From Nannocystis bainbridge (GTDB taxonomy: Bacteria > Myxococcota_A > Polyangia > Nannocystales > Nannocystaceae), in NCBI RefSeq assembly GCF_028368995.1, contig NZ_JAQNDL010000001.1:4384001-4448000 (forward strand): a stretch of DNA of 64,000 nt, in the 5' to 3' direction. Made by a program: the position numbers and the translations under genes. This document shows positions 1-64,000 of this stretch, in pieces. The notes below the pieces were generated by a model. That model searched no databases. It worked only from the letters and a program-made list of their open reading frames with translations, and was not told the origin of the DNA. Position 1 is the stretch's first letter. The number at the start of each line of letters is the position of its first letter.

Positions 1-1293
1 CTGATCGTCAACTTCGACGGCTGGACCAAGATCGTCGACTTCGGCCTCGTCAAGGCGACCAGGCTGCGCAACAGCAACCATACGGGGCACCTGCGCGGCA
101 AGCTGGCCTACATGGCGCCGGAGCAGGCCCGCGGCAAGCCGCTGTCGGCCGGGACCGACCTGTTCGCGCTCGGGGTGATCTTCTGGGAGATGCTGACGGG
201 GCGGCGGCTGTTCGCCGGCGAAGGCGACGCCGAGACGCTCGAGAGCGTGATGCGCTGCGAGGTGCCGCCGCTGCGAGAGCTGCGACCCGACCTGCCGCCA
301 GGCCTCGATTCGCTGCTGCAGCGTGCGCTGGCGCCGACGCCCGAGGAGCGCTACCCGAGCGCCGAGGCGATGCTGGCCGACATCCGCGCGCTGCTGCGGG
401 AGTGCGGCGACACCAGCGAGCCGCGGCGGGCGCTGGGGGCGATCATGCGCCACCACTTCGCGGAGCAGGCGAAGTACCGCATGGCGGCGATCCGCGGCGC
501 CTCGCGCGGCGAGCTGCGGGCGCGGCCGACTTCGCTCGGGTCGGCGCCGCTGCCGGCCGCGTCGTTGCCGCTGCCGGGCGCGGCCGACGAGCAGACCCAG
601 ACGCGCGTGCTGGCCGACGCGCGCGCGCTGGCACCTGTCCCCGACGACATGTCCTCGCCGACAGATCGGCTGGCGATCGTGCCGACGCGGCGACCGTGGG
701 CGCTGTGGCTGGCGCTGCCGCTGGTGGGCGCGGGGGTGGCGGCGGTGCTGCTGCTGTTCTTGCTGCCGCGCTGGAACGCGCTGCCGCCCGAGCCGGCGAG
801 CCCGCCCGCGCCGCAGCCGCAGCCGCAGGTGCAGCCGCCGCGGCCGAGCACGGTGGTGTGGTTCGTGTCGACCGATCCGGTGGGTGCCACGGTCACCGTC
901 AACAAGGGGCCCGAGTCGGTGCTCGCCGCGCTCGCGCCGCAGCTGGAAGGGCAAGTGACGCCGCTGCGGCTGGTGGTGCCCTACGACGATCAGGCGCAGC
1001 TGCAGCTGACGGTGACGCACTCGGGCTACAAGCCGACCCGGCGCAGCCTCATCCCGATGAACAACGAGAACTTCGTGGTCGAGCTGCAGCCGGAGGCGCC
1101 GGCGCCGGTGCCGACGGTCGCGCCGGTGACGAACACGCTGGCGAACCCGACCCCGAAGAAGAAGCCGCCGGGTGCGAAGAGCCCGGGCGCCGGCGGGAAC
1201 GATGCGACGCCGGCCGCGAGCAAGAGTGAGAAGGGCGAGGAGAGCGAGCTCAAAGACGAGCCGGTCTTCAGCCCCGTCAAGGGTGGCGGATGA
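1..1293 (+). CDS. Membrane Ser/Thr protein kinase (5'-truncated by window) with TM helix and C-terminal PEGA-like region
   Basis: Frame open from base 1: KIVDFGL, GKLAYMAPE, DLFALG, P.ERY kinase motifs; hydrophobic LWLALPLVGAGVAAVLLLFLL; STDPVGATVTVN PEGA-like start. Confidence 0.9.
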   Translation: MIVNFDGWTKIVDFGLVKATRLRNSNHTGHLRGKLAYMAPEQARGKPLSAGTDLFALGVIFWEMLTGRRLFAGEGDAETLESVMRCEVPPLRELRPDLPPGLDSLLQRALAPTPEERYPSAEAMLADIRALLRECGDTSEPRRALGAIMRHHFAEQAKYRMAAIRGASRGELRARPTSLGSAPLPAASLPLPGAADEQTQTRVLADARALAPVPDDMSSPTDRLAIVPTRRPWALWLALPLVGAGVAAVLLLFLLPRWNALPPEPASPPAPQPQPQVQPPRPSTVVWFVSTDPVGATVTVNKGPESVLAALAPQLEGQVTPLRLVVPYDDQAQLQLTVTHSGYKPTRRSLIPMNNENFVVELQPEAPAPVPTVAPVTNTLANPTPKKKPPGAKSPGAGGNDATPAASKSEKGEESELKDEPVFSPVKGGG

Positions 1294-2354
1294 GGCGAGG
1301 CCGCTGGCGATGGCGCCGAGCGACCGCCATGCTCTGCGCCGCGGTGATGACCGCGTCTCCGGTCGTTCAGGCGCAGGAGCCGGCCGCACCGGCGGTGTCG
1401 GAGGAGCCGGCCGCGGAGGGGCCCGAGAGCGCGGACGCACCGGATGCACCGCCCGAGGCGCCGGCCCCGGCGGTCGATCAGGCGGCCGCGCTGGCGTACT
1501 TCCGCGAGGGCAAGCAGCACTACAGCGAGCGCCGCTACGCCGAGGCGGCGCAGGCGTTCGCGCGCTCGCTCGAGGCGGCGTGGTCGATCAACGCGCTCTA
1601 CAACAAGGCACTGTCGCTCGATCGCGCGAGTGACCTGATCGGGGCGCTGCAGGCGTACCTCGACTACCTCCAGCACGCCGAGGCGAAGGACGAGCACCGC
1701 GTGCCCGCGCTCGAACGCAGCGAACAGCTGCGGCAGCGGCTCGGCGAGGTGTTGCTGCAGATCGACAGCCCCGAGGCGATCCGGGAGATCCGGATCAACG
1801 GCGATGCGGTCGACAAGGGCGCCTTCCCGTGGCTCACGCTCCCCGGTTCGCTCGACGTCGAGTTCGTCGGCGAGGCGCCCGGGCAGCGCAAGCACATCCG
1901 CGCCGACGTGCGCGCCGGTGGGTCGGTGACGATCGTGTTCCCCGGGTTCGTGCGGCCCGAGGTGCGGCCGGCGGACTCGCCGAGGCTGCCGCGGTTCGCA
2001 CCGGCGGAGGAGTCGCGGCGCGTCAAGGGGCTGCGCGCGGGCTTTTGGACCACGACGTCGCTCGCGCTCGCGGGCGGCGTGACGGTGGCGATCCTCGGGT
2101 CGCGCGTGCTCCTGGCCCGCGAACGCGCCCGCGCCGGCTGCGACGGCCTGTGCGAGGAGGGCGAGAAGCCGGGGCTGTATCGCACGTTCTACACGCTCCA
2201 GGACACGACCAACGTGGCGATCGTGGTGACGGCGGCGGTCGGGGTGGCCGCGCTGGCGCTGGGCATCGCCCTGCGCCGCGAGCGTGCGCGCCGGCCGGTG
2301 GCGACGCGGGCCGGTCTGCGCTGGCTCGGCTCGGCCGTCGAGCTCACGTTCTGA
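1290..2354 (+). CDS. Exported TPR protein, kinase-associated
   Basis: ATGA overlap with the kinase stop; signal-like N-terminus; TPR helices (YFREGKQHYSERRYAEAAQAF, ALYNKAL); C-terminal hydrophobic segments. Confidence 0.75.
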   Translation: MRRGRWRWRRATAMLCAAVMTASPVVQAQEPAAPAVSEEPAAEGPESADAPDAPPEAPAPAVDQAAALAYFREGKQHYSERRYAEAAQAFARSLEAAWSINALYNKALSLDRASDLIGALQAYLDYLQHAEAKDEHRVPALERSEQLRQRLGEVLLQIDSPEAIREIRINGDAVDKGAFPWLTLPGSLDVEFVGEAPGQRKHIRADVRAGGSVTIVFPGFVRPEVRPADSPRLPRFAPAEESRRVKGLRAGFWTTTSLALAGGVTVAILGSRVLLARERARAGCDGLCEEGEKPGLYRTFYTLQDTTNVAIVVTAAVGVAALALGIALRRERARRPVATRAGLRWLGSAVELTF

Positions 2355-2383
2355 GGCGCTTGCACCGGCGCGTCCGGGCTGCC

Positions 2384-3634
2384 ATGACTCACCCCATGCA
2401 AGAGCGCCGGTGGCCGACCTATGCCCTCCGCGACCTCGTCCTCGACGAAGCGGTGCCCGACGAGCGCGGCTCGCTGCGCGTGCGTGACAGCGCCGGTCGG
2501 GTCTACCTCGACGCGGTGAACGGCGTCGGCTGTGCGCCGCTCGGCCACGCGCACCCGCGGTGGGTCGAGGCCCTGACGGCGCAGATGCAGCGCCTGAGCG
2601 CCGCCGCCAACTCGTTCAGCACCGCGCCGCAGCAGCGCTTCGCCGCCGAGATCGCCGCGCGGGTGCCGGTCGTCGACGCGCGGGCGTTCATCGCCACCAC
2701 CGGCACCGAGACCACCGAGGCGGCCCTGAAGCTCGCGCTGCGGGCGACCGGGCGCAACACGATCGTCGCGTTCGAGCGGGCCTTCCACGGCCGCTCGCTC
2801 GGGGCGCTGGCGTGCACGGCCAACACCGCCTACCGCCACCCGTACGTGCGCTGCCTCGGCGAGAGCGAGCCCGCCGAGCCGTTCGCCACCGCGCGAGTGC
2901 TGCGCCTGCCGTTCGGCGACCTCGAAGCGCTGCGCCGGACCTTCGCCGAGCACGGGGCCGCGATCGCGGCGGTCTTCATCGAGACGATCCAGGGCGAGGC
3001 GGGCGTGTATCCGGCCACGCGCGAGTTCCTGGTCGGGCTGCACCAGCTGTGCCGCGAGCACGGCGCGCTGGTCGGCGCCGACGAGGTGCAGTGCGGCTTC
3101 GGGCGCACCGGTTCGTGGTCGGCCTGGTCGCACATCGTCGGCGACGATCCGTCGCTCGCGCCCGACCTGATGTGGATCGCCAAGGCGCTCGGCGGCGGGT
3201 TCCCGATCGGCGTGTGCCTCGCGCGCGGCGACCTGGCGCAGGCGATGGGCAAGGGCACCCACGGCACGACCTTCGGCGGCAACCCGCTGGCGTGCGCCGC
3301 GGCGCTCGCCAGCATCGACATCCTCGAGCGCGACGGCCTGCTCGCCGCCGCCGGGGCCCAGCTGCCGACGCTGCAGGCGATCGCCCGCGAAGAGCCGTGC
3401 GCGCGGGTGAGCGAGATCCGCGGCCACGGGGCGCTGATCGGCGTGCAGGTCGGAAAGCCCGGCGAGCAGATCGCCACCGCCGTCGGCGACCGCATGATGC
3501 GCGACCACGGCATCCTCGTCACCGTCTGCGGCGGCCACACGATCCGCCTGCTGCTGCCCTACCGCGCCGGCGCCGAGGAGCTGCGAGAGGTGTGGCGCGC
3601 GATCAGCCGCTCGCTGGAGTCCGAAGCAACATGA
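2384..3634 (+). CDS. argD: Class III PLP aminotransferase, acetylornithine aminotransferase-like
   Basis: LGHAHP, FHGRS, ETIQGEAG, DEVQCGFGRTG, AKALGGG (PLP Lys), HGTTFGGNPLAC; start set at MTHPM; substrate uncertain. Confidence 0.75.
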   Translation: MTHPMQERRWPTYALRDLVLDEAVPDERGSLRVRDSAGRVYLDAVNGVGCAPLGHAHPRWVEALTAQMQRLSAAANSFSTAPQQRFAAEIAARVPVVDARAFIATTGTETTEAALKLALRATGRNTIVAFERAFHGRSLGALACTANTAYRHPYVRCLGESEPAEPFATARVLRLPFGDLEALRRTFAEHGAAIAAVFIETIQGEAGVYPATREFLVGLHQLCREHGALVGADEVQCGFGRTGSWSAWSHIVGDDPSLAPDLMWIAKALGGGFPIGVCLARGDLAQAMGKGTHGTTFGGNPLACAAALASIDILERDGLLAAAGAQLPTLQAIAREEPCARVSEIRGHGALIGVQVGKPGEQIATAVGDRMMRDHGILVTVCGGHTIRLLLPYRAGAEELREVWRAISRSLESEAT

Positions 3635-4398
3635 CCTTCAAGCAATGTCCTAAGCAACATGTCCTGATGGCCATATCGCTGCTCGCGCCGCTCGAGCTCG
3701 GGTGCAAGCGCGAGGCCAGCGAGGCGCCCGAGTCGACGGCGGTGGCGGAGCCCGAGGCGCCCGTGCAGCAGCCGGTCGAGGCGCCCGCGAGCGAGCCGGT
3801 CGAGGCGCCCGCGCGCGACACGGCGCCCGCCGACAAGCCGCCGGGCGACGTGGTGGCCGCGAACGTGCCGACCGCCGAGCCCGCGGGCGAGGTCAAGCCG
3901 GCGACCGCGAGCGCCCTGCCTGCGGCGCTGCACACCAAGGTCGACGACTCGTGCGGGCGCGACGCCGGTGTCGGCACGAGCGCGCTGCCGTTCGCGCTCA
4001 AGACCGCCGAGGGCAAGGACATCAGCATGGCGAGCCTGCGCGGCAAGGTCGTGCTGCTCAACTTCTGGGGCACGTGGTGTAAGCCGTGCCTCAAGGAGCT
4101 GCCGGAGTTCGACCGGCTGATCCGTCACTACAAGAAGCAGGGCGCGGTGCTGGTCGCCGTGGCCACCGACACCGAGCCGGAGAAGGTGCTCGAGTTCGCC
4201 AAGGAGCGGAGGATCTCCGCCAAGCTGGTGCTCGGCGGCGAGGACCTGGCCAAGCAGTATGACAGCCCCAACTTCCCGTTCTCGTTCGTGGTCGACGAGA
4301 AGGGCACGATCCGCGGCTCGTACCGCAGCTACAAGCCGGAGTGCATCGGGCGGATCGAGCAAGACATCCGCACGAGCCTCGAGCAGAAGAAGCGCTAG
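3631..4398 (+). CDS. TlpA/ResA-family thiol-disulfide oxidoreductase lipoprotein
   Basis: LRGKVVLLNFWGTWCKPC thioredoxin CxxC motif; LGC lipobox-like; ATGA overlap with upstream gene. Confidence 0.85.
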   Translation: MTFKQCPKQHVLMAISLLAPLELGCKREASEAPESTAVAEPEAPVQQPVEAPASEPVEAPARDTAPADKPPGDVVAANVPTAEPAGEVKPATASALPAALHTKVDDSCGRDAGVGTSALPFALKTAEGKDISMASLRGKVVLLNFWGTWCKPCLKELPEFDRLIRHYKKQGAVLVAVATDTEPEKVLEFAKERRISAKLVLGGEDLAKQYDSPNFPFSFVVDEKGTIRGSYRSYKPECIGRIEQDIRTSLEQKKR

Positions 4399-4483
4399 CG
4401 ATCGACGTGGAGGCCGGCGCTCTCGTCGAACCGAGAGCGCCTTCCTGCTGCCTGATGCGCCGAACCTGTCTTCGCCGCTCGGC

Positions 4484-5425
4484 TCACGAGAACTCGACGA
4501 CTCGCTTCTTCCGCAGCTCGACGACCAGCTTGGTGAGGGCCAGGTCGTCCTGCGGGTACGCGTCGAGGATGTACGACCAGGTCCGGCCCTCGGCGAGGTC
4601 TTGCACGACGTCGAGCTGCTCGCGCGGCAGCGTGTGCCAGCGGACGGGCGACGGCTGGATCAGCGCCACCTCGGCGCCGTACGTCGGCACGGGTGTCTTT
4701 TCGGCCAGGTGGAGGATCTCGTCCTGCTGGCGGGCCGACTCCATCAGGATGTGCTCGATCGCCGAGCGGATCTCCTGCGCCGGTGCGTGCTCCGGGGCCG
4801 CGTTCTCGAGCGCGAACGTCCCGCGCTTCCACGCCAGCATCCGCATCAGCGCCTTCTCGGGCAGCAGCGCCGCGGCGCTCTTGTCGATCGTCGCCGAGAA
4901 CGCGTGGCCGTCGCGCAGGTGCACCCGACCGGTCTGGACGGTGTCGAGGTTGCGCACGTTGAGGGTCCCGGTCTTGCGGCTGGCCGCCAGCCACTGCAGC
5001 ACGTCGACCAGCGGGATCTCCTCGATGCTCCCCGTCATCGAGCGGTTGGAGAAGTCGACCGTCGTCGGCGTGCGGTGCTTCTTCTCGCCGGCGCGCGGGG
5101 CGGCGCCGACCTGGCTCGGCTTGGCGACCACCACGCTCATGAGGCTGCCGCCGATGGAGATGCGGTCGCCGGCGCGGAGGCAGTGGCGCTGGACGGCGCC
5201 GCCGTTGACGTGCACCCCGTTGCGCGAGCCGAGATCGCGGACCCACACGCGCTGGCGTTCGGCGAAGAAGCGGGCGTGCTTGCGGCTCACGGCGTCGTCG
5301 GCGAGCACGAGGTCCGATTCGCTGCTGCGGCCGACGATGTAGTGGTCCTTGTCGGCGTCCAGGGGAAACTCTTCGCCCTTGTACTTGCCCGTCAGGAACT
5401 TGAGGACGTGAATTTCCGCACTCAT
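4484..5425 (-). CDS. FHA domain plus DUF4388 (PatA_N-like) signalling protein
   Basis: GR...VSRKHA...DLGSRNG FHA motif; MTGSIEEIPLVDVLQWLAASRKTGTL is typical of DUF4388. Confidence 0.85.
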   Translation of the reverse strand: MSAEIHVLKFLTGKYKGEEFPLDADKDHYIVGRSSESDLVLADDAVSRKHARFFAERQRVWVRDLGSRNGVHVNGGAVQRHCLRAGDRISIGGSLMSVVVAKPSQVGAAPRAGEKKHRTPTTVDFSNRSMTGSIEEIPLVDVLQWLAASRKTGTLNVRNLDTVQTGRVHLRDGHAFSATIDKSAAALLPEKALMRMLAWKRGTFALENAAPEHAPAQEIRSAIEHILMESARQQDEILHLAEKTPVPTYGAEVALIQPSPVRWHTLPREQLDVVQDLAEGRTWSYILDAYPQDDLALTKLVVELRKKRVVEFS

Positions 5426-5678
5426 GAGCGCACCCTCGAGCATAGGTTTGGAGCCACACCCGCGTCAACGCTGTGCGGTGGCGGATGAGGGAGATCAGGA
5501 CGCGGGGTCGGGGCGCAAAACCCGTGACGGCGCACACGGGTGGGCGCTCCCGCGATCGTGCTGCGCGGCGCTGCTCGGCCGCAGCGGCGTCGCCAGCGCC
5601 CATGCGTGGCCGCGCCTACCAATAAACGCTAGGCTTTGGCGTCAACCCTCAGCCTCTTCACGAGGTGGAGTCACGGTC

Positions 5679-7289
5679 ATGAACAAGCGTCCCTGGATCG
5701 GCCCCGTGAGCGCACTGGCGCTCGTGCTTTCGTTCGCTGGCGGTTGCACGCGGAGCGTGGGGGCTGGGGTGGTCCATCCCGACGAGATCCCGCGGACCGT
5801 GGCGGCCGCGCCGGCGGCCTACGAGACGGTTTACGTGCAGAGCCAGGCGTACGCCACCCCGACCGGGGCGCCGCAGGCCAACGGTTACGCGATTCCGGGC
5901 GAGGCGCCGGTCGACCCCGAGGCGCAGACCCAGGCCAACATCGCCAACCCGCCGGGCCTGGTCGGCACCGAGACGCTGAGCGACGGGCAGCAGGTCCAGG
6001 TCGTGACGTACGTGCACACGTACCCCGAGGCGATCGAGACCTACCCGCGGGTGTGGTGGTCCGATCGTTGGTACTACAACATCAACGGCAACTTCGTTTA
6101 CTACAGCCCGTACTACAGCAACTGGGTGTACTACTGGGGCCCGCCGTCGCCGCTGGTGTACGCGTGGAACTACTACTACCCGTGGGTCCCGTACTCGTAC
6201 GGCTGGGGCTTCTACGGCAACGGCTGGTACTGGGGCGGGCCGGGCTACTGGGGCTACCACGCGTGGGGCCGGCCGCCGTCGTACTACTACAACTACTACC
6301 CGCACGACCCGGGCTCGGTGCGGCACACGACGCCGAGCACCGGCGGGCCGACGGGCGGCACGCGGCACTCGATGAACGCGTCGCAGGGCGGGCCGACGGG
6401 CAACCAGGGCTTCGGCGACAAGCTCGGCCGTCCGAACGGCAACAACGGCGGCATGGCCCCGGGGGCAGGTCGACCGACCGATCTCTCGGCCGGTCCGCAG
6501 GCCGGCGGCATGGGTGCGGGCGCCAGCGGGCCGCGCGGGCTGGCTGCGGCGCCCGAGGGCGGTCGCGGCGGCCTCGGCCCGGGCGGTCAGGCGGGGGGTC
6601 CCGCCAACCTCGCGGCTCCGAACACGCGCCCGAGTCAGCTGCCCCAAGGGCCAGGTTCGTGGACCGCCAGCGGCACGCGCACGGTCACCGGCTCGAGCGC
6701 GAGCTACCCGAACATGCCGATGTCGAGCGGGGCTCGCCCCGGCGGCGAGGCTGGCGGACGCGGCTACGCGGCTCCGGGGGCCGGCGGTCTTTCGGCCGGC
6801 GGCTCCAAGGCCACCGGCGGCATGAACGCGACCTACCGCCCGACCTACGCGCCTCCGGGCACGAGCGGCGGCGGCGAGCGCGGGACGATGGCGGCCGGCG
6901 CGGCGCGGCCGAGCAGCGGCGGCGGGTTCGCGTCGTCGCAAGCGACCTACGTGCCTGCCACCTCCGGCTCACGCGGCGGGCCGCGCAGCGCGACGAGCTC
7001 GTTCGGTGACAGCGGCGGCGGTTGGGGCGGCGCGCGCGGGACGGGCTCGACCTTCAGCGGCGGCAGCCGTGGCGGGTTCAGCGGCGGCTCGAGCGGCGGG
7101 TTCAACGGCGGCGGCGGCAGCGGCTTCGGCGGCAGTCGCGGCGGCTTCAGCAGCGGCGGCGGTGGCGGCGGCGGCTTCAGCGGCGGAGGCGGCGGCGGCG
7201 GCGGTGGCTTCAGCGGCGGAGGCGGCGGAGGCGGCGGCGGCCGTGGTGGCGGCGGAGGCTTCAGCGGCGGCGGCGGTCGCGGCCGCTGA
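5679..7289 (+). CDS. Lipoprotein with Tyr/Trp-rich core and long Gly-rich low-complexity tail
   Basis: GGAG RBS before ATG 5679; FAGGC lipobox; YYWGPP/YGWGFYG region; GGFSGG repeats. Confidence 0.75.
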   Translation: MNKRPWIGPVSALALVLSFAGGCTRSVGAGVVHPDEIPRTVAAAPAAYETVYVQSQAYATPTGAPQANGYAIPGEAPVDPEAQTQANIANPPGLVGTETLSDGQQVQVVTYVHTYPEAIETYPRVWWSDRWYYNINGNFVYYSPYYSNWVYYWGPPSPLVYAWNYYYPWVPYSYGWGFYGNGWYWGGPGYWGYHAWGRPPSYYYNYYPHDPGSVRHTTPSTGGPTGGTRHSMNASQGGPTGNQGFGDKLGRPNGNNGGMAPGAGRPTDLSAGPQAGGMGAGASGPRGLAAAPEGGRGGLGPGGQAGGPANLAAPNTRPSQLPQGPGSWTASGTRTVTGSSASYPNMPMSSGARPGGEAGGRGYAAPGAGGLSAGGSKATGGMNATYRPTYAPPGTSGGGERGTMAAGAARPSSGGGFASSQATYVPATSGSRGGPRSATSSFGDSGGGWGGARGTGSTFSGGSRGGFSGGSSGGFNGGGGSGFGGSRGGFSSGGGGGGGFSGGGGGGGGGFSGGGGGGGGGRGGGGGFSGGGGRGR

Positions 7290-7320
7290 TCGTCGACCCT
7301 CGACCGGACGATGCCACGAA

Positions 7321-7345
7321 GACCCGCTCTCCCCGAGGGCGGGTC
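7321..7345 (+). terminator. GC-rich hairpin downstream of the Gly-rich lipoprotein gene
   Basis: GACCCGCTCT...AGGGCGGGTC inverted repeat; no U-tract. Confidence 0.4.
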
Positions 7346-7498
7346 TCGTCGCGTCGGGGGCATGCCCCGGGCGAGATGTCCCAAGGGACATGTCGATCGC
7401 TAGACAAGAGCGGCCTGAGCAGTGCCAGGTCGGGCAATCAAATGTCCCAGGGGACAGGTCGGCTTGAGCGCGCGGGTCGGCTTTGTTAAACCTTTAGA

Positions 7499-8242
7499 GT
7501 GCTGATCATCGAGCCCGTCCCGTGTCTGCGCGACAACTACGCGTACCTGCTGCGCGATGCCGACTCGAGCGACGTCTGGCTGGTCGATCCATCGGAGGCC
7601 GGGCCGCCGGCGCGGGCGATCGCGGCGGCGGGCGGGCGGCTGAGGGGGATCCTCGCAACCCATCACCATCACGATCACGTCGGTGGCATCGACGAGCTCG
7701 TGGGCGACGACGCTGACGTGTGGGTCGCCGGGCACGCCAGTGATCGCGGACGGATCCCCCGTCAGACCGTGTTCGCCGACGCGGCGATCGATGCATGGCT
7801 GGACAGCGGCCTCGTGCTCGCGGGGCGGCGCTTGCTGGGGCTGCACATCCCCGGGCACACCAGCGGCGCGATCGCCTGGCGGCTGGTCGGCGAGGGTGGC
7901 GAGCCCGACGACGTGTTCACCGGCGACACCCTGTTCGCGGCCGGTTGTGGTCGCCTGTTCGAAGGGACACCCGCGCAGATGCACCGGAGCCTGCAGCAGC
8001 TGACTTCGCTGGGCGGCTCGACGCGGCTGTGGTTCGGCCACGAGTACACGGCGGGCAACTTGCGCTTCGCGGCGGTGGTCGAGCCCGACAACCGGGCGAT
8101 CGCCGAGCGAGCGGCGGCGCTGCCGAGCCGCACCACGCCGACCACCGAGGCCGACGAGCGGGCGACCAACCCGTTCGTCCGCGCGAGCTCGGTCGAGGAG
8201 CTGGCGGCGCGTCGCAAAGCGAAGGACGAGTTCCGCGGCTGA
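7499..8242 (+). CDS. gloB: Hydroxyacylglutathione hydrolase (glyoxalase II)
   Basis: DNYAY, THHHHDHVGG, PGHT, FTGDTLFAAGCGRLFEG, GHEYT, E..TNPF motifs. Confidence 0.93.
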   Translation: MLIIEPVPCLRDNYAYLLRDADSSDVWLVDPSEAGPPARAIAAAGGRLRGILATHHHHDHVGGIDELVGDDADVWVAGHASDRGRIPRQTVFADAAIDAWLDSGLVLAGRRLLGLHIPGHTSGAIAWRLVGEGGEPDDVFTGDTLFAAGCGRLFEGTPAQMHRSLQQLTSLGGSTRLWFGHEYTAGNLRFAAVVEPDNRAIAERAAALPSRTTPTTEADERATNPFVRASSVEELAARRKAKDEFRG

Positions 8243-8402
8243 GCCTGCGGGTCGCTCGCTCACGCTGCGGTGCGAGGCTGACTGCGGCTGAGCCTGTCGG
8301 CGAATCGGGATCTGCTCACCGTACGCCGCGGCTTTGTCGCCGGCTCAGGGAGCACTCGGCGGCGGGCGGGTCACGTCATCTCGCAGCGAACCAATAAAAA
8401 GC

Positions 8403-8481
<79 letters not shown>

Positions 8482-8507
8482 ATAAGTACCGGTTGTTGAG
8501 GCCGGTG

Positions 8508-8592
8508 CGGAGAGGGAGGGATTCGAACCCTCGGTGGGTTGCCCCACACAAGATTTCCAATCTTGCACCTTAGACCACTCGGACACCTCTCC
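8508..8592 (-). tRNA. tRNA-Ser(GGA)
   Basis: GGAGAGG acceptor stem, CAAGA-TTGGAAA-TCTTG anticodon arm, long variable arm, GGTTCGAATCC; no encoded CCA. Confidence 0.95.
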
Positions 8593-8639
8593 GGGTGTTC
8601 TGGTTTGCTGTGTGGGGCTTCTTCTCGGAGGAAAACTTG

Positions 8640-8724
8640 CGGAGAGGGTGGGATTCGAACCCACGGTGACTTTCGCCACACCAGATTTCGAGTCTGGCAC
8701 CTTCGACCACTCGGACACCTCTCC
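8640..8724 (-). tRNA. tRNA-Ser(CGA)
   Basis: CCAGA-CTCGAAA-TCTGG anticodon arm, long variable arm, T-loop GTTCGAATC. Confidence 0.95.
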
Positions 8725-8728
8725 AGGT

Positions 8729-8768
8729 GGCGGGGCGCGGACATTACCAGAATTTTTAAAGAGGTCCA
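8729..8768 (-). promoter_or_regulatory. Sigma70-type promoter of the tRNA-Ser/tRNA-Ser/ffs transcript
   Basis: Minus strand TGGACC-16 nt AT-rich-TAATGT with extended TG and a GC-rich discriminator. Confidence 0.55.
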
Positions 8769-8885
8769 GCCCTTGGGCGCGGCGAGCGGGGCGCTTCGGC
8801 GGGGTCCGGGTGAGACGGTGCGTGAGGAACGGCGCATGTCCGGGGGCGGCGCCTGGGCGAGGAGCACGCACACTCCAGATCGGCC

Positions 8886-10928
<2,043 letters not shown>

Positions 10929-10942
10929 ACTCGGGCGGCGCG

Positions 10943-11224
10943 ATGCCCTACGTCGAGTACGCCTGCGAAGGCCGCCTGCTGTTCCGCACCGAGACCACCG
11001 AGGACGTGCAGTTCGTCCCGCGGATCCACGAGGTCGTCGTCATCGACGACGTGCCGTACCAGGTCGTCGACGTCGAGTACTGGGCCCGCCGGCTCGGCTC
11101 GACCGACCGCCGCCTGGTCTGCCCCACCGTCTACGTCGTGCCGATCGCCGGCGTCGAGTGGGAGCAGCGGCTCGAGCGCCGGGTCCCGCGCAACAAGGAC
11201 GGCAAGCCGCCCACGCGCTACTGA
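10943..11224 (+). CDS. Small hypothetical protein (93 aa)
   Basis: ATG 15 nt after the upstream stop; typical GC3-rich codons (MPYVEYACEGRLLF...). Confidence 0.7.
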   Translation: MPYVEYACEGRLLFRTETTEDVQFVPRIHEVVVIDDVPYQVVDVEYWARRLGSTDRRLVCPTVYVVPIAGVEWEQRLERRVPRNKDGKPPTRY

Positions 11225-11230
11225 CCTTTC

Positions 11231-11296
11231 GGGCATGTTTAAAGGGACATGTGCCGACGGGCATGCCCCGAAGAGCATGCCCGTGAGCACATGTCC
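11231..11296. repeat. Array of 14-bp palindromic units
   Basis: CATG junctions at 11234, 11248, 11262, 11276, 11290 (exact 14-bp period). Confidence 0.9.
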
Positions 11297-11319
11297 CGAA
11301 GGACCAGAGATCGAACTAG

Positions 11320-11406
11320 CGGAGGAGGAGGGATTCGAACCCTCGGTGCCCTTGCGGACACGGCGGATTTCAAGTCCGCTGCCTTAGACCGCTCGGCCAC
11401 TCCTCC
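11320..11406 (-). tRNA. tRNA-Ser(TGA)
   Basis: GGAGGAG acceptor, GCGGA-CTTGAAA-TCCGC anticodon arm, long variable arm. Confidence 0.95.
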
Positions 11407-11451
11407 GGCGGGGCCGCGAGTATCGACAAGCCGGGCCCGCGCGTAAAGCCC

Positions 11452-14400
11452 TCACGGCGCCCGGGCCACGCGGGCCAGCGCGCGCTCCGCTTCGCGCCGG
11501 CCGGGGGCGGTCGCGGGCGCCAGGCGCAGGAATTCCTCGTACGCCGTGCGGCTGGTGGCGACGTCGCCGTGGGCCTCGGCGGCGCGGGCCAGCCACAGGT
11601 GCGCGTCGGGCAGCCAGGCCGTGCCCGGCGCGGCGGCCTGGACCGCCCGGCCCAGGCTGACCGCCGCCTCGGCGTCGAGCTGCAGGTCGTGCTCGCTGCG
11701 ACCGAGCCAGTAGTGCGCCTCGGTGAGGCCCGGCTCGAGCGTCACGGCGCGCTGGAGCTGGCGGCGGGCCTCCTCGAAATTTTCGCGCTCGTAGTGCGCC
11801 TGCCCCAGCGCCATGAACGCGGCCGGGAACGCCTCCGTCGCCCGAGTTACCGCGCTGAGCTCGGTCACCGCCTCCTGGGCGCGCCCGAGCTGCAAGAGCG
11901 CGCGACCGTACAGGAATCCGGCCTCGTGCAGCGTCGGCGCCAGCTGGTGCGCGCGGCGGAACGCCGGCAGCGCGTCCTGCAGGCGACCGCTGCGCTCGGC
12001 GATCTTGCCCGCCATGAGCTCCACGTCGGGGTTGGGCCCCCCGGGCCGGCTGAGCCGCAGCTCGGCCTGCGCCAGCCCCGGCTCGCCGCGCGCCAGCAGC
12101 ACCTTCGACTTCAGCAGGTGGCCCTCCCACGAGTCCGGCGAGCGCAGCAAGATCTGGTCGGCCAGCGACTCCGCCGCCTCGACCGCGTCCTGCGCCAGCC
12201 GCAGGCGCGCGATCGCCAGCACCACCTCGTCCGGCGCCCGCACGTCGCTCAGGTGCGGCTGCACCAGCGCCTCGAGCGCGCGCAGCTCACCTGACCGAAG
12301 GTACAGGCGGCTCAGCGGCCCGATCAGCCCCGCGAATCCGCCCGTGCGCTCGTGCACCGCCAGCAGGTCGACTCGCCCGGCGTCCGATCGCGGAGTCTCG
12401 AGCACCAGCACCCCGCGGCGCAGCTGGGCCGCGTTGTCGTCGGGGTCGAGCGCCAGCGCCCGGTCGAGCGTCTCCATCGCCGCGTCGCGGTTGCCGAGAG
12501 TGGCCAGCGCCCCGGCCCGCGCCAGCGCCAGCGCCCGCAGGTCGGCTCGCGCGCTCTCGGTAGGATCGCGGCTGTGCTCCGAGTACAGCCGCTCCAGCCG
12601 GCCCAGCGCCTCCTCGCACGGCCGCAGGCGGGCGTACTCGACGGCCGCGCGCACGTGTGCCGGCTTGCTCGCGGCCGCCGCTTGGAAGTGCTCGACCGCC
12701 TCCTCGACATCGCCGCGCAGCAGCGCCAGCCGGCCGCGCAAAAACATCGACTCGATCAGCGTCGACTTCTCGGCCGCCAGCTTCTCGATCGCCTTGAGCG
12801 CCCCGCCCTCGTTGCTGGCTCGCAGCGCCAGCTCGGCTTGCAGGATCGACGCCTCGAGGTCGTCGGGCGCGTCGCGCAGCCGCGCCGTCAGCCCTTGCTG
12901 CGCGCGCGCCAGCTCGTCCGCCTCGATCAGCACCCGCAGCGACGCGTGCACGACCTCCGGATCGCGCGGCGCCAGCTTGATCGCCTCGTCGGCCCAGTAC
13001 ACGCTGCGCGACACCTCGACCGACGCCGCCGCCACGCGAGCGTGACGCACCAGCACGTGCGCCTGATGCCGGTCGCTCACCCCTGGCTCGCGGACCAGCG
13101 CCTCGAGCCGCTTGCGCGCCTCCGCCAGCCGGCCGCGGGCGATCAGCGCGTCGACCAACAACAGCTCGAGCGCCGGGCGGTGCTGGCGATCGGTCGCGTC
13201 GCGCAGCGGCTCGAGCGAAGCTCGCCGGTCCTTCGCGAGATCGGTAGCGAACGACAGCCAGCGGGCCGCCTGATCTCCTGGCCGCAAGGACATCGCCTCC
13301 GCGGCATCCTCGGCCGCGGTTTTGAAGTCACCGGCGGCCAGCGCCAGCAGCCCGCGGTACAGCGTCACTCCCGGCTCCGCGCCCGAGGCCAGCATCCCTC
13401 GCGCAGTTGCTCGCTCGCCGTCGGCGAGCGCCGCGAGGGCCTGGATCCGCTCGGCGCGGAAGTTCTCGCGCTGGACCGTCGCCGTCAGCCACGTCTTCGC
13501 CTGGGCCGCGCGCACCGGATCTGGCCCGTAGCGCAGGTGGATCCGCAGCGCCGCCTCGGCGCGTCCGAGCGGGTCCTCCGTCTGCTCCGCCACGGCCATC
13601 GCCGTCAGGTAGCTGTCCATCGTGTCGTCGTCGAACAGCGCTGCCAGCCGCTCGTCGCGCTCGCGCCGGGCCGTCGCGTCCGCCGGCACCTTGGCCGCGT
13701 ACGCCCCGACCACCAGCGACGTCTCCTGCGCCCGCCCGTAATAGAACCCGAAGCTGCCGACCAGCGCCACGAACAGCCCGATCAGGCCCGCGTAGGCCAG
13801 CGCACCCGGCTCGGGCGGCGGCGGCGTCAGCACCACCGTCGGCCGGCGCGACTGCAGCTGCGGCCGCGGCGGGGGCGGCGGCGCGTCGGGTTGCGTCGGC
13901 AGCTCGCGCGTCTCCGCCTTGATGTCCGCGAGGTCGACCTCGACGTCGTCCGACCGCGAGAGCACCCGCGCCGTCACCGTCGACATCTCGCTGAGGTGCG
14001 GCAGGTCGAGCTCCGCGCTGTTCTCGAGGTCGCGGGAGTCGATCGTCGTCGGCAGCGTGCGCGGTGGGGTCGTGATCTTCGGCAGCGTGAACGGCCGCGT
14101 CGTCGACACCGGCGCCGGCAGGTCGTCCTCGCCGCTGCTCGACTCCGGTGACGGTTGTGACGGCGGCCGCGACGACGCTGCGCCTGGCGCGTCGCTGTTG
14201 CGCTCGCTCCCCGGCCGGTCGCCCACCAGCGTCGGCGGCACGAAGAACCCCGTCACCGGCGCCTGCGGCTTGCGGATGCTCCCCAGCGGCGTCCCCGGCA
14301 GCGGCAGCGTCGTCAGCCGCGGCAAGATCACCCGACCCGGCTCTTCCGGCGGCGCCTGCGTCGGCGTCCCGCAATTCGGGCAGCGCTCGAACGGCAGCCC

Positions 14401-14469
14401 CGCCTCGAACACGAACGCGCACTTGCGGCACGCGGGCGAGTTCGGCGGCAGGGCGGGCGAATCGGCCAT
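11452..14469 (-). CDS. Membrane-anchored multi-TPR protein with N-terminal zinc ribbon
   Basis: CRKC...CPNC, Pro-rich linker, TM (LAYAGLIGLFVALVGSFGFYY), many TPRs. Confidence 0.85.
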   Translation of the reverse strand: MADSPALPPNSPACRKCAFVFEAGLPFERCPNCGTPTQAPPEEPGRVILPRLTTLPLPGTPLGSIRKPQAPVTGFFVPPTLVGDRPGSERNSDAPGAASSRPPSQPSPESSSGEDDLPAPVSTTRPFTLPKITTPPRTLPTTIDSRDLENSAELDLPHLSEMSTVTARVLSRSDDVEVDLADIKAETRELPTQPDAPPPPPRPQLQSRRPTVVLTPPPPEPGALAYAGLIGLFVALVGSFGFYYGRAQETSLVVGAYAAKVPADATARRERDERLAALFDDDTMDSYLTAMAVAEQTEDPLGRAEAALRIHLRYGPDPVRAAQAKTWLTATVQRENFRAERIQALAALADGERATARGMLASGAEPGVTLYRGLLALAAGDFKTAAEDAAEAMSLRPGDQAARWLSFATDLAKDRRASLEPLRDATDRQHRPALELLLVDALIARGRLAEARKRLEALVREPGVSDRHQAHVLVRHARVAAASVEVSRSVYWADEAIKLAPRDPEVVHASLRVLIEADELARAQQGLTARLRDAPDDLEASILQAELALRASNEGGALKAIEKLAAEKSTLIESMFLRGRLALLRGDVEEAVEHFQAAAASKPAHVRAAVEYARLRPCEEALGRLERLYSEHSRDPTESARADLRALALARAGALATLGNRDAAMETLDRALALDPDDNAAQLRRGVLVLETPRSDAGRVDLLAVHERTGGFAGLIGPLSRLYLRSGELRALEALVQPHLSDVRAPDEVVLAIARLRLAQDAVEAAESLADQILLRSPDSWEGHLLKSKVLLARGEPGLAQAELRLSRPGGPNPDVELMAGKIAERSGRLQDALPAFRRAHQLAPTLHEAGFLYGRALLQLGRAQEAVTELSAVTRATEAFPAAFMALGQAHYERENFEEARRQLQRAVTLEPGLTEAHYWLGRSEHDLQLDAEAAVSLGRAVQAAAPGTAWLPDAHLWLARAAEAHGDVATSRTAYEEFLRLAPATAPGRREAERALARVARAP

Positions 14470-14837
14470 CGGCGACGCGCAAGATAACACGCCGTCGCCG
14501 CGCCCGATCGGCGCCAGGACGGCCTGGAGACCGTCCGCCAGCGCGCGAGGTTTGTTTCAGGGCCCATGGGGCCGCGCACGTCCCGTCGGCCTCGGCGAGA
14601 CCTCGGACCCTGCTCGGCGCATCGACCCGCGACCGCGTCACACGCAAGGCGAAGCGCACCGCAGCGCCCTGCGCAGCCGCGTCTCCACCGGCCCGCGCGA
14701 CCCTCGACTGGCGAGGCCCTCGAGCGGCGCGCGGCTCTCCATCACACTAGATCTTTGCTCGCCGGGCTCCTCACGGCCACGCGAATCACGGCCGTGCCGG
14801 ATCGCCAGCCGCCCGCGCCTACCCTAAACTCCGCGCG

Positions 14838-16106
14838 ATGCTCCTGCGCGATCCCGTGCACGGCCTGATCTCCTTCAGCGGCGCCACCGCCCGCCTCGCC
14901 ACGCGCCTCCTCGACTGCGCCGAGGTCCAGCGTTTGCGGCGGATCCGCGCCCTCGGCCTCGCCGCCCTCGCCTTTCCTGGCGGCGAGCACTCGCGCTTCG
15001 CCCACGCCGTCGGCGCTGCCCACGTCATGCAGCGTTACCTCGATCGCGTGCGCACCCTCGCCCAGGAGCTCCCGCCGCACGATCGCATCGATGACTTCTG
15101 GGCCCACGTCGCCCTCGCTGCTGCCCTCCTCCACGACCTCGGCCACGGCCCGCTCAGTCACACCTTCGAGGCCGTGCTCCCTGGCGCCCCGCGCCACGAA
15201 GTGTGGACCTCGCGGATCCTCCTCGACCCCGACACCCAGGTCCACCGCGTCCTCGCCGAGCTCGACCCGACCGCGCCCGCGCTCGTCGAGCGCCTCATCC
15301 ATGGTCAGGGCCCGATCGGTCACCTCGCGCGCGCCGTCTCCGGCACCTTCGACGTCGATCGCTGCGACTACCTCATGCGCGACAGCTACATGACCGGCGT
15401 GCGCTACGGCCTCCTCGACGTCGACTGGTTGCTCGCCTCGCTGCGGCTCTACGTCCCCGAGGGCTCGACCTCTGCGCGGCTCGCCGTCGACGGCGAGAAG
15501 GGCCTCACCGCCGTCGAGGGCTTCTTCCTCGCCCGCCTCTACATGTACCGCCAGGTCTACCTGCACAAGGCCGCGCGCGCCGCCGAGATGATGATCCGGG
15601 CCCTGTTCCGCCGCCTGTGCGAGCTCGGCCCCGAGCCTGGCACCCCGCCGGTCCTCGAGGATCTCTTGCGCGGCCGCCCCGTCGACATCCACAGCTACCT
15701 CCGCCTCGACGACCACGCCCTCGCCGAGGCTCTCGCCGCCTACGCTCGCAGCGCCGACCCTGTCCTGCGCGAGCTCGCCGACGGCCTCGTCGGCCGGCAC
15801 CTTTTTAAAACCTTGCGGCTCGCGCCGCACGTCGACTCTGCCGCCGCCGAGGCCCGGCTCGCCGAAGTCCTCGCCGCCGAGGGCGTCGCCCCCGCGTACC
15901 TCGGCGCCATCGACCGCGTCGAGATCGACGCCTACACCGACGACGAGGCGCTCATGGTCCTGCGCAGCGGCGGCCGCGTCCAGCGCCTGCTCGACGCCTC
16001 TCCGCTGCTCCGCGGCCTCGCCCGCGAGCGCTTCGTCCACCACCGCGCCGTCTTCCCCCCGGCCCTGCGCGCCCGCGTCTCGGCTGCCCTTGCGGACATG
16101 ACCTGA
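14838..16106 (+). CDS. HD-superfamily phosphohydrolase (dNTP triphosphohydrolase-like)
   Basis: DPVHG, QRLRRI, HSRFAH, LLHDLGHGPLSHTFE, DVDRCDYLMRD, MYRQVYLHK. Confidence 0.9.
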   Translation: MLLRDPVHGLISFSGATARLATRLLDCAEVQRLRRIRALGLAALAFPGGEHSRFAHAVGAAHVMQRYLDRVRTLAQELPPHDRIDDFWAHVALAAALLHDLGHGPLSHTFEAVLPGAPRHEVWTSRILLDPDTQVHRVLAELDPTAPALVERLIHGQGPIGHLARAVSGTFDVDRCDYLMRDSYMTGVRYGLLDVDWLLASLRLYVPEGSTSARLAVDGEKGLTAVEGFFLARLYMYRQVYLHKAARAAEMMIRALFRRLCELGPEPGTPPVLEDLLRGRPVDIHSYLRLDDHALAEALAAYARSADPVLRELADGLVGRHLFKTLRLAPHVDSAAAEARLAEVLAAEGVAPAYLGAIDRVEIDAYTDDEALMVLRSGGRVQRLLDASPLLRGLARERFVHHRAVFPPALRARVSAALADMT

Positions 16107-16228
16107 AGACCCTGTCCTGAAGGCCCTGTCCTTCAAGACCTTCTCTATCGGCCATGTCCTTGCGACCCTGTACCAGAGAGCATGCTCTCTCAGACATGTC
16201 CTTTCAACCCTGTCCTTTGAGGCAATGA
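16094..16228. repeat. Longest array of 14-bp units (about 10 junctions)
   Basis: CATG/CCTG-type junctions at 16097, 16111, 16125, 16139, 16153, 16167, 16181, 16195, 16209, 16223. Confidence 0.85.
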
Positions 16229-16377
16229 GCATTTCGCCCCTTCGATCTCGGCGACGAGCACTGCCTCTGAGCTGACCATCACCTCCATGCCGGCCGAGAC
16301 ATCGCCCTGACTCTCGCCCCTCGCGCAGGCCCAGTCCCGCCGCCGCCCTCACCGCCACCTCCTCACCGGCCCCTCCC

Positions 16378-16998
16378 ATGTCCTTGCGCAAGAGCTCCCG
16401 TCCGCGCTGCCCCGTCTGCGGCCTTCACCTCGAGCGGTGCCTGTGCGCCGAGCTCCCGGTGCTCGACCTGCCGACTCGCTTTGTCCTCGTCCAGCACAAC
16501 CGCGAGCGCTACAAGCCGACCAGCACCGGCCGGGCCGCCGCGGCCGTCCTGCGCGCTCCCATCCTTCACTACGGCGCCCAGGACGTCGCCATGGAGACTG
16601 GCCCGCTCACCGAGCCCGACCTCGACTACGTCGTGCTCTTCCCCGCCGAGGACGCCCAGGTCGCCGGTCCCGAGCTCCTGCAAACCGCCCCCGGCCGTCA
16701 GCGCTGCGTCGTCATCCTCGACGGCACCTGGCACCAGTGCTCACGCATGGCCCGGCGCGCCGCCCACGTCGCCGAATTTCCGAAGGTGTCCCTTCCGCCA
16801 GGTGGCCCCTCGCGCTGGGGCATCCGCCACGCCCCGCGCCCCGAGGCCGTCTGCACCTTCGAGGCCGCCACCCGCCTCGTCGAGGTCCTCCACGGCCCCG
16901 AAGTCGCCCGCCCGATGGAGCGCTTCTTCCTCGAGCTGACCGCCCGCATGCACGCCCAGCGCGGCTCCCTCCCGCCGGGCCACGACGACGACGACTGA
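16378..16998 (+). CDS. DTW-domain tRNA-uridine aminocarboxypropyltransferase (TapT/YfiP-like)
   Basis: CPVC...CLC zinc site, H..E..KPTSTG, LFP, ILDGTW, CTFEA. Confidence 0.88.
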   Translation: MSLRKSSRPRCPVCGLHLERCLCAELPVLDLPTRFVLVQHNRERYKPTSTGRAAAAVLRAPILHYGAQDVAMETGPLTEPDLDYVVLFPAEDAQVAGPELLQTAPGRQRCVVILDGTWHQCSRMARRAAHVAEFPKVSLPPGGPSRWGIRHAPRPEAVCTFEAATRLVEVLHGPEVARPMERFFLELTARMHAQRGSLPPGHDDDD

Positions 16999-17032
16999 AC
17001 GAGCTTCGTCGCTCACCGCTCGCGCGAGCCCG

Positions 17033-18679
17033 TCATTCGCCGCCGTGCGAGCGCAACGCCGCCAGCGCGTCCCAGTCCGGCTCTCCGGGCCGCAGCCGCG
17101 GCACCGGCACCGGCTTGCCATCCCGGCCGCGGACCACGTCGACCCCCACGTGCTCCCGGACCGCTTTGCGCGACCCGCTGCGGGCCTCTGCCGACAACCG
17201 CGCCACGTACACCCCCGAGCGCTCGCCGTCGCGGATCGAGTAGCTGATGAGCCCTTCCTCGTGGCCCCACCGCATATCGAGCGAGAGGGCGAACACGTGG
17301 CGATCGACGAGCCGCTCCTGGCCCGTCGCCAGATCGATCACCACCAGATCGCCGAGCCAGTCGGCGCCAATGCCGACCGGACCGAGCATGCGTTCGTCCG
17401 ACAGCCGCCCCAAGAATTCGTTCGCGCGGCTCGCGAGCTGCTCCGGCGCGCCTTCGAACGGCACCCGCCAGAGCGGCCCCTCGTCGCGCTTTCTGCCCTC
17501 GATGCAGCACCCCTTGGCCTCGAACAGGACCAGGCCGTCGTCCTCGATCCACTTGATGCGCCCCTGCTTCTCGAACGGCCGCGACGTGCCCGCCTTCAGG
17601 TCGGTCAGGGTCAAGGTGCTGTCGGAGAGCGATCCGGTGATCCACCGCTCGTCGTCGATCTTCGCGACGGGCGATACGTCCCCCGGTACGTCGACGAAGT
17701 CGAGATTGGGGAGGAAGAAGATCCGCTGGGTCTCCGAGAAGCCGAAGCCGAGCTGAACGATCCCCGCGCCGGCCTGGCTCAGCGGGAACAGGCTCAGCCT
17801 CAGCCACGACCGGGCCAGCAGCGCGTCGACATCGGTCGTCAGGTCGCGCAGGAAGATGTCGCCCTCCGGAGCCTCGGGATCGCCGTTGGTGACGGTCGCG
17901 TCTTGCCAGAGCAGCCAGCGCCCGTCGCGGGAAGTCTCCACCTCGCGCACGTCCGGCACCAGCGGCGCCACCGAGCGGTCGGCCAGGTCGATGCGCATCA
18001 GCGTGCCCTCGTCGTCGAGCGCCAGCACGAAATCGTCGAACGTGCGGATCGAGCTGGCGACGATGCCGGTGCCGCCGCGGCCCGTCGAGGTGATACGCAC
18101 ATCGTCGAGCAGCACGACCGGCTCCGACGTCTGGGTGAGCGGGTCGTCGGGGTAGGGGCTCAGCATCAGCGCCCCGAAGTCCTCGTCGTGCGGGACGACC
18201 GAGAGCATCCCGTGGTCGGTCCAGCGCAGCGCACAGCCGAACGCCTCCGGGTCGCCAGCGAACACCACGTGCGGCTCGCGCTCCCCGAGCGGATCGAGGA
18301 GCAAGACCTCCGCGGTCTCCTCGTCGCAACCGAAGAGCAGCTCCGGCCAGCGGTCGACGGTGAAGATCATCCCGATATCTCGCGCCAGCATCACCGGCGA
18401 CTCGCCGCACAGCCCGGTCGACCACACCTCGGGGTCGCTCGTATCCGGGAAGTAGTCATCCTCGTCGCCGGGCGCGATCCGCTCGGTCGAGAACACCAGC
18501 CGGTCGCCGATCCGCGTCTGCCAGCCGAAGTTGACCTGACGGTCCGGCTCGAGCGGGAGGATGCGAAACGGTCCTTCCTGGCCGCAAACCTCTTCGAGCT
18601 CCTCCTGAGCGACCGGGTCGGGCCCACACCCCACGCCCAGGACGATCGCGCCGATACAGCCGCCGACACCACGCTTCAT
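17033..18679 (-). CDS. Hypothetical lipoprotein, possibly beta-propeller
   Basis: MKRG...LGVGC lipobox; beta-rich repeats such as SRDGRWLLW. Confidence 0.75.
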   Translation of the reverse strand: MKRGVGGCIGAIVLGVGCGPDPVAQEELEEVCGQEGPFRILPLEPDRQVNFGWQTRIGDRLVFSTERIAPGDEDDYFPDTSDPEVWSTGLCGESPVMLARDIGMIFTVDRWPELLFGCDEETAEVLLLDPLGEREPHVVFAGDPEAFGCALRWTDHGMLSVVPHDEDFGALMLSPYPDDPLTQTSEPVVLLDDVRITSTGRGGTGIVASSIRTFDDFVLALDDEGTLMRIDLADRSVAPLVPDVREVETSRDGRWLLWQDATVTNGDPEAPEGDIFLRDLTTDVDALLARSWLRLSLFPLSQAGAGIVQLGFGFSETQRIFFLPNLDFVDVPGDVSPVAKIDDERWITGSLSDSTLTLTDLKAGTSRPFEKQGRIKWIEDDGLVLFEAKGCCIEGRKRDEGPLWRVPFEGAPEQLASRANEFLGRLSDERMLGPVGIGADWLGDLVVIDLATGQERLVDRHVFALSLDMRWGHEEGLISYSIRDGERSGVYVARLSAEARSGSRKAVREHVGVDVVRGRDGKPVPVPRLRPGEPDWDALAALRSHGGE

Positions 18680-18747
18680 ATCCCGCAAAGATAGACCGCC
18701 TCCCGGGCGGACGCACGCGCGCGGCGCCGAAAATTCTCGGGCCGTCC

Positions 18748-19125
18748 TCAGCGATAGATGCGCGCCTCTTCCTCGTGCAGCGTCAGGTACGTAAAGACCG
18801 TCCAGTCGGCTGCCACCAGCCCCGTGACCACGCGGCAGGCCACCACGGTCCCCGACAGCGCCCGCGTCGGCCGGACCATCGGCGACATCTCGAGCACGCG
18901 CGGCGAGCTCGGACCGAGGTGGTCGCGAGCTTCCTGCTTGAACAACCACTCCGGCGCATACTCGATTCCCGTGTCGAGGTCGCGGATGAGCGGCATGTCG
19001 AGCTGCTCGCTGAACTCCACGCTGAAGAAGCCCGTGTCGCGCTCGAAGAACTGCAGCTCCACCCGGTGGCCGATGGGGATCGGCGCAGCATGGTGGAATA
19101 CGTAGACGACCGGCTCGGTCCCCAT
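18748..19125 (-). CDS. Hypothetical protein (125 aa)
   Basis: GAGGA RBS before MGTEPVVYVF; follows the ABC ATPase gene. Confidence 0.7.
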   Translation of the reverse strand: MGTEPVVYVFHHAAPIPIGHRVELQFFERDTGFFSVEFSEQLDMPLIRDLDTGIEYAPEWLFKQEARDHLGPSSPRVLEMSPMVRPTRALSGTVVACRVVTGLVAADWTVFTYLTLHEEEARIYR

Positions 19126-19139
19126 CCGCGATCCTCTTA

Positions 19140-19868
19140 TCAGAGCCGCGGCGCCGCGTCGACGAGCGCCCGGGTGGCCGCGGCCTGCGGGGCGGTCAGC
19201 ACCGAAGTCACCGGGCCGGACTCGACCGGGCGGCCGCCCGCGAGCACCAGCACGTCCTCCACCGTACCTGGCAGAAAGGACAGGTCGTGGCTGATCATCA
19301 CCAGCCCGATCGACGCGGTCCGTAGCGAGCGCAGCAGGTCGACGATGGTCCAGGCGACCGGGCGGTCGAGCGCGCTCGTGATCTCGTCGACGATCAGCAG
19401 CTCCGGCTCCGCGGCCAGCGCCCGCGCGATCGCGGCCCGCTGCCGCTGCCCGCCGCTGAGCGCCCCCGGCACCCGGCCGAGCAGCTCGGGCCCCAGCGCC
19501 ACGCGCTCCATCAGCGCCGCCGCTCGCGGATCGTCCCGACCATAACGATCGCGCCCCGCCAGCAGCCGCGCCTCGTCGATGCTGCGCCGGATCGTCAGGT
19601 TGGGGTCGAGCGCCGTCGCCGGGTCCTGCCACACCAGCTGCACCCGCGCCCGCAGCTCCGCCCACGCCGCCCGCGGCGACCCGACCAGCTCGCGCCCCGC
19701 CAGCCGCAGCGAGCCCGCGAGCTCCGGCTCGAGCCCGACCAGCGCCCGCGCCAGCGTCGACTTCCCCGAGCCCGAGCGACCGATCACCGCCAACCCCGTG
19801 CTCCGCCCGAGCTCGAGGTCCACCCCGCGCAGCCGCTCGCCGACCGTCAGCCCGCGTCCGACAAGCAT
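19140..19868 (-). CDS. ABC transporter ATP-binding protein (DppF/OppF-like)
   Basis: GRSGSGKS, Q-loop, LSGGQRQR, DEITSALD, SHD; start uncertain (19868 or 19916). Confidence 0.85.
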   Translation of the reverse strand: MLVGRGLTVGERLRGVDLELGRSTGLAVIGRSGSGKSTLARALVGLEPELAGSLRLAGRELVGSPRAAWAELRARVQLVWQDPATALDPNLTIRRSIDEARLLAGRDRYGRDDPRAAALMERVALGPELLGRVPGALSGGQRQRAAIARALAAEPELLIVDEITSALDRPVAWTIVDLLRSLRTASIGLVMISHDLSFLPGTVEDVLVLAGGRPVESGPVTSVLTAPQAAATRALVDAAPRL

Positions 19869-19925
19869 GTCCTCGTGGACATGCCCTGATGAACCTGTCT
19901 CTAGAGACATGTTCATAGGGTCATC
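19863..19925. repeat. Array of 14-bp units between the two ABC ATPase genes
   Basis: Junctions at 19866, 19880, 19894, 19908, 19922. Confidence 0.85.
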
Positions 19926-20679
19926 CTCGCCGCGCCGCCGCCAACACCATCGCCGCCGTGGTCGGCTCGGGCGGCGCCGCTAGCAGCTCGGCCAGCGGTC
20001 CGCGAGCGACCATGCGCCCGCCGTCCAGCACGATCGCGCGCGCGCAGCAGCGGACCACGCGGGCCAGGTCGTGCGACACCAGCACCAGCGCCACCTGCTC
20101 GGCTGCGCAGCGCCGCACCAGCAGCTCGACCAGCTCGGCCTGGCTCACGCAGTCGAGCGCCGCCATCGGCTCGTCGGCCAGCAGCAACGCGGGGCGGCAG
20201 GCCAGCGCCAGCGCCAGGGCCACGCGCTGCGCCTGCCCGCCGCTCAGCGCGTGCGGGTGGCGATCCGCGAACTCCGCCGCGAGCCCCACCTCTTCGAGGC
20301 GCTCATTTGGACGCCCGTCCGTGTCGTGCAGCGCACAGACCTCGCGCAGCTGCGCGCCGACGGTGCGCATCGGGTCGAGGCTCGCCGCCGCGGCCTGGGG
20401 CACCAGCGCCAGCCCGCGCCCGCGCAGCTGCGCCAGCGCGTCGCGATCGGCGAGCGACACCTCGCGGCCCTCCCACTGCAACCTCCCCGTCACCTTCGCC
20501 TCGCTCGGCGCCAGCCCCAGGAGACAGCGCAGCACCAGGCTCTTGCCGGCCCCGGACGGCCCGAGCACCGCCAGCGCCTCGCCGTGATCGATCGAGAAGC
20601 ACACCCCTGCGAGCAGCGTTCGCCCGGCGATCGTGCAGCCGAGGTCGTCGACCCGCATCACGCCCAGCGTAACGCGCAC
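19921..20679 (-). CDS. ABC transporter ATP-binding protein (DppD/OppD-like)
   Basis: GPSGAGKS, LSGGQAQR, ADEPMAALD, SHDL. Confidence 0.85.
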   Translation of the reverse strand: MRVTLGVMRVDDLGCTIAGRTLLAGVCFSIDHGEALAVLGPSGAGKSLVLRCLLGLAPSEAKVTGRLQWEGREVSLADRDALAQLRGRGLALVPQAAAASLDPMRTVGAQLREVCALHDTDGRPNERLEEVGLAAEFADRHPHALSGGQAQRVALALALACRPALLLADEPMAALDCVSQAELVELLVRRCAAEQVALVLVSHDLARVVRCCARAIVLDGGRMVARGPLAELLAAPPEPTTAAMVLAAARRG

Positions 20680-20811
20680 GCGGCCGGCTGTCCGATGTGA
20701 CAGCCAAGAAACGCGTGAGAATACAAGTCACTCCCCGAGGCGATGTCACAGAGATGGAACATTCGCGACATCGGGCTGCAAAGCCTGTTCGTCATAAACC
20801 TCCGCGTCCCG

Positions 20812-21633
20812 ATGTTCAACGGCTTCGACCCCGCGACCCGCGATCAGGTGTTCGTACGCCGGAACAAGCGGGCGATCGTCCTGGCCCTGTTCGGCCATAT
20901 GTTGGTGATCGGCACCTGGGCCTGGCGTGACCGCCTGCACGAGCCCGAGGTCGCCGTCCTCCTCGAGCCCGAGATCAAGGACTTCGCCGTCGACGAGCAG
21001 CCCGAGCCGGAGGTGGAAGAAGAGCCGCCCCCGCCTCCGCCGCCTGACGTGCCGAAGCCCCAGCCGCAGGCCAAGCCCAAGCCCAAGCCCAAGCTCGACC
21101 CGCCGAAGGTCATCCCCGTGGGACCGCCGCCCGAGCAGGCCGCGCCCAGCAGCGACAAGAACTTCGGGACAGGTCAGCCCGGCCAGGGCAGCGGCCCGCC
21201 GAAGCAGGCCGACAAGCCCGCGCCGCCGAAGAAGCCCGACCCGCCGAAGCCGGCCCCACCGCCGAAGAAGGTCGAGGAGCCGATCGATCCGACCAAGCCG
21301 GTCGACCGGCCCGAGCGGGCCAGCGTGCCGACCCCCGACGCCGGCAACAAGATGCCCGACTACCCGGGCGAGCTGCGCGACGGCGGCATCGAGGGCGAGG
21401 TCGTGCTCAAGCTGCACGTCCATCGCGACGGCACGGTCAAGGGCGCCAAGATCTTGCGGGCCACCAACACGGCCTCCGGCGACGAAGAGAAGACCCAAGC
21501 CGAGAAGCTGTTCAAGGCCGCCGTCATCGGCGTCGTCAAGGGGTGGAAGTACACCCCGTCCAAGCTCGACGGCGAGCCGATCTCGGTTTGGATCATCGTC
21601 AACTTCCCCTTCAAGCTCACCGGCGGCGGATGA
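20812..21633 (+). CDS. tonB: Energy transducer TonB
   Basis: TM with His, EP/KP-rich spacer, PDYP...GIEGEVVL...WKYTP C-terminal domain. Confidence 0.88.
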   Translation: MFNGFDPATRDQVFVRRNKRAIVLALFGHMLVIGTWAWRDRLHEPEVAVLLEPEIKDFAVDEQPEPEVEEEPPPPPPPDVPKPQPQAKPKPKPKLDPPKVIPVGPPPEQAAPSSDKNFGTGQPGQGSGPPKQADKPAPPKKPDPPKPAPPPKKVEEPIDPTKPVDRPERASVPTPDAGNKMPDYPGELRDGGIEGEVVLKLHVHRDGTVKGAKILRATNTASGDEEKTQAEKLFKAAVIGVVKGWKYTPSKLDGEPISVWIIVNFPFKLTGGG

Positions 21634-21668
21634 CGCGCGCGAGCAGCAACCCTGAGAGGACCTGAGTC

Positions 21669-22352
21669 ATGGAGATGTCACTGTTCGAGATCTGGGGAAG
21701 CATGAGCCTCCTCTCCCGCTTGGTGGCGATCTCGCTGCTGGGCATGGGTGTGGCCAGCTTCGCGGTCATCATCGAGCGCGCCTGGGTCTTGCGTCGCACC
21801 GACCGCGAGTCGATGGAGTTCGCCAGCAAGTCGCGCTCGCAGTTCGCCGACGGCGACATCGCCGGCGTGCTCGAGCTGGCCCGCCGCTTCACCCGCAACC
21901 CGCTCGCGCGCCTCACCGCCATCGGCGTGCAGACCTTCCAGGCCAACGAGCGCAAGGACGGCGGCCCGACCGCGGCCGCCGAGCTGACCCGCCGCGAGCT
22001 CGCGCGCAAGCTCGAGCTCTACAGCGCCGAGGGTCGCCGCGGCATGGGCATGCTCGCCTCGATCGGCTCGACCGCTCCGTTCATCGGCCTGTTCGGCACC
22101 GTCATCGGCATCATCGTCGCCTTCCAGGGCATCGCCTCCGCCGGCGGTGGTGGCATCGCGGCGGTCTCCGCCGGCATCGCCGAGGCGCTGATCGTCACCG
22201 CGGTCGGCCTCATCGTCGCCATCACCTCGGTGCTGTTCTTCAACTACCTGTCGGGCCGCTTCGACCGCCTCGACATGCAGATGCAGCACGCCGCCGGCGA
22301 GCTGATCGACTATTTGGAGGGCGCCCATGGGCATGGCGGTCGAGACCGGTAA
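21669..22352 (+). CDS. exbB: MotA/TolQ/ExbB proton channel
   Basis: STAPFIGLFGTVIGI, GIAEALIVTAVGL. Confidence 0.92.
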   Translation: MEMSLFEIWGSMSLLSRLVAISLLGMGVASFAVIIERAWVLRRTDRESMEFASKSRSQFADGDIAGVLELARRFTRNPLARLTAIGVQTFQANERKDGGPTAAAELTRRELARKLELYSAEGRRGMGMLASIGSTAPFIGLFGTVIGIIVAFQGIASAGGGGIAAVSAGIAEALIVTAVGLIVAITSVLFFNYLSGRFDRLDMQMQHAAGELIDYLEGAHGHGGRDR

Positions 22353-22776
22353 ACCCGGTAAAGGGCCGAAGCCCAGCATCAACGTCACCCCGCTGGTCGA
22401 CGTCGTCCTCGTGCTGCTGATCATCTTCATGCTCATCATCCCGAACATGCAGGATGACAAGCCGATCGAGCTGATAAGCGTCATGTTCCCGGACAAGGAC
22501 GCCGAGAGCAAGGAAGAGCCGCTCGTCGTCACGATCGACCGCAACGAGGTCTACACGCTCGAGGAACAGGACATGGCCCGCGAGCAGGCGATCGGCTTCT
22601 TGAAGGACGTGTACGCCCGCAGCCCCAAGCGCAAGGTCCTGCTGCGCGGCGACGCCAAGGTCCCGTACAAGGCCGTGCGCACCTTCTTCAAGGACGTGCA
22701 GGACATCGGCTTCGGCGGCGTCTCGCTGGCTGTCGGCTCCCAGCGCAAGTGGGACGGCGGCGGGGAGGTCGACTAG
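22327..22776 (+). CDS. exbD: ExbD/TolR biopolymer transporter
   Basis: INVTPLVDVVLVLLIIFM; LRGD..VPY. Confidence 0.92.
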   Translation: MGMAVETGKPGKGPKPSINVTPLVDVVLVLLIIFMLIIPNMQDDKPIELISVMFPDKDAESKEEPLVVTIDRNEVYTLEEQDMAREQAIGFLKDVYARSPKRKVLLRGDAKVPYKAVRTFFKDVQDIGFGGVSLAVGSQRKWDGGGEVD

Positions 22777-22778
22777 CC

Positions 22779-23210
22779 ATGGGAGCCAGCCTCAACACCG
22801 GCTTCAAGAAGGCCCGCGTCCAGCCCGAGATGAACGTCACCCCGCTGGTCGACGTCGTCCTCGTGCTGCTCATCATCTTCATGGTCCTCGCGCCCGTGAT
22901 GGCCAAGAGCTTCTGGGTCCGCCTGCCGCCCAAGGACGACAAGGAAGAGCAGCTCGACCAGGCCAACGACCCCGACAAGCCGCTCGTGCTCAGCGTCGCC
23001 GCCGACGGCAAGACCGCGATCAACAAGATCGACGTCGACCGCGCCGAGCTCACCGAGAAGCTCACGCGCATGTTCAACGCGCGCCCCGACAACTCCCTGT
23101 ACCTCGACGCCGCCGACGACACCGAGTACGGCATGGTGCTCGGCGCCGTCGACCTCGCCCGCGGCGCGCAGGCGTTCCCGATCGTCATCCTCACCTCGAA
23201 GCCCGAGTGA
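22779..23210 (+). CDS. exbD: Second ExbD/TolR protein
   Basis: MNVTPLVDVVLVLLIIFM; start at MGASLN. Confidence 0.9.
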   Translation: MGASLNTGFKKARVQPEMNVTPLVDVVLVLLIIFMVLAPVMAKSFWVRLPPKDDKEEQLDQANDPDKPLVLSVAADGKTAINKIDVDRAELTEKLTRMFNARPDNSLYLDAADDTEYGMVLGAVDLARGAQAFPIVILTSKPE

Positions 23211-23233
23211 AGCCGCCGTGACTTCTTGGTGAC
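23207..23233 (-). promoter_or_regulatory. Pho-box-like 11-bp direct repeats upstream of the TBDR gene
   Basis: GTGAA 23207, GTGAC 23218, GTGAC 23229 (GTCAC-N6-GTCAC on the minus strand). Confidence 0.55.
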
Positions 23234-23326
23234 ACCACAGCCGCCCCCCTTGGGCGGCTGTTTCGTTTCCAGTACAACCCCCGCGCGGCCGACCCGGTCG
23301 CATCAACAATCGAGATCTGGATCGCC

Positions 23327-26300
23327 ATGTTCTTGCGACGTTGCAAGAGCCCGGCCCTGCTGACGCTATTGGCAGCGGTCGGAGCTGGAGTCTGTGCGCG
23401 TACCGTTCGTGCCGCCGACGGTCCTCGTGATTACGAGGGACCGACCGGCTTTGACGACGACGGCAACGTGATCGAGCAGCCGGCGCCGGGCCAGCAGCCG
23501 CCCGCGGACGCGGAGCAGCCGCCCGCGGAGCAGCCGCCCGAGCAGCCTGCCGAGGCGCCGGCCAAGGCCCCGCCCGCCGAGGAAGAGGAGGGCGGCTGCG
23601 CCGAGGACGACGGCTTCTGCGTCGAGGACCTCACCAACGACGCCGACGCGCTCAAGAAGGAGATGGCGCCGAAGCAGCAGGTCAAGGTCGCTGGCGACGC
23701 CGGCACGATCAAGGGCCGCGTCCTCGACGCCACCAGTGGTTCGCCGCTCATCGGCGTCGGCGTCGCCGTGGTCGGCACCGACTACAAGACCAAGACGGAC
23801 ATCAACGGCGAGTACCAGCTGTCCGTCCCGCCCGGCACCTATCAGGTACGGATCTCCTATGACGCCTACGAGGGCATGACGATCAGCGGCGTCGCCGTCG
23901 CCAAGGACGGGACCGAGGCCATCAACCGCGAGCTCAAGCCGATCGCGGGCATGACCCAGACCGTGGTCGTCAAGGCCGAGATCAACAAGGAGAGCGCCGC
24001 CGGCAAGCTGGTCGAGCGCAAGAAGGCCGCCAGCGCGCGCGATGTCATGAGCCGCGACGACATCCGCAAGTCGGGCGGCGGCTCGGCCTCCGCGGTCGCG
24101 CGCCGGATCGTCGGCACCACCGTCGTCGGCGACCGCTTCATCTTCGTCCGCGGCCTCGGCCACCGCTACGGCAACACCCTGCTCGACGGCGCCCGCTTGC
24201 CGAGCCCCGACCCCAACCTGCGCACCGTCCCGCTCGACATCATCCCCTCGGGCGCGCTGTCGGCGATCAACGTCCAGAAGACCGCCACCCCCGACGTCCC
24301 GGCCGACTTCGCCGGCGCCTCGGTCCAGCTCGAGACGCGCGAGACCCCCGACAAGCTGTACTTCGCCGTCGACGCGCGCATCGGCGCCAACACGGCCACC
24401 ACCTTCCGCGACGCCAACACCGGCGACCGCTTCGCCGGCGACAACGCCACCTTCGGCAACCTCGGGCGCGGCCTCTCCGACAACTTCGACACCGCGCGAC
24501 CGATCCGCCCGACCGAGATCGAAGGCGGCAAGCCGGTCTACTCGGCCGAGCAGCTCGAGCGGTTCGGCGAGGGCCTGCCGTCGACGCGCACCGCGATCGG
24601 CAGCAAGACGGCGATGCCGAACTTCGGCGCCGGCCTGCAGCTCGGCAACACCTTCAAGCCGTGGGGCACGCGGCTCGGGTTCCTCACCGCGCTGCAGTAC
24701 TCGAACGTCCACCAGACGCTGCGCGAGACCCACCGGATCTACAGCGTCACCGGCGACCAGAACAGCGGCTACACCCTCGACACCGATCAGCCGACGGTCC
24801 GCTGGGACGGCATCAAGACCACCCAGAACGTCCAGGGCTCGGCGCTCGCGCTCATCAAGTGGAACCTCGACAAGAACCACCGGCTCGAGCTCACCGCCGT
24901 CTACACCCGCGACGCCGACAACGAGTCGCGCGCGCTCACCGGCAACGCGCGCAACACCAGCGCCACCGAGAACACCACCAGCCTCAACACCCGCCTGCGC
25001 TACATGATGCGCTCGGTGGTGTTCACCCGCCTGGGCGGCCGCCACACCTTCGCCGGCGCCAAGGACCTCACCCTCGACTGGTTCGGCAGCTACGCCCAGG
25101 CGCGCCAGGACGACCCGCTCCTGCGTGAGATGTTCTTCAACAACATCGGCGGCGACTACCAGGTCGCGCCCAACGAGGCCGGCAAGTTCCAGTTCTTCAA
25201 GCTGCTCGACAACACCGGCACCGGCGCGCTCAACCTGACCATGCCGTTCAAGCAGTGGCGCGGCCTCGACGCCCGCGTCAAGGCCGGCGGGTGGGTCGAG
25301 GCGCGCCAGCGGCAGTTCGACGCCCGCACCCTCGACCTCGAGCCGCGCGGCTGGACCGGCGCGCTGCCCTCGGGCTCAGGCAACATCTTCACCAAGGACA
25401 CCATCGGCGGCGGCGTGCCGATGAACCAGGGCGGCAGCGAGCCGTTCGTGATCAACGAGATCACCCGCCCCGGCGGCCAGGACGGCTACAAGGGCTCGCA
25501 GCAGATCTACGCCGGCTACGCGATGCTCGACCTGCCGTTCACGCGGTGGTTCCGGCTCGTCGGCGGCGCCCGCTTCGAGGCCAGCAACATCAACGTCTCG
25601 CCGTACAGCCCGTACAGCCCCAACGCCGACCCGGCCTACCGCGCCGCGCTGCGCGACCGCCAGGTCCTGCCGTCGGGCAGCCTGATCTTCTCGCCGCGCA
25701 GCGACATGAACATCCGCCTCGCTGGCGCCGAGACGGTCGCTCGCCCCGAGATGCGCGAGCTTTCGAAGTTCCTGTTCGTCGACTTCGCCGGCGGCTTCGG
25801 CGTGCAGGGCAACCCCGACCTCAAGAGCACCAAGATCTATAACGCCGACCTGCGGTGGGAGTGGTTCCCCAGCGCCAACGAGGTCATCGCCGCCAGCGTC
25901 TTCTACAAGTACTTCGACAGCCCGATCGAGCGCGTCATTGCCACCTTCCCGCGGGTGCAGACCTACCGCAACGCGAACCAGGCGCAGAACGTCGGCGTCG
26001 AGCTCGAGCTGCGCAAGAACCTGTCGTTCATCCACCGCGACGCCCGCGACTTCTCGCTCGGGGCCAACTTCGCCTACGTGCACTCGCGCGTCGAGATCCC
26101 CGCGCCCGTGCCCGGCGACCCGCTCAACGCCCTCACCTCGACCAACCGTCCGCTCGAGGGTCAGTCGCCGTTCGTGGTCAACGCCTACTTCGCCTACGAC
26201 AACGACAAGTCGGGCACCAACGTGCGCCTGCTCTACAACACCTTCGGCCGCCGGATCGCGTTCGTCGGCGCCAACCGCCTGCCCGACGTCTACGAGAAGC

Positions 26301-26479
26301 CGATCCACACCCTCGATTTCGCCATGTCGCAGCGGGTCCACAAGAACCTGAGCCTCAGCTTCATGGCGCTGAACATGCTCAATTGGCGCCAGACCTACGT
26401 CCAGGGCGCGCAGGACAGCGTGTTCTATCAGACCCGCAAGGGCGTCTCGTTCATCCTCGGCCTCAGCTACAGCATGTGA
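23327..26479 (+). CDS. TonB-dependent receptor with carboxypeptidase-regulatory-like N-domain
   Basis: GTIKGRVLD N-domain, FVRGLGHRYGNTLLDG plug, GNPDLK, NADLRWEWF, terminal beta-strand LGLSYSM. Confidence 0.92.
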   Translation: MFLRRCKSPALLTLLAAVGAGVCARTVRAADGPRDYEGPTGFDDDGNVIEQPAPGQQPPADAEQPPAEQPPEQPAEAPAKAPPAEEEEGGCAEDDGFCVEDLTNDADALKKEMAPKQQVKVAGDAGTIKGRVLDATSGSPLIGVGVAVVGTDYKTKTDINGEYQLSVPPGTYQVRISYDAYEGMTISGVAVAKDGTEAINRELKPIAGMTQTVVVKAEINKESAAGKLVERKKAASARDVMSRDDIRKSGGGSASAVARRIVGTTVVGDRFIFVRGLGHRYGNTLLDGARLPSPDPNLRTVPLDIIPSGALSAINVQKTATPDVPADFAGASVQLETRETPDKLYFAVDARIGANTATTFRDANTGDRFAGDNATFGNLGRGLSDNFDTARPIRPTEIEGGKPVYSAEQLERFGEGLPSTRTAIGSKTAMPNFGAGLQLGNTFKPWGTRLGFLTALQYSNVHQTLRETHRIYSVTGDQNSGYTLDTDQPTVRWDGIKTTQNVQGSALALIKWNLDKNHRLELTAVYTRDADNESRALTGNARNTSATENTTSLNTRLRYMMRSVVFTRLGGRHTFAGAKDLTLDWFGSYAQARQDDPLLREMFFNNIGGDYQVAPNEAGKFQFFKLLDNTGTGALNLTMPFKQWRGLDARVKAGGWVEARQRQFDARTLDLEPRGWTGALPSGSGNIFTKDTIGGGVPMNQGGSEPFVINEITRPGGQDGYKGSQQIYAGYAMLDLPFTRWFRLVGGARFEASNINVSPYSPYSPNADPAYRAALRDRQVLPSGSLIFSPRSDMNIRLAGAETVARPEMRELSKFLFVDFAGGFGVQGNPDLKSTKIYNADLRWEWFPSANEVIAASVFYKYFDSPIERVIATFPRVQTYRNANQAQNVGVELELRKNLSFIHRDARDFSLGANFAYVHSRVEIPAPVPGDPLNALTSTNRPLEGQSPFVVNAYFAYDNDKSGTNVRLLYNTFGRRIAFVGANRLPDVYEKPIHTLDFAMSQRVHKNLSLSFMALNMLNWRQTYVQGAQDSVFYQTRKGVSFILGLSYSM

Positions 26480-26498
26480 CGGTGAAGGGCGCGAACAT

Positions 26499-26536
26499 GT
26501 CGCGTTCGCGTCACCGACCCGTGGGAGCGGCGTCAC
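26499..26536 (+). promoter_or_regulatory. Pho-box-like repeats and hairpins before the lipoprotein gene
   Basis: GTCGC 26499, GTCAC 26510, GTGGG 26521, GTCAC 26532 (11-bp register); overlaps inverted repeats. Confidence 0.4.
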
Positions 26537-26585
26537 GGGTCTCTTTTAGAGATAGCGCCGCGACCTCTCCGAAGAAGGCTTCCCC

Positions 26586-27935
26586 GTGATGACGTTCAAG
26601 AAGACTCTCCCGATGTTCGCGGCCGCCGTGGCGCTGCCGCTGGTGTTCGCCCAGGGCTGTGGCGACGATGGCATGCAGACCTCCGACACCGCCGACACCA
26701 ACGACACCGCGCCGGGCGAAGAGGAGTGCGACAGCGAGATCGAGGGCACCATCGAGTCCGACACCACCTGGACCTGCGGTCACACCCTCAGCGGCGTCCT
26801 CACCGTCAAGAACGGCGCCAAGCTCACGGTCAACCCCGGCGTCACGATCAAGGGCCTCAACGGCTCGGCGCTCGTCATCGCCAAGGGCTCGCAGCTGATC
26901 GCCGAGGGCACCAAGGAGCAGCCGATCGTGTTCACCTCGGCGCTGGCCGAGGGCAGCCGGGCGCGCGGCGACTGGGGCGGCATCGTCCTCCTCGGCGACG
27001 CCAAGAACAACCTCCAGACCGGCTCCGGCATCGCCGAGGGCCTCGACGCCGGCAACCCAGACTACGCCTACGGCGGCGGCGACGACGCCTATTCGTGCGG
27101 CTCGCTCAAGTGGGTCCGCGTCGAGTTCGTCGGCTTCGAGCTGACGAAGGACAACGAGCTCAACGGCGTCACCTTCTACTCGTGCGGCACCGGCACCCAG
27201 GTCGACTACCTGCAGGTCCACATGGGCAAGGACGACGGCGTCGAGATGTTCGGGGGCTCCTGGAGCGGCAAGCACATCCTCGTCACCGGCGCCCAGGACG
27301 ACTCGATCGACAGCGACCAGGGCTACACCGGCTCGCTGCAGCACGTCGTGCTGCTGCAGGACCCGGCCGCCGGCAACTACGCGTTCGAGCTGTCGAACCA
27401 GGCCGACAACCTCGACGCCGAGCCGCGCACCGCGCCCAAGTTCGTCAACGTCACCGCCATCGGCACCGCCGCCGGCGGCGACATCGACACCCAGAGCGCT
27501 GGCGTCCGCCTCAAGGAGGGCGTCGCGGCCGAGTTCTACAACGCGATCTTCGTCGGCTTCCACAACGCGGCGATCGAGCTGACCGAGGGCGCGACCGAGA
27601 CCGTCGCGACGGCGGGCGGCATCGTGTTCAAGAACAGCCTGTTCTCCGGCAACTCGGCGGTCGACGACGGCGCGACCCCGTACGTGGTCGGCGAGGGCTC
27701 GACCTTCGACCTCGAGGGGTTCGTCGAGGGCGCGGGCAACAGCAACCTGATCGACACCGACCCGCAGCTCACCAGCCTCGACTTCACCGCGCCGAACTTC
27801 GCCCCGGCCGACGGCTCGCCGCTGCGCGGCGCGGGCGCGGCCCCGGCCGGCTTCGACGCCGCCGACTACATCGGCGGCGTCGCCAACGCCGAGGGCGACT
27901 GGACCCTCGGCTGGTCGACCTACGCCGCCAACTAG
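26586..27935 (+). CDS. Acidic beta-helix-like lipoprotein of the TBDR-associated type
   Basis: AQGC lipobox; KGSQLIAEGTKEQPIVFTS, GDWGGIVLLG, NELNGVTF, DDGVEMFGG, DDSIDSDQGY. Confidence 0.82.
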   Translation: MMTFKKTLPMFAAAVALPLVFAQGCGDDGMQTSDTADTNDTAPGEEECDSEIEGTIESDTTWTCGHTLSGVLTVKNGAKLTVNPGVTIKGLNGSALVIAKGSQLIAEGTKEQPIVFTSALAEGSRARGDWGGIVLLGDAKNNLQTGSGIAEGLDAGNPDYAYGGGDDAYSCGSLKWVRVEFVGFELTKDNELNGVTFYSCGTGTQVDYLQVHMGKDDGVEMFGGSWSGKHILVTGAQDDSIDSDQGYTGSLQHVVLLQDPAAGNYAFELSNQADNLDAEPRTAPKFVNVTAIGTAAGGDIDTQSAGVRLKEGVAAEFYNAIFVGFHNAAIELTEGATETVATAGGIVFKNSLFSGNSAVDDGATPYVVGEGSTFDLEGFVEGAGNSNLIDTDPQLTSLDFTAPNFAPADGSPLRGAGAAPAGFDAADYIGGVANAEGDWTLGWSTYAAN

Positions 27936-27946
27936 CAGGACCCGCC

Positions 27947-28498
27947 ATGCTCCGCGTCGCCGCCGCCCTCGCGCTCTGCCTGTCCTTCGGGGCATGTGAG
28001 GCGCCGTCGGCCGGCGACGATCCGAGCCCGCCGGCGCCGGCCGAGCCGCACGTCGGCGACGCGCCGCTCGCCGGCGGCCTGCCGAGCCTCGACGCGCTCG
28101 GCGAGGCGGTCGTCGCCGGCCTCGTCGACCGGGACGCCGAGGCCCTGACCGCGCTGGCGATCGGCCGCGACGAGTACACCGGCCGTTTGTTCCCCGCGAT
28201 CGCCAACCACCCCGCCGCCGAGGCGATGGGCCGCGAGCTGCTGTGGGACATGCACGTCCGCCAGTCCCATGACGACCTGCAGCGCGCGCTGTCCCACCAC
28301 GGCGGCGCCGCGCTCGCGTTCGTCCGCTTCGAACCGCGCCGGACCGTCCGCCGGGCCGGCGTGGTGTTCCACGAGCGCCCGCACCTCGTCGTGCGCGGCG
28401 AGGACGGCGCCGAGCACGAGCTGCAGATCCTCGCCTCGCTCGTCGAGCACGAATCCACGCAGACCTTCAAGCTCCTCGGCTTCCGCGATCACGACTGA
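27947..28498 (+). CDS. Hypothetical lipoprotein
   Basis: AGGA RBS; MLRVAAALALCLSFGAC lipobox. Confidence 0.75.
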   Translation: MLRVAAALALCLSFGACEAPSAGDDPSPPAPAEPHVGDAPLAGGLPSLDALGEAVVAGLVDRDAEALTALAIGRDEYTGRLFPAIANHPAAEAMGRELLWDMHVRQSHDDLQRALSHHGGAALAFVRFEPRRTVRRAGVVFHERPHLVVRGEDGAEHELQILASLVEHESTQTFKLLGFRDHD

Positions 28499-28525
28499 GT
28501 CACCACGTTGTCGCGAGCCTGTGGG
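28499..28525 (+). promoter_or_regulatory. Pho-box-like repeats upstream of phoB
   Basis: GTCAC 28499, GTCGC 28510, GTGGG 28521 (11-bp period). Confidence 0.5.
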
Positions 28526-28558
28526 GCCGGCCCGCAGCGCACCTGTTAGGAACAGACC

Positions 28559-29263
28559 ATGCCCGCCACGATCCTCATCGTCGACGATGAGCGCGACCTG
28601 CTCGACTCGCTGCGCTTCAGCCTCGAGCGCGAGGGCTTCTGCGCCCTCACGGCCCAGAACGGCACGTCCGCGCTGTCGCTCATGGGCCAGAGCCCGCCGC
28701 CGGACCTCGTGCTGCTCGACTGGATGCTGCCCGACATGGCCGGCACCGAGGTCTGTCGCAACATCCGCATGACGGAGCGGACGCGCGGGACGCCGGTCAT
28801 CATGATCACGGCCCGCAGCGAGGAGATCGATCGGGTGGTCGGGTTCGAGCTGGGGGCCGACGATTACGTGACGAAGCCGTTCAGCGTGCGCGAGCTGCTG
28901 CTGCGCGTAAAGGCGATCCTGCGCCGCCGCACGACCGACGATCCGTCGACCGAGGAGCAGCACTACGAGCTGCTGCGCGTCGACCACGACGGCCACCAGG
29001 TGTGGGTTCAAAATAGCCGCGTGACCCTGACCGCGCTCGAGTTCCGTTTGCTGGCGACGCTGCTGGCCCGCCGCGGCCGGGTGCAGACCCGCGACACGCT
29101 GCTCAACGACGTGTGGGGCGTGCAGGTCGACGTCACGACGCGCACGGTCGACACGCACGTGCAGCGCCTGCGCAAGAAGCTCGGGGCCGCCGGCCAGTAC
29201 ATCGAGACGCTCCGCGGCGTCGGTTACCGCTTCCTGCTGCCCGAGCGCGAAGCGACGCACTGA
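28559..29263 (+). CDS. phoB: OmpR/PhoB-family response regulator, PhoB-like
   Basis: LLDWMLP, TARSEEIDRVVG, GADDYVTKPFS, RTVDTHVQRLRKKL, ETLRGVGY. Confidence 0.78.
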   Translation: MPATILIVDDERDLLDSLRFSLEREGFCALTAQNGTSALSLMGQSPPPDLVLLDWMLPDMAGTEVCRNIRMTERTRGTPVIMITARSEEIDRVVGFELGADDYVTKPFSVRELLLRVKAILRRRTTDDPSTEEQHYELLRVDHDGHQVWVQNSRVTLTALEFRLLATLLARRGRVQTRDTLLNDVWGVQVDVTTRTVDTHVQRLRKKLGAAGQYIETLRGVGYRFLLPEREATH

Positions 29264-29300
29264 GAGAAAGTTACGACGGCTCGCCCGCTCGCTCGCGGCG

Positions 29301-30239
29301 TCACTTCGGCCGCAGCCCGCGGCGCAGGGCGTCGCGCAGGTCGCGTTCGAACCGCTGCGCCACCTCGGCGTGGGCGACCATGTCGAACCCGTGGAACGCC
29401 CCGGGATAGACGTGCAGCTCGGTCGGCACGCCCGCCTGCAGCAGCCGCTGCGCGTACGCGACGTCCTCGGCGAGGAACAGGTCGAGCGCCCCGACGGCGA
29501 GGTAGGTCGGCGGCAGGCCCGAGAGGTCGCCGGCGCGAGCGGCCGCCGCGTACTGCGAGACGTCCTCGGCGCCCGGCTCACCGCCGAGCAGGGACTTCCA
29601 GCCGAACCGGTTGTCCTCGTTCGTCCACACGAACTCGCCGGCGTGCGGCCGCGGCTCGGCGACGACGGTGCGATCGTCGAGCATCGGATAGACGAGCAGC
29701 TGAAACGCGACCGGGACCTCGCCGCGATCGCGCGCCATCAGCCCGAGCGCCGCCGCCAGCCCGCCGCCGGCGCTCTCGCCCCCGATGGCGATCCGCCGGC
29801 GATCGACGCCGAGCTCTTCGGCCTGCGCGTGCAGCCACTTCAGCGCCGCGTAGCAGTCCTCGATCGCCCCGGGGAACGGGGTCTCGGGCGCGAGCCGATA
29901 ATCGACCGAGACGACCACGCAGCCGAGCGCGCTCGCCAGCGCCTGGTTGCGCGCGGCAGCGATGTGCGGCGAGCCCATCACGTAGCCGCCGCCGTGCATG
30001 TGCAGGTACGCCGGCCCGAGCCCGAGGCGCCGCGGCGGCTCGTAGACGACCACTCGCACCTCGGGCGCGTCCTCGGGTCCGGGCACGGTCCGCTCGGAGG
30101 CGACGAGGTCCCCGAGCGTGTCGCCCGCGGGTGGCATGAGGGCGCGTAGCTGGGGCAGCGACTGGGCGTTCAGCCCAAAGGCCGGCATGGCGCTGAGCAG
30201 CGGGAGCAACTGCGGGTCGACGAGGTGACGTGAGGACAT
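29301..30239 (-). CDS. HSL-family alpha/beta hydrolase (esterase/lipase)
   Basis: HGGGY, DYRLAPE, GESAGG, HGF. Confidence 0.92.
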   Translation of the reverse strand: MSSRHLVDPQLLPLLSAMPAFGLNAQSLPQLRALMPPAGDTLGDLVASERTVPGPEDAPEVRVVVYEPPRRLGLGPAYLHMHGGGYVMGSPHIAAARNQALASALGCVVVSVDYRLAPETPFPGAIEDCYAALKWLHAQAEELGVDRRRIAIGGESAGGGLAAALGLMARDRGEVPVAFQLLVYPMLDDRTVVAEPRPHAGEFVWTNEDNRFGWKSLLGGEPGAEDVSQYAAAARAGDLSGLPPTYLAVGALDLFLAEDVAYAQRLLQAGVPTELHVYPGAFHGFDMVAHAEVAQRFERDLRDALRRGLRPK

Positions 30240-30355
30240 GCGGCGAGGGCCAGTCTGAAGCAAGCGCCGACGAGGGTCCACCCGCCGCTCACGGGTGCGC
30301 TCCCGCTCGCGATCGCCCCGAACGCGAACCCCTCGCGCTCGACATCGCCACCGAA

Positions 30356-30393
30356 CAAGATGTCTGTATAGACATGTTCAAAGGAACATGTCG
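30356..30393. repeat. Short array of 14-bp units in a divergent intergenic region
   Basis: Junctions at 30359, 30373, 30387. Confidence 0.75.
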
Positions 30394-30704
30394 CAACCCG
30401 ACAAGCCGCTCGCACCGGCGGCCTGCGATCTCGCCGGCCGGCGCGGAGGCGCGCGCAGCGGGCTCGCCCATTTAAAATTTCGGGAGCTCCGGGAAGATCG
30501 CGGAGCCCTGGCGTTGTCGGGGCGACAACCTCGTCATCACCAGCGATCGCGCTGCGAGTCAGGTCCGGGACCTGCGGCTTCGAGGCCGCGGTCCGGGCCA
30601 CGGTCGCGCGCGCGGCCGCGGCCACGTGAACGAACACGAGGTTGGTAACGTGGGCCGCCGCGCAGGCGGCCGAGCGCGCCCAGGCGCGCAGGAGGAGCGG
30701 AGCA

Positions 30705-31361
30705 ATGAAGGTGTCACTCGTCATCCTCGCCGCGTGGTGGTCGGCCCTGCTTGCGCCGATCGAGCCGGTGAAGCCCAAGGTCCCGTCGCCCGTGCCGGTG
30801 AGCCCGAAGGTCCCCTCGACCCATGTCGCGCCGCTGAAGCCGCCGCCGCCGCCGCCGCCGGAGCAGATCGACACCAGCAAGCTGCCGAAGATCAGCCAGG
30901 CGCCGCTGTTCACGTGGAAGCCGGGCAACTACTCGGCCGAATCGCTCAAGCTGCCCGAGGTCATCCCGATGGAGAAGTTCGACGGCTGGCACGGCGGTCC
31001 GAACTGGCCGCACCTCGACCACGCCGTCATCGTCGTCACCGACAACGCCAAGGACTCGCAGCGGTTCATGGCCTTCATGGTCGACCTGCGAGACCAGCGG
31101 GTCGCGGCCATCCGCGACGGCGACAGGCACAAGCATTTCGCCTCGATCGGCCAGACGGTGCCGGGCGACAACAACCATCAACAGGCCGTGCCGCAGTCGA
31201 TCATGTCGCTCGCTGGCAGCGGCGCCGTCATCATCCTGCGCCCGCCGGTGCCCCCGGGTCCGGGAGGGATCCCCGACGACATCACCCGGAGGATCCTCGA
31301 CGCCAGCAACATCGCCGGTCAGGCCGGCCTAGCGATCGCCGGTCAGCTCGGCCGCGGTTGA
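30705..31361 (+). CDS. Exported Pro-rich hypothetical protein
   Basis: GGAG RBS; signal peptide MKVSLVILAAWWSALLA. Confidence 0.75.
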   Translation: MKVSLVILAAWWSALLAPIEPVKPKVPSPVPVSPKVPSTHVAPLKPPPPPPPEQIDTSKLPKISQAPLFTWKPGNYSAESLKLPEVIPMEKFDGWHGGPNWPHLDHAVIVVTDNAKDSQRFMAFMVDLRDQRVAAIRDGDRHKHFASIGQTVPGDNNHQQAVPQSIMSLAGSGAVIILRPPVPPGPGGIPDDITRRILDASNIAGQAGLAIAGQLGRG

Positions 31362-31402
31362 CCGTCGATCCCCTCGCGTGGCATCGTCCGCTGTCGCCAT
31401 TC

Positions 31403-31954
31403 ATGGCCCCGCCGCAAGCCATCGATCCGCCGATCGACGCCGCGGCGGAGTTTCATCGCAGCCTCCGCGCCCACGAGCACGCGCTGCGGGACCTCGCCCT
31501 GCGGCTGTGTCGCAACTCGGCCGACGCCGGCGACCTGCTGCAGGACACCTTCGAGCGGGCGCTCCAGCGTCGCGCGCAGTACCAGCCCGGGACCAACCTG
31601 CGCGCCTGGCTGTGCACGATGCTGCACCACCTCTTCCTCGACCGCTGCCGCGCGCGCGTGCGCGGCCCGGCCCACGCCTCGCTCGACGAGGTCGCCTTGC
31701 CCGCCCCGGAGCCGGCTGCCGAGCCGGCCTGGGCGGCGCTGACCCGCGACGATGTCGTCGCCGCGGTCGAGCGGCTCGAGCCCGACTTCCGCGACGTCTA
31801 TCAGCTTCACAGCCTCGAGGGTGTGCCGTATCAAGAGATCGCCGCGCGCCTGGGGATCCCCAAGGCCACCGTCGGCACCCGCCTCGCCCGGGCCCGTCGC
31901 AAGCTCCGTGACCTGCTGCTGCCGGCCCGCGCCGCCGACGAGAGCCACCCATGA
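31403..31954 (+). CDS. ECF RNA polymerase sigma factor
   Basis: DAGDLLQDTF, NLRAWL, YQEIAARLGIPKATVGTRLARAR. Confidence 0.92.
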   Translation: MAPPQAIDPPIDAAAEFHRSLRAHEHALRDLALRLCRNSADAGDLLQDTFERALQRRAQYQPGTNLRAWLCTMLHHLFLDRCRARVRGPAHASLDEVALPAPEPAAEPAWAALTRDDVVAAVERLEPDFRDVYQLHSLEGVPYQEIAARLGIPKATVGTRLARARRKLRDLLLPARAADESHP

Positions 31955-34884
31955 CCTCCCGCTGCGACGACATCGACCGCTACTTCGACGGCGAGCTCGA
32001 GGGCGACGCGCGGGCGACCTTCGAGGTCCACCTCGTCGACTGCGCGCGCTGCCAGCAGCAGCTCCACGTGTTGATGCAGCTGCAGGTCGCGAGCGGGCCC
32101 GAGGCGCCGGCCGCCGCGCCGCCGATCTCGCTGGCCGCGCGCAGACCACGGCGCTGGTGGGCCGCGGCGCCGGTGCTCGCCGCGGCCGCCGCGATCGCCC
32201 TGTACCTGCGCGGGCCGGGCGGCGGGCCCGAGCTCGTGGATGTCCCCAAGGGCATGTCCGAAGGGTCAGCTTCACTCACGCTGACGCCGACGCGCGGCGT
32301 CGAGGCCCGGCTCAGCTTCGGCCCGGCCGACGTCCACCGCGACTACGCCGTCACCCGCGCCGCCGGGCCGATCCAGGGTGAACCGATCCCGCTGAGCGAG
32401 CTCTCGCGGCTCGAGCAGATCGGCGAGCTGCGCGGGCTCGCGGCCGCCCACGCGCTACGCGGCGAGCTCGCGCAAGCCCAGGCGGTGCTGCTGCGGCTCG
32501 AGCCCTCGCCCGATCGCGACAGCGACCTCGCCGCGCTGGCGTTGATGCAGGCCCAGCCCGAGCCCGCGCTCGCGCTCGCCGACGCCGCGCTGGCGGTCGC
32601 GCCGGAGCACTTGCAGGCGCGCTGGAACCGGGCCCTCGCGCTGCGCGACCTCGGCCTCTCGCGCGCCGCCGCGGACGCGCTCGAGCAGCTCGCGGCCGCC
32701 GACACGCCGGCGTGGGGCGCCGAGGCACGGGCCCACGCCGCGGCGCTGCGGCGCGAGCCGGCCGCGCGCGAGCGGCTGTTCGCCGAGGTACAGGCGGCCG
32801 GAGCGGCGTTGATCGATCACGGCGATCCGGTCCCCGAGGCCGCGATCCTCGGCGCGCCGTCGCTGGTGCGCCTCTACTTCTATGACGCCGTGCGCACCGC
32901 CCCGACGCGCGCGCGCCTCGAGTCGTTGCTGCCGCTGGCCGAGCGGCTCGATCGGCTGGCCGGCGGGAATGTCCTTCAGGACATGCTGCAAAAGACAGCC
33001 AGGTCCGAGTTCGCCCGCCGCGGTCCGCTGGCCGAGCGCTACGCCGGGCTCGCGCTCGGTCGCGGCGGCGACGGGCCGGCGCTGGTCGCCGCGGCGCGAG
33101 CGGCCGGGCAACTCGACATCGCTCTCGGGGCGATGGTCCATGCCGGGCAAGCGCGCGCCGATCTGTCCGGCTTCACCAAGCTGGCCGAAAGTACAGGTGA
33201 CCCATGGCTGCGCATGCTGGCCGCGCAGGAGCGGGCCGGCGCGCAGCTCGACGCCGGTGATTACGCGCCCGCCGAGGCGACGCTGACCTCCGCGCAGGCG
33301 CTGTGCGGCCCCGGCCTTGGCTATCGCTGCGCGCGGCTCGAGCTGGCCCACGCCGAGCTGCTGGCGCTGATGCACCGCCTGCCCGAGGCCGCCGCTCCGC
33401 TCGAGGCCGCCGCGCGGCGGGTGACGCAGGACCAGCACTGGGGCGCCGAGACGACCTCCTTGCAGCTGCGGGCCGAGGTCGCTCGCCTGCGCGGCGCCTT
33501 CGGCCTCGCGCGGGCGATCACCGGCGAGACCCTGCTGCGCCTGCCCGAGGCCGAGGTGGCGCGCTGCCGGGCCGAGCGTCACGCGCGGGACGTGCTCGCC
33601 GGTCTTGCGATCGTCGCGCTCGACGTCGCCGGGGCGCGACGCGAGCTGCAGGCCGCGCCGGATTGCCAGCAGCCGCCGTCGCTGGCGCGGCTGTTCGTCC
33701 AGGCCGACCTGACGCGCATGAGCGGCGATGCGCGCGACGTCGAGGCCGTGCTCGTCGGTTTGCAGGCGGTGCGGGCGGGCGGCCTGATGCCCGGCGAGGC
33801 CGCGCTCGCCGATCATATCGAGGGCCGCGCGCGCATCGGCGGCGAGCCCGAGGCCGGCCGCGCCCTGCTGCGCCAGGCGATCGCCGCCGCGCGCGAGCTG
33901 CCGCGCAGCGACCCGCACGCGCTCAAGGCGGTGTCGTTCAGCTACGCCTCGCTGGTGCTCGACGCGGCCGCGCGGGGCGATCACGGCGCGGCGCTGCAAC
34001 TGCTCGCAGAAGAGGTCGGTGCGCCCGCGCCGACATCCTGCGCGCTCGGCCTCGCCGACGATCACGAGCGCAGCTACAGCGTCGCGCTCGGACCCGCCGG
34101 CCCGGCGATCGGCGCTCTCGTCACCCGCGAAGCCCCGGCCCTCGCCGACGAGGCGCGGGTGCCCGAGGCTGCGATCGCGGCGCTGCGGGCCTGCCCCGAG
34201 GTCGCGGTGTTCGCCCGCCCGCCGCTGGCCGGTCGCCCCGGCTTGCTGCCGCCCGAGATCGCCTGGTCGTACCGCGTCGGTCACCAGACTGTTAAGACAT
34301 TGCCAAAAAAGCATGTCCCATCGGACATGCGACTGGTCGTCGCCGACGCGGTCGCGCCGACCTCGCTCGGCCTGCCGCGCCTGTCCCCGTGGACAGGTGA
34401 GATCGACGCCGGCACGCGGGCGCTGACCGGCCCCGCGGCGACGCCGACGCGGGTGCTGCAGGCGCTGCCCGAGGCCGGTGAGATCGAGTTTCACGTCCAC
34501 GGTCTCGTCGACCTCGGAGTGTCGGACGCCTCCTTCCTGGCCCTGACGCCCGAGGCCGACGGCCGCCACGCATTGACGGCCGGGCAGATCCGCGGCGTCG
34601 CCCTGCCGGCGCGGCCGGTCGTGATCCTCGGGGCCTGCCACGCCGGTCAGGTCGCGCCGTACTTGCACGAGGCGTGGAGCTTGCCGAGCGCGTTCCTCGA
34701 GGCCGGCGCGCGGGTCGTCATCGCCTCGCCGGCCCCCGTCGACGACCGCGAGGCCGGCCCGTTCTTCGCCGCCGTGCGAGCGCGGATCCGCGGCGGCGCC
34801 TCGCCGGCGGTCGCCGTCCGCGACGAACGGGTCCAGCGCGGCAGCGCGGCCGACTGGGCCGCCCACGTGCTCGTCTTCGAGTAG
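31951..34884 (+). CDS. zf-HC2 anti-sigma domain, TM, TPR and CHAT (caspase-like) fusion protein
   Basis: YFDGEL...HLVDCARC; TM WWAAAPVLAAAAAIALYL; ARWNRALAL TPR; FHVHG and ILGACHAG CHAT His/Cys; AFLEAGA; ATGA coupling to the sigma gene. Confidence 0.85.
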   Translation: MTSRCDDIDRYFDGELEGDARATFEVHLVDCARCQQQLHVLMQLQVASGPEAPAAAPPISLAARRPRRWWAAAPVLAAAAAIALYLRGPGGGPELVDVPKGMSEGSASLTLTPTRGVEARLSFGPADVHRDYAVTRAAGPIQGEPIPLSELSRLEQIGELRGLAAAHALRGELAQAQAVLLRLEPSPDRDSDLAALALMQAQPEPALALADAALAVAPEHLQARWNRALALRDLGLSRAAADALEQLAAADTPAWGAEARAHAAALRREPAARERLFAEVQAAGAALIDHGDPVPEAAILGAPSLVRLYFYDAVRTAPTRARLESLLPLAERLDRLAGGNVLQDMLQKTARSEFARRGPLAERYAGLALGRGGDGPALVAAARAAGQLDIALGAMVHAGQARADLSGFTKLAESTGDPWLRMLAAQERAGAQLDAGDYAPAEATLTSAQALCGPGLGYRCARLELAHAELLALMHRLPEAAAPLEAAARRVTQDQHWGAETTSLQLRAEVARLRGAFGLARAITGETLLRLPEAEVARCRAERHARDVLAGLAIVALDVAGARRELQAAPDCQQPPSLARLFVQADLTRMSGDARDVEAVLVGLQAVRAGGLMPGEAALADHIEGRARIGGEPEAGRALLRQAIAAARELPRSDPHALKAVSFSYASLVLDAAARGDHGAALQLLAEEVGAPAPTSCALGLADDHERSYSVALGPAGPAIGALVTREAPALADEARVPEAAIAALRACPEVAVFARPPLAGRPGLLPPEIAWSYRVGHQTVKTLPKKHVPSDMRLVVADAVAPTSLGLPRLSPWTGEIDAGTRALTGPAATPTRVLQALPEAGEIEFHVHGLVDLGVSDASFLALTPEADGRHALTAGQIRGVALPARPVVILGACHAGQVAPYLHEAWSLPSAFLEAGARVVIASPAPVDDREAGPFFAAVRARIRGGASPAVAVRDERVQRGSAADWAAHVLVFE

Positions 34885-34937
34885 ACGGCCGGCCCGCTGC
34901 GATCCTCCTCCCGCGGAGCGGTGGTACCGTCGCCTCC

Positions 34938-35855
34938 ATGTTCGACCCAGCCGCGTGGCTGCAAGCGACCCGACCGCTGGCCCAGGTCAACCTCGTCGTC
35001 CCGCTGTGGCTCGGGCAGGCGCTGGCCTTCGCGTACGCCGGCGCGTTCTCGCTGCCGACCCTGTACGCCCTGCACATGTTCGCCGCGCTGCTGCTGCTGG
35101 TGATCGTCTTCAGCAACGACTACGCCGACCGCGACAGCGACGCCGCCAACCGCACCTACAACGAGTTCTCCGGCGGCTCGCGGGTGCTGCCCGACGGCCG
35201 TCTGCGCCCCGGCGAGCTGCGCGACGCCGCCTGGCTGGCGCTCGTCGGCCTGTCCGGACTCTCGCTCTACCTGGCCTTGTGGACAGCTCGTCCGTGGACC
35301 CCGGCGTTCGTGGCCGTCGCCGCGCTGCTGGTGTGGGCCTACAACTTCGCCCCGCTGCGCCTCTCGTACCGCGGCGGCGGCGAGGTCGTGCAGGGCCTCG
35401 GCACCGGGGTGGTGCTGCCGCTGCTCGGCTTCTACGTCCAGGCCGGCTCGCTCGCGGCGTTCCCGTGGCTCGCGCTGGCCCCGCTGTTCCTGATCGGCGT
35501 GGTCGGCAACATCCTCACCTCGCTGCCGGATGTCCCTTCGGACAGGGCCACCGACAAGCGCAGCTACGCGGTCCGCCGCGGGCAGTGGGCCGCGCGCCGT
35601 CACAGCCTCGAACTGTTGGTGATGGCCGCGCTGATGGGCGGCCTGGTCGTGCCCGGCCTCGGGATCGTCGGCGTGGCCCTGCTGGCCGCCCCCGCGCTGG
35701 CGCTGGTGGCCGCCGCCGTGCCCCTGCTCGGCAGCGCCGACGCCGAGCAGCGCGACGAGTGCCGCCGCTTCATCCTCCTCACCGCCGGCGCCGGTCACCT
35801 GCAGTGCGTGCTGTGGAGCCTCGCGCTCGTGGTGGTCGGCCTGCTGCGGGCATGA
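34938..35855 (+). CDS. UbiA-family prenyltransferase (MenA-like)
   Basis: WLQATRP, NDYADRDSD, FSGGSRVL, PLRLSYRGGGE, PDVPSD...K; multiple TMs. Confidence 0.85.
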   Translation: MFDPAAWLQATRPLAQVNLVVPLWLGQALAFAYAGAFSLPTLYALHMFAALLLLVIVFSNDYADRDSDAANRTYNEFSGGSRVLPDGRLRPGELRDAAWLALVGLSGLSLYLALWTARPWTPAFVAVAALLVWAYNFAPLRLSYRGGGEVVQGLGTGVVLPLLGFYVQAGSLAAFPWLALAPLFLIGVVGNILTSLPDVPSDRATDKRSYAVRRGQWAARRHSLELLVMAALMGGLVVPGLGIVGVALLAAPALALVAAAVPLLGSADAEQRDECRRFILLTAGAGHLQCVLWSLALVVVGLLRA

Positions 35856-35880
35856 ACCTCGACGCGCGCGCCTTCGTTCA

Positions 35881-35957
35881 TGATATGTCTGAACAGACAT
35901 GTCCCATGGGGAATGCCGTAAAGGACATGTCGTAAAGACAATGTCCCCGAGGACATA
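35881..35957. repeat. Array of 14-bp units between convergent genes
   Basis: Junctions at 35884, 35898, 35912, 35926, 35940, 35954. Confidence 0.85.
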
Positions 35958-36098
35958 AACGAAGACCGCAGCCGCGGTCGGCAGATCTGCGGCGCTCCGA
36001 CGCCCGTGCCGCGGGCCAGCAGCAGCCTCAGCGCTCGCAGCGGAGGACCGGGTCGCCCGGTGTCCGTGGATCACGCCCCGGTGACGCGTCCTCGCGCC

Positions 36099-39272
<3,174 letters not shown>

Positions 39273-39315
39273 CTTGGCAAACTCTCGCGCACGTGGGAGG
39301 GCGCGCAGGCGCGCG

Positions 39316-39741
39316 TCAGCGCAGCAGGCCGCCGATCCGGCGACTGAGGCGCGCGCGCTCGAAGTCGGCGCGCAGCGACGAGATCCCGAGCGCGTAGATC
39401 GCCCAGAACACCAGGCCGACGCCGAAGCCCGCCAGCGTCGAGCCGAGGATCGGCGCCTCGGCCTGCATCTGTCGCAGCTCGCCCGCGGCCTTCTGCCAAT
39501 TCACGGCGATGAACGCCAGCAGCACCGTCAGCGCCAGCGCCTTGAGCGCGGACAGGCCCGACAGGCGCGGGCGCGGGCCGAGGCCGCCGCGGTCGCCCTC
39601 GAGCAGTTGCATGAGCAAGCCGAGCCATGACGAAAGCATCGGCAGCACCAGCGCGCCCGCGATCCCGCCCAGCCCGGTCACGGCCAGGCGCAGGCGTTCG
39701 GTCGACATCGGGATCTCGGCCGCGAGCTCGGACGGCGCCAC
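39316..39741 (-). CDS. Small membrane protein
   Basis: Three hydrophobic segments; fills the gap between the kinase gene and hemF. Confidence 0.6.
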   Translation of the reverse strand: MAPSELAAEIPMSTERLRLAVTGLGGIAGALVLPMLSSWLGLLMQLLEGDRGGLGPRPRLSGLSALKALALTVLLAFIAVNWQKAAGELRQMQAEAPILGSTLAGFGVGLVFWAIYALGISSLRADFERARLSRRIGGLLR

Positions 39742-39805
39742 GGCGTGAGCGTACCGCAGAACGTGCGCGTGCGCGCCTGCCGGGGACGCGGCTTACACTC
39801 GCCGC

Positions 39806-40750
39806 GTGGGGTCCGCGACCAAGTTTCACAGCGAGTTCCAGCGCCGCGCGCACGACGCCGTCACCGAGGTCCAGTCGACCATCTGCGCCGCCGTCGAGGC
39901 CTTCGAGCGTGAGTTCGGCGGCAGCGGGGCGTTCGTCAGCGACGCCTGGGACCGGGCCGGCGGCGGTGGCGGCCTCACGCGGGTGATCCGCGGCGACGTC
40001 ATCGAGAAGGGCGGCGTCAACACCTCGGCCGTGTTCGGCGAGCTCAACCCGCAGTTCGCCAGCCAGCTCGCCGGCACCGGCGCCAACTTCTTCGCCGCCG
40101 GCGTCTCGCTGGTGCTGCACCCGAAGAACCCGTTCGTGCCGACCGTGCACGCCAACTTCCGCTACATCGAGCAGGGCGAGCGGCGGTGGTTCGGCGGCGG
40201 CGCCGACCTGACCCCGTACTACTACTTCCCCGAGGACAAGGCGCACTTCCACGACGTCTGGCGCCGCTTCTGCGAGGCGCACCCGGGCATCGGCGACTAC
40301 CCGCGCTTTCGCGACTGGTGCGATCGTTACTTCTATTTGAAGCACCGCGGCGAGTCGCGCGGCGTCGGCGGGATCTTCTTCGACCACCTGTTCGTCGAGC
40401 CCACGCGCCCCGGCCACGACGACGACCTGCTCCGCTTCATCCGCGACGGCGGCATGCGCTTCCTCGACGCCTGGCTGCCGATCGCGCGCCGACACGCGGC
40501 CACGCCGTACGGCCCGGACGAGCGCCGCTGGCAGGAGCTCCGCCGCGGCCGCTACGTCGAGTTCAACCTCCTCTACGACCGCGGCACCGTGTTCGGCCTC
40601 AAGACCGGCGGCCGCACCGAGTCGATCCTCATGTCGCTGCCGCCGCACGTGCAGTGGGGCTACGCCGAGGAGCCCGCGCCCGGCACGCCCGAAGCCGCCC
40701 TGCTCGCCGAGCTGCGCAAGCCGGACCCGGGCGACGAGCCGAACCCCTGA
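39806..40750 (+). CDS. hemF: Oxygen-dependent coproporphyrinogen III oxidase
   Basis: EKGGVN, HPKNPFVPTVHANFR, WFGGGADLTP, RRGRYVEFNLLYDRGT, RTESILMSLP. Confidence 0.96.
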   Translation: MGSATKFHSEFQRRAHDAVTEVQSTICAAVEAFEREFGGSGAFVSDAWDRAGGGGGLTRVIRGDVIEKGGVNTSAVFGELNPQFASQLAGTGANFFAAGVSLVLHPKNPFVPTVHANFRYIEQGERRWFGGGADLTPYYYFPEDKAHFHDVWRRFCEAHPGIGDYPRFRDWCDRYFYLKHRGESRGVGGIFFDHLFVEPTRPGHDDDLLRFIRDGGMRFLDAWLPIARRHAATPYGPDERRWQELRRGRYVEFNLLYDRGTVFGLKTGGRTESILMSLPPHVQWGYAEEPAPGTPEAALLAELRKPDPGDEPNP

Positions 40751-40987
40751 GTCGCGCAGCGACGCAGCCGCGATCGTCTGCACCACGCAGTGCGCGTGGA
40801 TCTCCAGATGCGTCGCGCCGATGCGTCGCGCCGCGCAGAGCGCAGGTGATTCTCACGGGCGCAGACGGCGACCCAGCGCCGATGCGCCGCTGATTTCGCG
40901 GTTTGACGAGCCGATGCGCGCGCTTTGGCGCTGGTCATACGAGTGGATCCACCTGCTCCATTCACGAGAGTTTGCCCTGAGCCAACC

Positions 40988-43309
40988 ATGGCGCGACAAT
41001 CCGCCGCCCCGGTGGTCTCCCCCCTCCGTTCGTCGTGGCTGGTCGTCGCTGCCCTCGTGGTGCTGGCGCGTCCGGTCGCGGCCGCACCAGCGCCTGTCCT
41101 TCGGACCATGCCCGAAGGGACAGGTCCGAAGGGACCTGTCCCGGAGGGTCCTGCGCCGCCTGCTGCCGCGCCGACTCGCCTGACGCGAGCGGCCGCCGAG
41201 CAGGCGCGCACCGTCGGGCGCACCACCGTCCGCGACACGCGGGCGCAGGACAGCCACGACACGCGGGCTGCCAGCGTCGTCACCCGACGCGACCTCGAGG
41301 AGCGGCTGCCGCGGTCGGCCCCTGACGCCCTGCGCTTCGAGCCCGGCGTCTACGTCCAGCAGACCGCGCACGGCCAGGGCTCGCCGTACGTGCGCGGCCT
41401 GACCGGCCAGCAGACGGTCATGATGTTCGACGGCATCCGCCTCAACAACAGCACCTTCCGCTACGGCCCCAACCAGTACTTCTTCACCATCGACTCGCGC
41501 ACCCTGCAGCGGCTCGAGGTCCTGCGCGGCGCCGCCTCCACCCGCTACGGCTCCGACGCGATGGGCGGCGCCCTCCTGGCCACGCCGATCGATCCGTCGC
41601 TCGAGCTCGGCAATCGCCGCGGCTGGTACGGCCACTCCAAGGCGATGTTGCGCAGCGGCACCGCCGACGGCGAGATGGGCGGGCGGGCCCAGCTCGACGT
41701 CGGCTGGAAGGGCAAGGTCGGCCTGTTCGGCGGCGTCGGTTACCGCGACGTCGGCCTGCTGCGATCGGGCGGCAAGGTGCTGTCGCCGGCCACTGGCCAG
41801 CCCGTCAAGTCGCCGCTGTTCGCCGCCGACGGCGTCACCCAGCGCGGCACCGGCTTCCGCGAGTTCACCGCCGACGCGCGCCTCGTCTATCGCGTGAATG
41901 ACAAGCACCGCCTCACGCTCGGCTACTACGATTATCGCCAATTCGACGCCCCGCGCACCGATCGCTGCCCGCCCGTGACCGCGCCGCAGAGCGAGTGCCT
42001 GTGGTACGACGAACAGTTCCGCACCCTCGTCTACGGCGCCTGGGACGTGAGCGACGGCCCGGCCGCGGCCGAGACGGTGCGCTGGACCCTCAGCTATCAG
42101 CACCAGCACGAGCGGCGCCGGTTCGACCGCGGCGCCGAGTCGACCTACCGCATCATCGGCCGCGACGAGGTCTACTCGCTCGGCACCGGCCTCAACATCG
42201 CCACCAAGCGGTTCGAGCTGGCCCGGGGCGTCGACTTCAAGGTCCACTACGGCCTCGACGCCTACTTCGACACCCTGCGCAGCCACGCCTGGAACACCTT
42301 CCTCGACGTCGGCATCACCACCCCGTCGACCTCGCAGTACGCCAGCGGCAGCCGCTACCTGACCTCCGGCTTGTGGACCGAGGCCACGCTCGGCCTGTTC
42401 GACCGCGTCGAGCTGCGCGCCGGCGGTCGCGGCTCGCTCGTGGTCGCCAACGCCCCCGGCAACCTCGACCCGAGGGTCGGCCGGCGGCCGATCGATCAGA
42501 CCTGGGGCGGCGGCGTCGGCGGCGGCGGGATCGCCGTGCGGCTCGTCGACGGCCTGCGCTGGATCACCAACCTCGACCAAGGCTTCCGCGCGCCCAACCT
42601 CGACGACCTCACCAGCCGTCAGGCCACCGGCGCCGGCCAGCAGTACGAGAACCCCAACCTGCGGCCGGAGCGGGCCCTGTCCTTGGAGACAGGTTTTCGC
42701 GTCGAGCGCCCGCGGGTGCAGCTGCAATTGTTCGCGTTCCAGTCGTGGATCGATCGCCTGATCACGCGGGTCCGGTTCGACCGCGACCAGTGCCCGCCCG
42801 ACGACAACCTCTGCGGCGCCGCGGTCTACAACGTCACCCTCGCCAACATCGCCGGCACCAGCCACATCCGCGGGCTCGACGGCGCCGTGCGGCTGCTGTT
42901 GCCGAAGGGCTTCGGCATGCGCGCGACCGCGGCCTACACCTGGGGCGACGGCCCCAACCCCGTCTCTGGCCTCGAGCCCGCGCGCGTGCCCCTGTCGCGG
43001 ATCCCCCCGCTCAACGGTACCGTCGAGATCAGCTGGCGCCACCGCCACGGCATGTTCGCCAGCTCCGCCCTGCGCTGGGCCCGGCCGCAGACGCGGCTCA
43101 CCGAGACCGACAAGAACGACCAGCGGATCCCTCAAGGAGGCTCCCCCGGGTTCGCGGTGCTCGATCTACGCGCCGGCTACCGTCTGCAGCAGCACGCCCT
43201 CGTCGTGCTCGTGCTCGAGAACGTCACCAACGCCGCCTACCGCTACCACGGCTCCAGCATCAACGGCCCTGGTCGCGGGCTCAACGTGCTCGTCGAGGTC
43301 GGCTTCTAA
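40988..43309 (+). CDS. TonB-dependent receptor
   Basis: QQTAHGQGSPYVRG, DGIRLNNS, YGSDAMGG, FRAPN, NPNLRPE, C-terminal F. Confidence 0.92.
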   Translation: MARQSAAPVVSPLRSSWLVVAALVVLARPVAAAPAPVLRTMPEGTGPKGPVPEGPAPPAAAPTRLTRAAAEQARTVGRTTVRDTRAQDSHDTRAASVVTRRDLEERLPRSAPDALRFEPGVYVQQTAHGQGSPYVRGLTGQQTVMMFDGIRLNNSTFRYGPNQYFFTIDSRTLQRLEVLRGAASTRYGSDAMGGALLATPIDPSLELGNRRGWYGHSKAMLRSGTADGEMGGRAQLDVGWKGKVGLFGGVGYRDVGLLRSGGKVLSPATGQPVKSPLFAADGVTQRGTGFREFTADARLVYRVNDKHRLTLGYYDYRQFDAPRTDRCPPVTAPQSECLWYDEQFRTLVYGAWDVSDGPAAAETVRWTLSYQHQHERRRFDRGAESTYRIIGRDEVYSLGTGLNIATKRFELARGVDFKVHYGLDAYFDTLRSHAWNTFLDVGITTPSTSQYASGSRYLTSGLWTEATLGLFDRVELRAGGRGSLVVANAPGNLDPRVGRRPIDQTWGGGVGGGGIAVRLVDGLRWITNLDQGFRAPNLDDLTSRQATGAGQQYENPNLRPERALSLETGFRVERPRVQLQLFAFQSWIDRLITRVRFDRDQCPPDDNLCGAAVYNVTLANIAGTSHIRGLDGAVRLLLPKGFGMRATAAYTWGDGPNPVSGLEPARVPLSRIPPLNGTVEISWRHRHGMFASSALRWARPQTRLTETDKNDQRIPQGGSPGFAVLDLRAGYRLQQHALVVLVLENVTNAAYRYHGSSINGPGRGLNVLVEVGF
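41090..41141. repeat. 14-bp unit array inside the TBDR N-terminal linker
   Basis: Junctions at 41093, 41107, 41121, 41135; read in frame as APVLRTMPEGTGPKGPV. Confidence 0.8.
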
Positions 43310-44281
43310 ATGGAGTACACCCACGCCATGGCCGAGCCAGCCGCCGACTCGCGCGCCTCCGCGTCGCTCGTGGCCCTGTGGGTCGCGGTGCTGCTCGGGG
43401 TGGCCGGGGTCGCGATCCTCGCCGCCGGCTTCGTCGCCCCGCTGCTGGCCGGCTCGGACGAGCCCTTCCTCGAGGGACATGTCCCGAAGAACTCGCAGCT
43501 GTATCAGCGCTCGACCCCGCGGCCGCACGGCGTGCTGCACCTGGCCGGCTCGGGCAGCAACATCCCGCTGACGCGCGCCCTCGCCGACGCCTTCGTGGTG
43601 CGCGGCCACGACGCCCACATCGTCGTGTTCGAGAGCATCGGCTCGACGGGCGGGGTGATGGCCGTCTACGACGACGTCGTCGACCTCGGGCTCATCTCGC
43701 GCCCGCTGAGCGACCGCGAGCTGCACATCGGCGTCGACGCGATCCCCTACGCCCGCGTCCCCGTGGTCGTCGCCGTCAACCTGTCCGTCCCCGACACCGC
43801 GATCTCCACCACCGAGCTCGCCGACATCTTCGCCGGTCGCAAGACCCGCTGGTCCGACGGCGCGCCGATCACCGTGCTGCAGCGCGAGCGCGGCGACTCC
43901 GGCCACGCCGCCGTCGCCGCCGCCCTGCCGGCCTTCGCCGCCGCCGACGAGGCCGCCTACCGCGAGCACCGCTGGCGCGTCATCGTCCACGACCGCGCGA
44001 TGCAGGAGGCGCTTGCGATCACCCCCGGCGCGATCGGCCTGCTCGACGTCGGCGTCATCAGCCTCCAGCGCCTGCCCCTCCGCGCGCTCGAGCTCGACGG
44101 CTACGCCCCCAGCGAGGCCAGCGTGCAATCGGGCCGCTACCCCTTCTCAAAGGACCTCGCCTTCGCCGGCCTCGAGGCCCCGACCGGCCTGGCCGCCGAG
44201 TTCATCCGCTTCGCCCGCTCCGAAGAGGGCATCGCCCTGATGAAGGCCCACGGCTACATCCCGCTGCCGGAGATCCAATGA
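43310..44281 (+). CDS. PstS-like periplasmic binding protein with N-terminal TM anchor
   Basis: LAGSGS, SIGSTGG, DLGLISRPL, RERGDSG, PGAIG, GRYP motifs of the phosphate-binding PBP family. Confidence 0.8.
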   Translation: MEYTHAMAEPAADSRASASLVALWVAVLLGVAGVAILAAGFVAPLLAGSDEPFLEGHVPKNSQLYQRSTPRPHGVLHLAGSGSNIPLTRALADAFVVRGHDAHIVVFESIGSTGGVMAVYDDVVDLGLISRPLSDRELHIGVDAIPYARVPVVVAVNLSVPDTAISTTELADIFAGRKTRWSDGAPITVLQRERGDSGHAAVAAALPAFAAADEAAYREHRWRVIVHDRAMQEALAITPGAIGLLDVGVISLQRLPLRALELDGYAPSEASVQSGRYPFSKDLAFAGLEAPTGLAAEFIRFARSEEGIALMKAHGYIPLPEIQ

Positions 44282-44287
44282 CCCTCC

Positions 44288-44366
44288 GCGCAGGTTCGAA
44301 GGGACATGTTCTCGTCGCCATGTCCGATGGGGCATGCTCTCACGGACATGTCCTTCGAAGCATGAT
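44288..44366. repeat. Array of 14-bp units between the PstS-like gene and the histidine kinase gene
   Basis: Junctions at 44291, 44305, 44319, 44333, 44347, 44361. Confidence 0.88.
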
Positions 44367-44386
44367 GCACGACCAGCGAGGCGCGC

Positions 44387-45754
44387 ATGTCTGAGAGGCC
44401 AGCGCCCGAGGGCCACCTCCGCTCGAGCAAGGTCGGTCTGCGCCGCTATCTTTCGGCGCGCATGGTGCCGCTGGTGGTGCTCTTGCTGGTGCTGGTCTCG
44501 GCCTCGGCGCCGCTGGCCTACGCCACCCTGCAGGCTCGCGGGCTGCGCTCGCAGGCGCGGGCGACCGCCGTCCAGGCGGCCGACGCGATCGCCCGTGAGG
44601 TCCAGGAGCGGCCGGTGCTGTGGCGCTACGACGCCGGCAAGCTGCTGGCCCATCTGCGCGCCTACGTCGACAACGCGGGGGCCGCTCGCATCGAGATCGC
44701 CGATCGATCGGGAGTGCGGATCCCCCTCGACCCCGAGCCGATCGCCAGCCCCGCCGCCGCTGGTCCGCTCGCCTGGGAGGCCGCGCCGATCATCCTCAAC
44801 GACGAGGTCGTCGGCCACGCGTGGGTCGCCGTCAGCCTGGCCGAGGCCCGCAACGCCGCGCTGCTGCTGCTCGGACCGTTCGGCCTGCTCGGCGTCGGGC
44901 TCGCCGGTCTGCTCTACTTCATCCCGCTGGGCGCGATCACCCGCGCCGAGCGGCGCATCGAGCAGAGCCAGGCCGCGCTCGCCCGCTTCAACCAGACGCT
45001 CGAGCAACAGGTCGCCGAGCGCTCGTCGCAGCTCGGCGAGGCTTACGAGCAGCTGCGCCAAAAAGAGGGCCGGCTGCGCGAGCTGTCGGCCCGCGCCGTG
45101 CTGCTCCAGGAGGCCGAGCGGCGCGTCATCGCCCGCGAGCTGCACGACTCGGCCGGCCAGGCGCTCACGGCGATCCGCATCAACGTGCAGCTGATGGTCG
45201 AGCTGGCCGAGCCCGACAGCAAGACCGCCAAGATGGCCGCGCGCACCCTGACGATCGTCGACGCGACGCTCGAGGAGATCCGTCGCGCCGTCAGCATGTT
45301 GGGCCCGGCGATCCTCGACGACGTCGGCCTGGTCGCCGCGATCGAGCGGCTGTGCGACGACTTCGAGCGCGAGGACCTCGAGATCTGGCGGGAGCTCGAG
45401 GTGCCTGACGGCGGGCTGTCCGCCGCGCTCGAGAGCGTGTGCTACCGGGTGACCCAGGAGGCGCTGACGAACGCCGCGCGCCACGCCGCAGCCAGCGAGT
45501 TGCGGGTGGTCCTGAGGGTCGAGCCCGCGCACATCGTGCTGGAGGTCCGGGACAACGGCCGGGGGTTTGTCCCCGGCGAGCGCGGCGAGGGGCGTGGCGG
45601 TCGAGGGCTCGTCGGCATGCGCGAGCGCGTCGAGCTGCTCGGCGGCAACCTCCGCATCGACACCTCGACGGGAGCCGGCACTGCCATCCGCGTCGAGCTG
45701 CCGCGGCGGGCTTTGAGCGACGACGGCGACGACTCGGCCGTGGTCGTCGCGTGA
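44387..45754 (+). CDS. Sensor histidine kinase (HisKA_3, NarX/UhpB type)
   Basis: Two TMs; ERRVIARELHD; QEALTNAARHA; DNGRGF; GLVGMRERV. Confidence 0.92.
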   Translation: MSERPAPEGHLRSSKVGLRRYLSARMVPLVVLLLVLVSASAPLAYATLQARGLRSQARATAVQAADAIAREVQERPVLWRYDAGKLLAHLRAYVDNAGAARIEIADRSGVRIPLDPEPIASPAAAGPLAWEAAPIILNDEVVGHAWVAVSLAEARNAALLLLGPFGLLGVGLAGLLYFIPLGAITRAERRIEQSQAALARFNQTLEQQVAERSSQLGEAYEQLRQKEGRLRELSARAVLLQEAERRVIARELHDSAGQALTAIRINVQLMVELAEPDSKTAKMAARTLTIVDATLEEIRRAVSMLGPAILDDVGLVAAIERLCDDFEREDLEIWRELEVPDGGLSAALESVCYRVTQEALTNAARHAAASELRVVLRVEPAHIVLEVRDNGRGFVPGERGEGRGGRGLVGMRERVELLGGNLRIDTSTGAGTAIRVELPRRALSDDGDDSAVVVA

Positions 45755-45766
45755 TACATTGCGAGC

Positions 45767-46438
45767 GTGAGCACCAAGAAGACCATCCGGGTCGTCCTCG
45801 CCGAAGACCACACGATCGTGCGCGAGGGCCTGCGCGCGCTGCTCGACGTGCGTGACGACATCGAGGTCGTCGCCGAAGTCGCCGACGGTCGCGCCGCGGT
45901 CGAGGCCGTGGCCGCCCACAAGCCCGACGTCGCGATCATGGACCTCGGCATGCCGGAGCTGAACGGCGTCGACGCCACGCGAGCGATCCGCAAGGACTTC
46001 CCGGCCACCCAGGTGCTCATCCTGTCGATGCACTCCGGCGAGGAGTACGTGCGCCCGGCCATCCGCGCCGGCGCCAGCGGCTACCTGCTCAAGGGCAGCG
46101 GCCTGTCCGACCTGGTGGCCGCGATCCAGGCCGTCTCGCAGGGCGACGCCTTCTTCAGCCCTTCGATCGCCAAGATCGTGCTCCACGACTCGCGCCGCGA
46201 CGCGCGGCCCGGCGGGCGCGAGCCGCAGCCGGGTGACGCCCTCACCAATCGCGAACGCGAGATCCTCCAGCTCGTCGCCGAGGGCCGCTCCAGCCCGGAA
46301 ATTGCCCGCCAGCTCAGTCTCAGCGTGAAGACCGTCGAGGGTCACCGCGGCCGCATCATGGCCAAGCTCGACGTGCACCACGTCGCCGGCCTCGTGCGTC
46401 ACGCCATCCGCATCGGCCTCGTCTCGCCCGACGCGTAG
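45767..46438 (+). CDS. NarL/LuxR-family response regulator
   Basis: EDHTIVREG, DLGMP, GASGYLLK, LTNREREIL, SVKTVEGH. Confidence 0.94.
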   Translation: MSTKKTIRVVLAEDHTIVREGLRALLDVRDDIEVVAEVADGRAAVEAVAAHKPDVAIMDLGMPELNGVDATRAIRKDFPATQVLILSMHSGEEYVRPAIRAGASGYLLKGSGLSDLVAAIQAVSQGDAFFSPSIAKIVLHDSRRDARPGGREPQPGDALTNREREILQLVAEGRSSPEIARQLSLSVKTVEGHRGRIMAKLDVHHVAGLVRHAIRIGLVSPDA

Positions 46439-46591
46439 ACCTTCGGGCAGGGTCTGGACCGCTCCTCAGGGCGCCTCGAACGCGGTTTCGCGCCGAGTGG
46501 ATCCCCTCGAATTTTCGCAGCGTGGAACTGCTGTGGTGTGGCGAAAAACGAGGTGGATAATTGCTCGTGAATCCACCGCGAGTTTTTCCCC

Positions 46592-47902
46592 ATGCGAAAT
46601 TTAGCCCTTTGCACCGCCCTGATGGCGCTGACGGCCTGTCCGGCCGACGACCCGAACACCACCGATTCGCCGACCAGCGACCCGACGACCGACGGGACCG
46701 CGTCCACGGACGGGACCGCGACGACCGACGGGACCGACGCGACCTCGACGACCGACGAGCCGACCTCGACGACCGACACGCCGACCTCGACGACCGACGA
46801 GCCGACCAGCACGACCGATCCGGGCACCACCACCGAGAGCGCCTGCGACGGCCTCGACATCCCGGCGATCGACGAGTCGGGTTGTGAGCCGCTCGCCACC
46901 GACTACCAGCCGCGCACCAACAATTCGGCCGACGACGAGTGGCCCGCGTGCGTGTCCGACACGGGCCCGTACACCCTCGTCGACAACCCGCCGAGCACCA
47001 TCGCCCGCATCGTCGCCTACGAGAACATCGCCGACCTGCTGTGGCGCAAGGCCGACCCGACGCCCGCCGACTTCACCGCCGCGCGCAGCGAGTACGTGCT
47101 GCCCGAGGGCCTCGAGTCGCGGCTCGTCCGCCGCGAGGACCTGCACTTCCCGCCGATCCCCGAGGCCGAGTGGGACCCGCAGGTCGACGCCGACAAGCAG
47201 TGCACCGTCGAGGCGCTGGCCACCAAGTACGCCGAGCGCTGCGTCGGCCCGGCGGCGATGAAGCCGCTGGTCGACGAGGCGTTCGCCGCCGGTCAGGCCG
47301 GCGAGGGCGACGCCAAGATCCACGCGGCGCGGATCCACGGCGGCCTGCTCTGGTTCCTCTACCTCTCCGTGTACAAGGAGGCCAACACCTGCGCCACGGT
47401 CGCGCCGAAGGACTGCGACTCGGCCTGGGCCTACTACACCGGCGGCGAGGCGATCGACGCCCCGATCGGCATGGCCGCCGAGGTCGACGCGATCAGCGGC
47501 AACGCCCACGAGCGGATCCACGACGGCATCCTGGCCACCCGCTGCTGGCGTGACATCGCCCAGGACGGCGGCATGTACCCGCTGCTCGAGACCCTGCCCG
47601 ACGACCAGCAGGAGCTGTTCGCGCAGGGCTGGGAGCAGCTCGACCAGGGCCTCCACCGCGGCTACGCGGTGATCGTCCGCGACCACATGCAGCAGTACGT
47701 CGACGCCTCCTGCAGCAGCGCCGACACCCAGGCCCACTGGGCGTTCCTGCAGGTCGCCGGCCCCGTGCTCAACCGCGAGGCCCAGGATCGCAACCCCGCC
47801 GAGGCCGGCAAGCTGGCCGCGCTGTGGACCACCGACGCCCCGGGCCCCGACGAGGTCACCGACGCGATCTTCGCCCTCGACGCGATCTTCCCCTGCCCGT
47901 AA
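46592..47902 (+). CDS. Acidic lipoprotein with Thr/Asp-rich linker
   Basis: LTAC lipobox; TTDEPT repeats; helical C-domain with DSAWAYYTG. Confidence 0.8.
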   Translation: MRNLALCTALMALTACPADDPNTTDSPTSDPTTDGTASTDGTATTDGTDATSTTDEPTSTTDTPTSTTDEPTSTTDPGTTTESACDGLDIPAIDESGCEPLATDYQPRTNNSADDEWPACVSDTGPYTLVDNPPSTIARIVAYENIADLLWRKADPTPADFTAARSEYVLPEGLESRLVRREDLHFPPIPEAEWDPQVDADKQCTVEALATKYAERCVGPAAMKPLVDEAFAAGQAGEGDAKIHAARIHGGLLWFLYLSVYKEANTCATVAPKDCDSAWAYYTGGEAIDAPIGMAAEVDAISGNAHERIHDGILATRCWRDIAQDGGMYPLLETLPDDQQELFAQGWEQLDQGLHRGYAVIVRDHMQQYVDASCSSADTQAHWAFLQVAGPVLNREAQDRNPAEAGKLAALWTTDAPGPDEVTDAIFALDAIFPCP

Positions 47903-47953
47903 GGGCATGCTCCGAAGGGCATGCTCTGAAGGGCATGTCCTTCAAGACATATG
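47889..47953. repeat. Array of 14-bp units overlapping the lipoprotein stop codon
   Basis: Junctions at 47892, 47906, 47920, 47934, 47948 (GGGCATGCTCCGAA-like units); a further pair at 48045/48059. Confidence 0.9.
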
Positions 47954-48108
47954 ATGAGGGCCGAGCGCCGCGCGCTCGGCCCTCTCTTCGCGAGCTGGCT
48001 CTGTCCTCGAGACTCAGCGCGCGATCAGCCTCGGCACGCGATGACATGTCCGAAGAGACATCCGAGCGGCCTCTCCGGCGCGAGCGAACGTCACGCCATC
48101 CGGAACGA

Positions 48109-48146
48109 GAGAAGGGGCCGAGCTTCGCGCTCGGCCCCTTCTTCTC
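48109..48146. terminator. Hairpin terminator between convergent units, downstream of tRNA-Val
   Basis: GAAGGGGCCGAGC-TTCGC-GCTCGGCCCCTTC followed by a pyrimidine tract. Confidence 0.75.
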
Positions 48147-48152
48147 TTCTCA

Positions 48153-48224
48153 TAGGCGGAACAGGGTTCGAACCTGCGACCCGCGCCTTGTAAGGGCGCC
48201 GCTCTACCGCTGAGCTATCCGCCT
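48153..48224 (-). tRNA. tRNA-Val(TAC)
   Basis: AGGCGGA acceptor, TAGCTCAGCGGTAGAGC D-arm, GCGCC-CTTACAA-GGCGC anticodon arm, GGTTCGAACC. Confidence 0.95.
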
Positions 48225-48237
48225 GGGCGCGAGGAAG

Positions 48238-48759
48238 CTAGCACAGCGGGGGCCCGCCGTGCGCGAGGATCGTGCGGGCCTCCGGGGCGAGCGCGGCCAG
48301 CAGCTCGGCCGCCGTGGCGCCGCCGCGCGGGCGCAGGTCCGGGCGCAGCGCCGCCAGCGGGGCGAGCACGAAGTCGCGACGGGCCAGCTCGGGGTGGGGC
48401 AGCACGAGCCGCTCGCTGTCGACCTGCAGCGAGCGACCGTCCTCGGTCATGACCAGCAGGTCGAGGTCGAGGGTGCGCGCCTCCCAGCGCTCGCGTCGGG
48501 TCCGCCCGTGCCGCGCCTCGAGCGCGAGCAGCCCGGTCAGCAGCTCCGCGGGCGCGAGCGTGGTCCGCAGCTCGACCACCGCGTTGAGGAACGGGTGAAG
48601 CGACGGTCCCAGCGGCCGGGTCTCGAACACCGGCGAGCAACGGAGCAGCTCGGTCCCGGCGATCACCCCGGCACGCAACGCTTCAGCCGCGCCGCGCAGC
48701 GTATCGAGCCGCTCGCCGAGGTTGCTGCCGAGGCCGACGTACGCGAGCGCCGAAGTCAT
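48238..48759 (-). CDS. folK: 2-amino-4-hydroxy-6-hydroxymethyldihydropteridine diphosphokinase
   Basis: GLGSNLG, FLNAV, RTLDLDLL, LPHP...RDFVLAPL. Confidence 0.95.
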   Translation of the reverse strand: MTSALAYVGLGSNLGERLDTLRGAAEALRAGVIAGTELLRCSPVFETRPLGPSLHPFLNAVVELRTTLAPAELLTGLLALEARHGRTRRERWEARTLDLDLLVMTEDGRSLQVDSERLVLPHPELARRDFVLAPLAALRPDLRPRGGATAAELLAALAPEARTILAHGGPPLC

Positions 48760-48802
48760 GGCTCGCTCGCTCGCGCCGAAGCGACGCGTGGACAGATCTT
48801 CG

Positions 48803-49633
48803 TCATCGCGGCCCCGAATGCGCCGTGCCCGTGTGCGGCGCGTCCGTCGTGTGCGCGTACGGGGTCACCAGGGTGATCGGCAGCGCCCCCGCGAACCCGA
48901 CCCGCAGCGTCGCCGCCAGCGCGCGTGGAGAGCGATCTGTCTCCGGGGACAGCTCACTCGTCTGGTCCTCGGCCGGCAGCGAGAAGCGGACCCGACCCTC
49001 GGCGTCGGCGTTGCTGGCGAGCACGCGCTCGCCGAGCACCAGCTCGACCGCGCGGCCGCTGGCCGGCCCGCTCGGCGGATCGCACGGCTTCACCGGACCC
49101 TCGCGCAGCGCCACCGCGTCGCTCACCCGCACCCGGTCGCGCGCCCGCACGCTGTCGACGATCCCCGCCGTCAACAGCCCCACGCCCACGCCGGTGAACA
49201 CCCCGCCGATGCGCAGCCCCGTCTTCGGATCGCGGATGTACTGCATGCGCTCGGCGTCGTACGAGGGCTCGGCCGCGAACAGCTCCGGCCGCGCGAACGC
49301 CAGCGCCGCCGCCCCGAGCGCCAGCGCGGCCAGCCCGTACTCGAAGTAGATCATCGCGTCCGGCTTGCGGACGATCCGCTCCTCCTGCCGCGCCGCCAGG
49401 TGCGCCACCGTCCGGCACGACCGCAGCTCGCGGAGCTCGACCTCGAGGGTGCTCCCGCGCTGCGACCAGCGGGCCTCGACCGCCACCGCGACCACCCGCT
49501 CCTCGCTCAAGAGCGGCTGCGCGTCGGGGCGAACGATCGTGCGGAGCTCGGTCTCCGAGGTGATCTGCGAGCAGGCCGCGGCGAACGCCGCGACGAGGCC
49601 CAGAGCCGCCGAGGAAGGTCGGACCTCGCGCAC
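48803..49633 (-). CDS. Hypothetical lipoprotein with two internal hydrophobic segments
   Basis: AAAC lipobox; GC3-biased frame. Confidence 0.7.
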   Translation of the reverse strand: MREVRPSSAALGLVAAFAAACSQITSETELRTIVRPDAQPLLSEERVVAVAVEARWSQRGSTLEVELRELRSCRTVAHLAARQEERIVRKPDAMIYFEYGLAALALGAAALAFARPELFAAEPSYDAERMQYIRDPKTGLRIGGVFTGVGVGLLTAGIVDSVRARDRVRVSDAVALREGPVKPCDPPSGPASGRAVELVLGERVLASNADAEGRVRFSLPAEDQTSELSPETDRSPRALAATLRVGFAGALPITLVTPYAHTTDAPHTGTAHSGPR

Positions 49634-49645
49634 GCGGTCACCTGG

Positions 49646-49966
49646 TCAAAGGGACACCTCGGTCCCGAGCTTCTTGCTGACCACCCGCGCGACGGTCGTC
49701 ATCAACTCGTCGTCGGTCTTGCGGGCGATCCACTTGTTTTGCTCGGGCACGAAATCGAAGTGCCACGCGGTGGTGCCGGCGGCCATCCAGATCTGCCCGG
49801 CCGCGCTGTGGGCGTTGATGACGAAGCGCCCGCCGTCCTTGAACGAGAGCGTGAGCACGTCGCCGGCGAGCTGGACGTCGAGCTCCTCGAGCTCGAGCCC
49901 GCCGAGGTGCGCGTCGATGTGTTCGAGCGCCTTCGCCGACAGCTTGAAGAAGTCCTTCTGCTCCAT
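49646..49966 (-). CDS. cyaY: Iron donor protein CyaY (frataxin)
   Basis: GDVLTLSF.DG..FVIN, QIWMA, WHF. Confidence 0.9.
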   Translation of the reverse strand: MEQKDFFKLSAKALEHIDAHLGGLELEELDVQLAGDVLTLSFKDGGRFVINAHSAAGQIWMAAGTTAWHFDFVPEQNKWIARKTDDELMTTVARVVSKKLGTEVSL

Positions 49967-50000
49967 GGCCCACGAGGGTTACGCGATCGTGCAGAGTCGG

Positions 50001-50333
50001 TCAATTCGCCGGTGTGGGGGCCGGAGGGGGCGATTTGGCGTCTGCCGCGTCTGGCGGCTTCGCGGGCGCTTCGGCCTTGCCGGCCGGCCCGCGGGCGCCC
50101 GGGTCGAGGCCCATCTGCCGCGCCTGGTCCTCGGAGATCTCGACGACCTCGACCGACTTGCCGTCGGGCAGCGTGAAGGTGTGCTTGGGCCCGTCGAGCA
50201 CCGGAGCGGCGTTCTGCTCGGCCTGCTCGGCCTGCTCCTCCTTGTACTTCTGACACGCCATGTAGCCGAAGTAGGCGAGCAGCGGGACGTAGATGCAGAG
50301 CCGGATCAGGACGCCTTTGGATGGCAGCTTCAT
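50001..50333 (-). CDS. Small membrane-anchored hypothetical protein
   Basis: MKLPSKGVLIRLCIYVPLLAYFGY N-terminal TM; typical codon usage. Confidence 0.7.
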   Translation of the reverse strand: MKLPSKGVLIRLCIYVPLLAYFGYMACQKYKEEQAEQAEQNAAPVLDGPKHTFTLPDGKSVEVVEISEDQARQMGLDPGARGPAGKAEAPAKPPDAADAKSPPPAPTPAN

Positions 50334-50341
50334 GGGGTGTC

Positions 50342-51109
50342 TCAAGGGTCGGACGTGAACTTGAGGTCGCGCCAGGTCGCGACCTGCGCGCGGCTGTCGG
50401 CGTGGAGGCGGGAGTCGCCGCTGACGGGCTCGAGCGCGCCGGTGGCCACCCGCGACAGGCGGAGCGTCGCGCTGCACGGCTCGGGCCGGGTCAGGCCGGT
50501 CTTGAGCTGCCCGGGGGCCACCTGCGCCGCGCCCTCGTCCGGTAGCTCGAGCACGATCGGCGCGGCCAGGCAGGTCACGCCGTCGATCGCGTCGTCGATG
50601 CGGGCGAGGATCGTCGCGCCGGCCCGCGCCGGGGTCCAGGCGACCTCGAACGCCTGCGCGCGCGGCAGCTTGGCGCCGGCCGTGGGCGCGGTGATCTCGA
50701 ACGCCGGCGCCTCGACCGAGATGGAATAGATCGCCTCGTCGTCGTCGTCGTCGCGCAGGCGCAGCTCGTGCTTCACGGTCTCGCCGCCCTTGGCCCGGTC
50801 GACGGTCTCGGTCTTGTACACGTACGAGCCGCTGGGCTTGCGCACGCGCGTGGCCGTGACGCCGTCGACCGCGATCGAGCTGCGCTTGCACAGCGCCAGC
50901 GCCAGCCCGGCGTCGTCGTCGAGCCGGCGAATCTCGATCTCCGTGCGCGCCAGCTTGCCGTTGTGGTCGATGTACGCGGTGACCAGCAGGCCGTCTTCGG
51001 CGAGCCCGGCGCACGAGGCGTCGGTGCCCTCGCAGGCCGGCAGCCACGCGCACGCCACCAGCGCCAGCAGGCGGCAGGACGACGCGCGGCGGAGGCGTGC
51101 GACCATCAC
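50342..51109 (-). CDS. Hypothetical lipoprotein
   Basis: LPAC lipobox; beta-rich sequence. Confidence 0.7.
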   Translation of the reverse strand: MMVARLRRASSCRLLALVACAWLPACEGTDASCAGLAEDGLLVTAYIDHNGKLARTEIEIRRLDDDAGLALALCKRSSIAVDGVTATRVRKPSGSYVYKTETVDRAKGGETVKHELRLRDDDDDEAIYSISVEAPAFEITAPTAGAKLPRAQAFEVAWTPARAGATILARIDDAIDGVTCLAAPIVLELPDEGAAQVAPGQLKTGLTRPEPCSATLRLSRVATGALEPVSGDSRLHADSRAQVATWRDLKFTSDP

Positions 51110-51176
51110 CGGCAGGATAGCAAAAAAAACCCGAGCGGCGTCGGGAGGGGCGCAAACGGCCGGGGCGCGCGGAGCT

Positions 51177-51617
51177 TCAGCCGCCGAGGTGGGGCTTCAC
51201 CACGACCATGATCACGATGAGCAGCAGCGGGACGAGCGGCACCTCGTTGAGCAGCCGACATTGCCGCGAGGTCAGGTTGCAGCGCCCGGCTGCGAGGTCC
51301 TTGCGGACCTTGCCGCAGTAGAGGTGATAGCCGACGAGCAGCAGCAGCCCGAGCAGCTTGGCGTGGAACCACCCCTGGGCCATGTAGAAGCCCGGCATCT
51401 GCACGAACAGGGCGACGCCGAAGGTGGCGGTGAAGATCATCGCCGGCCAGCAGATCCCGCGGTACAGCCGCCGCTCCATGATCGCCAGCAGCTGCGTGAT
51501 CTCGGGCTTGTCGCGGTTCTCGACGTGATAGACGTAGAGCCGGAAGATGTAGAAGAGCCCGGCGAACCACGCGACGAAGCCGATGATGTGGAACGCCTTG
51601 AGCCAGAGGTAGAGCAC
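51177..51617 (-). CDS. hemJ: Protoporphyrinogen oxidase HemJ
   Basis: YLWLKAFHII..VAWFAGLFY..RL, MERRLY..I, WFHAKL, NEVP, VVVKP. Confidence 0.93.
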   Translation of the reverse strand: MLYLWLKAFHIIGFVAWFAGLFYIFRLYVYHVENRDKPEITQLLAIMERRLYRGICWPAMIFTATFGVALFVQMPGFYMAQGWFHAKLLGLLLLVGYHLYCGKVRKDLAAGRCNLTSRQCRLLNEVPLVPLLLIVIMVVVKPHLGG

Positions 51618-51650
51618 GGCCCAGTTCTACCTCTTCGCCGCGCCGCGGGC

Positions 51651-52427
51651 TCAGGTGCCCGGGGTGTGACCGAACATGTGGATGTGGAGCCGCTCGCCGA
51701 GGCGAAACCCGCGCTCGATGCAGATCGGCATGAGCGCGCGATAGGCCGCGGGCAGGGCCTCGCGGTCGGTGCACTCGGGCATGAGCAGTACGCGGCCGCG
51801 CTGGTCGTCGGGCACCGCGAGCTCGCGCAGCAGGGCCTCGATCTCGGCGACGTCGGCGGCGCTCTCGCCGGCGCGCACGACGAACTTGAGCTGCCACGGG
51901 AAGCTCGCCATCAGCCGCGCCAGCGCCGGCAGGTGGAGCCGCGTGCGCTCGTGCCGCTCGGCCTGCGCCGGGTCGCGGGCCCACGGCGTGCTGTGACGCA
52001 GCTTCGGGCTCAGCGACACCAGGTCACAGGCGAGGCCCTCGAGCCACACGGTCCCGGCGGTCTCGACGGTGACGTGATGCCCGGCCGCCCGCAGCTGCCG
52101 ACTGAGCGCGGCGACCCCGGCGTACAGCAGCGGCTCGCCGCCGGTGAGCACGACGTGGCGCGGGCCGGCGGCGCAGAAGCCGAGCAGCTCGGTCAGCTCG
52201 GCGCGGCGGCTGGACGGCGCCCAGGACGTGCCGGGCGAGTCGCACCACGCGCAGCGGAGGTTGCAGCCGGACACGCGGACGAACGAGCTCGGGACGCCGA
52301 CGAGCGTGCCCTCACCCTGCAACGAGATGAAGCGCTCGTGGATCGGCAGCCAGGTCGGCGGCGCGGCCGAGAGCGACGGCGGGGCCGAATTCCGGGCGCT
52401 GCCAGGCGGGTCGAAGGCGGCGGTCAT
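51651..52427 (-). CDS. queE: 7-carboxy-7-deazaguanine synthase (radical SAM)
   Basis: [34 protein letters not shown]. Confidence 0.9.
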
Positions 52428-52491
52428 GCGCGCGTCGTCGCTGTACCGCACTTGCGAACCCCGGGCCAGGAATTCTACGCTCGCGTCTGCC

Positions 52492-53883
52492 ATGCAGACC
52501 CCGCGGACCAAGATCGTCGACGTGCTCCAGCTCGAGCCCCCGCGCGCCGGTGTGCGCGTCAAGGGCTGGGCGCGCACCGTCCGGGACAGCAAACAGGTCG
52601 TGTTCGTCGAGCTCCACGACGGCTCGTGCTTCGCCAGCCTGCAGGTGGTCGTCAACCCCGAGCTCGCCAACTACGAGCAGCTGCGCAAGCTGACGACCGG
52701 CAGCGCGGTCGAGATCGTCGGCGAGGTCATCGCCTCTCCCGCGGCTGGCCAGCGCGTCGAGCTCAAGGCCACCGAGGTGATCGTCGTCGGCCTGGCCGAC
52801 TCGAGCTTCCCGCTGCAGAAGAAGCGCCACGGCTTCGAGTTCTTGCGCGAGATCTCCCACCTGCGTGCCCGCACCAACACCTTCGGCGCCGTCTTCCGCG
52901 TCCGCAGCGCCCTCGCCCAGGCCGTCCACGAGTTCTTCCAGCAGCGCGGGTTCGTGTACGTGCACACGCCGATCATCACCGGCTCCGACGCCGAGGGCGC
53001 CGGCGAGATGTTCCGCGTCACCACGCTCGACGTGAACAGCCCGCCGCGCACGCCCGAGGGCGCGGTCGACTACCACGAGGATTTCTTCGCTCGCCCGTCG
53101 TTCCTCACGGTGTCCGGCCAGCTCAACGGCGAGACCTTCGCCATGGGCCTGTCGGACATCTACACGTTCGGCCCGACCTTCCGCGCCGAGAACTCGAACA
53201 CCAGCCGGCACGCCGCCGAGTTCTGGATGATCGAGCCGGAGATGGCGTGGTGCGACCTCGACGACGACGCGACGCTGGCGGAGGCGTTCGTCAAGCACCT
53301 CATGCGCACGGCGCTCGACCGCTGCGCCGACGACCTCGCGTTCTTCAACAAGCAGATCGATCCGGGCCTGGTCGCGCGCCTGCAGCACGTGCTCGACTCG
53401 AGCTTCGAGCGCATGCCGTACACCGAGGCGGTCCGCCGGCTGGAGGCCTCGGGCCAGAAGTTCGAGTTCCCGGTCCACTGGGGCGCCAACCTGCAGGCGG
53501 AGCACGAGCGCTACCTGACCGAGACGCTGGTCGGTCGCCCGGTCTTCGTCACCGACTACCCGACCGAGATCAAGGCGTTCTACATGCGCCGCAACGACGA
53601 CGGCAAAACGGTCGCGGCGATGGACCTGCTGGTGCCGAAGATCGGCGAGCTGATCGGCGGCTCACAGCGCGAGGAGCGGCTCGACGTGCTGCTGGACGCA
53701 ATCCGCAAGTCGGGCCTGCACGCGGAGCACTACAGCTGGTACCTCGACACCCGCCGCTTCGGCACGGCGCCGCACGCCGGCTTCGGCCTCGGCTTCGAGC
53801 GCCTCGTCATGTACGTGACGGGGATGGAGAACATCCGCGACGTCATCCCCTTCCCGCGGACGCCGCGGAACTGCGATTTCTAG
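52492..53883 (+). CDS. asnS: Asparagine--tRNA ligase
   Basis: [67 protein letters not shown]. Confidence 0.97.
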
Positions 53884-54187
53884 AGCCATTGGGCGTGTGG
53901 GCCCAGGTATCACGCGTTGCGCGAGGCGCGCACGGTCCCAAAACGCATAAAAAAACCCAAGGAAATTGAGCAATTTGGCTGCAGCAGTCGGAAATCTCTG
54001 GCGACCCTCTGGCGCAAACGCTAGCCTTGTGTTCGTGGGCACAGGGGGCCTTGGGATGCAGGTAAACAGGGGCACAGACCGTGGGGACAGGGTTGAAGTT
54101 TTACCCGGCACCTGCGTCCAAAATAGTGCCGGCCTGATGCCGGGCTCTCGCACGCAACCTTGGATTGCCTGAGGAAGGTTTATTCCT

Positions 54188-54643
54188 ATGTATCTCCGGA
54201 GAAACAAAGTCCGTTGTGGTGAGTCGCGCAGGACCTACCTGTCCATCGCGCACAATGTCTGGTGGTCCGGCGAGGGGAACAAGAAGGCGCAGAGCCGTCC
54301 CATCGTCGTGGCGAGCTTCGGAGTCGAAGACCAGGTCGATGTCGATCTGGCCCGCGACCTGGTCGCAGCGGTCGAACGCTGCGCCCCGAAGTTCCAGATC
54401 CGCCGAGGCGAGGGCAAAGAAGCGACGATGCGGATCGCCCAGGAGATCCGCAAAATCGAGCCGTTCCTCAAGGTGCTCGCCAGCCGCAAGCTGGGCCTCG
54501 CCCAGCACCTGCCGCCGCACCCGGAGCGCATGGTGATCCTCGAGGCGCTGATCCGCGACAAGCTCAGCGACCCGGCCGACACCACGATCGCCGCCCGCGA
54601 AGAGGCGATCCTGTCGAGCCTCAAGACTCACCTCTCCGCGTAA
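54188..54643 (+). CDS. 151-aa protein resembling the N-terminal domain of IS1634-family transposases, without a DDE domain
   Basis: GAGGAAGG RBS; MYLRR...TYLSIAHNVWW...SRPIVVASFG pattern; similarity is recalled, not searched. Confidence 0.6.
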   Translation: MYLRRNKVRCGESRRTYLSIAHNVWWSGEGNKKAQSRPIVVASFGVEDQVDVDLARDLVAAVERCAPKFQIRRGEGKEATMRIAQEIRKIEPFLKVLASRKLGLAQHLPPHPERMVILEALIRDKLSDPADTTIAAREEAILSSLKTHLSA

Positions 54644-54983
54644 ACCCCGACGCCGCCAAGGCATCGCTCCTCCCTCCGGGAGGCGGTGCCGTTTGTCGCC
54701 GGTAAAATTCCTCAGCTATCCACACGCGGCACCGATCCCCACCCCCGGGACCGGTGCCGTCGTCGCGACTGGAGATCGCTTCAAAGGCGATCTCCGAGGC
54801 CTTTCAACGACGGATGCGAAGCGATCTCCGCGGTGCATCGCGGGCGCGCCAGAGGCCCGAACAGTCGCGCGAGCGTGCCCGCGAAGAGGCCGCTCTCGCG
54901 CGAGCACGAGCATGGATGAGGCGATCTCTGTCGGAGAAAGTCGAGTGGCGCGAGCGATACGAGCCGCTCGAGCGAGAGCGATA

Positions 54984-55260
54984 CGAGCCGCGCAAGCGAG
55001 CTGTGCTCACGTGAAGAACGACCGCGCGAGCCGATGCTCCCGTCGGCCCCAGTGCGAACGTCGGCGCTCCGCTCGAGACGAGCCGCGCAAGCGAGCTGTG
55101 CTCGCGTGAAGAACGACCGCGCGAGCCGACGCTCCCGTCGGCCCAGTGCGAACGTCGGCGCTCAGCTCGAGACGAGCCGCGCAAGCGAGCTGTACCGCGT
55201 GACGAACGACCGCAAGCCGACGCTCCGTCGGCTCACGGGCGAACGTCGGCGCTCAGCTCT
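54984..55260. repeat. Three tandem ~94-95-bp hairpin-containing (REP/BIME-like) units
   Basis: Units start with CGAGCCGCGCAAGCGAGCTGT at 54984, 55079, 55173; each has a GCCGA(C/T)G...CGTCGGC hairpin. Confidence 0.9.
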
Positions 55261-56488
55261 TGAGCAGCGAGAGCAGCAGCTCCGCCGGCAGAGGCGCGTC
55301 GGGGCGGCGGGACACGAACACGTTGGTGCTGCCGAGGCGCAGCAGCGTGCCGATGCCGAGGCGTGGGGCCAGGACCTCGAGGGCCTTCACCTTCGTGCCG
55401 CCGAGATCGATCTCGCGGGCGCGCTCCTCGAACTTGGGGCGGTTCAGCGGCTGGGCGTCGACGAACACCTCGCTGAAGAACTCGACCTTGACGGCGAAAT
55501 CGATCGCGCGACCGGTGAGGGTCTCCAGCAGCGCGCTCGGCAGACCGTCGGGCAGCGAGCTCTCGATCACCGGCACGATGTAGTTGCTGAGCAGCGAAGC
55601 CTCGGACAGCTCGACCGGGACCAGGACCACGAGGCCGCGCTCGTCCTCGACGTAGCGCAGCGACTTGGCGGCGTTCTCGCTGCGGGCCTGCATCTCCTGC
55701 AGCTCGGCGGCTCGCTCGCTGGCGCGGCGCTTGGTGTCGTCAGCCGCGGTGACCTGCGGCGCCTTGGCCGGAGCCTTGGCCGACTGGTTCGGGGGGCTCG
55801 CGGAGCTCGTGGCACTCACGGGGCTCGAACCACCCGCGGCGCTCGGCGGCGGGGCCGAGAAGCCCTGCGTGAGCCCGCCTCCGCGCGACGGCGGGGGCGG
55901 CGGAGGCGGCTCCTCGCCCATGTCGTCGAGCTCCTCGTCGCCGGCTTCGCCCGGCGGCTGGCCGACCAGCGCCATCAGCAGGTTTTGGTCGTTGCCGGTC
56001 GGCTCCATCAGCGACAGCTCGATGCGGGGACCGCCGGCGAAGCCGTTGGCCAGGTCGTCGACGGTGATCCGCAGCTGATCGACCAGGCGCGTGACCGGCC
56101 AGTGCTGACCCGACGTGTCGCGGTCGCTGTCGTCGGCCGCCAGCGCCTGGCCGCGCTGAGCGACGAGGAAGCCTTCGCGGCGGTTGGGGCCGGAGCGCAC
56201 GTAGTAGACGAAGCACTGCCGCGGCACCGCCTGGCTGGCGGCCAGCGCGATGTCCGGGTTGGTGCGCCAGAACTCGGCGGGGTCCTCGCCGACCACGTTG
56301 CCGTGGATCCGCGCCAGCGCCAGCGGCGACGTCGGGTGCCGGGAGATCTCGAGCGTCGCGTCGAGGATGTTGCGGACCTTGCCGAGCAGCAGCTCGGCGA
56401 TCACGGCCGCAAGCACCGTCGGTCGGAACATGTCGAGCGGGAAGATCAGCCCGCCGTGGCTCGTGGGCGCGGTGGAGAGGGTGTCCAT
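55253..56488 (-). CDS. Hypothetical cytoplasmic protein, two globular regions with a Pro/Ser linker
   Basis: 411-aa frame with typical codon bias. Confidence 0.75.
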   Translation of the reverse strand: MDTLSTAPTSHGGLIFPLDMFRPTVLAAVIAELLLGKVRNILDATLEISRHPTSPLALARIHGNVVGEDPAEFWRTNPDIALAASQAVPRQCFVYYVRSGPNRREGFLVAQRGQALAADDSDRDTSGQHWPVTRLVDQLRITVDDLANGFAGGPRIELSLMEPTGNDQNLLMALVGQPPGEAGDEELDDMGEEPPPPPPPSRGGGLTQGFSAPPPSAAGGSSPVSATSSASPPNQSAKAPAKAPQVTAADDTKRRASERAAELQEMQARSENAAKSLRYVEDERGLVVLVPVELSEASLLSNYIVPVIESSLPDGLPSALLETLTGRAIDFAVKVEFFSEVFVDAQPLNRPKFEERAREIDLGGTKVKALEVLAPRLGIGTLLRLGSTNVFVSRRPDAPLPAELLLSLLKS

Positions 56489-56506
56489 ACGGGTGGCCGG
56501 AGGATA

Positions 56507-57136
56507 TTAGCCCGGGCCGAGTACAGCCAGCGAGAAGTGCCACTGGCCCGCGGCGAGGTTGGTGGGGAAGCGGCCGACCACGACCTCCGCGCCGGTGGCG
56601 GTCGGGCAGCGATGGAAGTCCGCGAGAGCGTTGTCTGCGCGGCCGGCGTTGGCCCACGGCTCGCGGCAGATGCCCCGCAGGCGTTGCAAGATCTGTCGGA
56701 CCAGCTCGCCGCTGTCCTGATCCGTCAGCTCGCGGGCGACCAGGCCGATGGTGCTGTCGCGACCGAGCTCGAGCTCGAACTCGTGGCCCAGCGCCGCGAA
56801 CGGGGACTTCGGGGCGCAGCGCACGGCCTCGGGCGGCGGGTCCTCCGACAGCGCCTCCGGCACCTCGGCGCACAGCTGCTTGGCCAGCCGCGGCAGCGAG
56901 ACCGTGGTCGAGCCGCCGGCCAGCATCTCGCTGGAGTCGGTGGTGAACTGCGCGAGCGCCTGCCAGTTGTCGCGCACCCCCGTGCCGCGGGGGGTACCCC
57001 GGCCGCCGCTGCTGCCGCCCGAGCCTTTGCTCGCGCCGCCCTGACCGCTGACCGCCTTGTCCCACGCGGCGCGTGACTTCTCGGTCGCGCCCGTGCACGC
57101 GCTGCACGCGAGGACGAGGGCGAGGAGGGGACGCAC
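56507..57136 (-). CDS. Hypothetical lipoprotein
   Basis: GTG start; RPLLALVLACSAC lipobox. Confidence 0.65.
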   Translation of the reverse strand: MRPLLALVLACSACTGATEKSRAAWDKAVSGQGGASKGSGGSSGGRGTPRGTGVRDNWQALAQFTTDSSEMLAGGSTTVSLPRLAKQLCAEVPEALSEDPPPEAVRCAPKSPFAALGHEFELELGRDSTIGLVARELTDQDSGELVRQILQRLRGICREPWANAGRADNALADFHRCPTATGAEVVVGRFPTNLAAGQWHFSLAVLGPG

Positions 57137-57301
57137 GCTGCGGACGTAGCACCGGCGGCAGTGAGGGTCTAGCGCCGTCGCACGCCGCCGTCGTGGCGCC
57201 GGCGGGAGCGGGGGTCTCGCCGGCGCCACGACGGGCATGGCCGGGGTTCAGCGCAGCCGACTTGCGGGGTTTAGTGCTGGCCTCCGACCGACCTGGGGGG
57301 T

Positions 57302-58618
57302 CTAGCGCCGCCGCACGCCGCCGACGAACACGCGATCGATCGCGGCCGCGGTGCCCGACAGCCACAGGGCGTCGTGGGCCTGGTCGTCCGGCAGGTCGGC
57401 GAGGTGGGGGTGGTCCAGGTCCGCCGCGCAGGCGTCGAACGGGCTGCCCGCCACCAGGCGGCCGAGCTCGGGGCGGCCGAGGGCGCGAGCGCCTCCCACG
57501 GTGGCGATGTCGAGGAGGGTGCGCGCGACGGGGTCGGGGCCGGCGAGGCAGAGGCGCGCCTGCGCGCGCAGGCGCTCGTGCATCTCGAGCAGGCGGGCCT
57601 CCTGGACGAGATCGATCACGGCGTTGCTGTCGCTGCCGAGGGCCAGGCCGGTGCCGTGCTGGCGGTGCCGCGGAGCCGGGATGATGCCGTCGCCGAGGTC
57701 GGCCTCGGTGGTCGGGCAGGCGCAGACGTTGTGACCGGCGAGCAGGTCGTGGTCGCGGTCCTCGAGGTGGATCGCGTGCACGGCGGTGAAGCTGCCGGGG
57801 CGCGCGAGGCAGCCGGCGTCGGCGAACACTTCGGTGGGGGTGCGGCCGTGCTCGGCGCGGCTCTCGTCGTTCTCGCGCGGCTGCTCGGAGACGTGGGCGT
57901 GCACGACGAGGCCGTGCGCGCGGGCGTAGGCGGCCAGCTCGGTCAGCGCGGTCAACGGGACGGCGCGCACGCTGTGCGGCGCGAGGCCGACCGCGTGGCC
58001 TTCGCTGCGCAAGATGTCGACGCGGGCGAGGTAGCGGTCGACGCTGCCGTCGCAGAAGCGGCGCTGCTCGGGCAGCGCCGGGCGGCCCTCGCCGGCGCGC
58101 GCGTAGTAGACCTCGAGCAGGACGACGCGGATCCCCACCTCGGCGGCGGCGCGCAAGACCTGGCGCGACAGCTCGTTGGCGTCGGCGTAGGGCGTGCCGT
58201 CGGGCGCGTGGTGGAGGTAGTGGAACTCGCCGACGCAGGTGATCCCGGCGCGCAGCATCTCGGCGTAGCAGCGGCGGGTGACGGCGTAGACCTCGTCAGG
58301 GCCGAGGCTGCTGGCGACGCGGTACATGGCCTCGCGCCAGCTCCAGAAGCTCGAAGGATCGCCGTCGCCGCGCCGGTGGGTGCCGCCGCGGATCGCCCGC
58401 TGGAAGGCGTGACTGTGAGCGTTGACGAGGCCGGGGTAGAGGAGCCGACGCCCGAGGTCGTGGACGATCGCGGGCGCGTCGGCGGGCCGGCCGGCCGCGG
58501 TGCGGACGATGACGCCGCGACCGTCGACCTCGACGTACGGCCGCTCGACCCACGCGTCGCCGAGGAGCCCCCAGGCCGCGAGGTAGCCGACGCGATCGTC
58601 ATGTGTTGCTTCGGTCAT
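57302..58618 (-). CDS. hutF: Formimidoylglutamate deiminase
   Basis: NAHSHAFQRA, SFWSWREAMY, EFHYLHH, APHSVRAV, HVSEQ, CPTTEADLGDG, LGSDS. Confidence 0.92.
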   Translation of the reverse strand: MTEATHDDRVGYLAAWGLLGDAWVERPYVEVDGRGVIVRTAAGRPADAPAIVHDLGRRLLYPGLVNAHSHAFQRAIRGGTHRRGDGDPSSFWSWREAMYRVASSLGPDEVYAVTRRCYAEMLRAGITCVGEFHYLHHAPDGTPYADANELSRQVLRAAAEVGIRVVLLEVYYARAGEGRPALPEQRRFCDGSVDRYLARVDILRSEGHAVGLAPHSVRAVPLTALTELAAYARAHGLVVHAHVSEQPRENDESRAEHGRTPTEVFADAGCLARPGSFTAVHAIHLEDRDHDLLAGHNVCACPTTEADLGDGIIPAPRHRQHGTGLALGSDSNAVIDLVQEARLLEMHERLRAQARLCLAGPDPVARTLLDIATVGGARALGRPELGRLVAGSPFDACAADLDHPHLADLPDDQAHDALWLSGTAAAIDRVFVGGVRRR

Positions 58619-58630
58619 CTCTTAAAAATC

Positions 58631-58691
58631 GAAGCTGTACTTTGGGACATGTCCGAAGAGCCATCGGTTTGCTGCTTCTTCGGACATGTTC
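58631..58691. repeat. 14-bp units upstream of hutF
   Basis: Junctions at 58634, 58648, 58662 and 58671, 58685. Confidence 0.65.
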
Positions 58692-58709
58692 GATCGGCCA
58701 GGCACCGCG

Positions 58710-60866
58710 TCACTTGGCCTTCGCGGGGGGCGCCGCTGCGGGGGTCGCGGGCGCGGCGGCTTCGGCGGGCGGGGCGGCGAAGTAGAGCTTGCGCTCCGGG
58801 TAGTCGATCGTGAGGCGGCCGCGGCCGACGAAGTCGAGGCCGAGCATGCCGTCGATGCGGAACTGGTCGCTGCTCTCGCTCTGCTCGAAGTAGCCGTAGG
58901 CGCCGCGGAGGCCGAGGACCTTGAAGGCGTTGCCGACGGTGAACTCGGTCACGTCGACGAGGGCGGCCTCGTTGCGGCGCAGCGGCGGGGCGCCGATGCC
59001 GGCGCGGGCGAACGCCTTGGTGGTGGCGGTGACGGCGACCCCCTGCATGCCGGTGTTGACGAGGAACAGGCCCTCGGCGCCGTTCATGGCCGCGAGCACG
59101 TACAGGAAGTGGGTCTCGTGGAGGTAGAACGGGACGCCGCTGCCGGTGCGGTAGCTCGCCAGGGCGCTCTTGCACTTGGCGATCGGGTTGACGAGCACGA
59201 GCTTGTTGGCGGGCAGGTCGAAGTTGACCTGGAACAGCTCGAGCACGCGGGAGCCGAGCACGGCCTGCGGCGCCGCGCCGGCGCCTCCGGTCATCTGCTC
59301 GAGCACCTGGTGCGGGAAGATGTCGACGGGGATGCCCGAGATCGTGGCGTTGCCGGCCGTGATCGCGTCGAGCTGACCGTGACCGATCTCCGCCCCGCCC
59401 TCGCCGCCGAGCCGCGACTTCGAGCGGACCGGGATCTTCAGCTTGGCCGCGACCTCGCCGTCGAGGATCACGTCGGCCGCGCCGGTGTCGACCAGCGCGC
59501 GCACCTTCTCCTCGCCGATCTGGATGTCGACGAAGGTGACGGTGCCCTCGGTGGCGATCGGCAGCTCGGCGGTGCAGCCGTTGCCCTTGAAGCTGACCTG
59601 CAGCGGCTTGCCGGCGAAGTTGCGGTAACGGCCGGCGAGCTGGGCGTTGGCGTCGCCGAGGTGGTCGAGCGCCTCGGCGACGGCCGGGAAGTCGCGCTGG
59701 TGGCTGGCGATCCAGGCCCGCTGGGCGTGGACGAGGACGTCGCGCACGCCGGCCTTGCCGGCGCGGTCGAGGATCGGCAGGGCATCCTTGTAGCGGCCCT
59801 GCAGCACGCGCGCGCGGGCGAGGATCCACAGCGCCTCGGCCTCCTTGGGCTGGAGCTTGAGGGCGACCTGGGCGGCGTCGGCGGCCTCTTCGAAGTGCGA
59901 GGCGGCCCACAGCGCGCGAGCGAGGGCGACCTGGGCCTCGGCGTTCTTCGGCTCGGCGGCGGCGGCCTCGCGGGCCTTGGCCAGGGCGACGAGCTTCTCG
60001 TCCTTGGCCTTCTCCGGCGGCGGGACCTTGGGGACCTGGAACACCTCGGGCTTGATCGGGGCGTGGTCGATCCGCTGGGTCACGAACACGACCTCCTGGG
60101 TGCGGTCGCCGAACTTGTTGACGAGGCGGATCTTGTGGGCGACGAGGACGCCGTCGATCGGGCGGTAGTCGTCGTAGATGATCTGCTGGCTGATCGGCGG
60201 CTCGGCCTTGTCGTCCTCGAGCAGCTCCTCGGCGAGCAGGCCGGTCTTGCGGTCGTACCACTGGGTCTTCGGCGGCACGAGGTCGCCCTTGCTCGACCAG
60301 CGCACGCCGTCGAGGACCCGCGCATTGCCGTCGAAGTCCTTGTCGCGCGGCTTCTCGAGCGCGAGCTCGATGCCCCGCTTTTCGAAGTCGAAGTACCAGT
60401 GCAGCGCGGCGTCCTCGCGGGTGATGACCGACTCGTCCTCGTCCTCGAGCACGAGGAAGCCGCGGCGGAACTGCCAGCCGGTCTTGCCGTCGTAGCCCTC
60501 TTCTTCGATCTGCTTGTCGATGACGGTGCGCCGGTAGAGCCGCTGGTCGGTCGTCGACTGCAAGGTGAAGGTGCCGACGGTCTCGGTGGCCCGGCAGTTC
60601 TCGTCCTTGTCGGTGCAGCCGGTCTCCGGCAAGAAGGTCATGCGCGCCTCGACGGTGCGCTGGGCGATCTTGCGCAGGGCCTCCTCGCCGCCGAGCGCGG
60701 CGACGAAGCGGTCGACGACCGCCTTGGCCTCGGCCGGGTTGCCGTCCTTGCCACCGGGCGCGTCGAGGTCGCCGACCGGCACTTTGAGGCAGCCGGGGAC
60801 GGCAGCGGCGACGAGCGCGAGGGCGAGGCTGGCGCTCAGGCGGAGACGGCGAGGTGCGAGGGACAT
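58710..60866 (-). CDS. Lipoprotein with LolA-like N-domain, TPRs and tandem retropepsin-like aspartyl protease domains
   Basis: VPGC lipobox; ALGG...YDGKTGW...YDDYRPIDGV; TPR; ALVDTGA and FLVNTG; GMLG.DF, TIDY. Confidence 0.82.
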   Translation of the reverse strand: MSLAPRRLRLSASLALALVAAAVPGCLKVPVGDLDAPGGKDGNPAEAKAVVDRFVAALGGEEALRKIAQRTVEARMTFLPETGCTDKDENCRATETVGTFTLQSTTDQRLYRRTVIDKQIEEEGYDGKTGWQFRRGFLVLEDEDESVITREDAALHWYFDFEKRGIELALEKPRDKDFDGNARVLDGVRWSSKGDLVPPKTQWYDRKTGLLAEELLEDDKAEPPISQQIIYDDYRPIDGVLVAHKIRLVNKFGDRTQEVVFVTQRIDHAPIKPEVFQVPKVPPPEKAKDEKLVALAKAREAAAAEPKNAEAQVALARALWAASHFEEAADAAQVALKLQPKEAEALWILARARVLQGRYKDALPILDRAGKAGVRDVLVHAQRAWIASHQRDFPAVAEALDHLGDANAQLAGRYRNFAGKPLQVSFKGNGCTAELPIATEGTVTFVDIQIGEEKVRALVDTGAADVILDGEVAAKLKIPVRSKSRLGGEGGAEIGHGQLDAITAGNATISGIPVDIFPHQVLEQMTGGAGAAPQAVLGSRVLELFQVNFDLPANKLVLVNPIAKCKSALASYRTGSGVPFYLHETHFLYVLAAMNGAEGLFLVNTGMQGVAVTATTKAFARAGIGAPPLRRNEAALVDVTEFTVGNAFKVLGLRGAYGYFEQSESSDQFRIDGMLGLDFVGRGRLTIDYPERKLYFAAPPAEAAAPATPAAAPPAKAK

Positions 60867-60939
60867 GGGCCGGGAGAGTGCCCGAGCGCGCCCCTGGGCT
60901 CAAGTCGGCGGGCGCGCCGGGCGTGGTAAGCTGCCCGCG

Positions 60940-61842
60940 GTGCGGCGCGGCAAACCGATCCGGGCTGCGGCGTGGGGCGCCGCGGCGGCGCTCTTCGTGG
61001 CCGCGGGCTGCGCGGGACTCGGCGGCCGCAGCCGCGAACCAGGGCGCAACGAGGTCGACCCACGCGTGATGGCGGTCGTGACGGCCCGGACGTCGGAGCC
61101 GTGCCGCGCGGCGCTGACGACCGCCCTGGCCGCCGGCGAACAGGTCACCGGCACGTGCGCCGTGATGCAGACCCGGGCGGCCCAGGAGGCGCTGGCGGCC
61201 ACGCGCCAGCGGTCGTTCGGGATCGTCGATCGCGCGACGGTCCGGCTGGCGAGCATGACGCTGGTGCTGTCGCAGGCCCACCTGTGCCGGCGCTGGCCGC
61301 TGCGCACGCCGGGGCAGGGATCGCTCGACGTCGGCGGGGCGCGGCTCGCCGGCTGCAACGTGCGCCGCTACGTCGGGCCGGTCGCGGTCGCGGTGGCCGC
61401 GGCCGACGGGTCGGTGGTGCAAGTGATGACGGTCCGCTCCGACGAGGACGGGCAGGCCGAGGTGTCGTTCGCCGAGGTCGATGCGCTGCTGCGGGCGCGC
61501 GGTCGCGGGGGCCTCGGTTCGTTCGCGGAGCTGCAGGTCGGGCGTGAGGCCTGGGCGGCGCGCGTCGAGCTGCCCGCGCTGCGGACCCAGCTGGCCGAGT
61601 GGCACGCGGCGTGGGTCGGGCTCGGACGCGGGTCGCCGGGGCTGTTCGCCGCGCTCCACCCGGAGGACGAGGCGGCCTCGGGGATGCGCACGCGAGCGCT
61701 CGAGGCGTCGCTGAAGCGCCAGGCCGAGGACGCGGCGGCGGTCGAACGCGGCGAGCTTTCGGCGCGGCGGTTCCTCGAGCGACACGTGTGGTCGCCGTAC
61801 CGCTCGCTGGTCGAGCAGAAGGACGGCCGATCGTCACCATGA
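60940..61842 (+). CDS. Hypothetical lipoprotein
   Basis: AAGC lipobox; start approximate. Confidence 0.65.
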   Translation: MRRGKPIRAAAWGAAAALFVAAGCAGLGGRSREPGRNEVDPRVMAVVTARTSEPCRAALTTALAAGEQVTGTCAVMQTRAAQEALAATRQRSFGIVDRATVRLASMTLVLSQAHLCRRWPLRTPGQGSLDVGGARLAGCNVRRYVGPVAVAVAAADGSVVQVMTVRSDEDGQAEVSFAEVDALLRARGRGGLGSFAELQVGREAWAARVELPALRTQLAEWHAAWVGLGRGSPGLFAALHPEDEAASGMRTRALEASLKRQAEDAAAVERGELSARRFLERHVWSPYRSLVEQKDGRSSP

Positions 61843-62375
61843 CGCCGCGGTCGCAGCGCCTGCGCGTGCACCTGCGGATCGTCGACGGCGACGTCGCGCC
61901 GGTGGTGGCCCGCTATCGCGACCACATCCAGTGCCGGCCAGGCTGCGGGGAGTGCTGCCGCCAGAGCTTCGCGGTGTCGGAGGTCGAGGGCGAGCTGCTG
62001 CGCGAGGGGCTGGCAGCGGCAGAGCCGGCGACCCGGGCGGCGATCGTGGCCCTCGCCCGCGCGTACGCGCCAGGGACGGCGTGCCCGGCGCTGGGGAGCG
62101 ACGAACGCTGCCTGCTCTACGCCCACCGGCCGCGGATCTGCCGCAAGTACGGGATCCCGCTGTGGCACCCGGAGCGCCCGCACGAGCTGAAGACGTGCCG
62201 CCTCAACTTCCGCGGGGTGGCCGACCTCGACGCGGACCTGATCGTCGAACCCCAGGCCGGCTGGGCCGCCGACTGGATCGCGCTGCGCGAGGAGCTGGGG
62301 CTCGGACGGCAGGACAACCGCAGCATCGCGGCGTGGCTGGCCGAGGCTCCGAATCTGTCCGAAGAGACATCTTGA
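61839..62375 (+). CDS. YkgJ/CxxCxxCC cysteine-cluster protein
   Basis: CRPGCGECC, CPAL...CLLYAHRPRICR; ATGA overlap with upstream gene. Confidence 0.88.
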   Translation: MTPRSQRLRVHLRIVDGDVAPVVARYRDHIQCRPGCGECCRQSFAVSEVEGELLREGLAAAEPATRAAIVALARAYAPGTACPALGSDERCLLYAHRPRICRKYGIPLWHPERPHELKTCRLNFRGVADLDADLIVEPQAGWAADWIALREELGLGRQDNRSIAAWLAEAPNLSEETS

Positions 62376-62395
62376 AGAGAGCGCCTCGGGGCGGG

Positions 62396-62523
62396 GAGCA
62401 TGCTGCGGGAGCATGCCCGCAAGAACATGCAGGGCACGTCACGGAGCATGCCCGATAGGGCATGTCGTGGAGAGCATGCCCGATGGAACATGTAGCGAAG
62501 GGCATGTCCGATGCGACATGCCC
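62396..62523. repeat. Array of 14-bp units between convergent genes
   Basis: CATG at 62447, 62461, 62475, 62489, 62503, 62517 (exact period) plus 62399, 62412, 62426. Confidence 0.9.
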
Positions 62524-62529
62524 TTCGGG

Positions 62530-63480
62530 TCAGTGACCGGAGCCCGGGTCCGGAGCGGGCGCCGCCGGGGCGGGCGCCGCGGGGGACGGGGCGGCCTTGG
62601 CGGGCGCGGGCGTTGCCGGGGCCGCCTTGGTGGGCGCGGGCGCGGGCGGGCCGGGGTTCGTCGGGCCGCCGACCGGCGCCGGCGCGAGGGAGCCGGTCGG
62701 GTTGGGCTGGCGGATGCCCGGGGGCGGGTCGCGGCGCTCGATCTGCAGCGGGATCGAGTCGTTGCCGGAGCTCATGAACGGGCCCACCGGGGCCGTGCCG
62801 CGCTTGACCTGCGGGGTCATCGGCGGCGGCATCGGGCCCTTGCGCGCGGCGGTGCCACCAGTCGCGCGGGTCGGCTGCAGGCCGACGTAGTCGATCTTGG
62901 CGCTGCCGTCCTCGTAGACGAACTTGAAGGCGAGCACGTCGAGGCCATCCTTGCTGAGGTAGGCGCACCACATCGGCTCGGCGCCGTTGCGGACGTAGAT
63001 CTGCGCGGCCGGCGGGACCACCGGCGGGCAGAAGAAGGCCTCCTTGCGGGCGAAGCGGCTGGCGGCGTCGCGGAAGGTGTCGAAGAACTCGCGGCCGCCG
63101 TCGGCGAACACCGGGCGGGCGTCGAACTCGCGGCGGTCGGGGATGCCCCAGCGCGCGTGCTCGGTGAACACGGCGCGCAGGCCGGCGAGGTCGTCCTTGG
63201 CGGCGAGGGTCAGCAGCGCGACGGCGATCCGCTTGGCCTGGAAGGGCAATTGCCAGGTGGCGATCTCGGCGGCGGACGCGACGTCGCGGTCCTCGTACTC
63301 GTGCAGCAGGCTCTCGGGCACCCCCTCGGCGCTGCCGGCCGGCAACGGGCGGGCGGCGGCCGGCACGGGGGCGGGCGGGCTCTCCCGCGGTACTTTGCCG
63401 GCGTGGTGCGGCGTGGTGCAGGCGACCACGAGGCCGGCCAGGACGACGGTACCGAGGCAATTCAGAGGAGCGCGAAGCAT
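62530..63480 (-). CDS. Hypothetical lipoprotein with Pro/Ala-rich tail
   Basis: LVVAC lipobox; start at MLRAPLNC. Confidence 0.72.
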   Translation of the reverse strand: MLRAPLNCLGTVVLAGLVVACTTPHHAGKVPRESPPAPVPAAARPLPAGSAEGVPESLLHEYEDRDVASAAEIATWQLPFQAKRIAVALLTLAAKDDLAGLRAVFTEHARWGIPDRREFDARPVFADGGREFFDTFRDAASRFARKEAFFCPPVVPPAAQIYVRNGAEPMWCAYLSKDGLDVLAFKFVYEDGSAKIDYVGLQPTRATGGTAARKGPMPPPMTPQVKRGTAPVGPFMSSGNDSIPLQIERRDPPPGIRQPNPTGSLAPAPVGGPTNPGPPAPAPTKAAPATPAPAKAAPSPAAPAPAAPAPDPGSGH

Positions 63481-63640
63481 GCCGCACTCTTTAGACCGCC
63501 GCGTGCCGATGAGCAAGCGCACGGGACGCCCCGGGGGCCGACCGGCGTCGCGTTTGCGGACGAGCGGGTTGTGAGCCCGCGAACGCACCGGTTAGGATGC
63601 GCTGCGCGGTGCTCCCCCACGCCGCGTGAAGGCCGCGAGC

Positions 63641-64000
63641 GTGCGACGAACAGGCAAAGGCGCCCCGAAGGGCGCGAGTCGCTGCGGGCTGCAGGGCGCT
63701 GCAGCGGCGCTGGCATGTCTGGCCTGCAACCTCGAGGCGCCTCGCGGCGAGCGCGACGGAGCCGAGGACGAAGCGCCGGTCCGCGCGGAGCGACCCACGC
63801 CCACGCCCACACCGGCGGCTGCGCGAGAGATCCGTCTGCCGGCGGCGCACGTGCCGACGGCCGACGTCGAGCCCGCCGAAGAGGCGCGACCGGCCGGTCC
63901 GCGCTCGGTGCCAGCCGGGACGCCGCCAGCGATCGCCCGGGTGTTCGAGCGCCTGCCGGTGGGGATCCACGACGAGCCGCCGGTCGGGGCGATCGGGGCG
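63641..64000 (+). CDS. Probable lipoprotein, 3'-truncated by window
   Basis: Frame open from GTG 63641 to the window end with AAAALACLAC lipobox. Confidence 0.5.
   Translation, partial: MRRTGKGAPKGASRCGLQGAAAALACLACNLEAPRGERDGAEDEAPVRAERPTPTPTPAAAREIRLPAAHVPTADVEPAEEARPAGPRSVPAGTPPAIARVFERLPVGIHDEPPVGAIGA

Follow-up and report, generated by a model that had tools for sequence, protein, structure and literature searches.

Introduction

Short interspersed palindromes such as the REPs are among the least understood of the abundant features of bacterial genomes. Two accounts (PMC3184786; bioRxiv 10.64898/2026.03.23.713779) describe REPs as stem-loop palindromes that affect mRNA stability and read-through and that occur, lineage by lineage, in hundreds to thousands of copies, single or clustered, at the 3' sides of genes and in convergent gaps; the second account presents their spread and role as still argued even in E. 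coli. Here we report a previously undescribed, genome-wide family of palindromic units in Nannocystis that represents an extreme and clean case, with a 14-bp unit, a free loop, an exact phase and no RAYT gene, and we describe how it is built, how abundant and how widespread it is, where it lies, how its arms covary and how quickly it turns over. In common with the REP/BIME elements of Enterobacteriaceae, Pseudomonas and Stenotrophomonas (SMAG), the Nannocystis units are short, imperfect palindromes capable of forming stem-loops, as arm covariation and fold z-scores indicate. They are likewise lineage-specific, extragenic, high in copy number, single or clustered, and placed at gene 3' sides and in convergent gaps, with the caveat that 76 of 954 arrays and about half of the isolated units lie within ORFs. 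Their build is different. The unit measures 14 bp rather than about 20-40 bp, units abut exactly head-to-tail in a strict 14-bp phase, each is itself symmetric so that there is no alternating orientation, and the loop sequence is free so that copies are unlike each other; there is no GTAG-type tetranucleotide, and G+C content is lower in the arrays (55.6%) than in the genome (71.5%). We found neither copies sharing one sequence, loop and flanking tetranucleotide included, nor a cognate RAYT (Y1 HUH transposase) gene flanked by repeats: the Y1/RAYT transposase family (PF01797) matched in 0 of 11 Nannocystis genomes, in 17 of 30 other genomes and, as a control, in 6 of 14 reference genomes.

Rickettsia palindromic elements (RPEs), which look selfish, can lie in frame within protein genes, as 76 of the 954 Nannocystis arrays do, for example in the linker of TrmD; RPEs, however, are about 100-150 bp long, mutually similar and not composed of tandem micro-units, and most Nannocystis units are intergenic. 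The mycobacterial MIRU/VNTR loci resemble the Nannocystis arrays in being tandem, intergenic, variable in copy number and in touching the upstream stop codon, but MIRUs are 40-100 bp long, not palindromic and located within operons, whereas only 1-7% of short operon-internal gaps hold a Nannocystis unit. MetJ metboxes are short palindromic operator sites abutting at a fixed step, and the Nannocystis units share with them a fixed half-site spacing, a fixed site-to-site step and largely independent positions. Known tandem operator arrays of dimeric repressors are nevertheless few in any one genome and stand at promoters, in contrast to the approximately 2000 Nannocystis arrays at gene 3' sides, whose arms covary. 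Finally, the matS/MatP, SlmA and Noc sites and cyanobacterial HIP1, an 8-mer spread alike through coding and non-coding DNA, are genome-wide over-represented palindromes that also occur within genes, as the Nannocystis motif partly does. To our knowledge none of these motifs forms phased tandem arrays, and the Nannocystis arrays, unlike matS, SlmA and Noc sites, have no regional ori/ter distribution.

Results

The window referred to below is the whole 64-kb stretch of DNA that was analysed. A preliminary description made from its sequence alone had drawn attention to a pervasive TGTC-N6-GACA palindrome, and these units are real: the window contains 20 copies of the motif, where 0.66 would be expected and shuffled sequence gave 3 at most, and all of the units cited at 636, 7443, 34382, 35531, 42678 and 48938 were verified. 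The unit consensus is more precisely TGYCC-N4-GGRCA, a 14-bp palindrome, and this stricter form occurs 16 times against 0.21 expected. Because units abut head-to-tail, CATG recurs every 14 bp at their junctions; the autocorrelation of CATG spacing gave 21 pairs at 14 bp, 17 at 28 bp and 10 at 42 bp, against a background of one pair each at 13 and 15 bp, and every array cited earlier (11234, 16097, 19866, 35884, 44291, 47892 and 62447) is an in-phase chain. The abundance had been overstated, as we count 14 strict chains in the 64 kb rather than at least 20 clusters, or approximately one chain per 4.6 kb (one per 5.3 kb genome-wide) rather than one every 3 kb. That the ends and the period are kept while the centre varies holds true, though free variation is confined to the central 4 nt rather than 6 nt. 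The C and G flanking these four positions are approximately 75% conserved, and the four positions themselves are near-random but richer in A/T, against a genomic G+C content of 71.5%. The arms show sequence specificity, and information content peaks at the TG/CA ends of the unit. Isolated units are preceded by C in 77% and followed by G in 69% of cases; at array ends the proximal TG is retained in 681 of 1602 cases and the distal CA is not retained.

The same geometry extends through the 11.05-Mb genome, where a full scan returned 2074 chains and 3736 CATG pairs at 14 bp against a background of about 100. The spacer is strictly four nucleotides (2828 cases, against 93 for N3 and 54 for N5), neighbouring units abut directly 1771 times whereas gaps of 1-3 nt occur 28-78 times, and array size drops sharply beyond 6-7 cores. 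Chains are evenly distributed, with 27-68 per full 250-kb bin over five contigs; no ori/ter or regional pattern was seen in these bins, and the orientation GCATGT versus ACATGC is the only feature that tracks GC skew. The analogy to matS/MatP, Noc or SlmA sites thus fails in its one testable feature. The related proposal of selection for recognition holds in part, in that the strict N4 spacer and abutment indicate a sequence and geometry read by something, but no binding protein could be named.

Stem partners covary at the three variable pairs (odds ratios 1.77, 1.95 and 1.68; p 1e-11 to 4e-5), and similarly when units are split by the sign of GC skew (1.2-2.3). The corresponding values are 1.05 for the non-partner pairs 6-12 and 7-13 (0.8-1.2 over both analyses) and 0.54-1.30 for pairs across the unit junction. 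Predicted RNA folds of six array strands gave z-scores of -2.4 to -7.3.

With respect to genes, the units had been thought indifferent to position. Some intragenic arrays and isolated units agree with this, but there is a strong 3'-side bias and few units occur in short divergent or operon-internal gaps. An array of at least three cores lies within 200 nt downstream of 981 of 6392 called genes, with a distance peak at 7-27 nt; array starts fall mainly 0-30 nt after stop codons, and the TG of the stop codon is also the TG of the first unit in 119 of 778 cases, compared with about 55 per phase. Units are present in 54-66% of convergent gaps of 50-300 bp, in 23-38% of tandem gaps of at least 200 bp, in 1-7% of tandem gaps below 100 bp and in 1-6% of divergent gaps below 250 bp. 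By gap type, 441 of the 954 arrays are convergent and 31 divergent. Isolated units are approximately three times denser outside called genes, and 540 of 1070 fall in coding regions as delimited by a crude gene caller, some of them in a confirmed ORF. Among 102 tRNA genes, only 5 are followed by a unit within 160 nt.

The window illustrates these contexts. Two abutting units (TGTCCCCGACGACA, TGTCCTCGCCGACA; 636..663) lie inside a high-GC3 ORF, a short array of about three units, one with a degenerate core (AATG), occupies 3630..3673, and the intergenic units at 7363, 7377 and 7443 (7361..7456) are not all in one phase. An array of six in-phase units (11222..11305) stands approximately 15 nt past the 3' end of a minus-strand tRNA gene (11320-11406). 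The in-phase array at 16085..16224, with several degenerate cores (CCTG), begins in the final codons of ORF 14838..16106, and four units at 19868..19923 adjoin the stop codon of the minus-strand ORF 19921..20679. Two units at 30361..30390 occupy a gap that the crude gene caller makes divergent, a rare context. The zf-HC2/CHAT-domain ORF 31951..34884 contains isolated units at 32241..32254, 32970-32983 and 34382-34395. Also inside this ORF, on the minus strand at 34312..34329, a single unit, CATGTCC GATG GGACATG, is followed by TTTTTT and so has a terminator-like form despite its intragenic position.

Further along, the isolated unit TGTCCCTTCGGACA (35531..35544) precedes an array of 4-5 units (35886..35955) located beyond the stop of the minus-strand ORF 36099..39272. 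The four units at 41095..41150, mostly with degenerate cores (CCTG, CATG, CAGG, CCTG), are translated in frame directly after a signal peptide, and the position of this array is kept in six large genomes of the genus, that of the window among them. ORF 43310..44281 is followed, from its stop codon onwards, by an array of 5-6 units (44279..44364); units are present in the orthologous gap of five other species as well, differing in number and content. Four units at 47894..47949 begin just before the stop of ORF 46592..47902. Between this array and a single unit at 48047..48060, itself approximately 95 nt past the 3' end of the minus-strand tRNA gene 48153-48224, sits a G+C-rich hairpin that is not a unit (GGGCCGAGCGCC...GCGCTCGGCCC, with a T-rich tail; 47958..47990, approximate coordinates read off the sequence) and that is conserved across species. 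Just past the stop of the minus-strand ORF 58710..60866 lie two unit pairs in two phases (58636..58700), and a single unit, TGTCCGAAGAGACA, occupies 62356..62369. At 62412..62532 a chain of two cores leads into an array of six units that shows a 28-bp super-period, the whole adjoining the stop of the minus-strand ORF 62530..63588.

Arrays are present in 10 of 10 other Nannocystis genomes and in 0 of 30 genomes of other genera. None occurred in two 200-kb samples from sister genera, and 400 further Myxococcota genomes yielded single simple repeats only and not the array family. The load within the genus is uneven by approximately 50-fold: six large genomes each hold 409-869 four-core matches, whereas five smaller ones, among them one of 9.1 Mb in 40 contigs, hold 1-13. 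Units are also replaced quickly between species: in a pair that is approximately 96% identical, mismatches amount to 4.4% in cores, 16.1% in arms, 25.2% in centres and 7.4% in flanks, and whole-unit indels are seen. Recent slippage, which the preliminary description had discounted, does contribute, with neighbouring units near-identical in approximately 5-9% of cases against 1.7% of random pairs, although it leaves most units unexplained. Near-identical units occur at lags of 1-4, some of them inverted at lag 2; there is one case of a recent expansion, of eight copies, and some local duplications take in gene 3' ends. Core decay proceeds towards G+C. Among the 3736 units there are 2371 distinct interiors, compared with 2573-2689 in ten model draws, and only 13 of 1646 two-unit 24-mers recur elsewhere. 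The interiors resemble draws from a position-specific model and the units are not mutual copies; spread by copying is therefore without support. An in-gene array aligns without gaps to a distant genome of the genus and is therefore no simple insertion there.

Inspection by eye of the 54 genes with arrays on both sides revealed no common family. In a self-comparison of the genome, none of 156 repeat clusters was an element with a CATG target duplication, and we rejected MITEs on this ground and for want of recurring copies. The genome encodes about ten N6/N4 methyltransferases, and no C5 methyltransferase was found in it. A single D12 methyltransferase does not track the arrays, because 22 of the 24 other genomes in the family have it as well.

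Discussion

Our preferred interpretation, which we hold tentatively, is that the units form a genus-specific family of very short palindromic repeats with a REP/BIME-like function and a different build. Each 14-bp unit could form a 5-bp stem with a 4-nt loop, extendable to 6-7 bp through flanking A/T or C/G. The position of the units, mainly 0-30 nt past stop codons or inside convergent gaps, makes it probable that they are transcribed as 3'UTR, in which they would form single or multiple stem-loops. If the parallel with REPs holds, such structures would impede 3' exonucleases and lessen the read-through from one gene into its neighbour or convergent partner, and the arrays may in this manner act on 3' ends at the RNA level. 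Canonical terminators, a hairpin plus T-run, are scarce in this genome, being found at 248 of 3653 array-free 3' ends. At the DNA level the arrays behave as a quasi-palindromic minisatellite, in which units are gained, lost and overwritten through slippage and direct or inverted templating within the array, and decay through AT-to-GC changes in the core. The strict 4-nt loop, together with the sequence specificity of the arms, suggests a putative protein that reads the hairpin. Several observations sit uneasily with a REP-like role. The covariation is modest, and a first, coarser test showed none; G-U pairs are tolerated on the sense strand at only one of the three pairs once replication skew is separated; and the loop is 4 nt long approximately 30 times more often than 3 or 5 nt, beyond what hairpin stability demands. 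Arrays and isolated units within genes are likewise odd for a purely 3'UTR device, sister genera manage without the element, and the failure to find a RAYT gene, the unlikeness of the units and their rarity behind tRNA genes also count against this reading. The contrast in load within the genus and the absence from its sisters make the questions of spread and role testable, and genome comparisons inside the genus could identify which protein reads the units or makes them. The system is also amenable to 3'-end mapping, as tandem mini-hairpins may stand in for U-tract terminators at 71% G+C.

It is conceivable, though we consider it doubtful, that the element is instead a site in duplex DNA for a dimeric protein, as was first proposed, with either the 14-bp palindrome or the GGRCATGYCC junction as the recognized sequence. 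Such dimers would line up next to one another along an array, one every 14 bp and to a maximum of about six units, and the protein could form a roadblock or an insulator at the ends of genes or be nucleoid-associated. The strict half-site spacing and abutment, the specific arms with their information peak at TG/CA, the A/T-enriched centre and the sharp drop in array size are all in accordance with this model, and isolated units are over-represented in genes, with 540 in coding regions compared with 23-93 genome-wide when these arms are set at other spacings. A symmetric dimer bound to the duplex, however, would not be expected to leave partner-specific covariation in the arms. The arrays show no regional or ori/ter pattern, units turn over fast between species and the sister genera lack the element. 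Placement, moreover, equals the expectation from insertion tolerance alone, and no candidate protein emerged, the D12 methyltransferase included.

That the arrays have no function for the cell, and are the by-product of a sequence-specific DNA process surviving wherever insertions are tolerated, appears unlikely. The process might be a quasi-palindromic minisatellite that propagates itself through hairpin slippage and template switching, CA|TG scars left by a putative nuclease or transposon, or a HIP1-like drive tied to a methyltransferase or repair system. Genus restriction with uneven load, quick turnover, local duplications that include gene 3' ends, in-frame arrays such as that of TrmD, decay of cores towards G+C, and direct and inverted near-copies within arrays would all be consistent with such an origin, and every unit reads TG...CA, resembling the many DDE transposon ends that start with TG and end with CA. 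In-place divergence of centres, however, predicts far more 3- and 5-nt spacers than the approximately 5% seen, which implies either ongoing constraint or a very exact generator. More than half of the convergent gaps are filled, and the gapless alignment of the in-gene array speaks against this origin as well. The self-comparison produced no element bearing a CATG target duplication, and a search that covered the D12 and C5 methyltransferases found none that tracks the arrays.

A further variant, which we judge to be quite improbable, has the phased units as loading sites, on duplex DNA or on nascent hairpins, for a putative Nannocystis-specific protein that would terminate or insulate transcription in over half of the convergent gene pairs. 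If true, this would amount to factor-dependent termination or insulation without U-tracts in a genome poor in canonical terminators. The N4 spacer, the abutment, the arms and the cut-off at about six units would then represent the geometry of a protein oligomer.

The interpretation of units as ordinary intrinsic terminators, a hairpin followed by a U-tract, is largely refuted and highly improbable: arrays lie where terminators sit and the minus-strand unit at about 34311-34330 does precede a T-run, but such runs follow only 68 of 1120 single units (6.1%) and 3.7-5% of arrays, compared with 296 of 10000 random CATG sites (3.0%), the flank composition after arrays shows no T-rich stretch, and the array at 47.9 kb has beside it a distinct hairpin, conserved and ending in a T-rich tail.

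The junction decamer GGRCATGYCC fits the p53 half-site consensus RRRCATGYYY, and the top matches in the literature on GGACATGTCC were all p53 papers. We regard this likeness as a coincidence of sequence, and a search of the genome, run without a positive control, found no P53-domain match. On a practical level, the arrays would confuse the calling of gene starts and gene ends and offer a genus-specific marker, and short-read metagenome contigs break at two of the arrays in the stretch that was compared.

Results

Within the window, TGTC-N6-GACA, the form in which the element was first noticed, occurs 20 times against 0.66 expected, with a largest count of 3 in 100 dinucleotide-preserving shuffles, and for the stricter TGYCC-N4-GGRCA the count is 16, with 0.21 expected. 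The matches to the looser form include all six isolated units singled out in the preliminary description, and the arrays named there are all present among the 14 chains in which CATG cores, the joints of two abutting units, follow one another in phase when the window is printed in 14-base rows. Its claim that these junctions recur at exactly 14 bp also held, since among the 215 CATG sites of the window 21 pairs are spaced by 14 bp, 17 by 28 and 10 by 42, and one each by 13 and 15 bp. A looser scan, allowing up to two mismatches, recovered the same clusters together with additional degenerate ones. The N. bainbridge genome (11.05 Mb in five contigs, 71.5% G+C) holds 39,940 CATG sites, which form 3736 pairs at 14 bp versus 72 at 13 and 262 at 15, with harmonics at 28 (2073), 42 (1586), 56 (751) and 70 bp (383). 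Chaining them genome-wide yields 2074 arrays of 2 to 16 cores (1120 with two cores, 347 with three, 276 with four, 210 with five, 91 with six, 24 with seven and 6 larger), which sum to 71,884 bp at 55.6% G+C. Contigs covering the window from four soil metagenome runs are fragmented and of low depth, and some of them stop at arrays.

The repeating unit is the 14-mer TGYCC-N4-GGRCA, as originally written, and CATG is the joint between two units. We assign the boundaries in this way because array ends retain the proximal TG of the next in-phase core in 681 of 1602 cases and the distal CA in only about 7%, because apparently lone junction decamers have complete outer arms on both flanks, and because 1070 of the 2828 strict units lack CA or TG flanks (C precedes in 77% and G follows in 69%). 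Between cores the consensus reads Y (T.57, C.31), C (.77), C (.75), N4, G (.71), G (.72) and R (A.61, G.25), with about 60% A/T at the two middle positions. Degenerate internal cores, mostly CCTG, CAGG, CATT and AATG, indicate that core decay runs largely towards G+C. The junction decamer (GGACATGTCC) coincides with the p53 half-site consensus; a search of the genome for a p53 domain, run without a positive control, returned no match.

Gene context, taken from a crude GC3-based caller (6392 genes, 76% coding) that undercalls genes and over-extends their starts, places the arrays predominantly behind genes. The 954 arrays of at least three cores fall in convergent gaps (441), tandem gaps (311), divergent gaps (31) and called coding sequence (170), in a genome whose gaps over 30 bp number 1129 convergent, 2713 tandem and 1009 divergent. 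A unit is present in 54-66% of convergent gaps of 50-300 bp, in 23-38% of tandem gaps of 200 bp or more, in 1-7% of tandem gaps under 100 bp and in 1-6% of divergent gaps under 250 bp. Arrays in tandem gaps lie, at the median, some 30 nt past the upstream stop codon and 240-330 nt short of the following start, and 981 of the 6392 genes have an array of at least three cores within 200 nt downstream, the first perfect core falling most often 7-27 nt past the stop. The TG of the stop codon is itself the TG of a unit in 119 of 778 cases, versus about 55 per phase. Translation termination is ruled out as the sole logic of this placement, since arrays also follow tRNA genes, though rarely (a unit lies no more than 160 nt downstream of 5 of the 102, and upstream of 1). 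Arrays are evenly distributed along the contigs, each full 250-kb bin holding 27-68.

Several structured RNA genes lie in the window itself, all on the minus strand: an SRP RNA (8392-8487) clusters with tRNA genes at 8508-8592 and 8640-8724, and two further tRNA genes occupy 11320-11406 and 48153-48224. A strict unit match at 11347-11360 falls within the long tRNA gene at 11320-11406 and is identical in all 14 bases to the unit at 16085-16098. No Rfam family matches any array of the window.

Units also occur inside genes, and 76 of the 954 arrays lie within one open frame with high GC3 in that frame on both flanks. The array at 41095-41150 is translated just past a signal peptide, at a position kept in the window genome and in five other large genomes, where its cores are mostly degenerate. 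The TrmD linker holds an array whose position is occupied by units in each of the nine other Nannocystis genomes that gave a match, and a methyltransferase-like gene carries a two-unit array that lines up gap-free with a distant Nannocystis member and so is not a simple insertion there. Among the 1070 isolated strict units, 540 lie in called coding sequence, set against a background of 23-93 genome-wide for the same arms at other spacings. At least four such units sit in the unannotated middle part of the ORF at 31951-34884 (plus strand, 977 aa), which carries a Pfam-confirmed N-terminal zf-HC2 (anti-sigma-like) finger and C-terminal CHAT domain. Elsewhere in the window, an ORF contains a long low-complexity tract at 7052-7287, (CGG)n or GGC-rich and showing periods 3, 12, 24 and 42, which is probably translated as a glycine-rich stretch.

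Units are not copies of one another. Their interiors comprise 2371 distinct sequences among 3736, whereas the ten listed draws from a first-order model with position-specific terms had 2573-2689. Two-unit words seldom turn up a second time (13 of 1646), and those that do are mostly in contig-end duplications. Near-identical pairs, with at most two differences over 10 positions, make up 5-9% of the unit pairs at lags 1-4 of an array, versus 1.7% of random pairs, and some arrays are fresh expansions or carry 28-bp or 42-bp super-periods. Higher-order palindromes, suggested by some folds, were considered and set aside; inverted similarity of units is enriched within arrays at lag 2 only, and weakly so (3.9% versus 1.6% at two or fewer differences). 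The orthologous gaps of five other species all hold units, differing in number and content, and they also show other inserts and local duplications that take in the 3' end of a gene. Whole-unit gains and losses are seen in 32 arrays aligned between two species that share about 96% identity over 200 kb, and the mismatch is 4.4% for cores, 16.1% for arms, 25.2% for centres and 7.4% for flanks. By our own arithmetic rather than a fitted model, this profile fits ordinary point divergence with about one quarter of units replaced. Since the core is where any two units will align, such figures alone are no proof that the core is under selection.

Repeats of other kinds were also seen. Positions 54979-55259 of the window hold a G+C-rich tandem repeat with a 95-bp period (3.0 copies, 92% matches) that has no relation to the 14-bp unit, and similar repeated inserts of about 100 bp, likewise G+C-rich, break up arrays in orthologous gaps of other Nannocystis (loci L113 and L116; a region of genome G007). 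The end of contig C5, at about 711,000-717,000 (locus L137), is a near-perfect large inverted duplication with ORF lists mirrored between strands; its arrays are common to the start of contig C2, and it looks like a fold-back assembly artefact.

Four in-phase cores occur 869 times in the window genome, 409-527 times in five Nannocystis genomes of 12-13 Mb and 1-13 times in five smaller ones, one of which is 9.1 Mb in 40 contigs. There were none in 30 genomes of other genera, and the reversed pattern was absent from every genome scanned. In 400 further genomes of the phylum, 15 had 1-5 matches and, among those listed, nearly all were simple tandem repeats of a single short unit. When six cores were sought across the whole collection, 13 of the 80 loci listed came from N. 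exedens, N. pusilla, N. radixulma and N. sp.; the others came from many unrelated taxa, almost all with one locus each. The 200-kb samples of two sister-genus genomes lacked phased 4-mers of any sort, and the same scan recovered the 14-bp signal in two Nannocystis samples. A viral origin was rejected, the strict two-unit consensus occurring in 0 viral contigs versus 49 in the window's genome.

The search for a maker or reader of the arrays covered several candidates. A Y1/RAYT transposase was found in 17 of 30 other genomes searched and in 0 of 11 Nannocystis genomes. A mobile-element origin was likewise rejected, as none of 156 repeat clusters in a self-comparison of the genome has CATG duplications or YCC...GGR ends. 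The 54 genes with arrays on both sides belong to no evident common family, and one array-flanked gene that is repeated three times lies in a palindromic contig end resembling an assembly artefact. The single D12 adenine methyltransferase (C1:3591256-3592308, locus L184) does not track the arrays, since 22 of the 24 other genomes of the family also have it; a few further families in the class have matches too. By eye, the translations immediately upstream of it are Pal/OmpA-like and YbgF/CpoB-like, and solved structures gave no match to it by sequence. For the N6/N4 DNA methyltransferase family there were twelve matches in about ten genes, a large number for one genome, and for the C5 family there were none; the ICEA/NlaIII-type Pfam gave no match in a search whose control likewise matched nowhere.

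Discussion

A first coarse pairing test (mutual information, and Watson-Crick fraction against expectation) gave no signal. The refined test, in which each stem pair was limited to the consensus and its transition variants across all 3736 units, gave odds ratios of 1.77, 1.95 and 1.68 for the three variable pairs across N4 (p = 1e-11, 8e-11 and 4e-5), with 0.54, 0.94 and 1.30 at mirrored positions across the CATG joint and 1.05 and 1.05 for non-partner controls. Two further controls reached 1.48 and 1.38, deviating as strand skew would predict (it pairs T with G), and the pattern persists when units are split by the sign of GC skew (2.31, 2.15 and 1.90 in the larger stratum). The arms of one unit are held complementary beyond the consensus expectation, which therefore argues for a stem-loop in single-stranded DNA or RNA, or for hairpin-templated mutation. 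Tolerance of G-U on the sense strand is clear at one of the three pairs only, so the RNA-level signature is weak. Six array strands fold more stably as RNA than their shuffles do (z-scores of -2.4 to -7.3), as expected of any palindrome.

The element resembles REP/BIME sequences, as these are characterized in a published review (PMC3184786), in where it sits, how many copies it has, its confinement to one lineage, its covarying stem-loop potential, its clusters and its occasional in-frame copies, and on this match of features we read it as a very small, strictly phased variant of that kind. Unlike members of the REP-RAYT family, from which it is excluded, it has no transposase and its copies share no common sequence. 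A 2026 preprint (bioRxiv 10.64898/2026.03.23.713779) describes one E. coli REP as a partly Rho-dependent terminator and mRNA stabiliser. We tentatively favor, with somewhat restrained confidence, a reading of the Nannocystis arrays in which they would be transcribed within 3'UTRs, their units may then act in RNA as a stem-loop barrier, and the arrays would evolve as a quasi-palindromic minisatellite.

The geometry of the unit bears on two other explanations. With the same arms, a spacer of 4 nt occurs 2828 times genome-wide, versus 93 for 3 nt, 54 for 5 nt and 23-91 for other spacings, and units abut with a gap of 0 nt 1771 times, versus 28-78 for gaps of 1-3 nt. This means that something of fixed geometry reads or makes each unit, and any protein that binds the arrays is one that we infer. 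The exact spacer, exact abutment and sequence-specific arms therefore sustain both the model of the preliminary description, in which the arrays are double-stranded operator arrays, which we consider doubtful, and an account of them as a non-functional by-product of a sequence-specific DNA process, which we judge unlikely. That the element marks a dedicated protein-dependent termination or insulation system seems rather improbable. Ordinary intrinsic terminators are essentially excluded as an explanation; a T-run follows 6.1% of single units, 3.7-5% of arrays and 3.0% of random CATG sites. Across the genome, few array-free 3' ends carry a hairpin with a T-run (248 of 3653), and a conserved, separate G+C hairpin with a T-rich tail adjoins the array at 47.9 kb of the window.

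In keeping with the initial impression that the motif was not a described one, we found no description of it in open-access papers and preprints. The Nannocystis element offers a clean natural system in which to study the origin and role of RAYT-less palindromic repeats.

The arrays also carry a strand signal, GCATGT being preferred over ACATGC according to replication strand and, independently, to the direction of the upstream gene. GC skew near 4.25-4.5 Mb of contig C1, which carries the window at 4384001-4448000, is unusually strong (about +/-0.06-0.10 per 250 kb). Because its sign flips near 4.5 Mb, at the cumulative-skew minimum, the window lies about 60-100 kb from what is probably an origin of replication or a skew switch at contig level.
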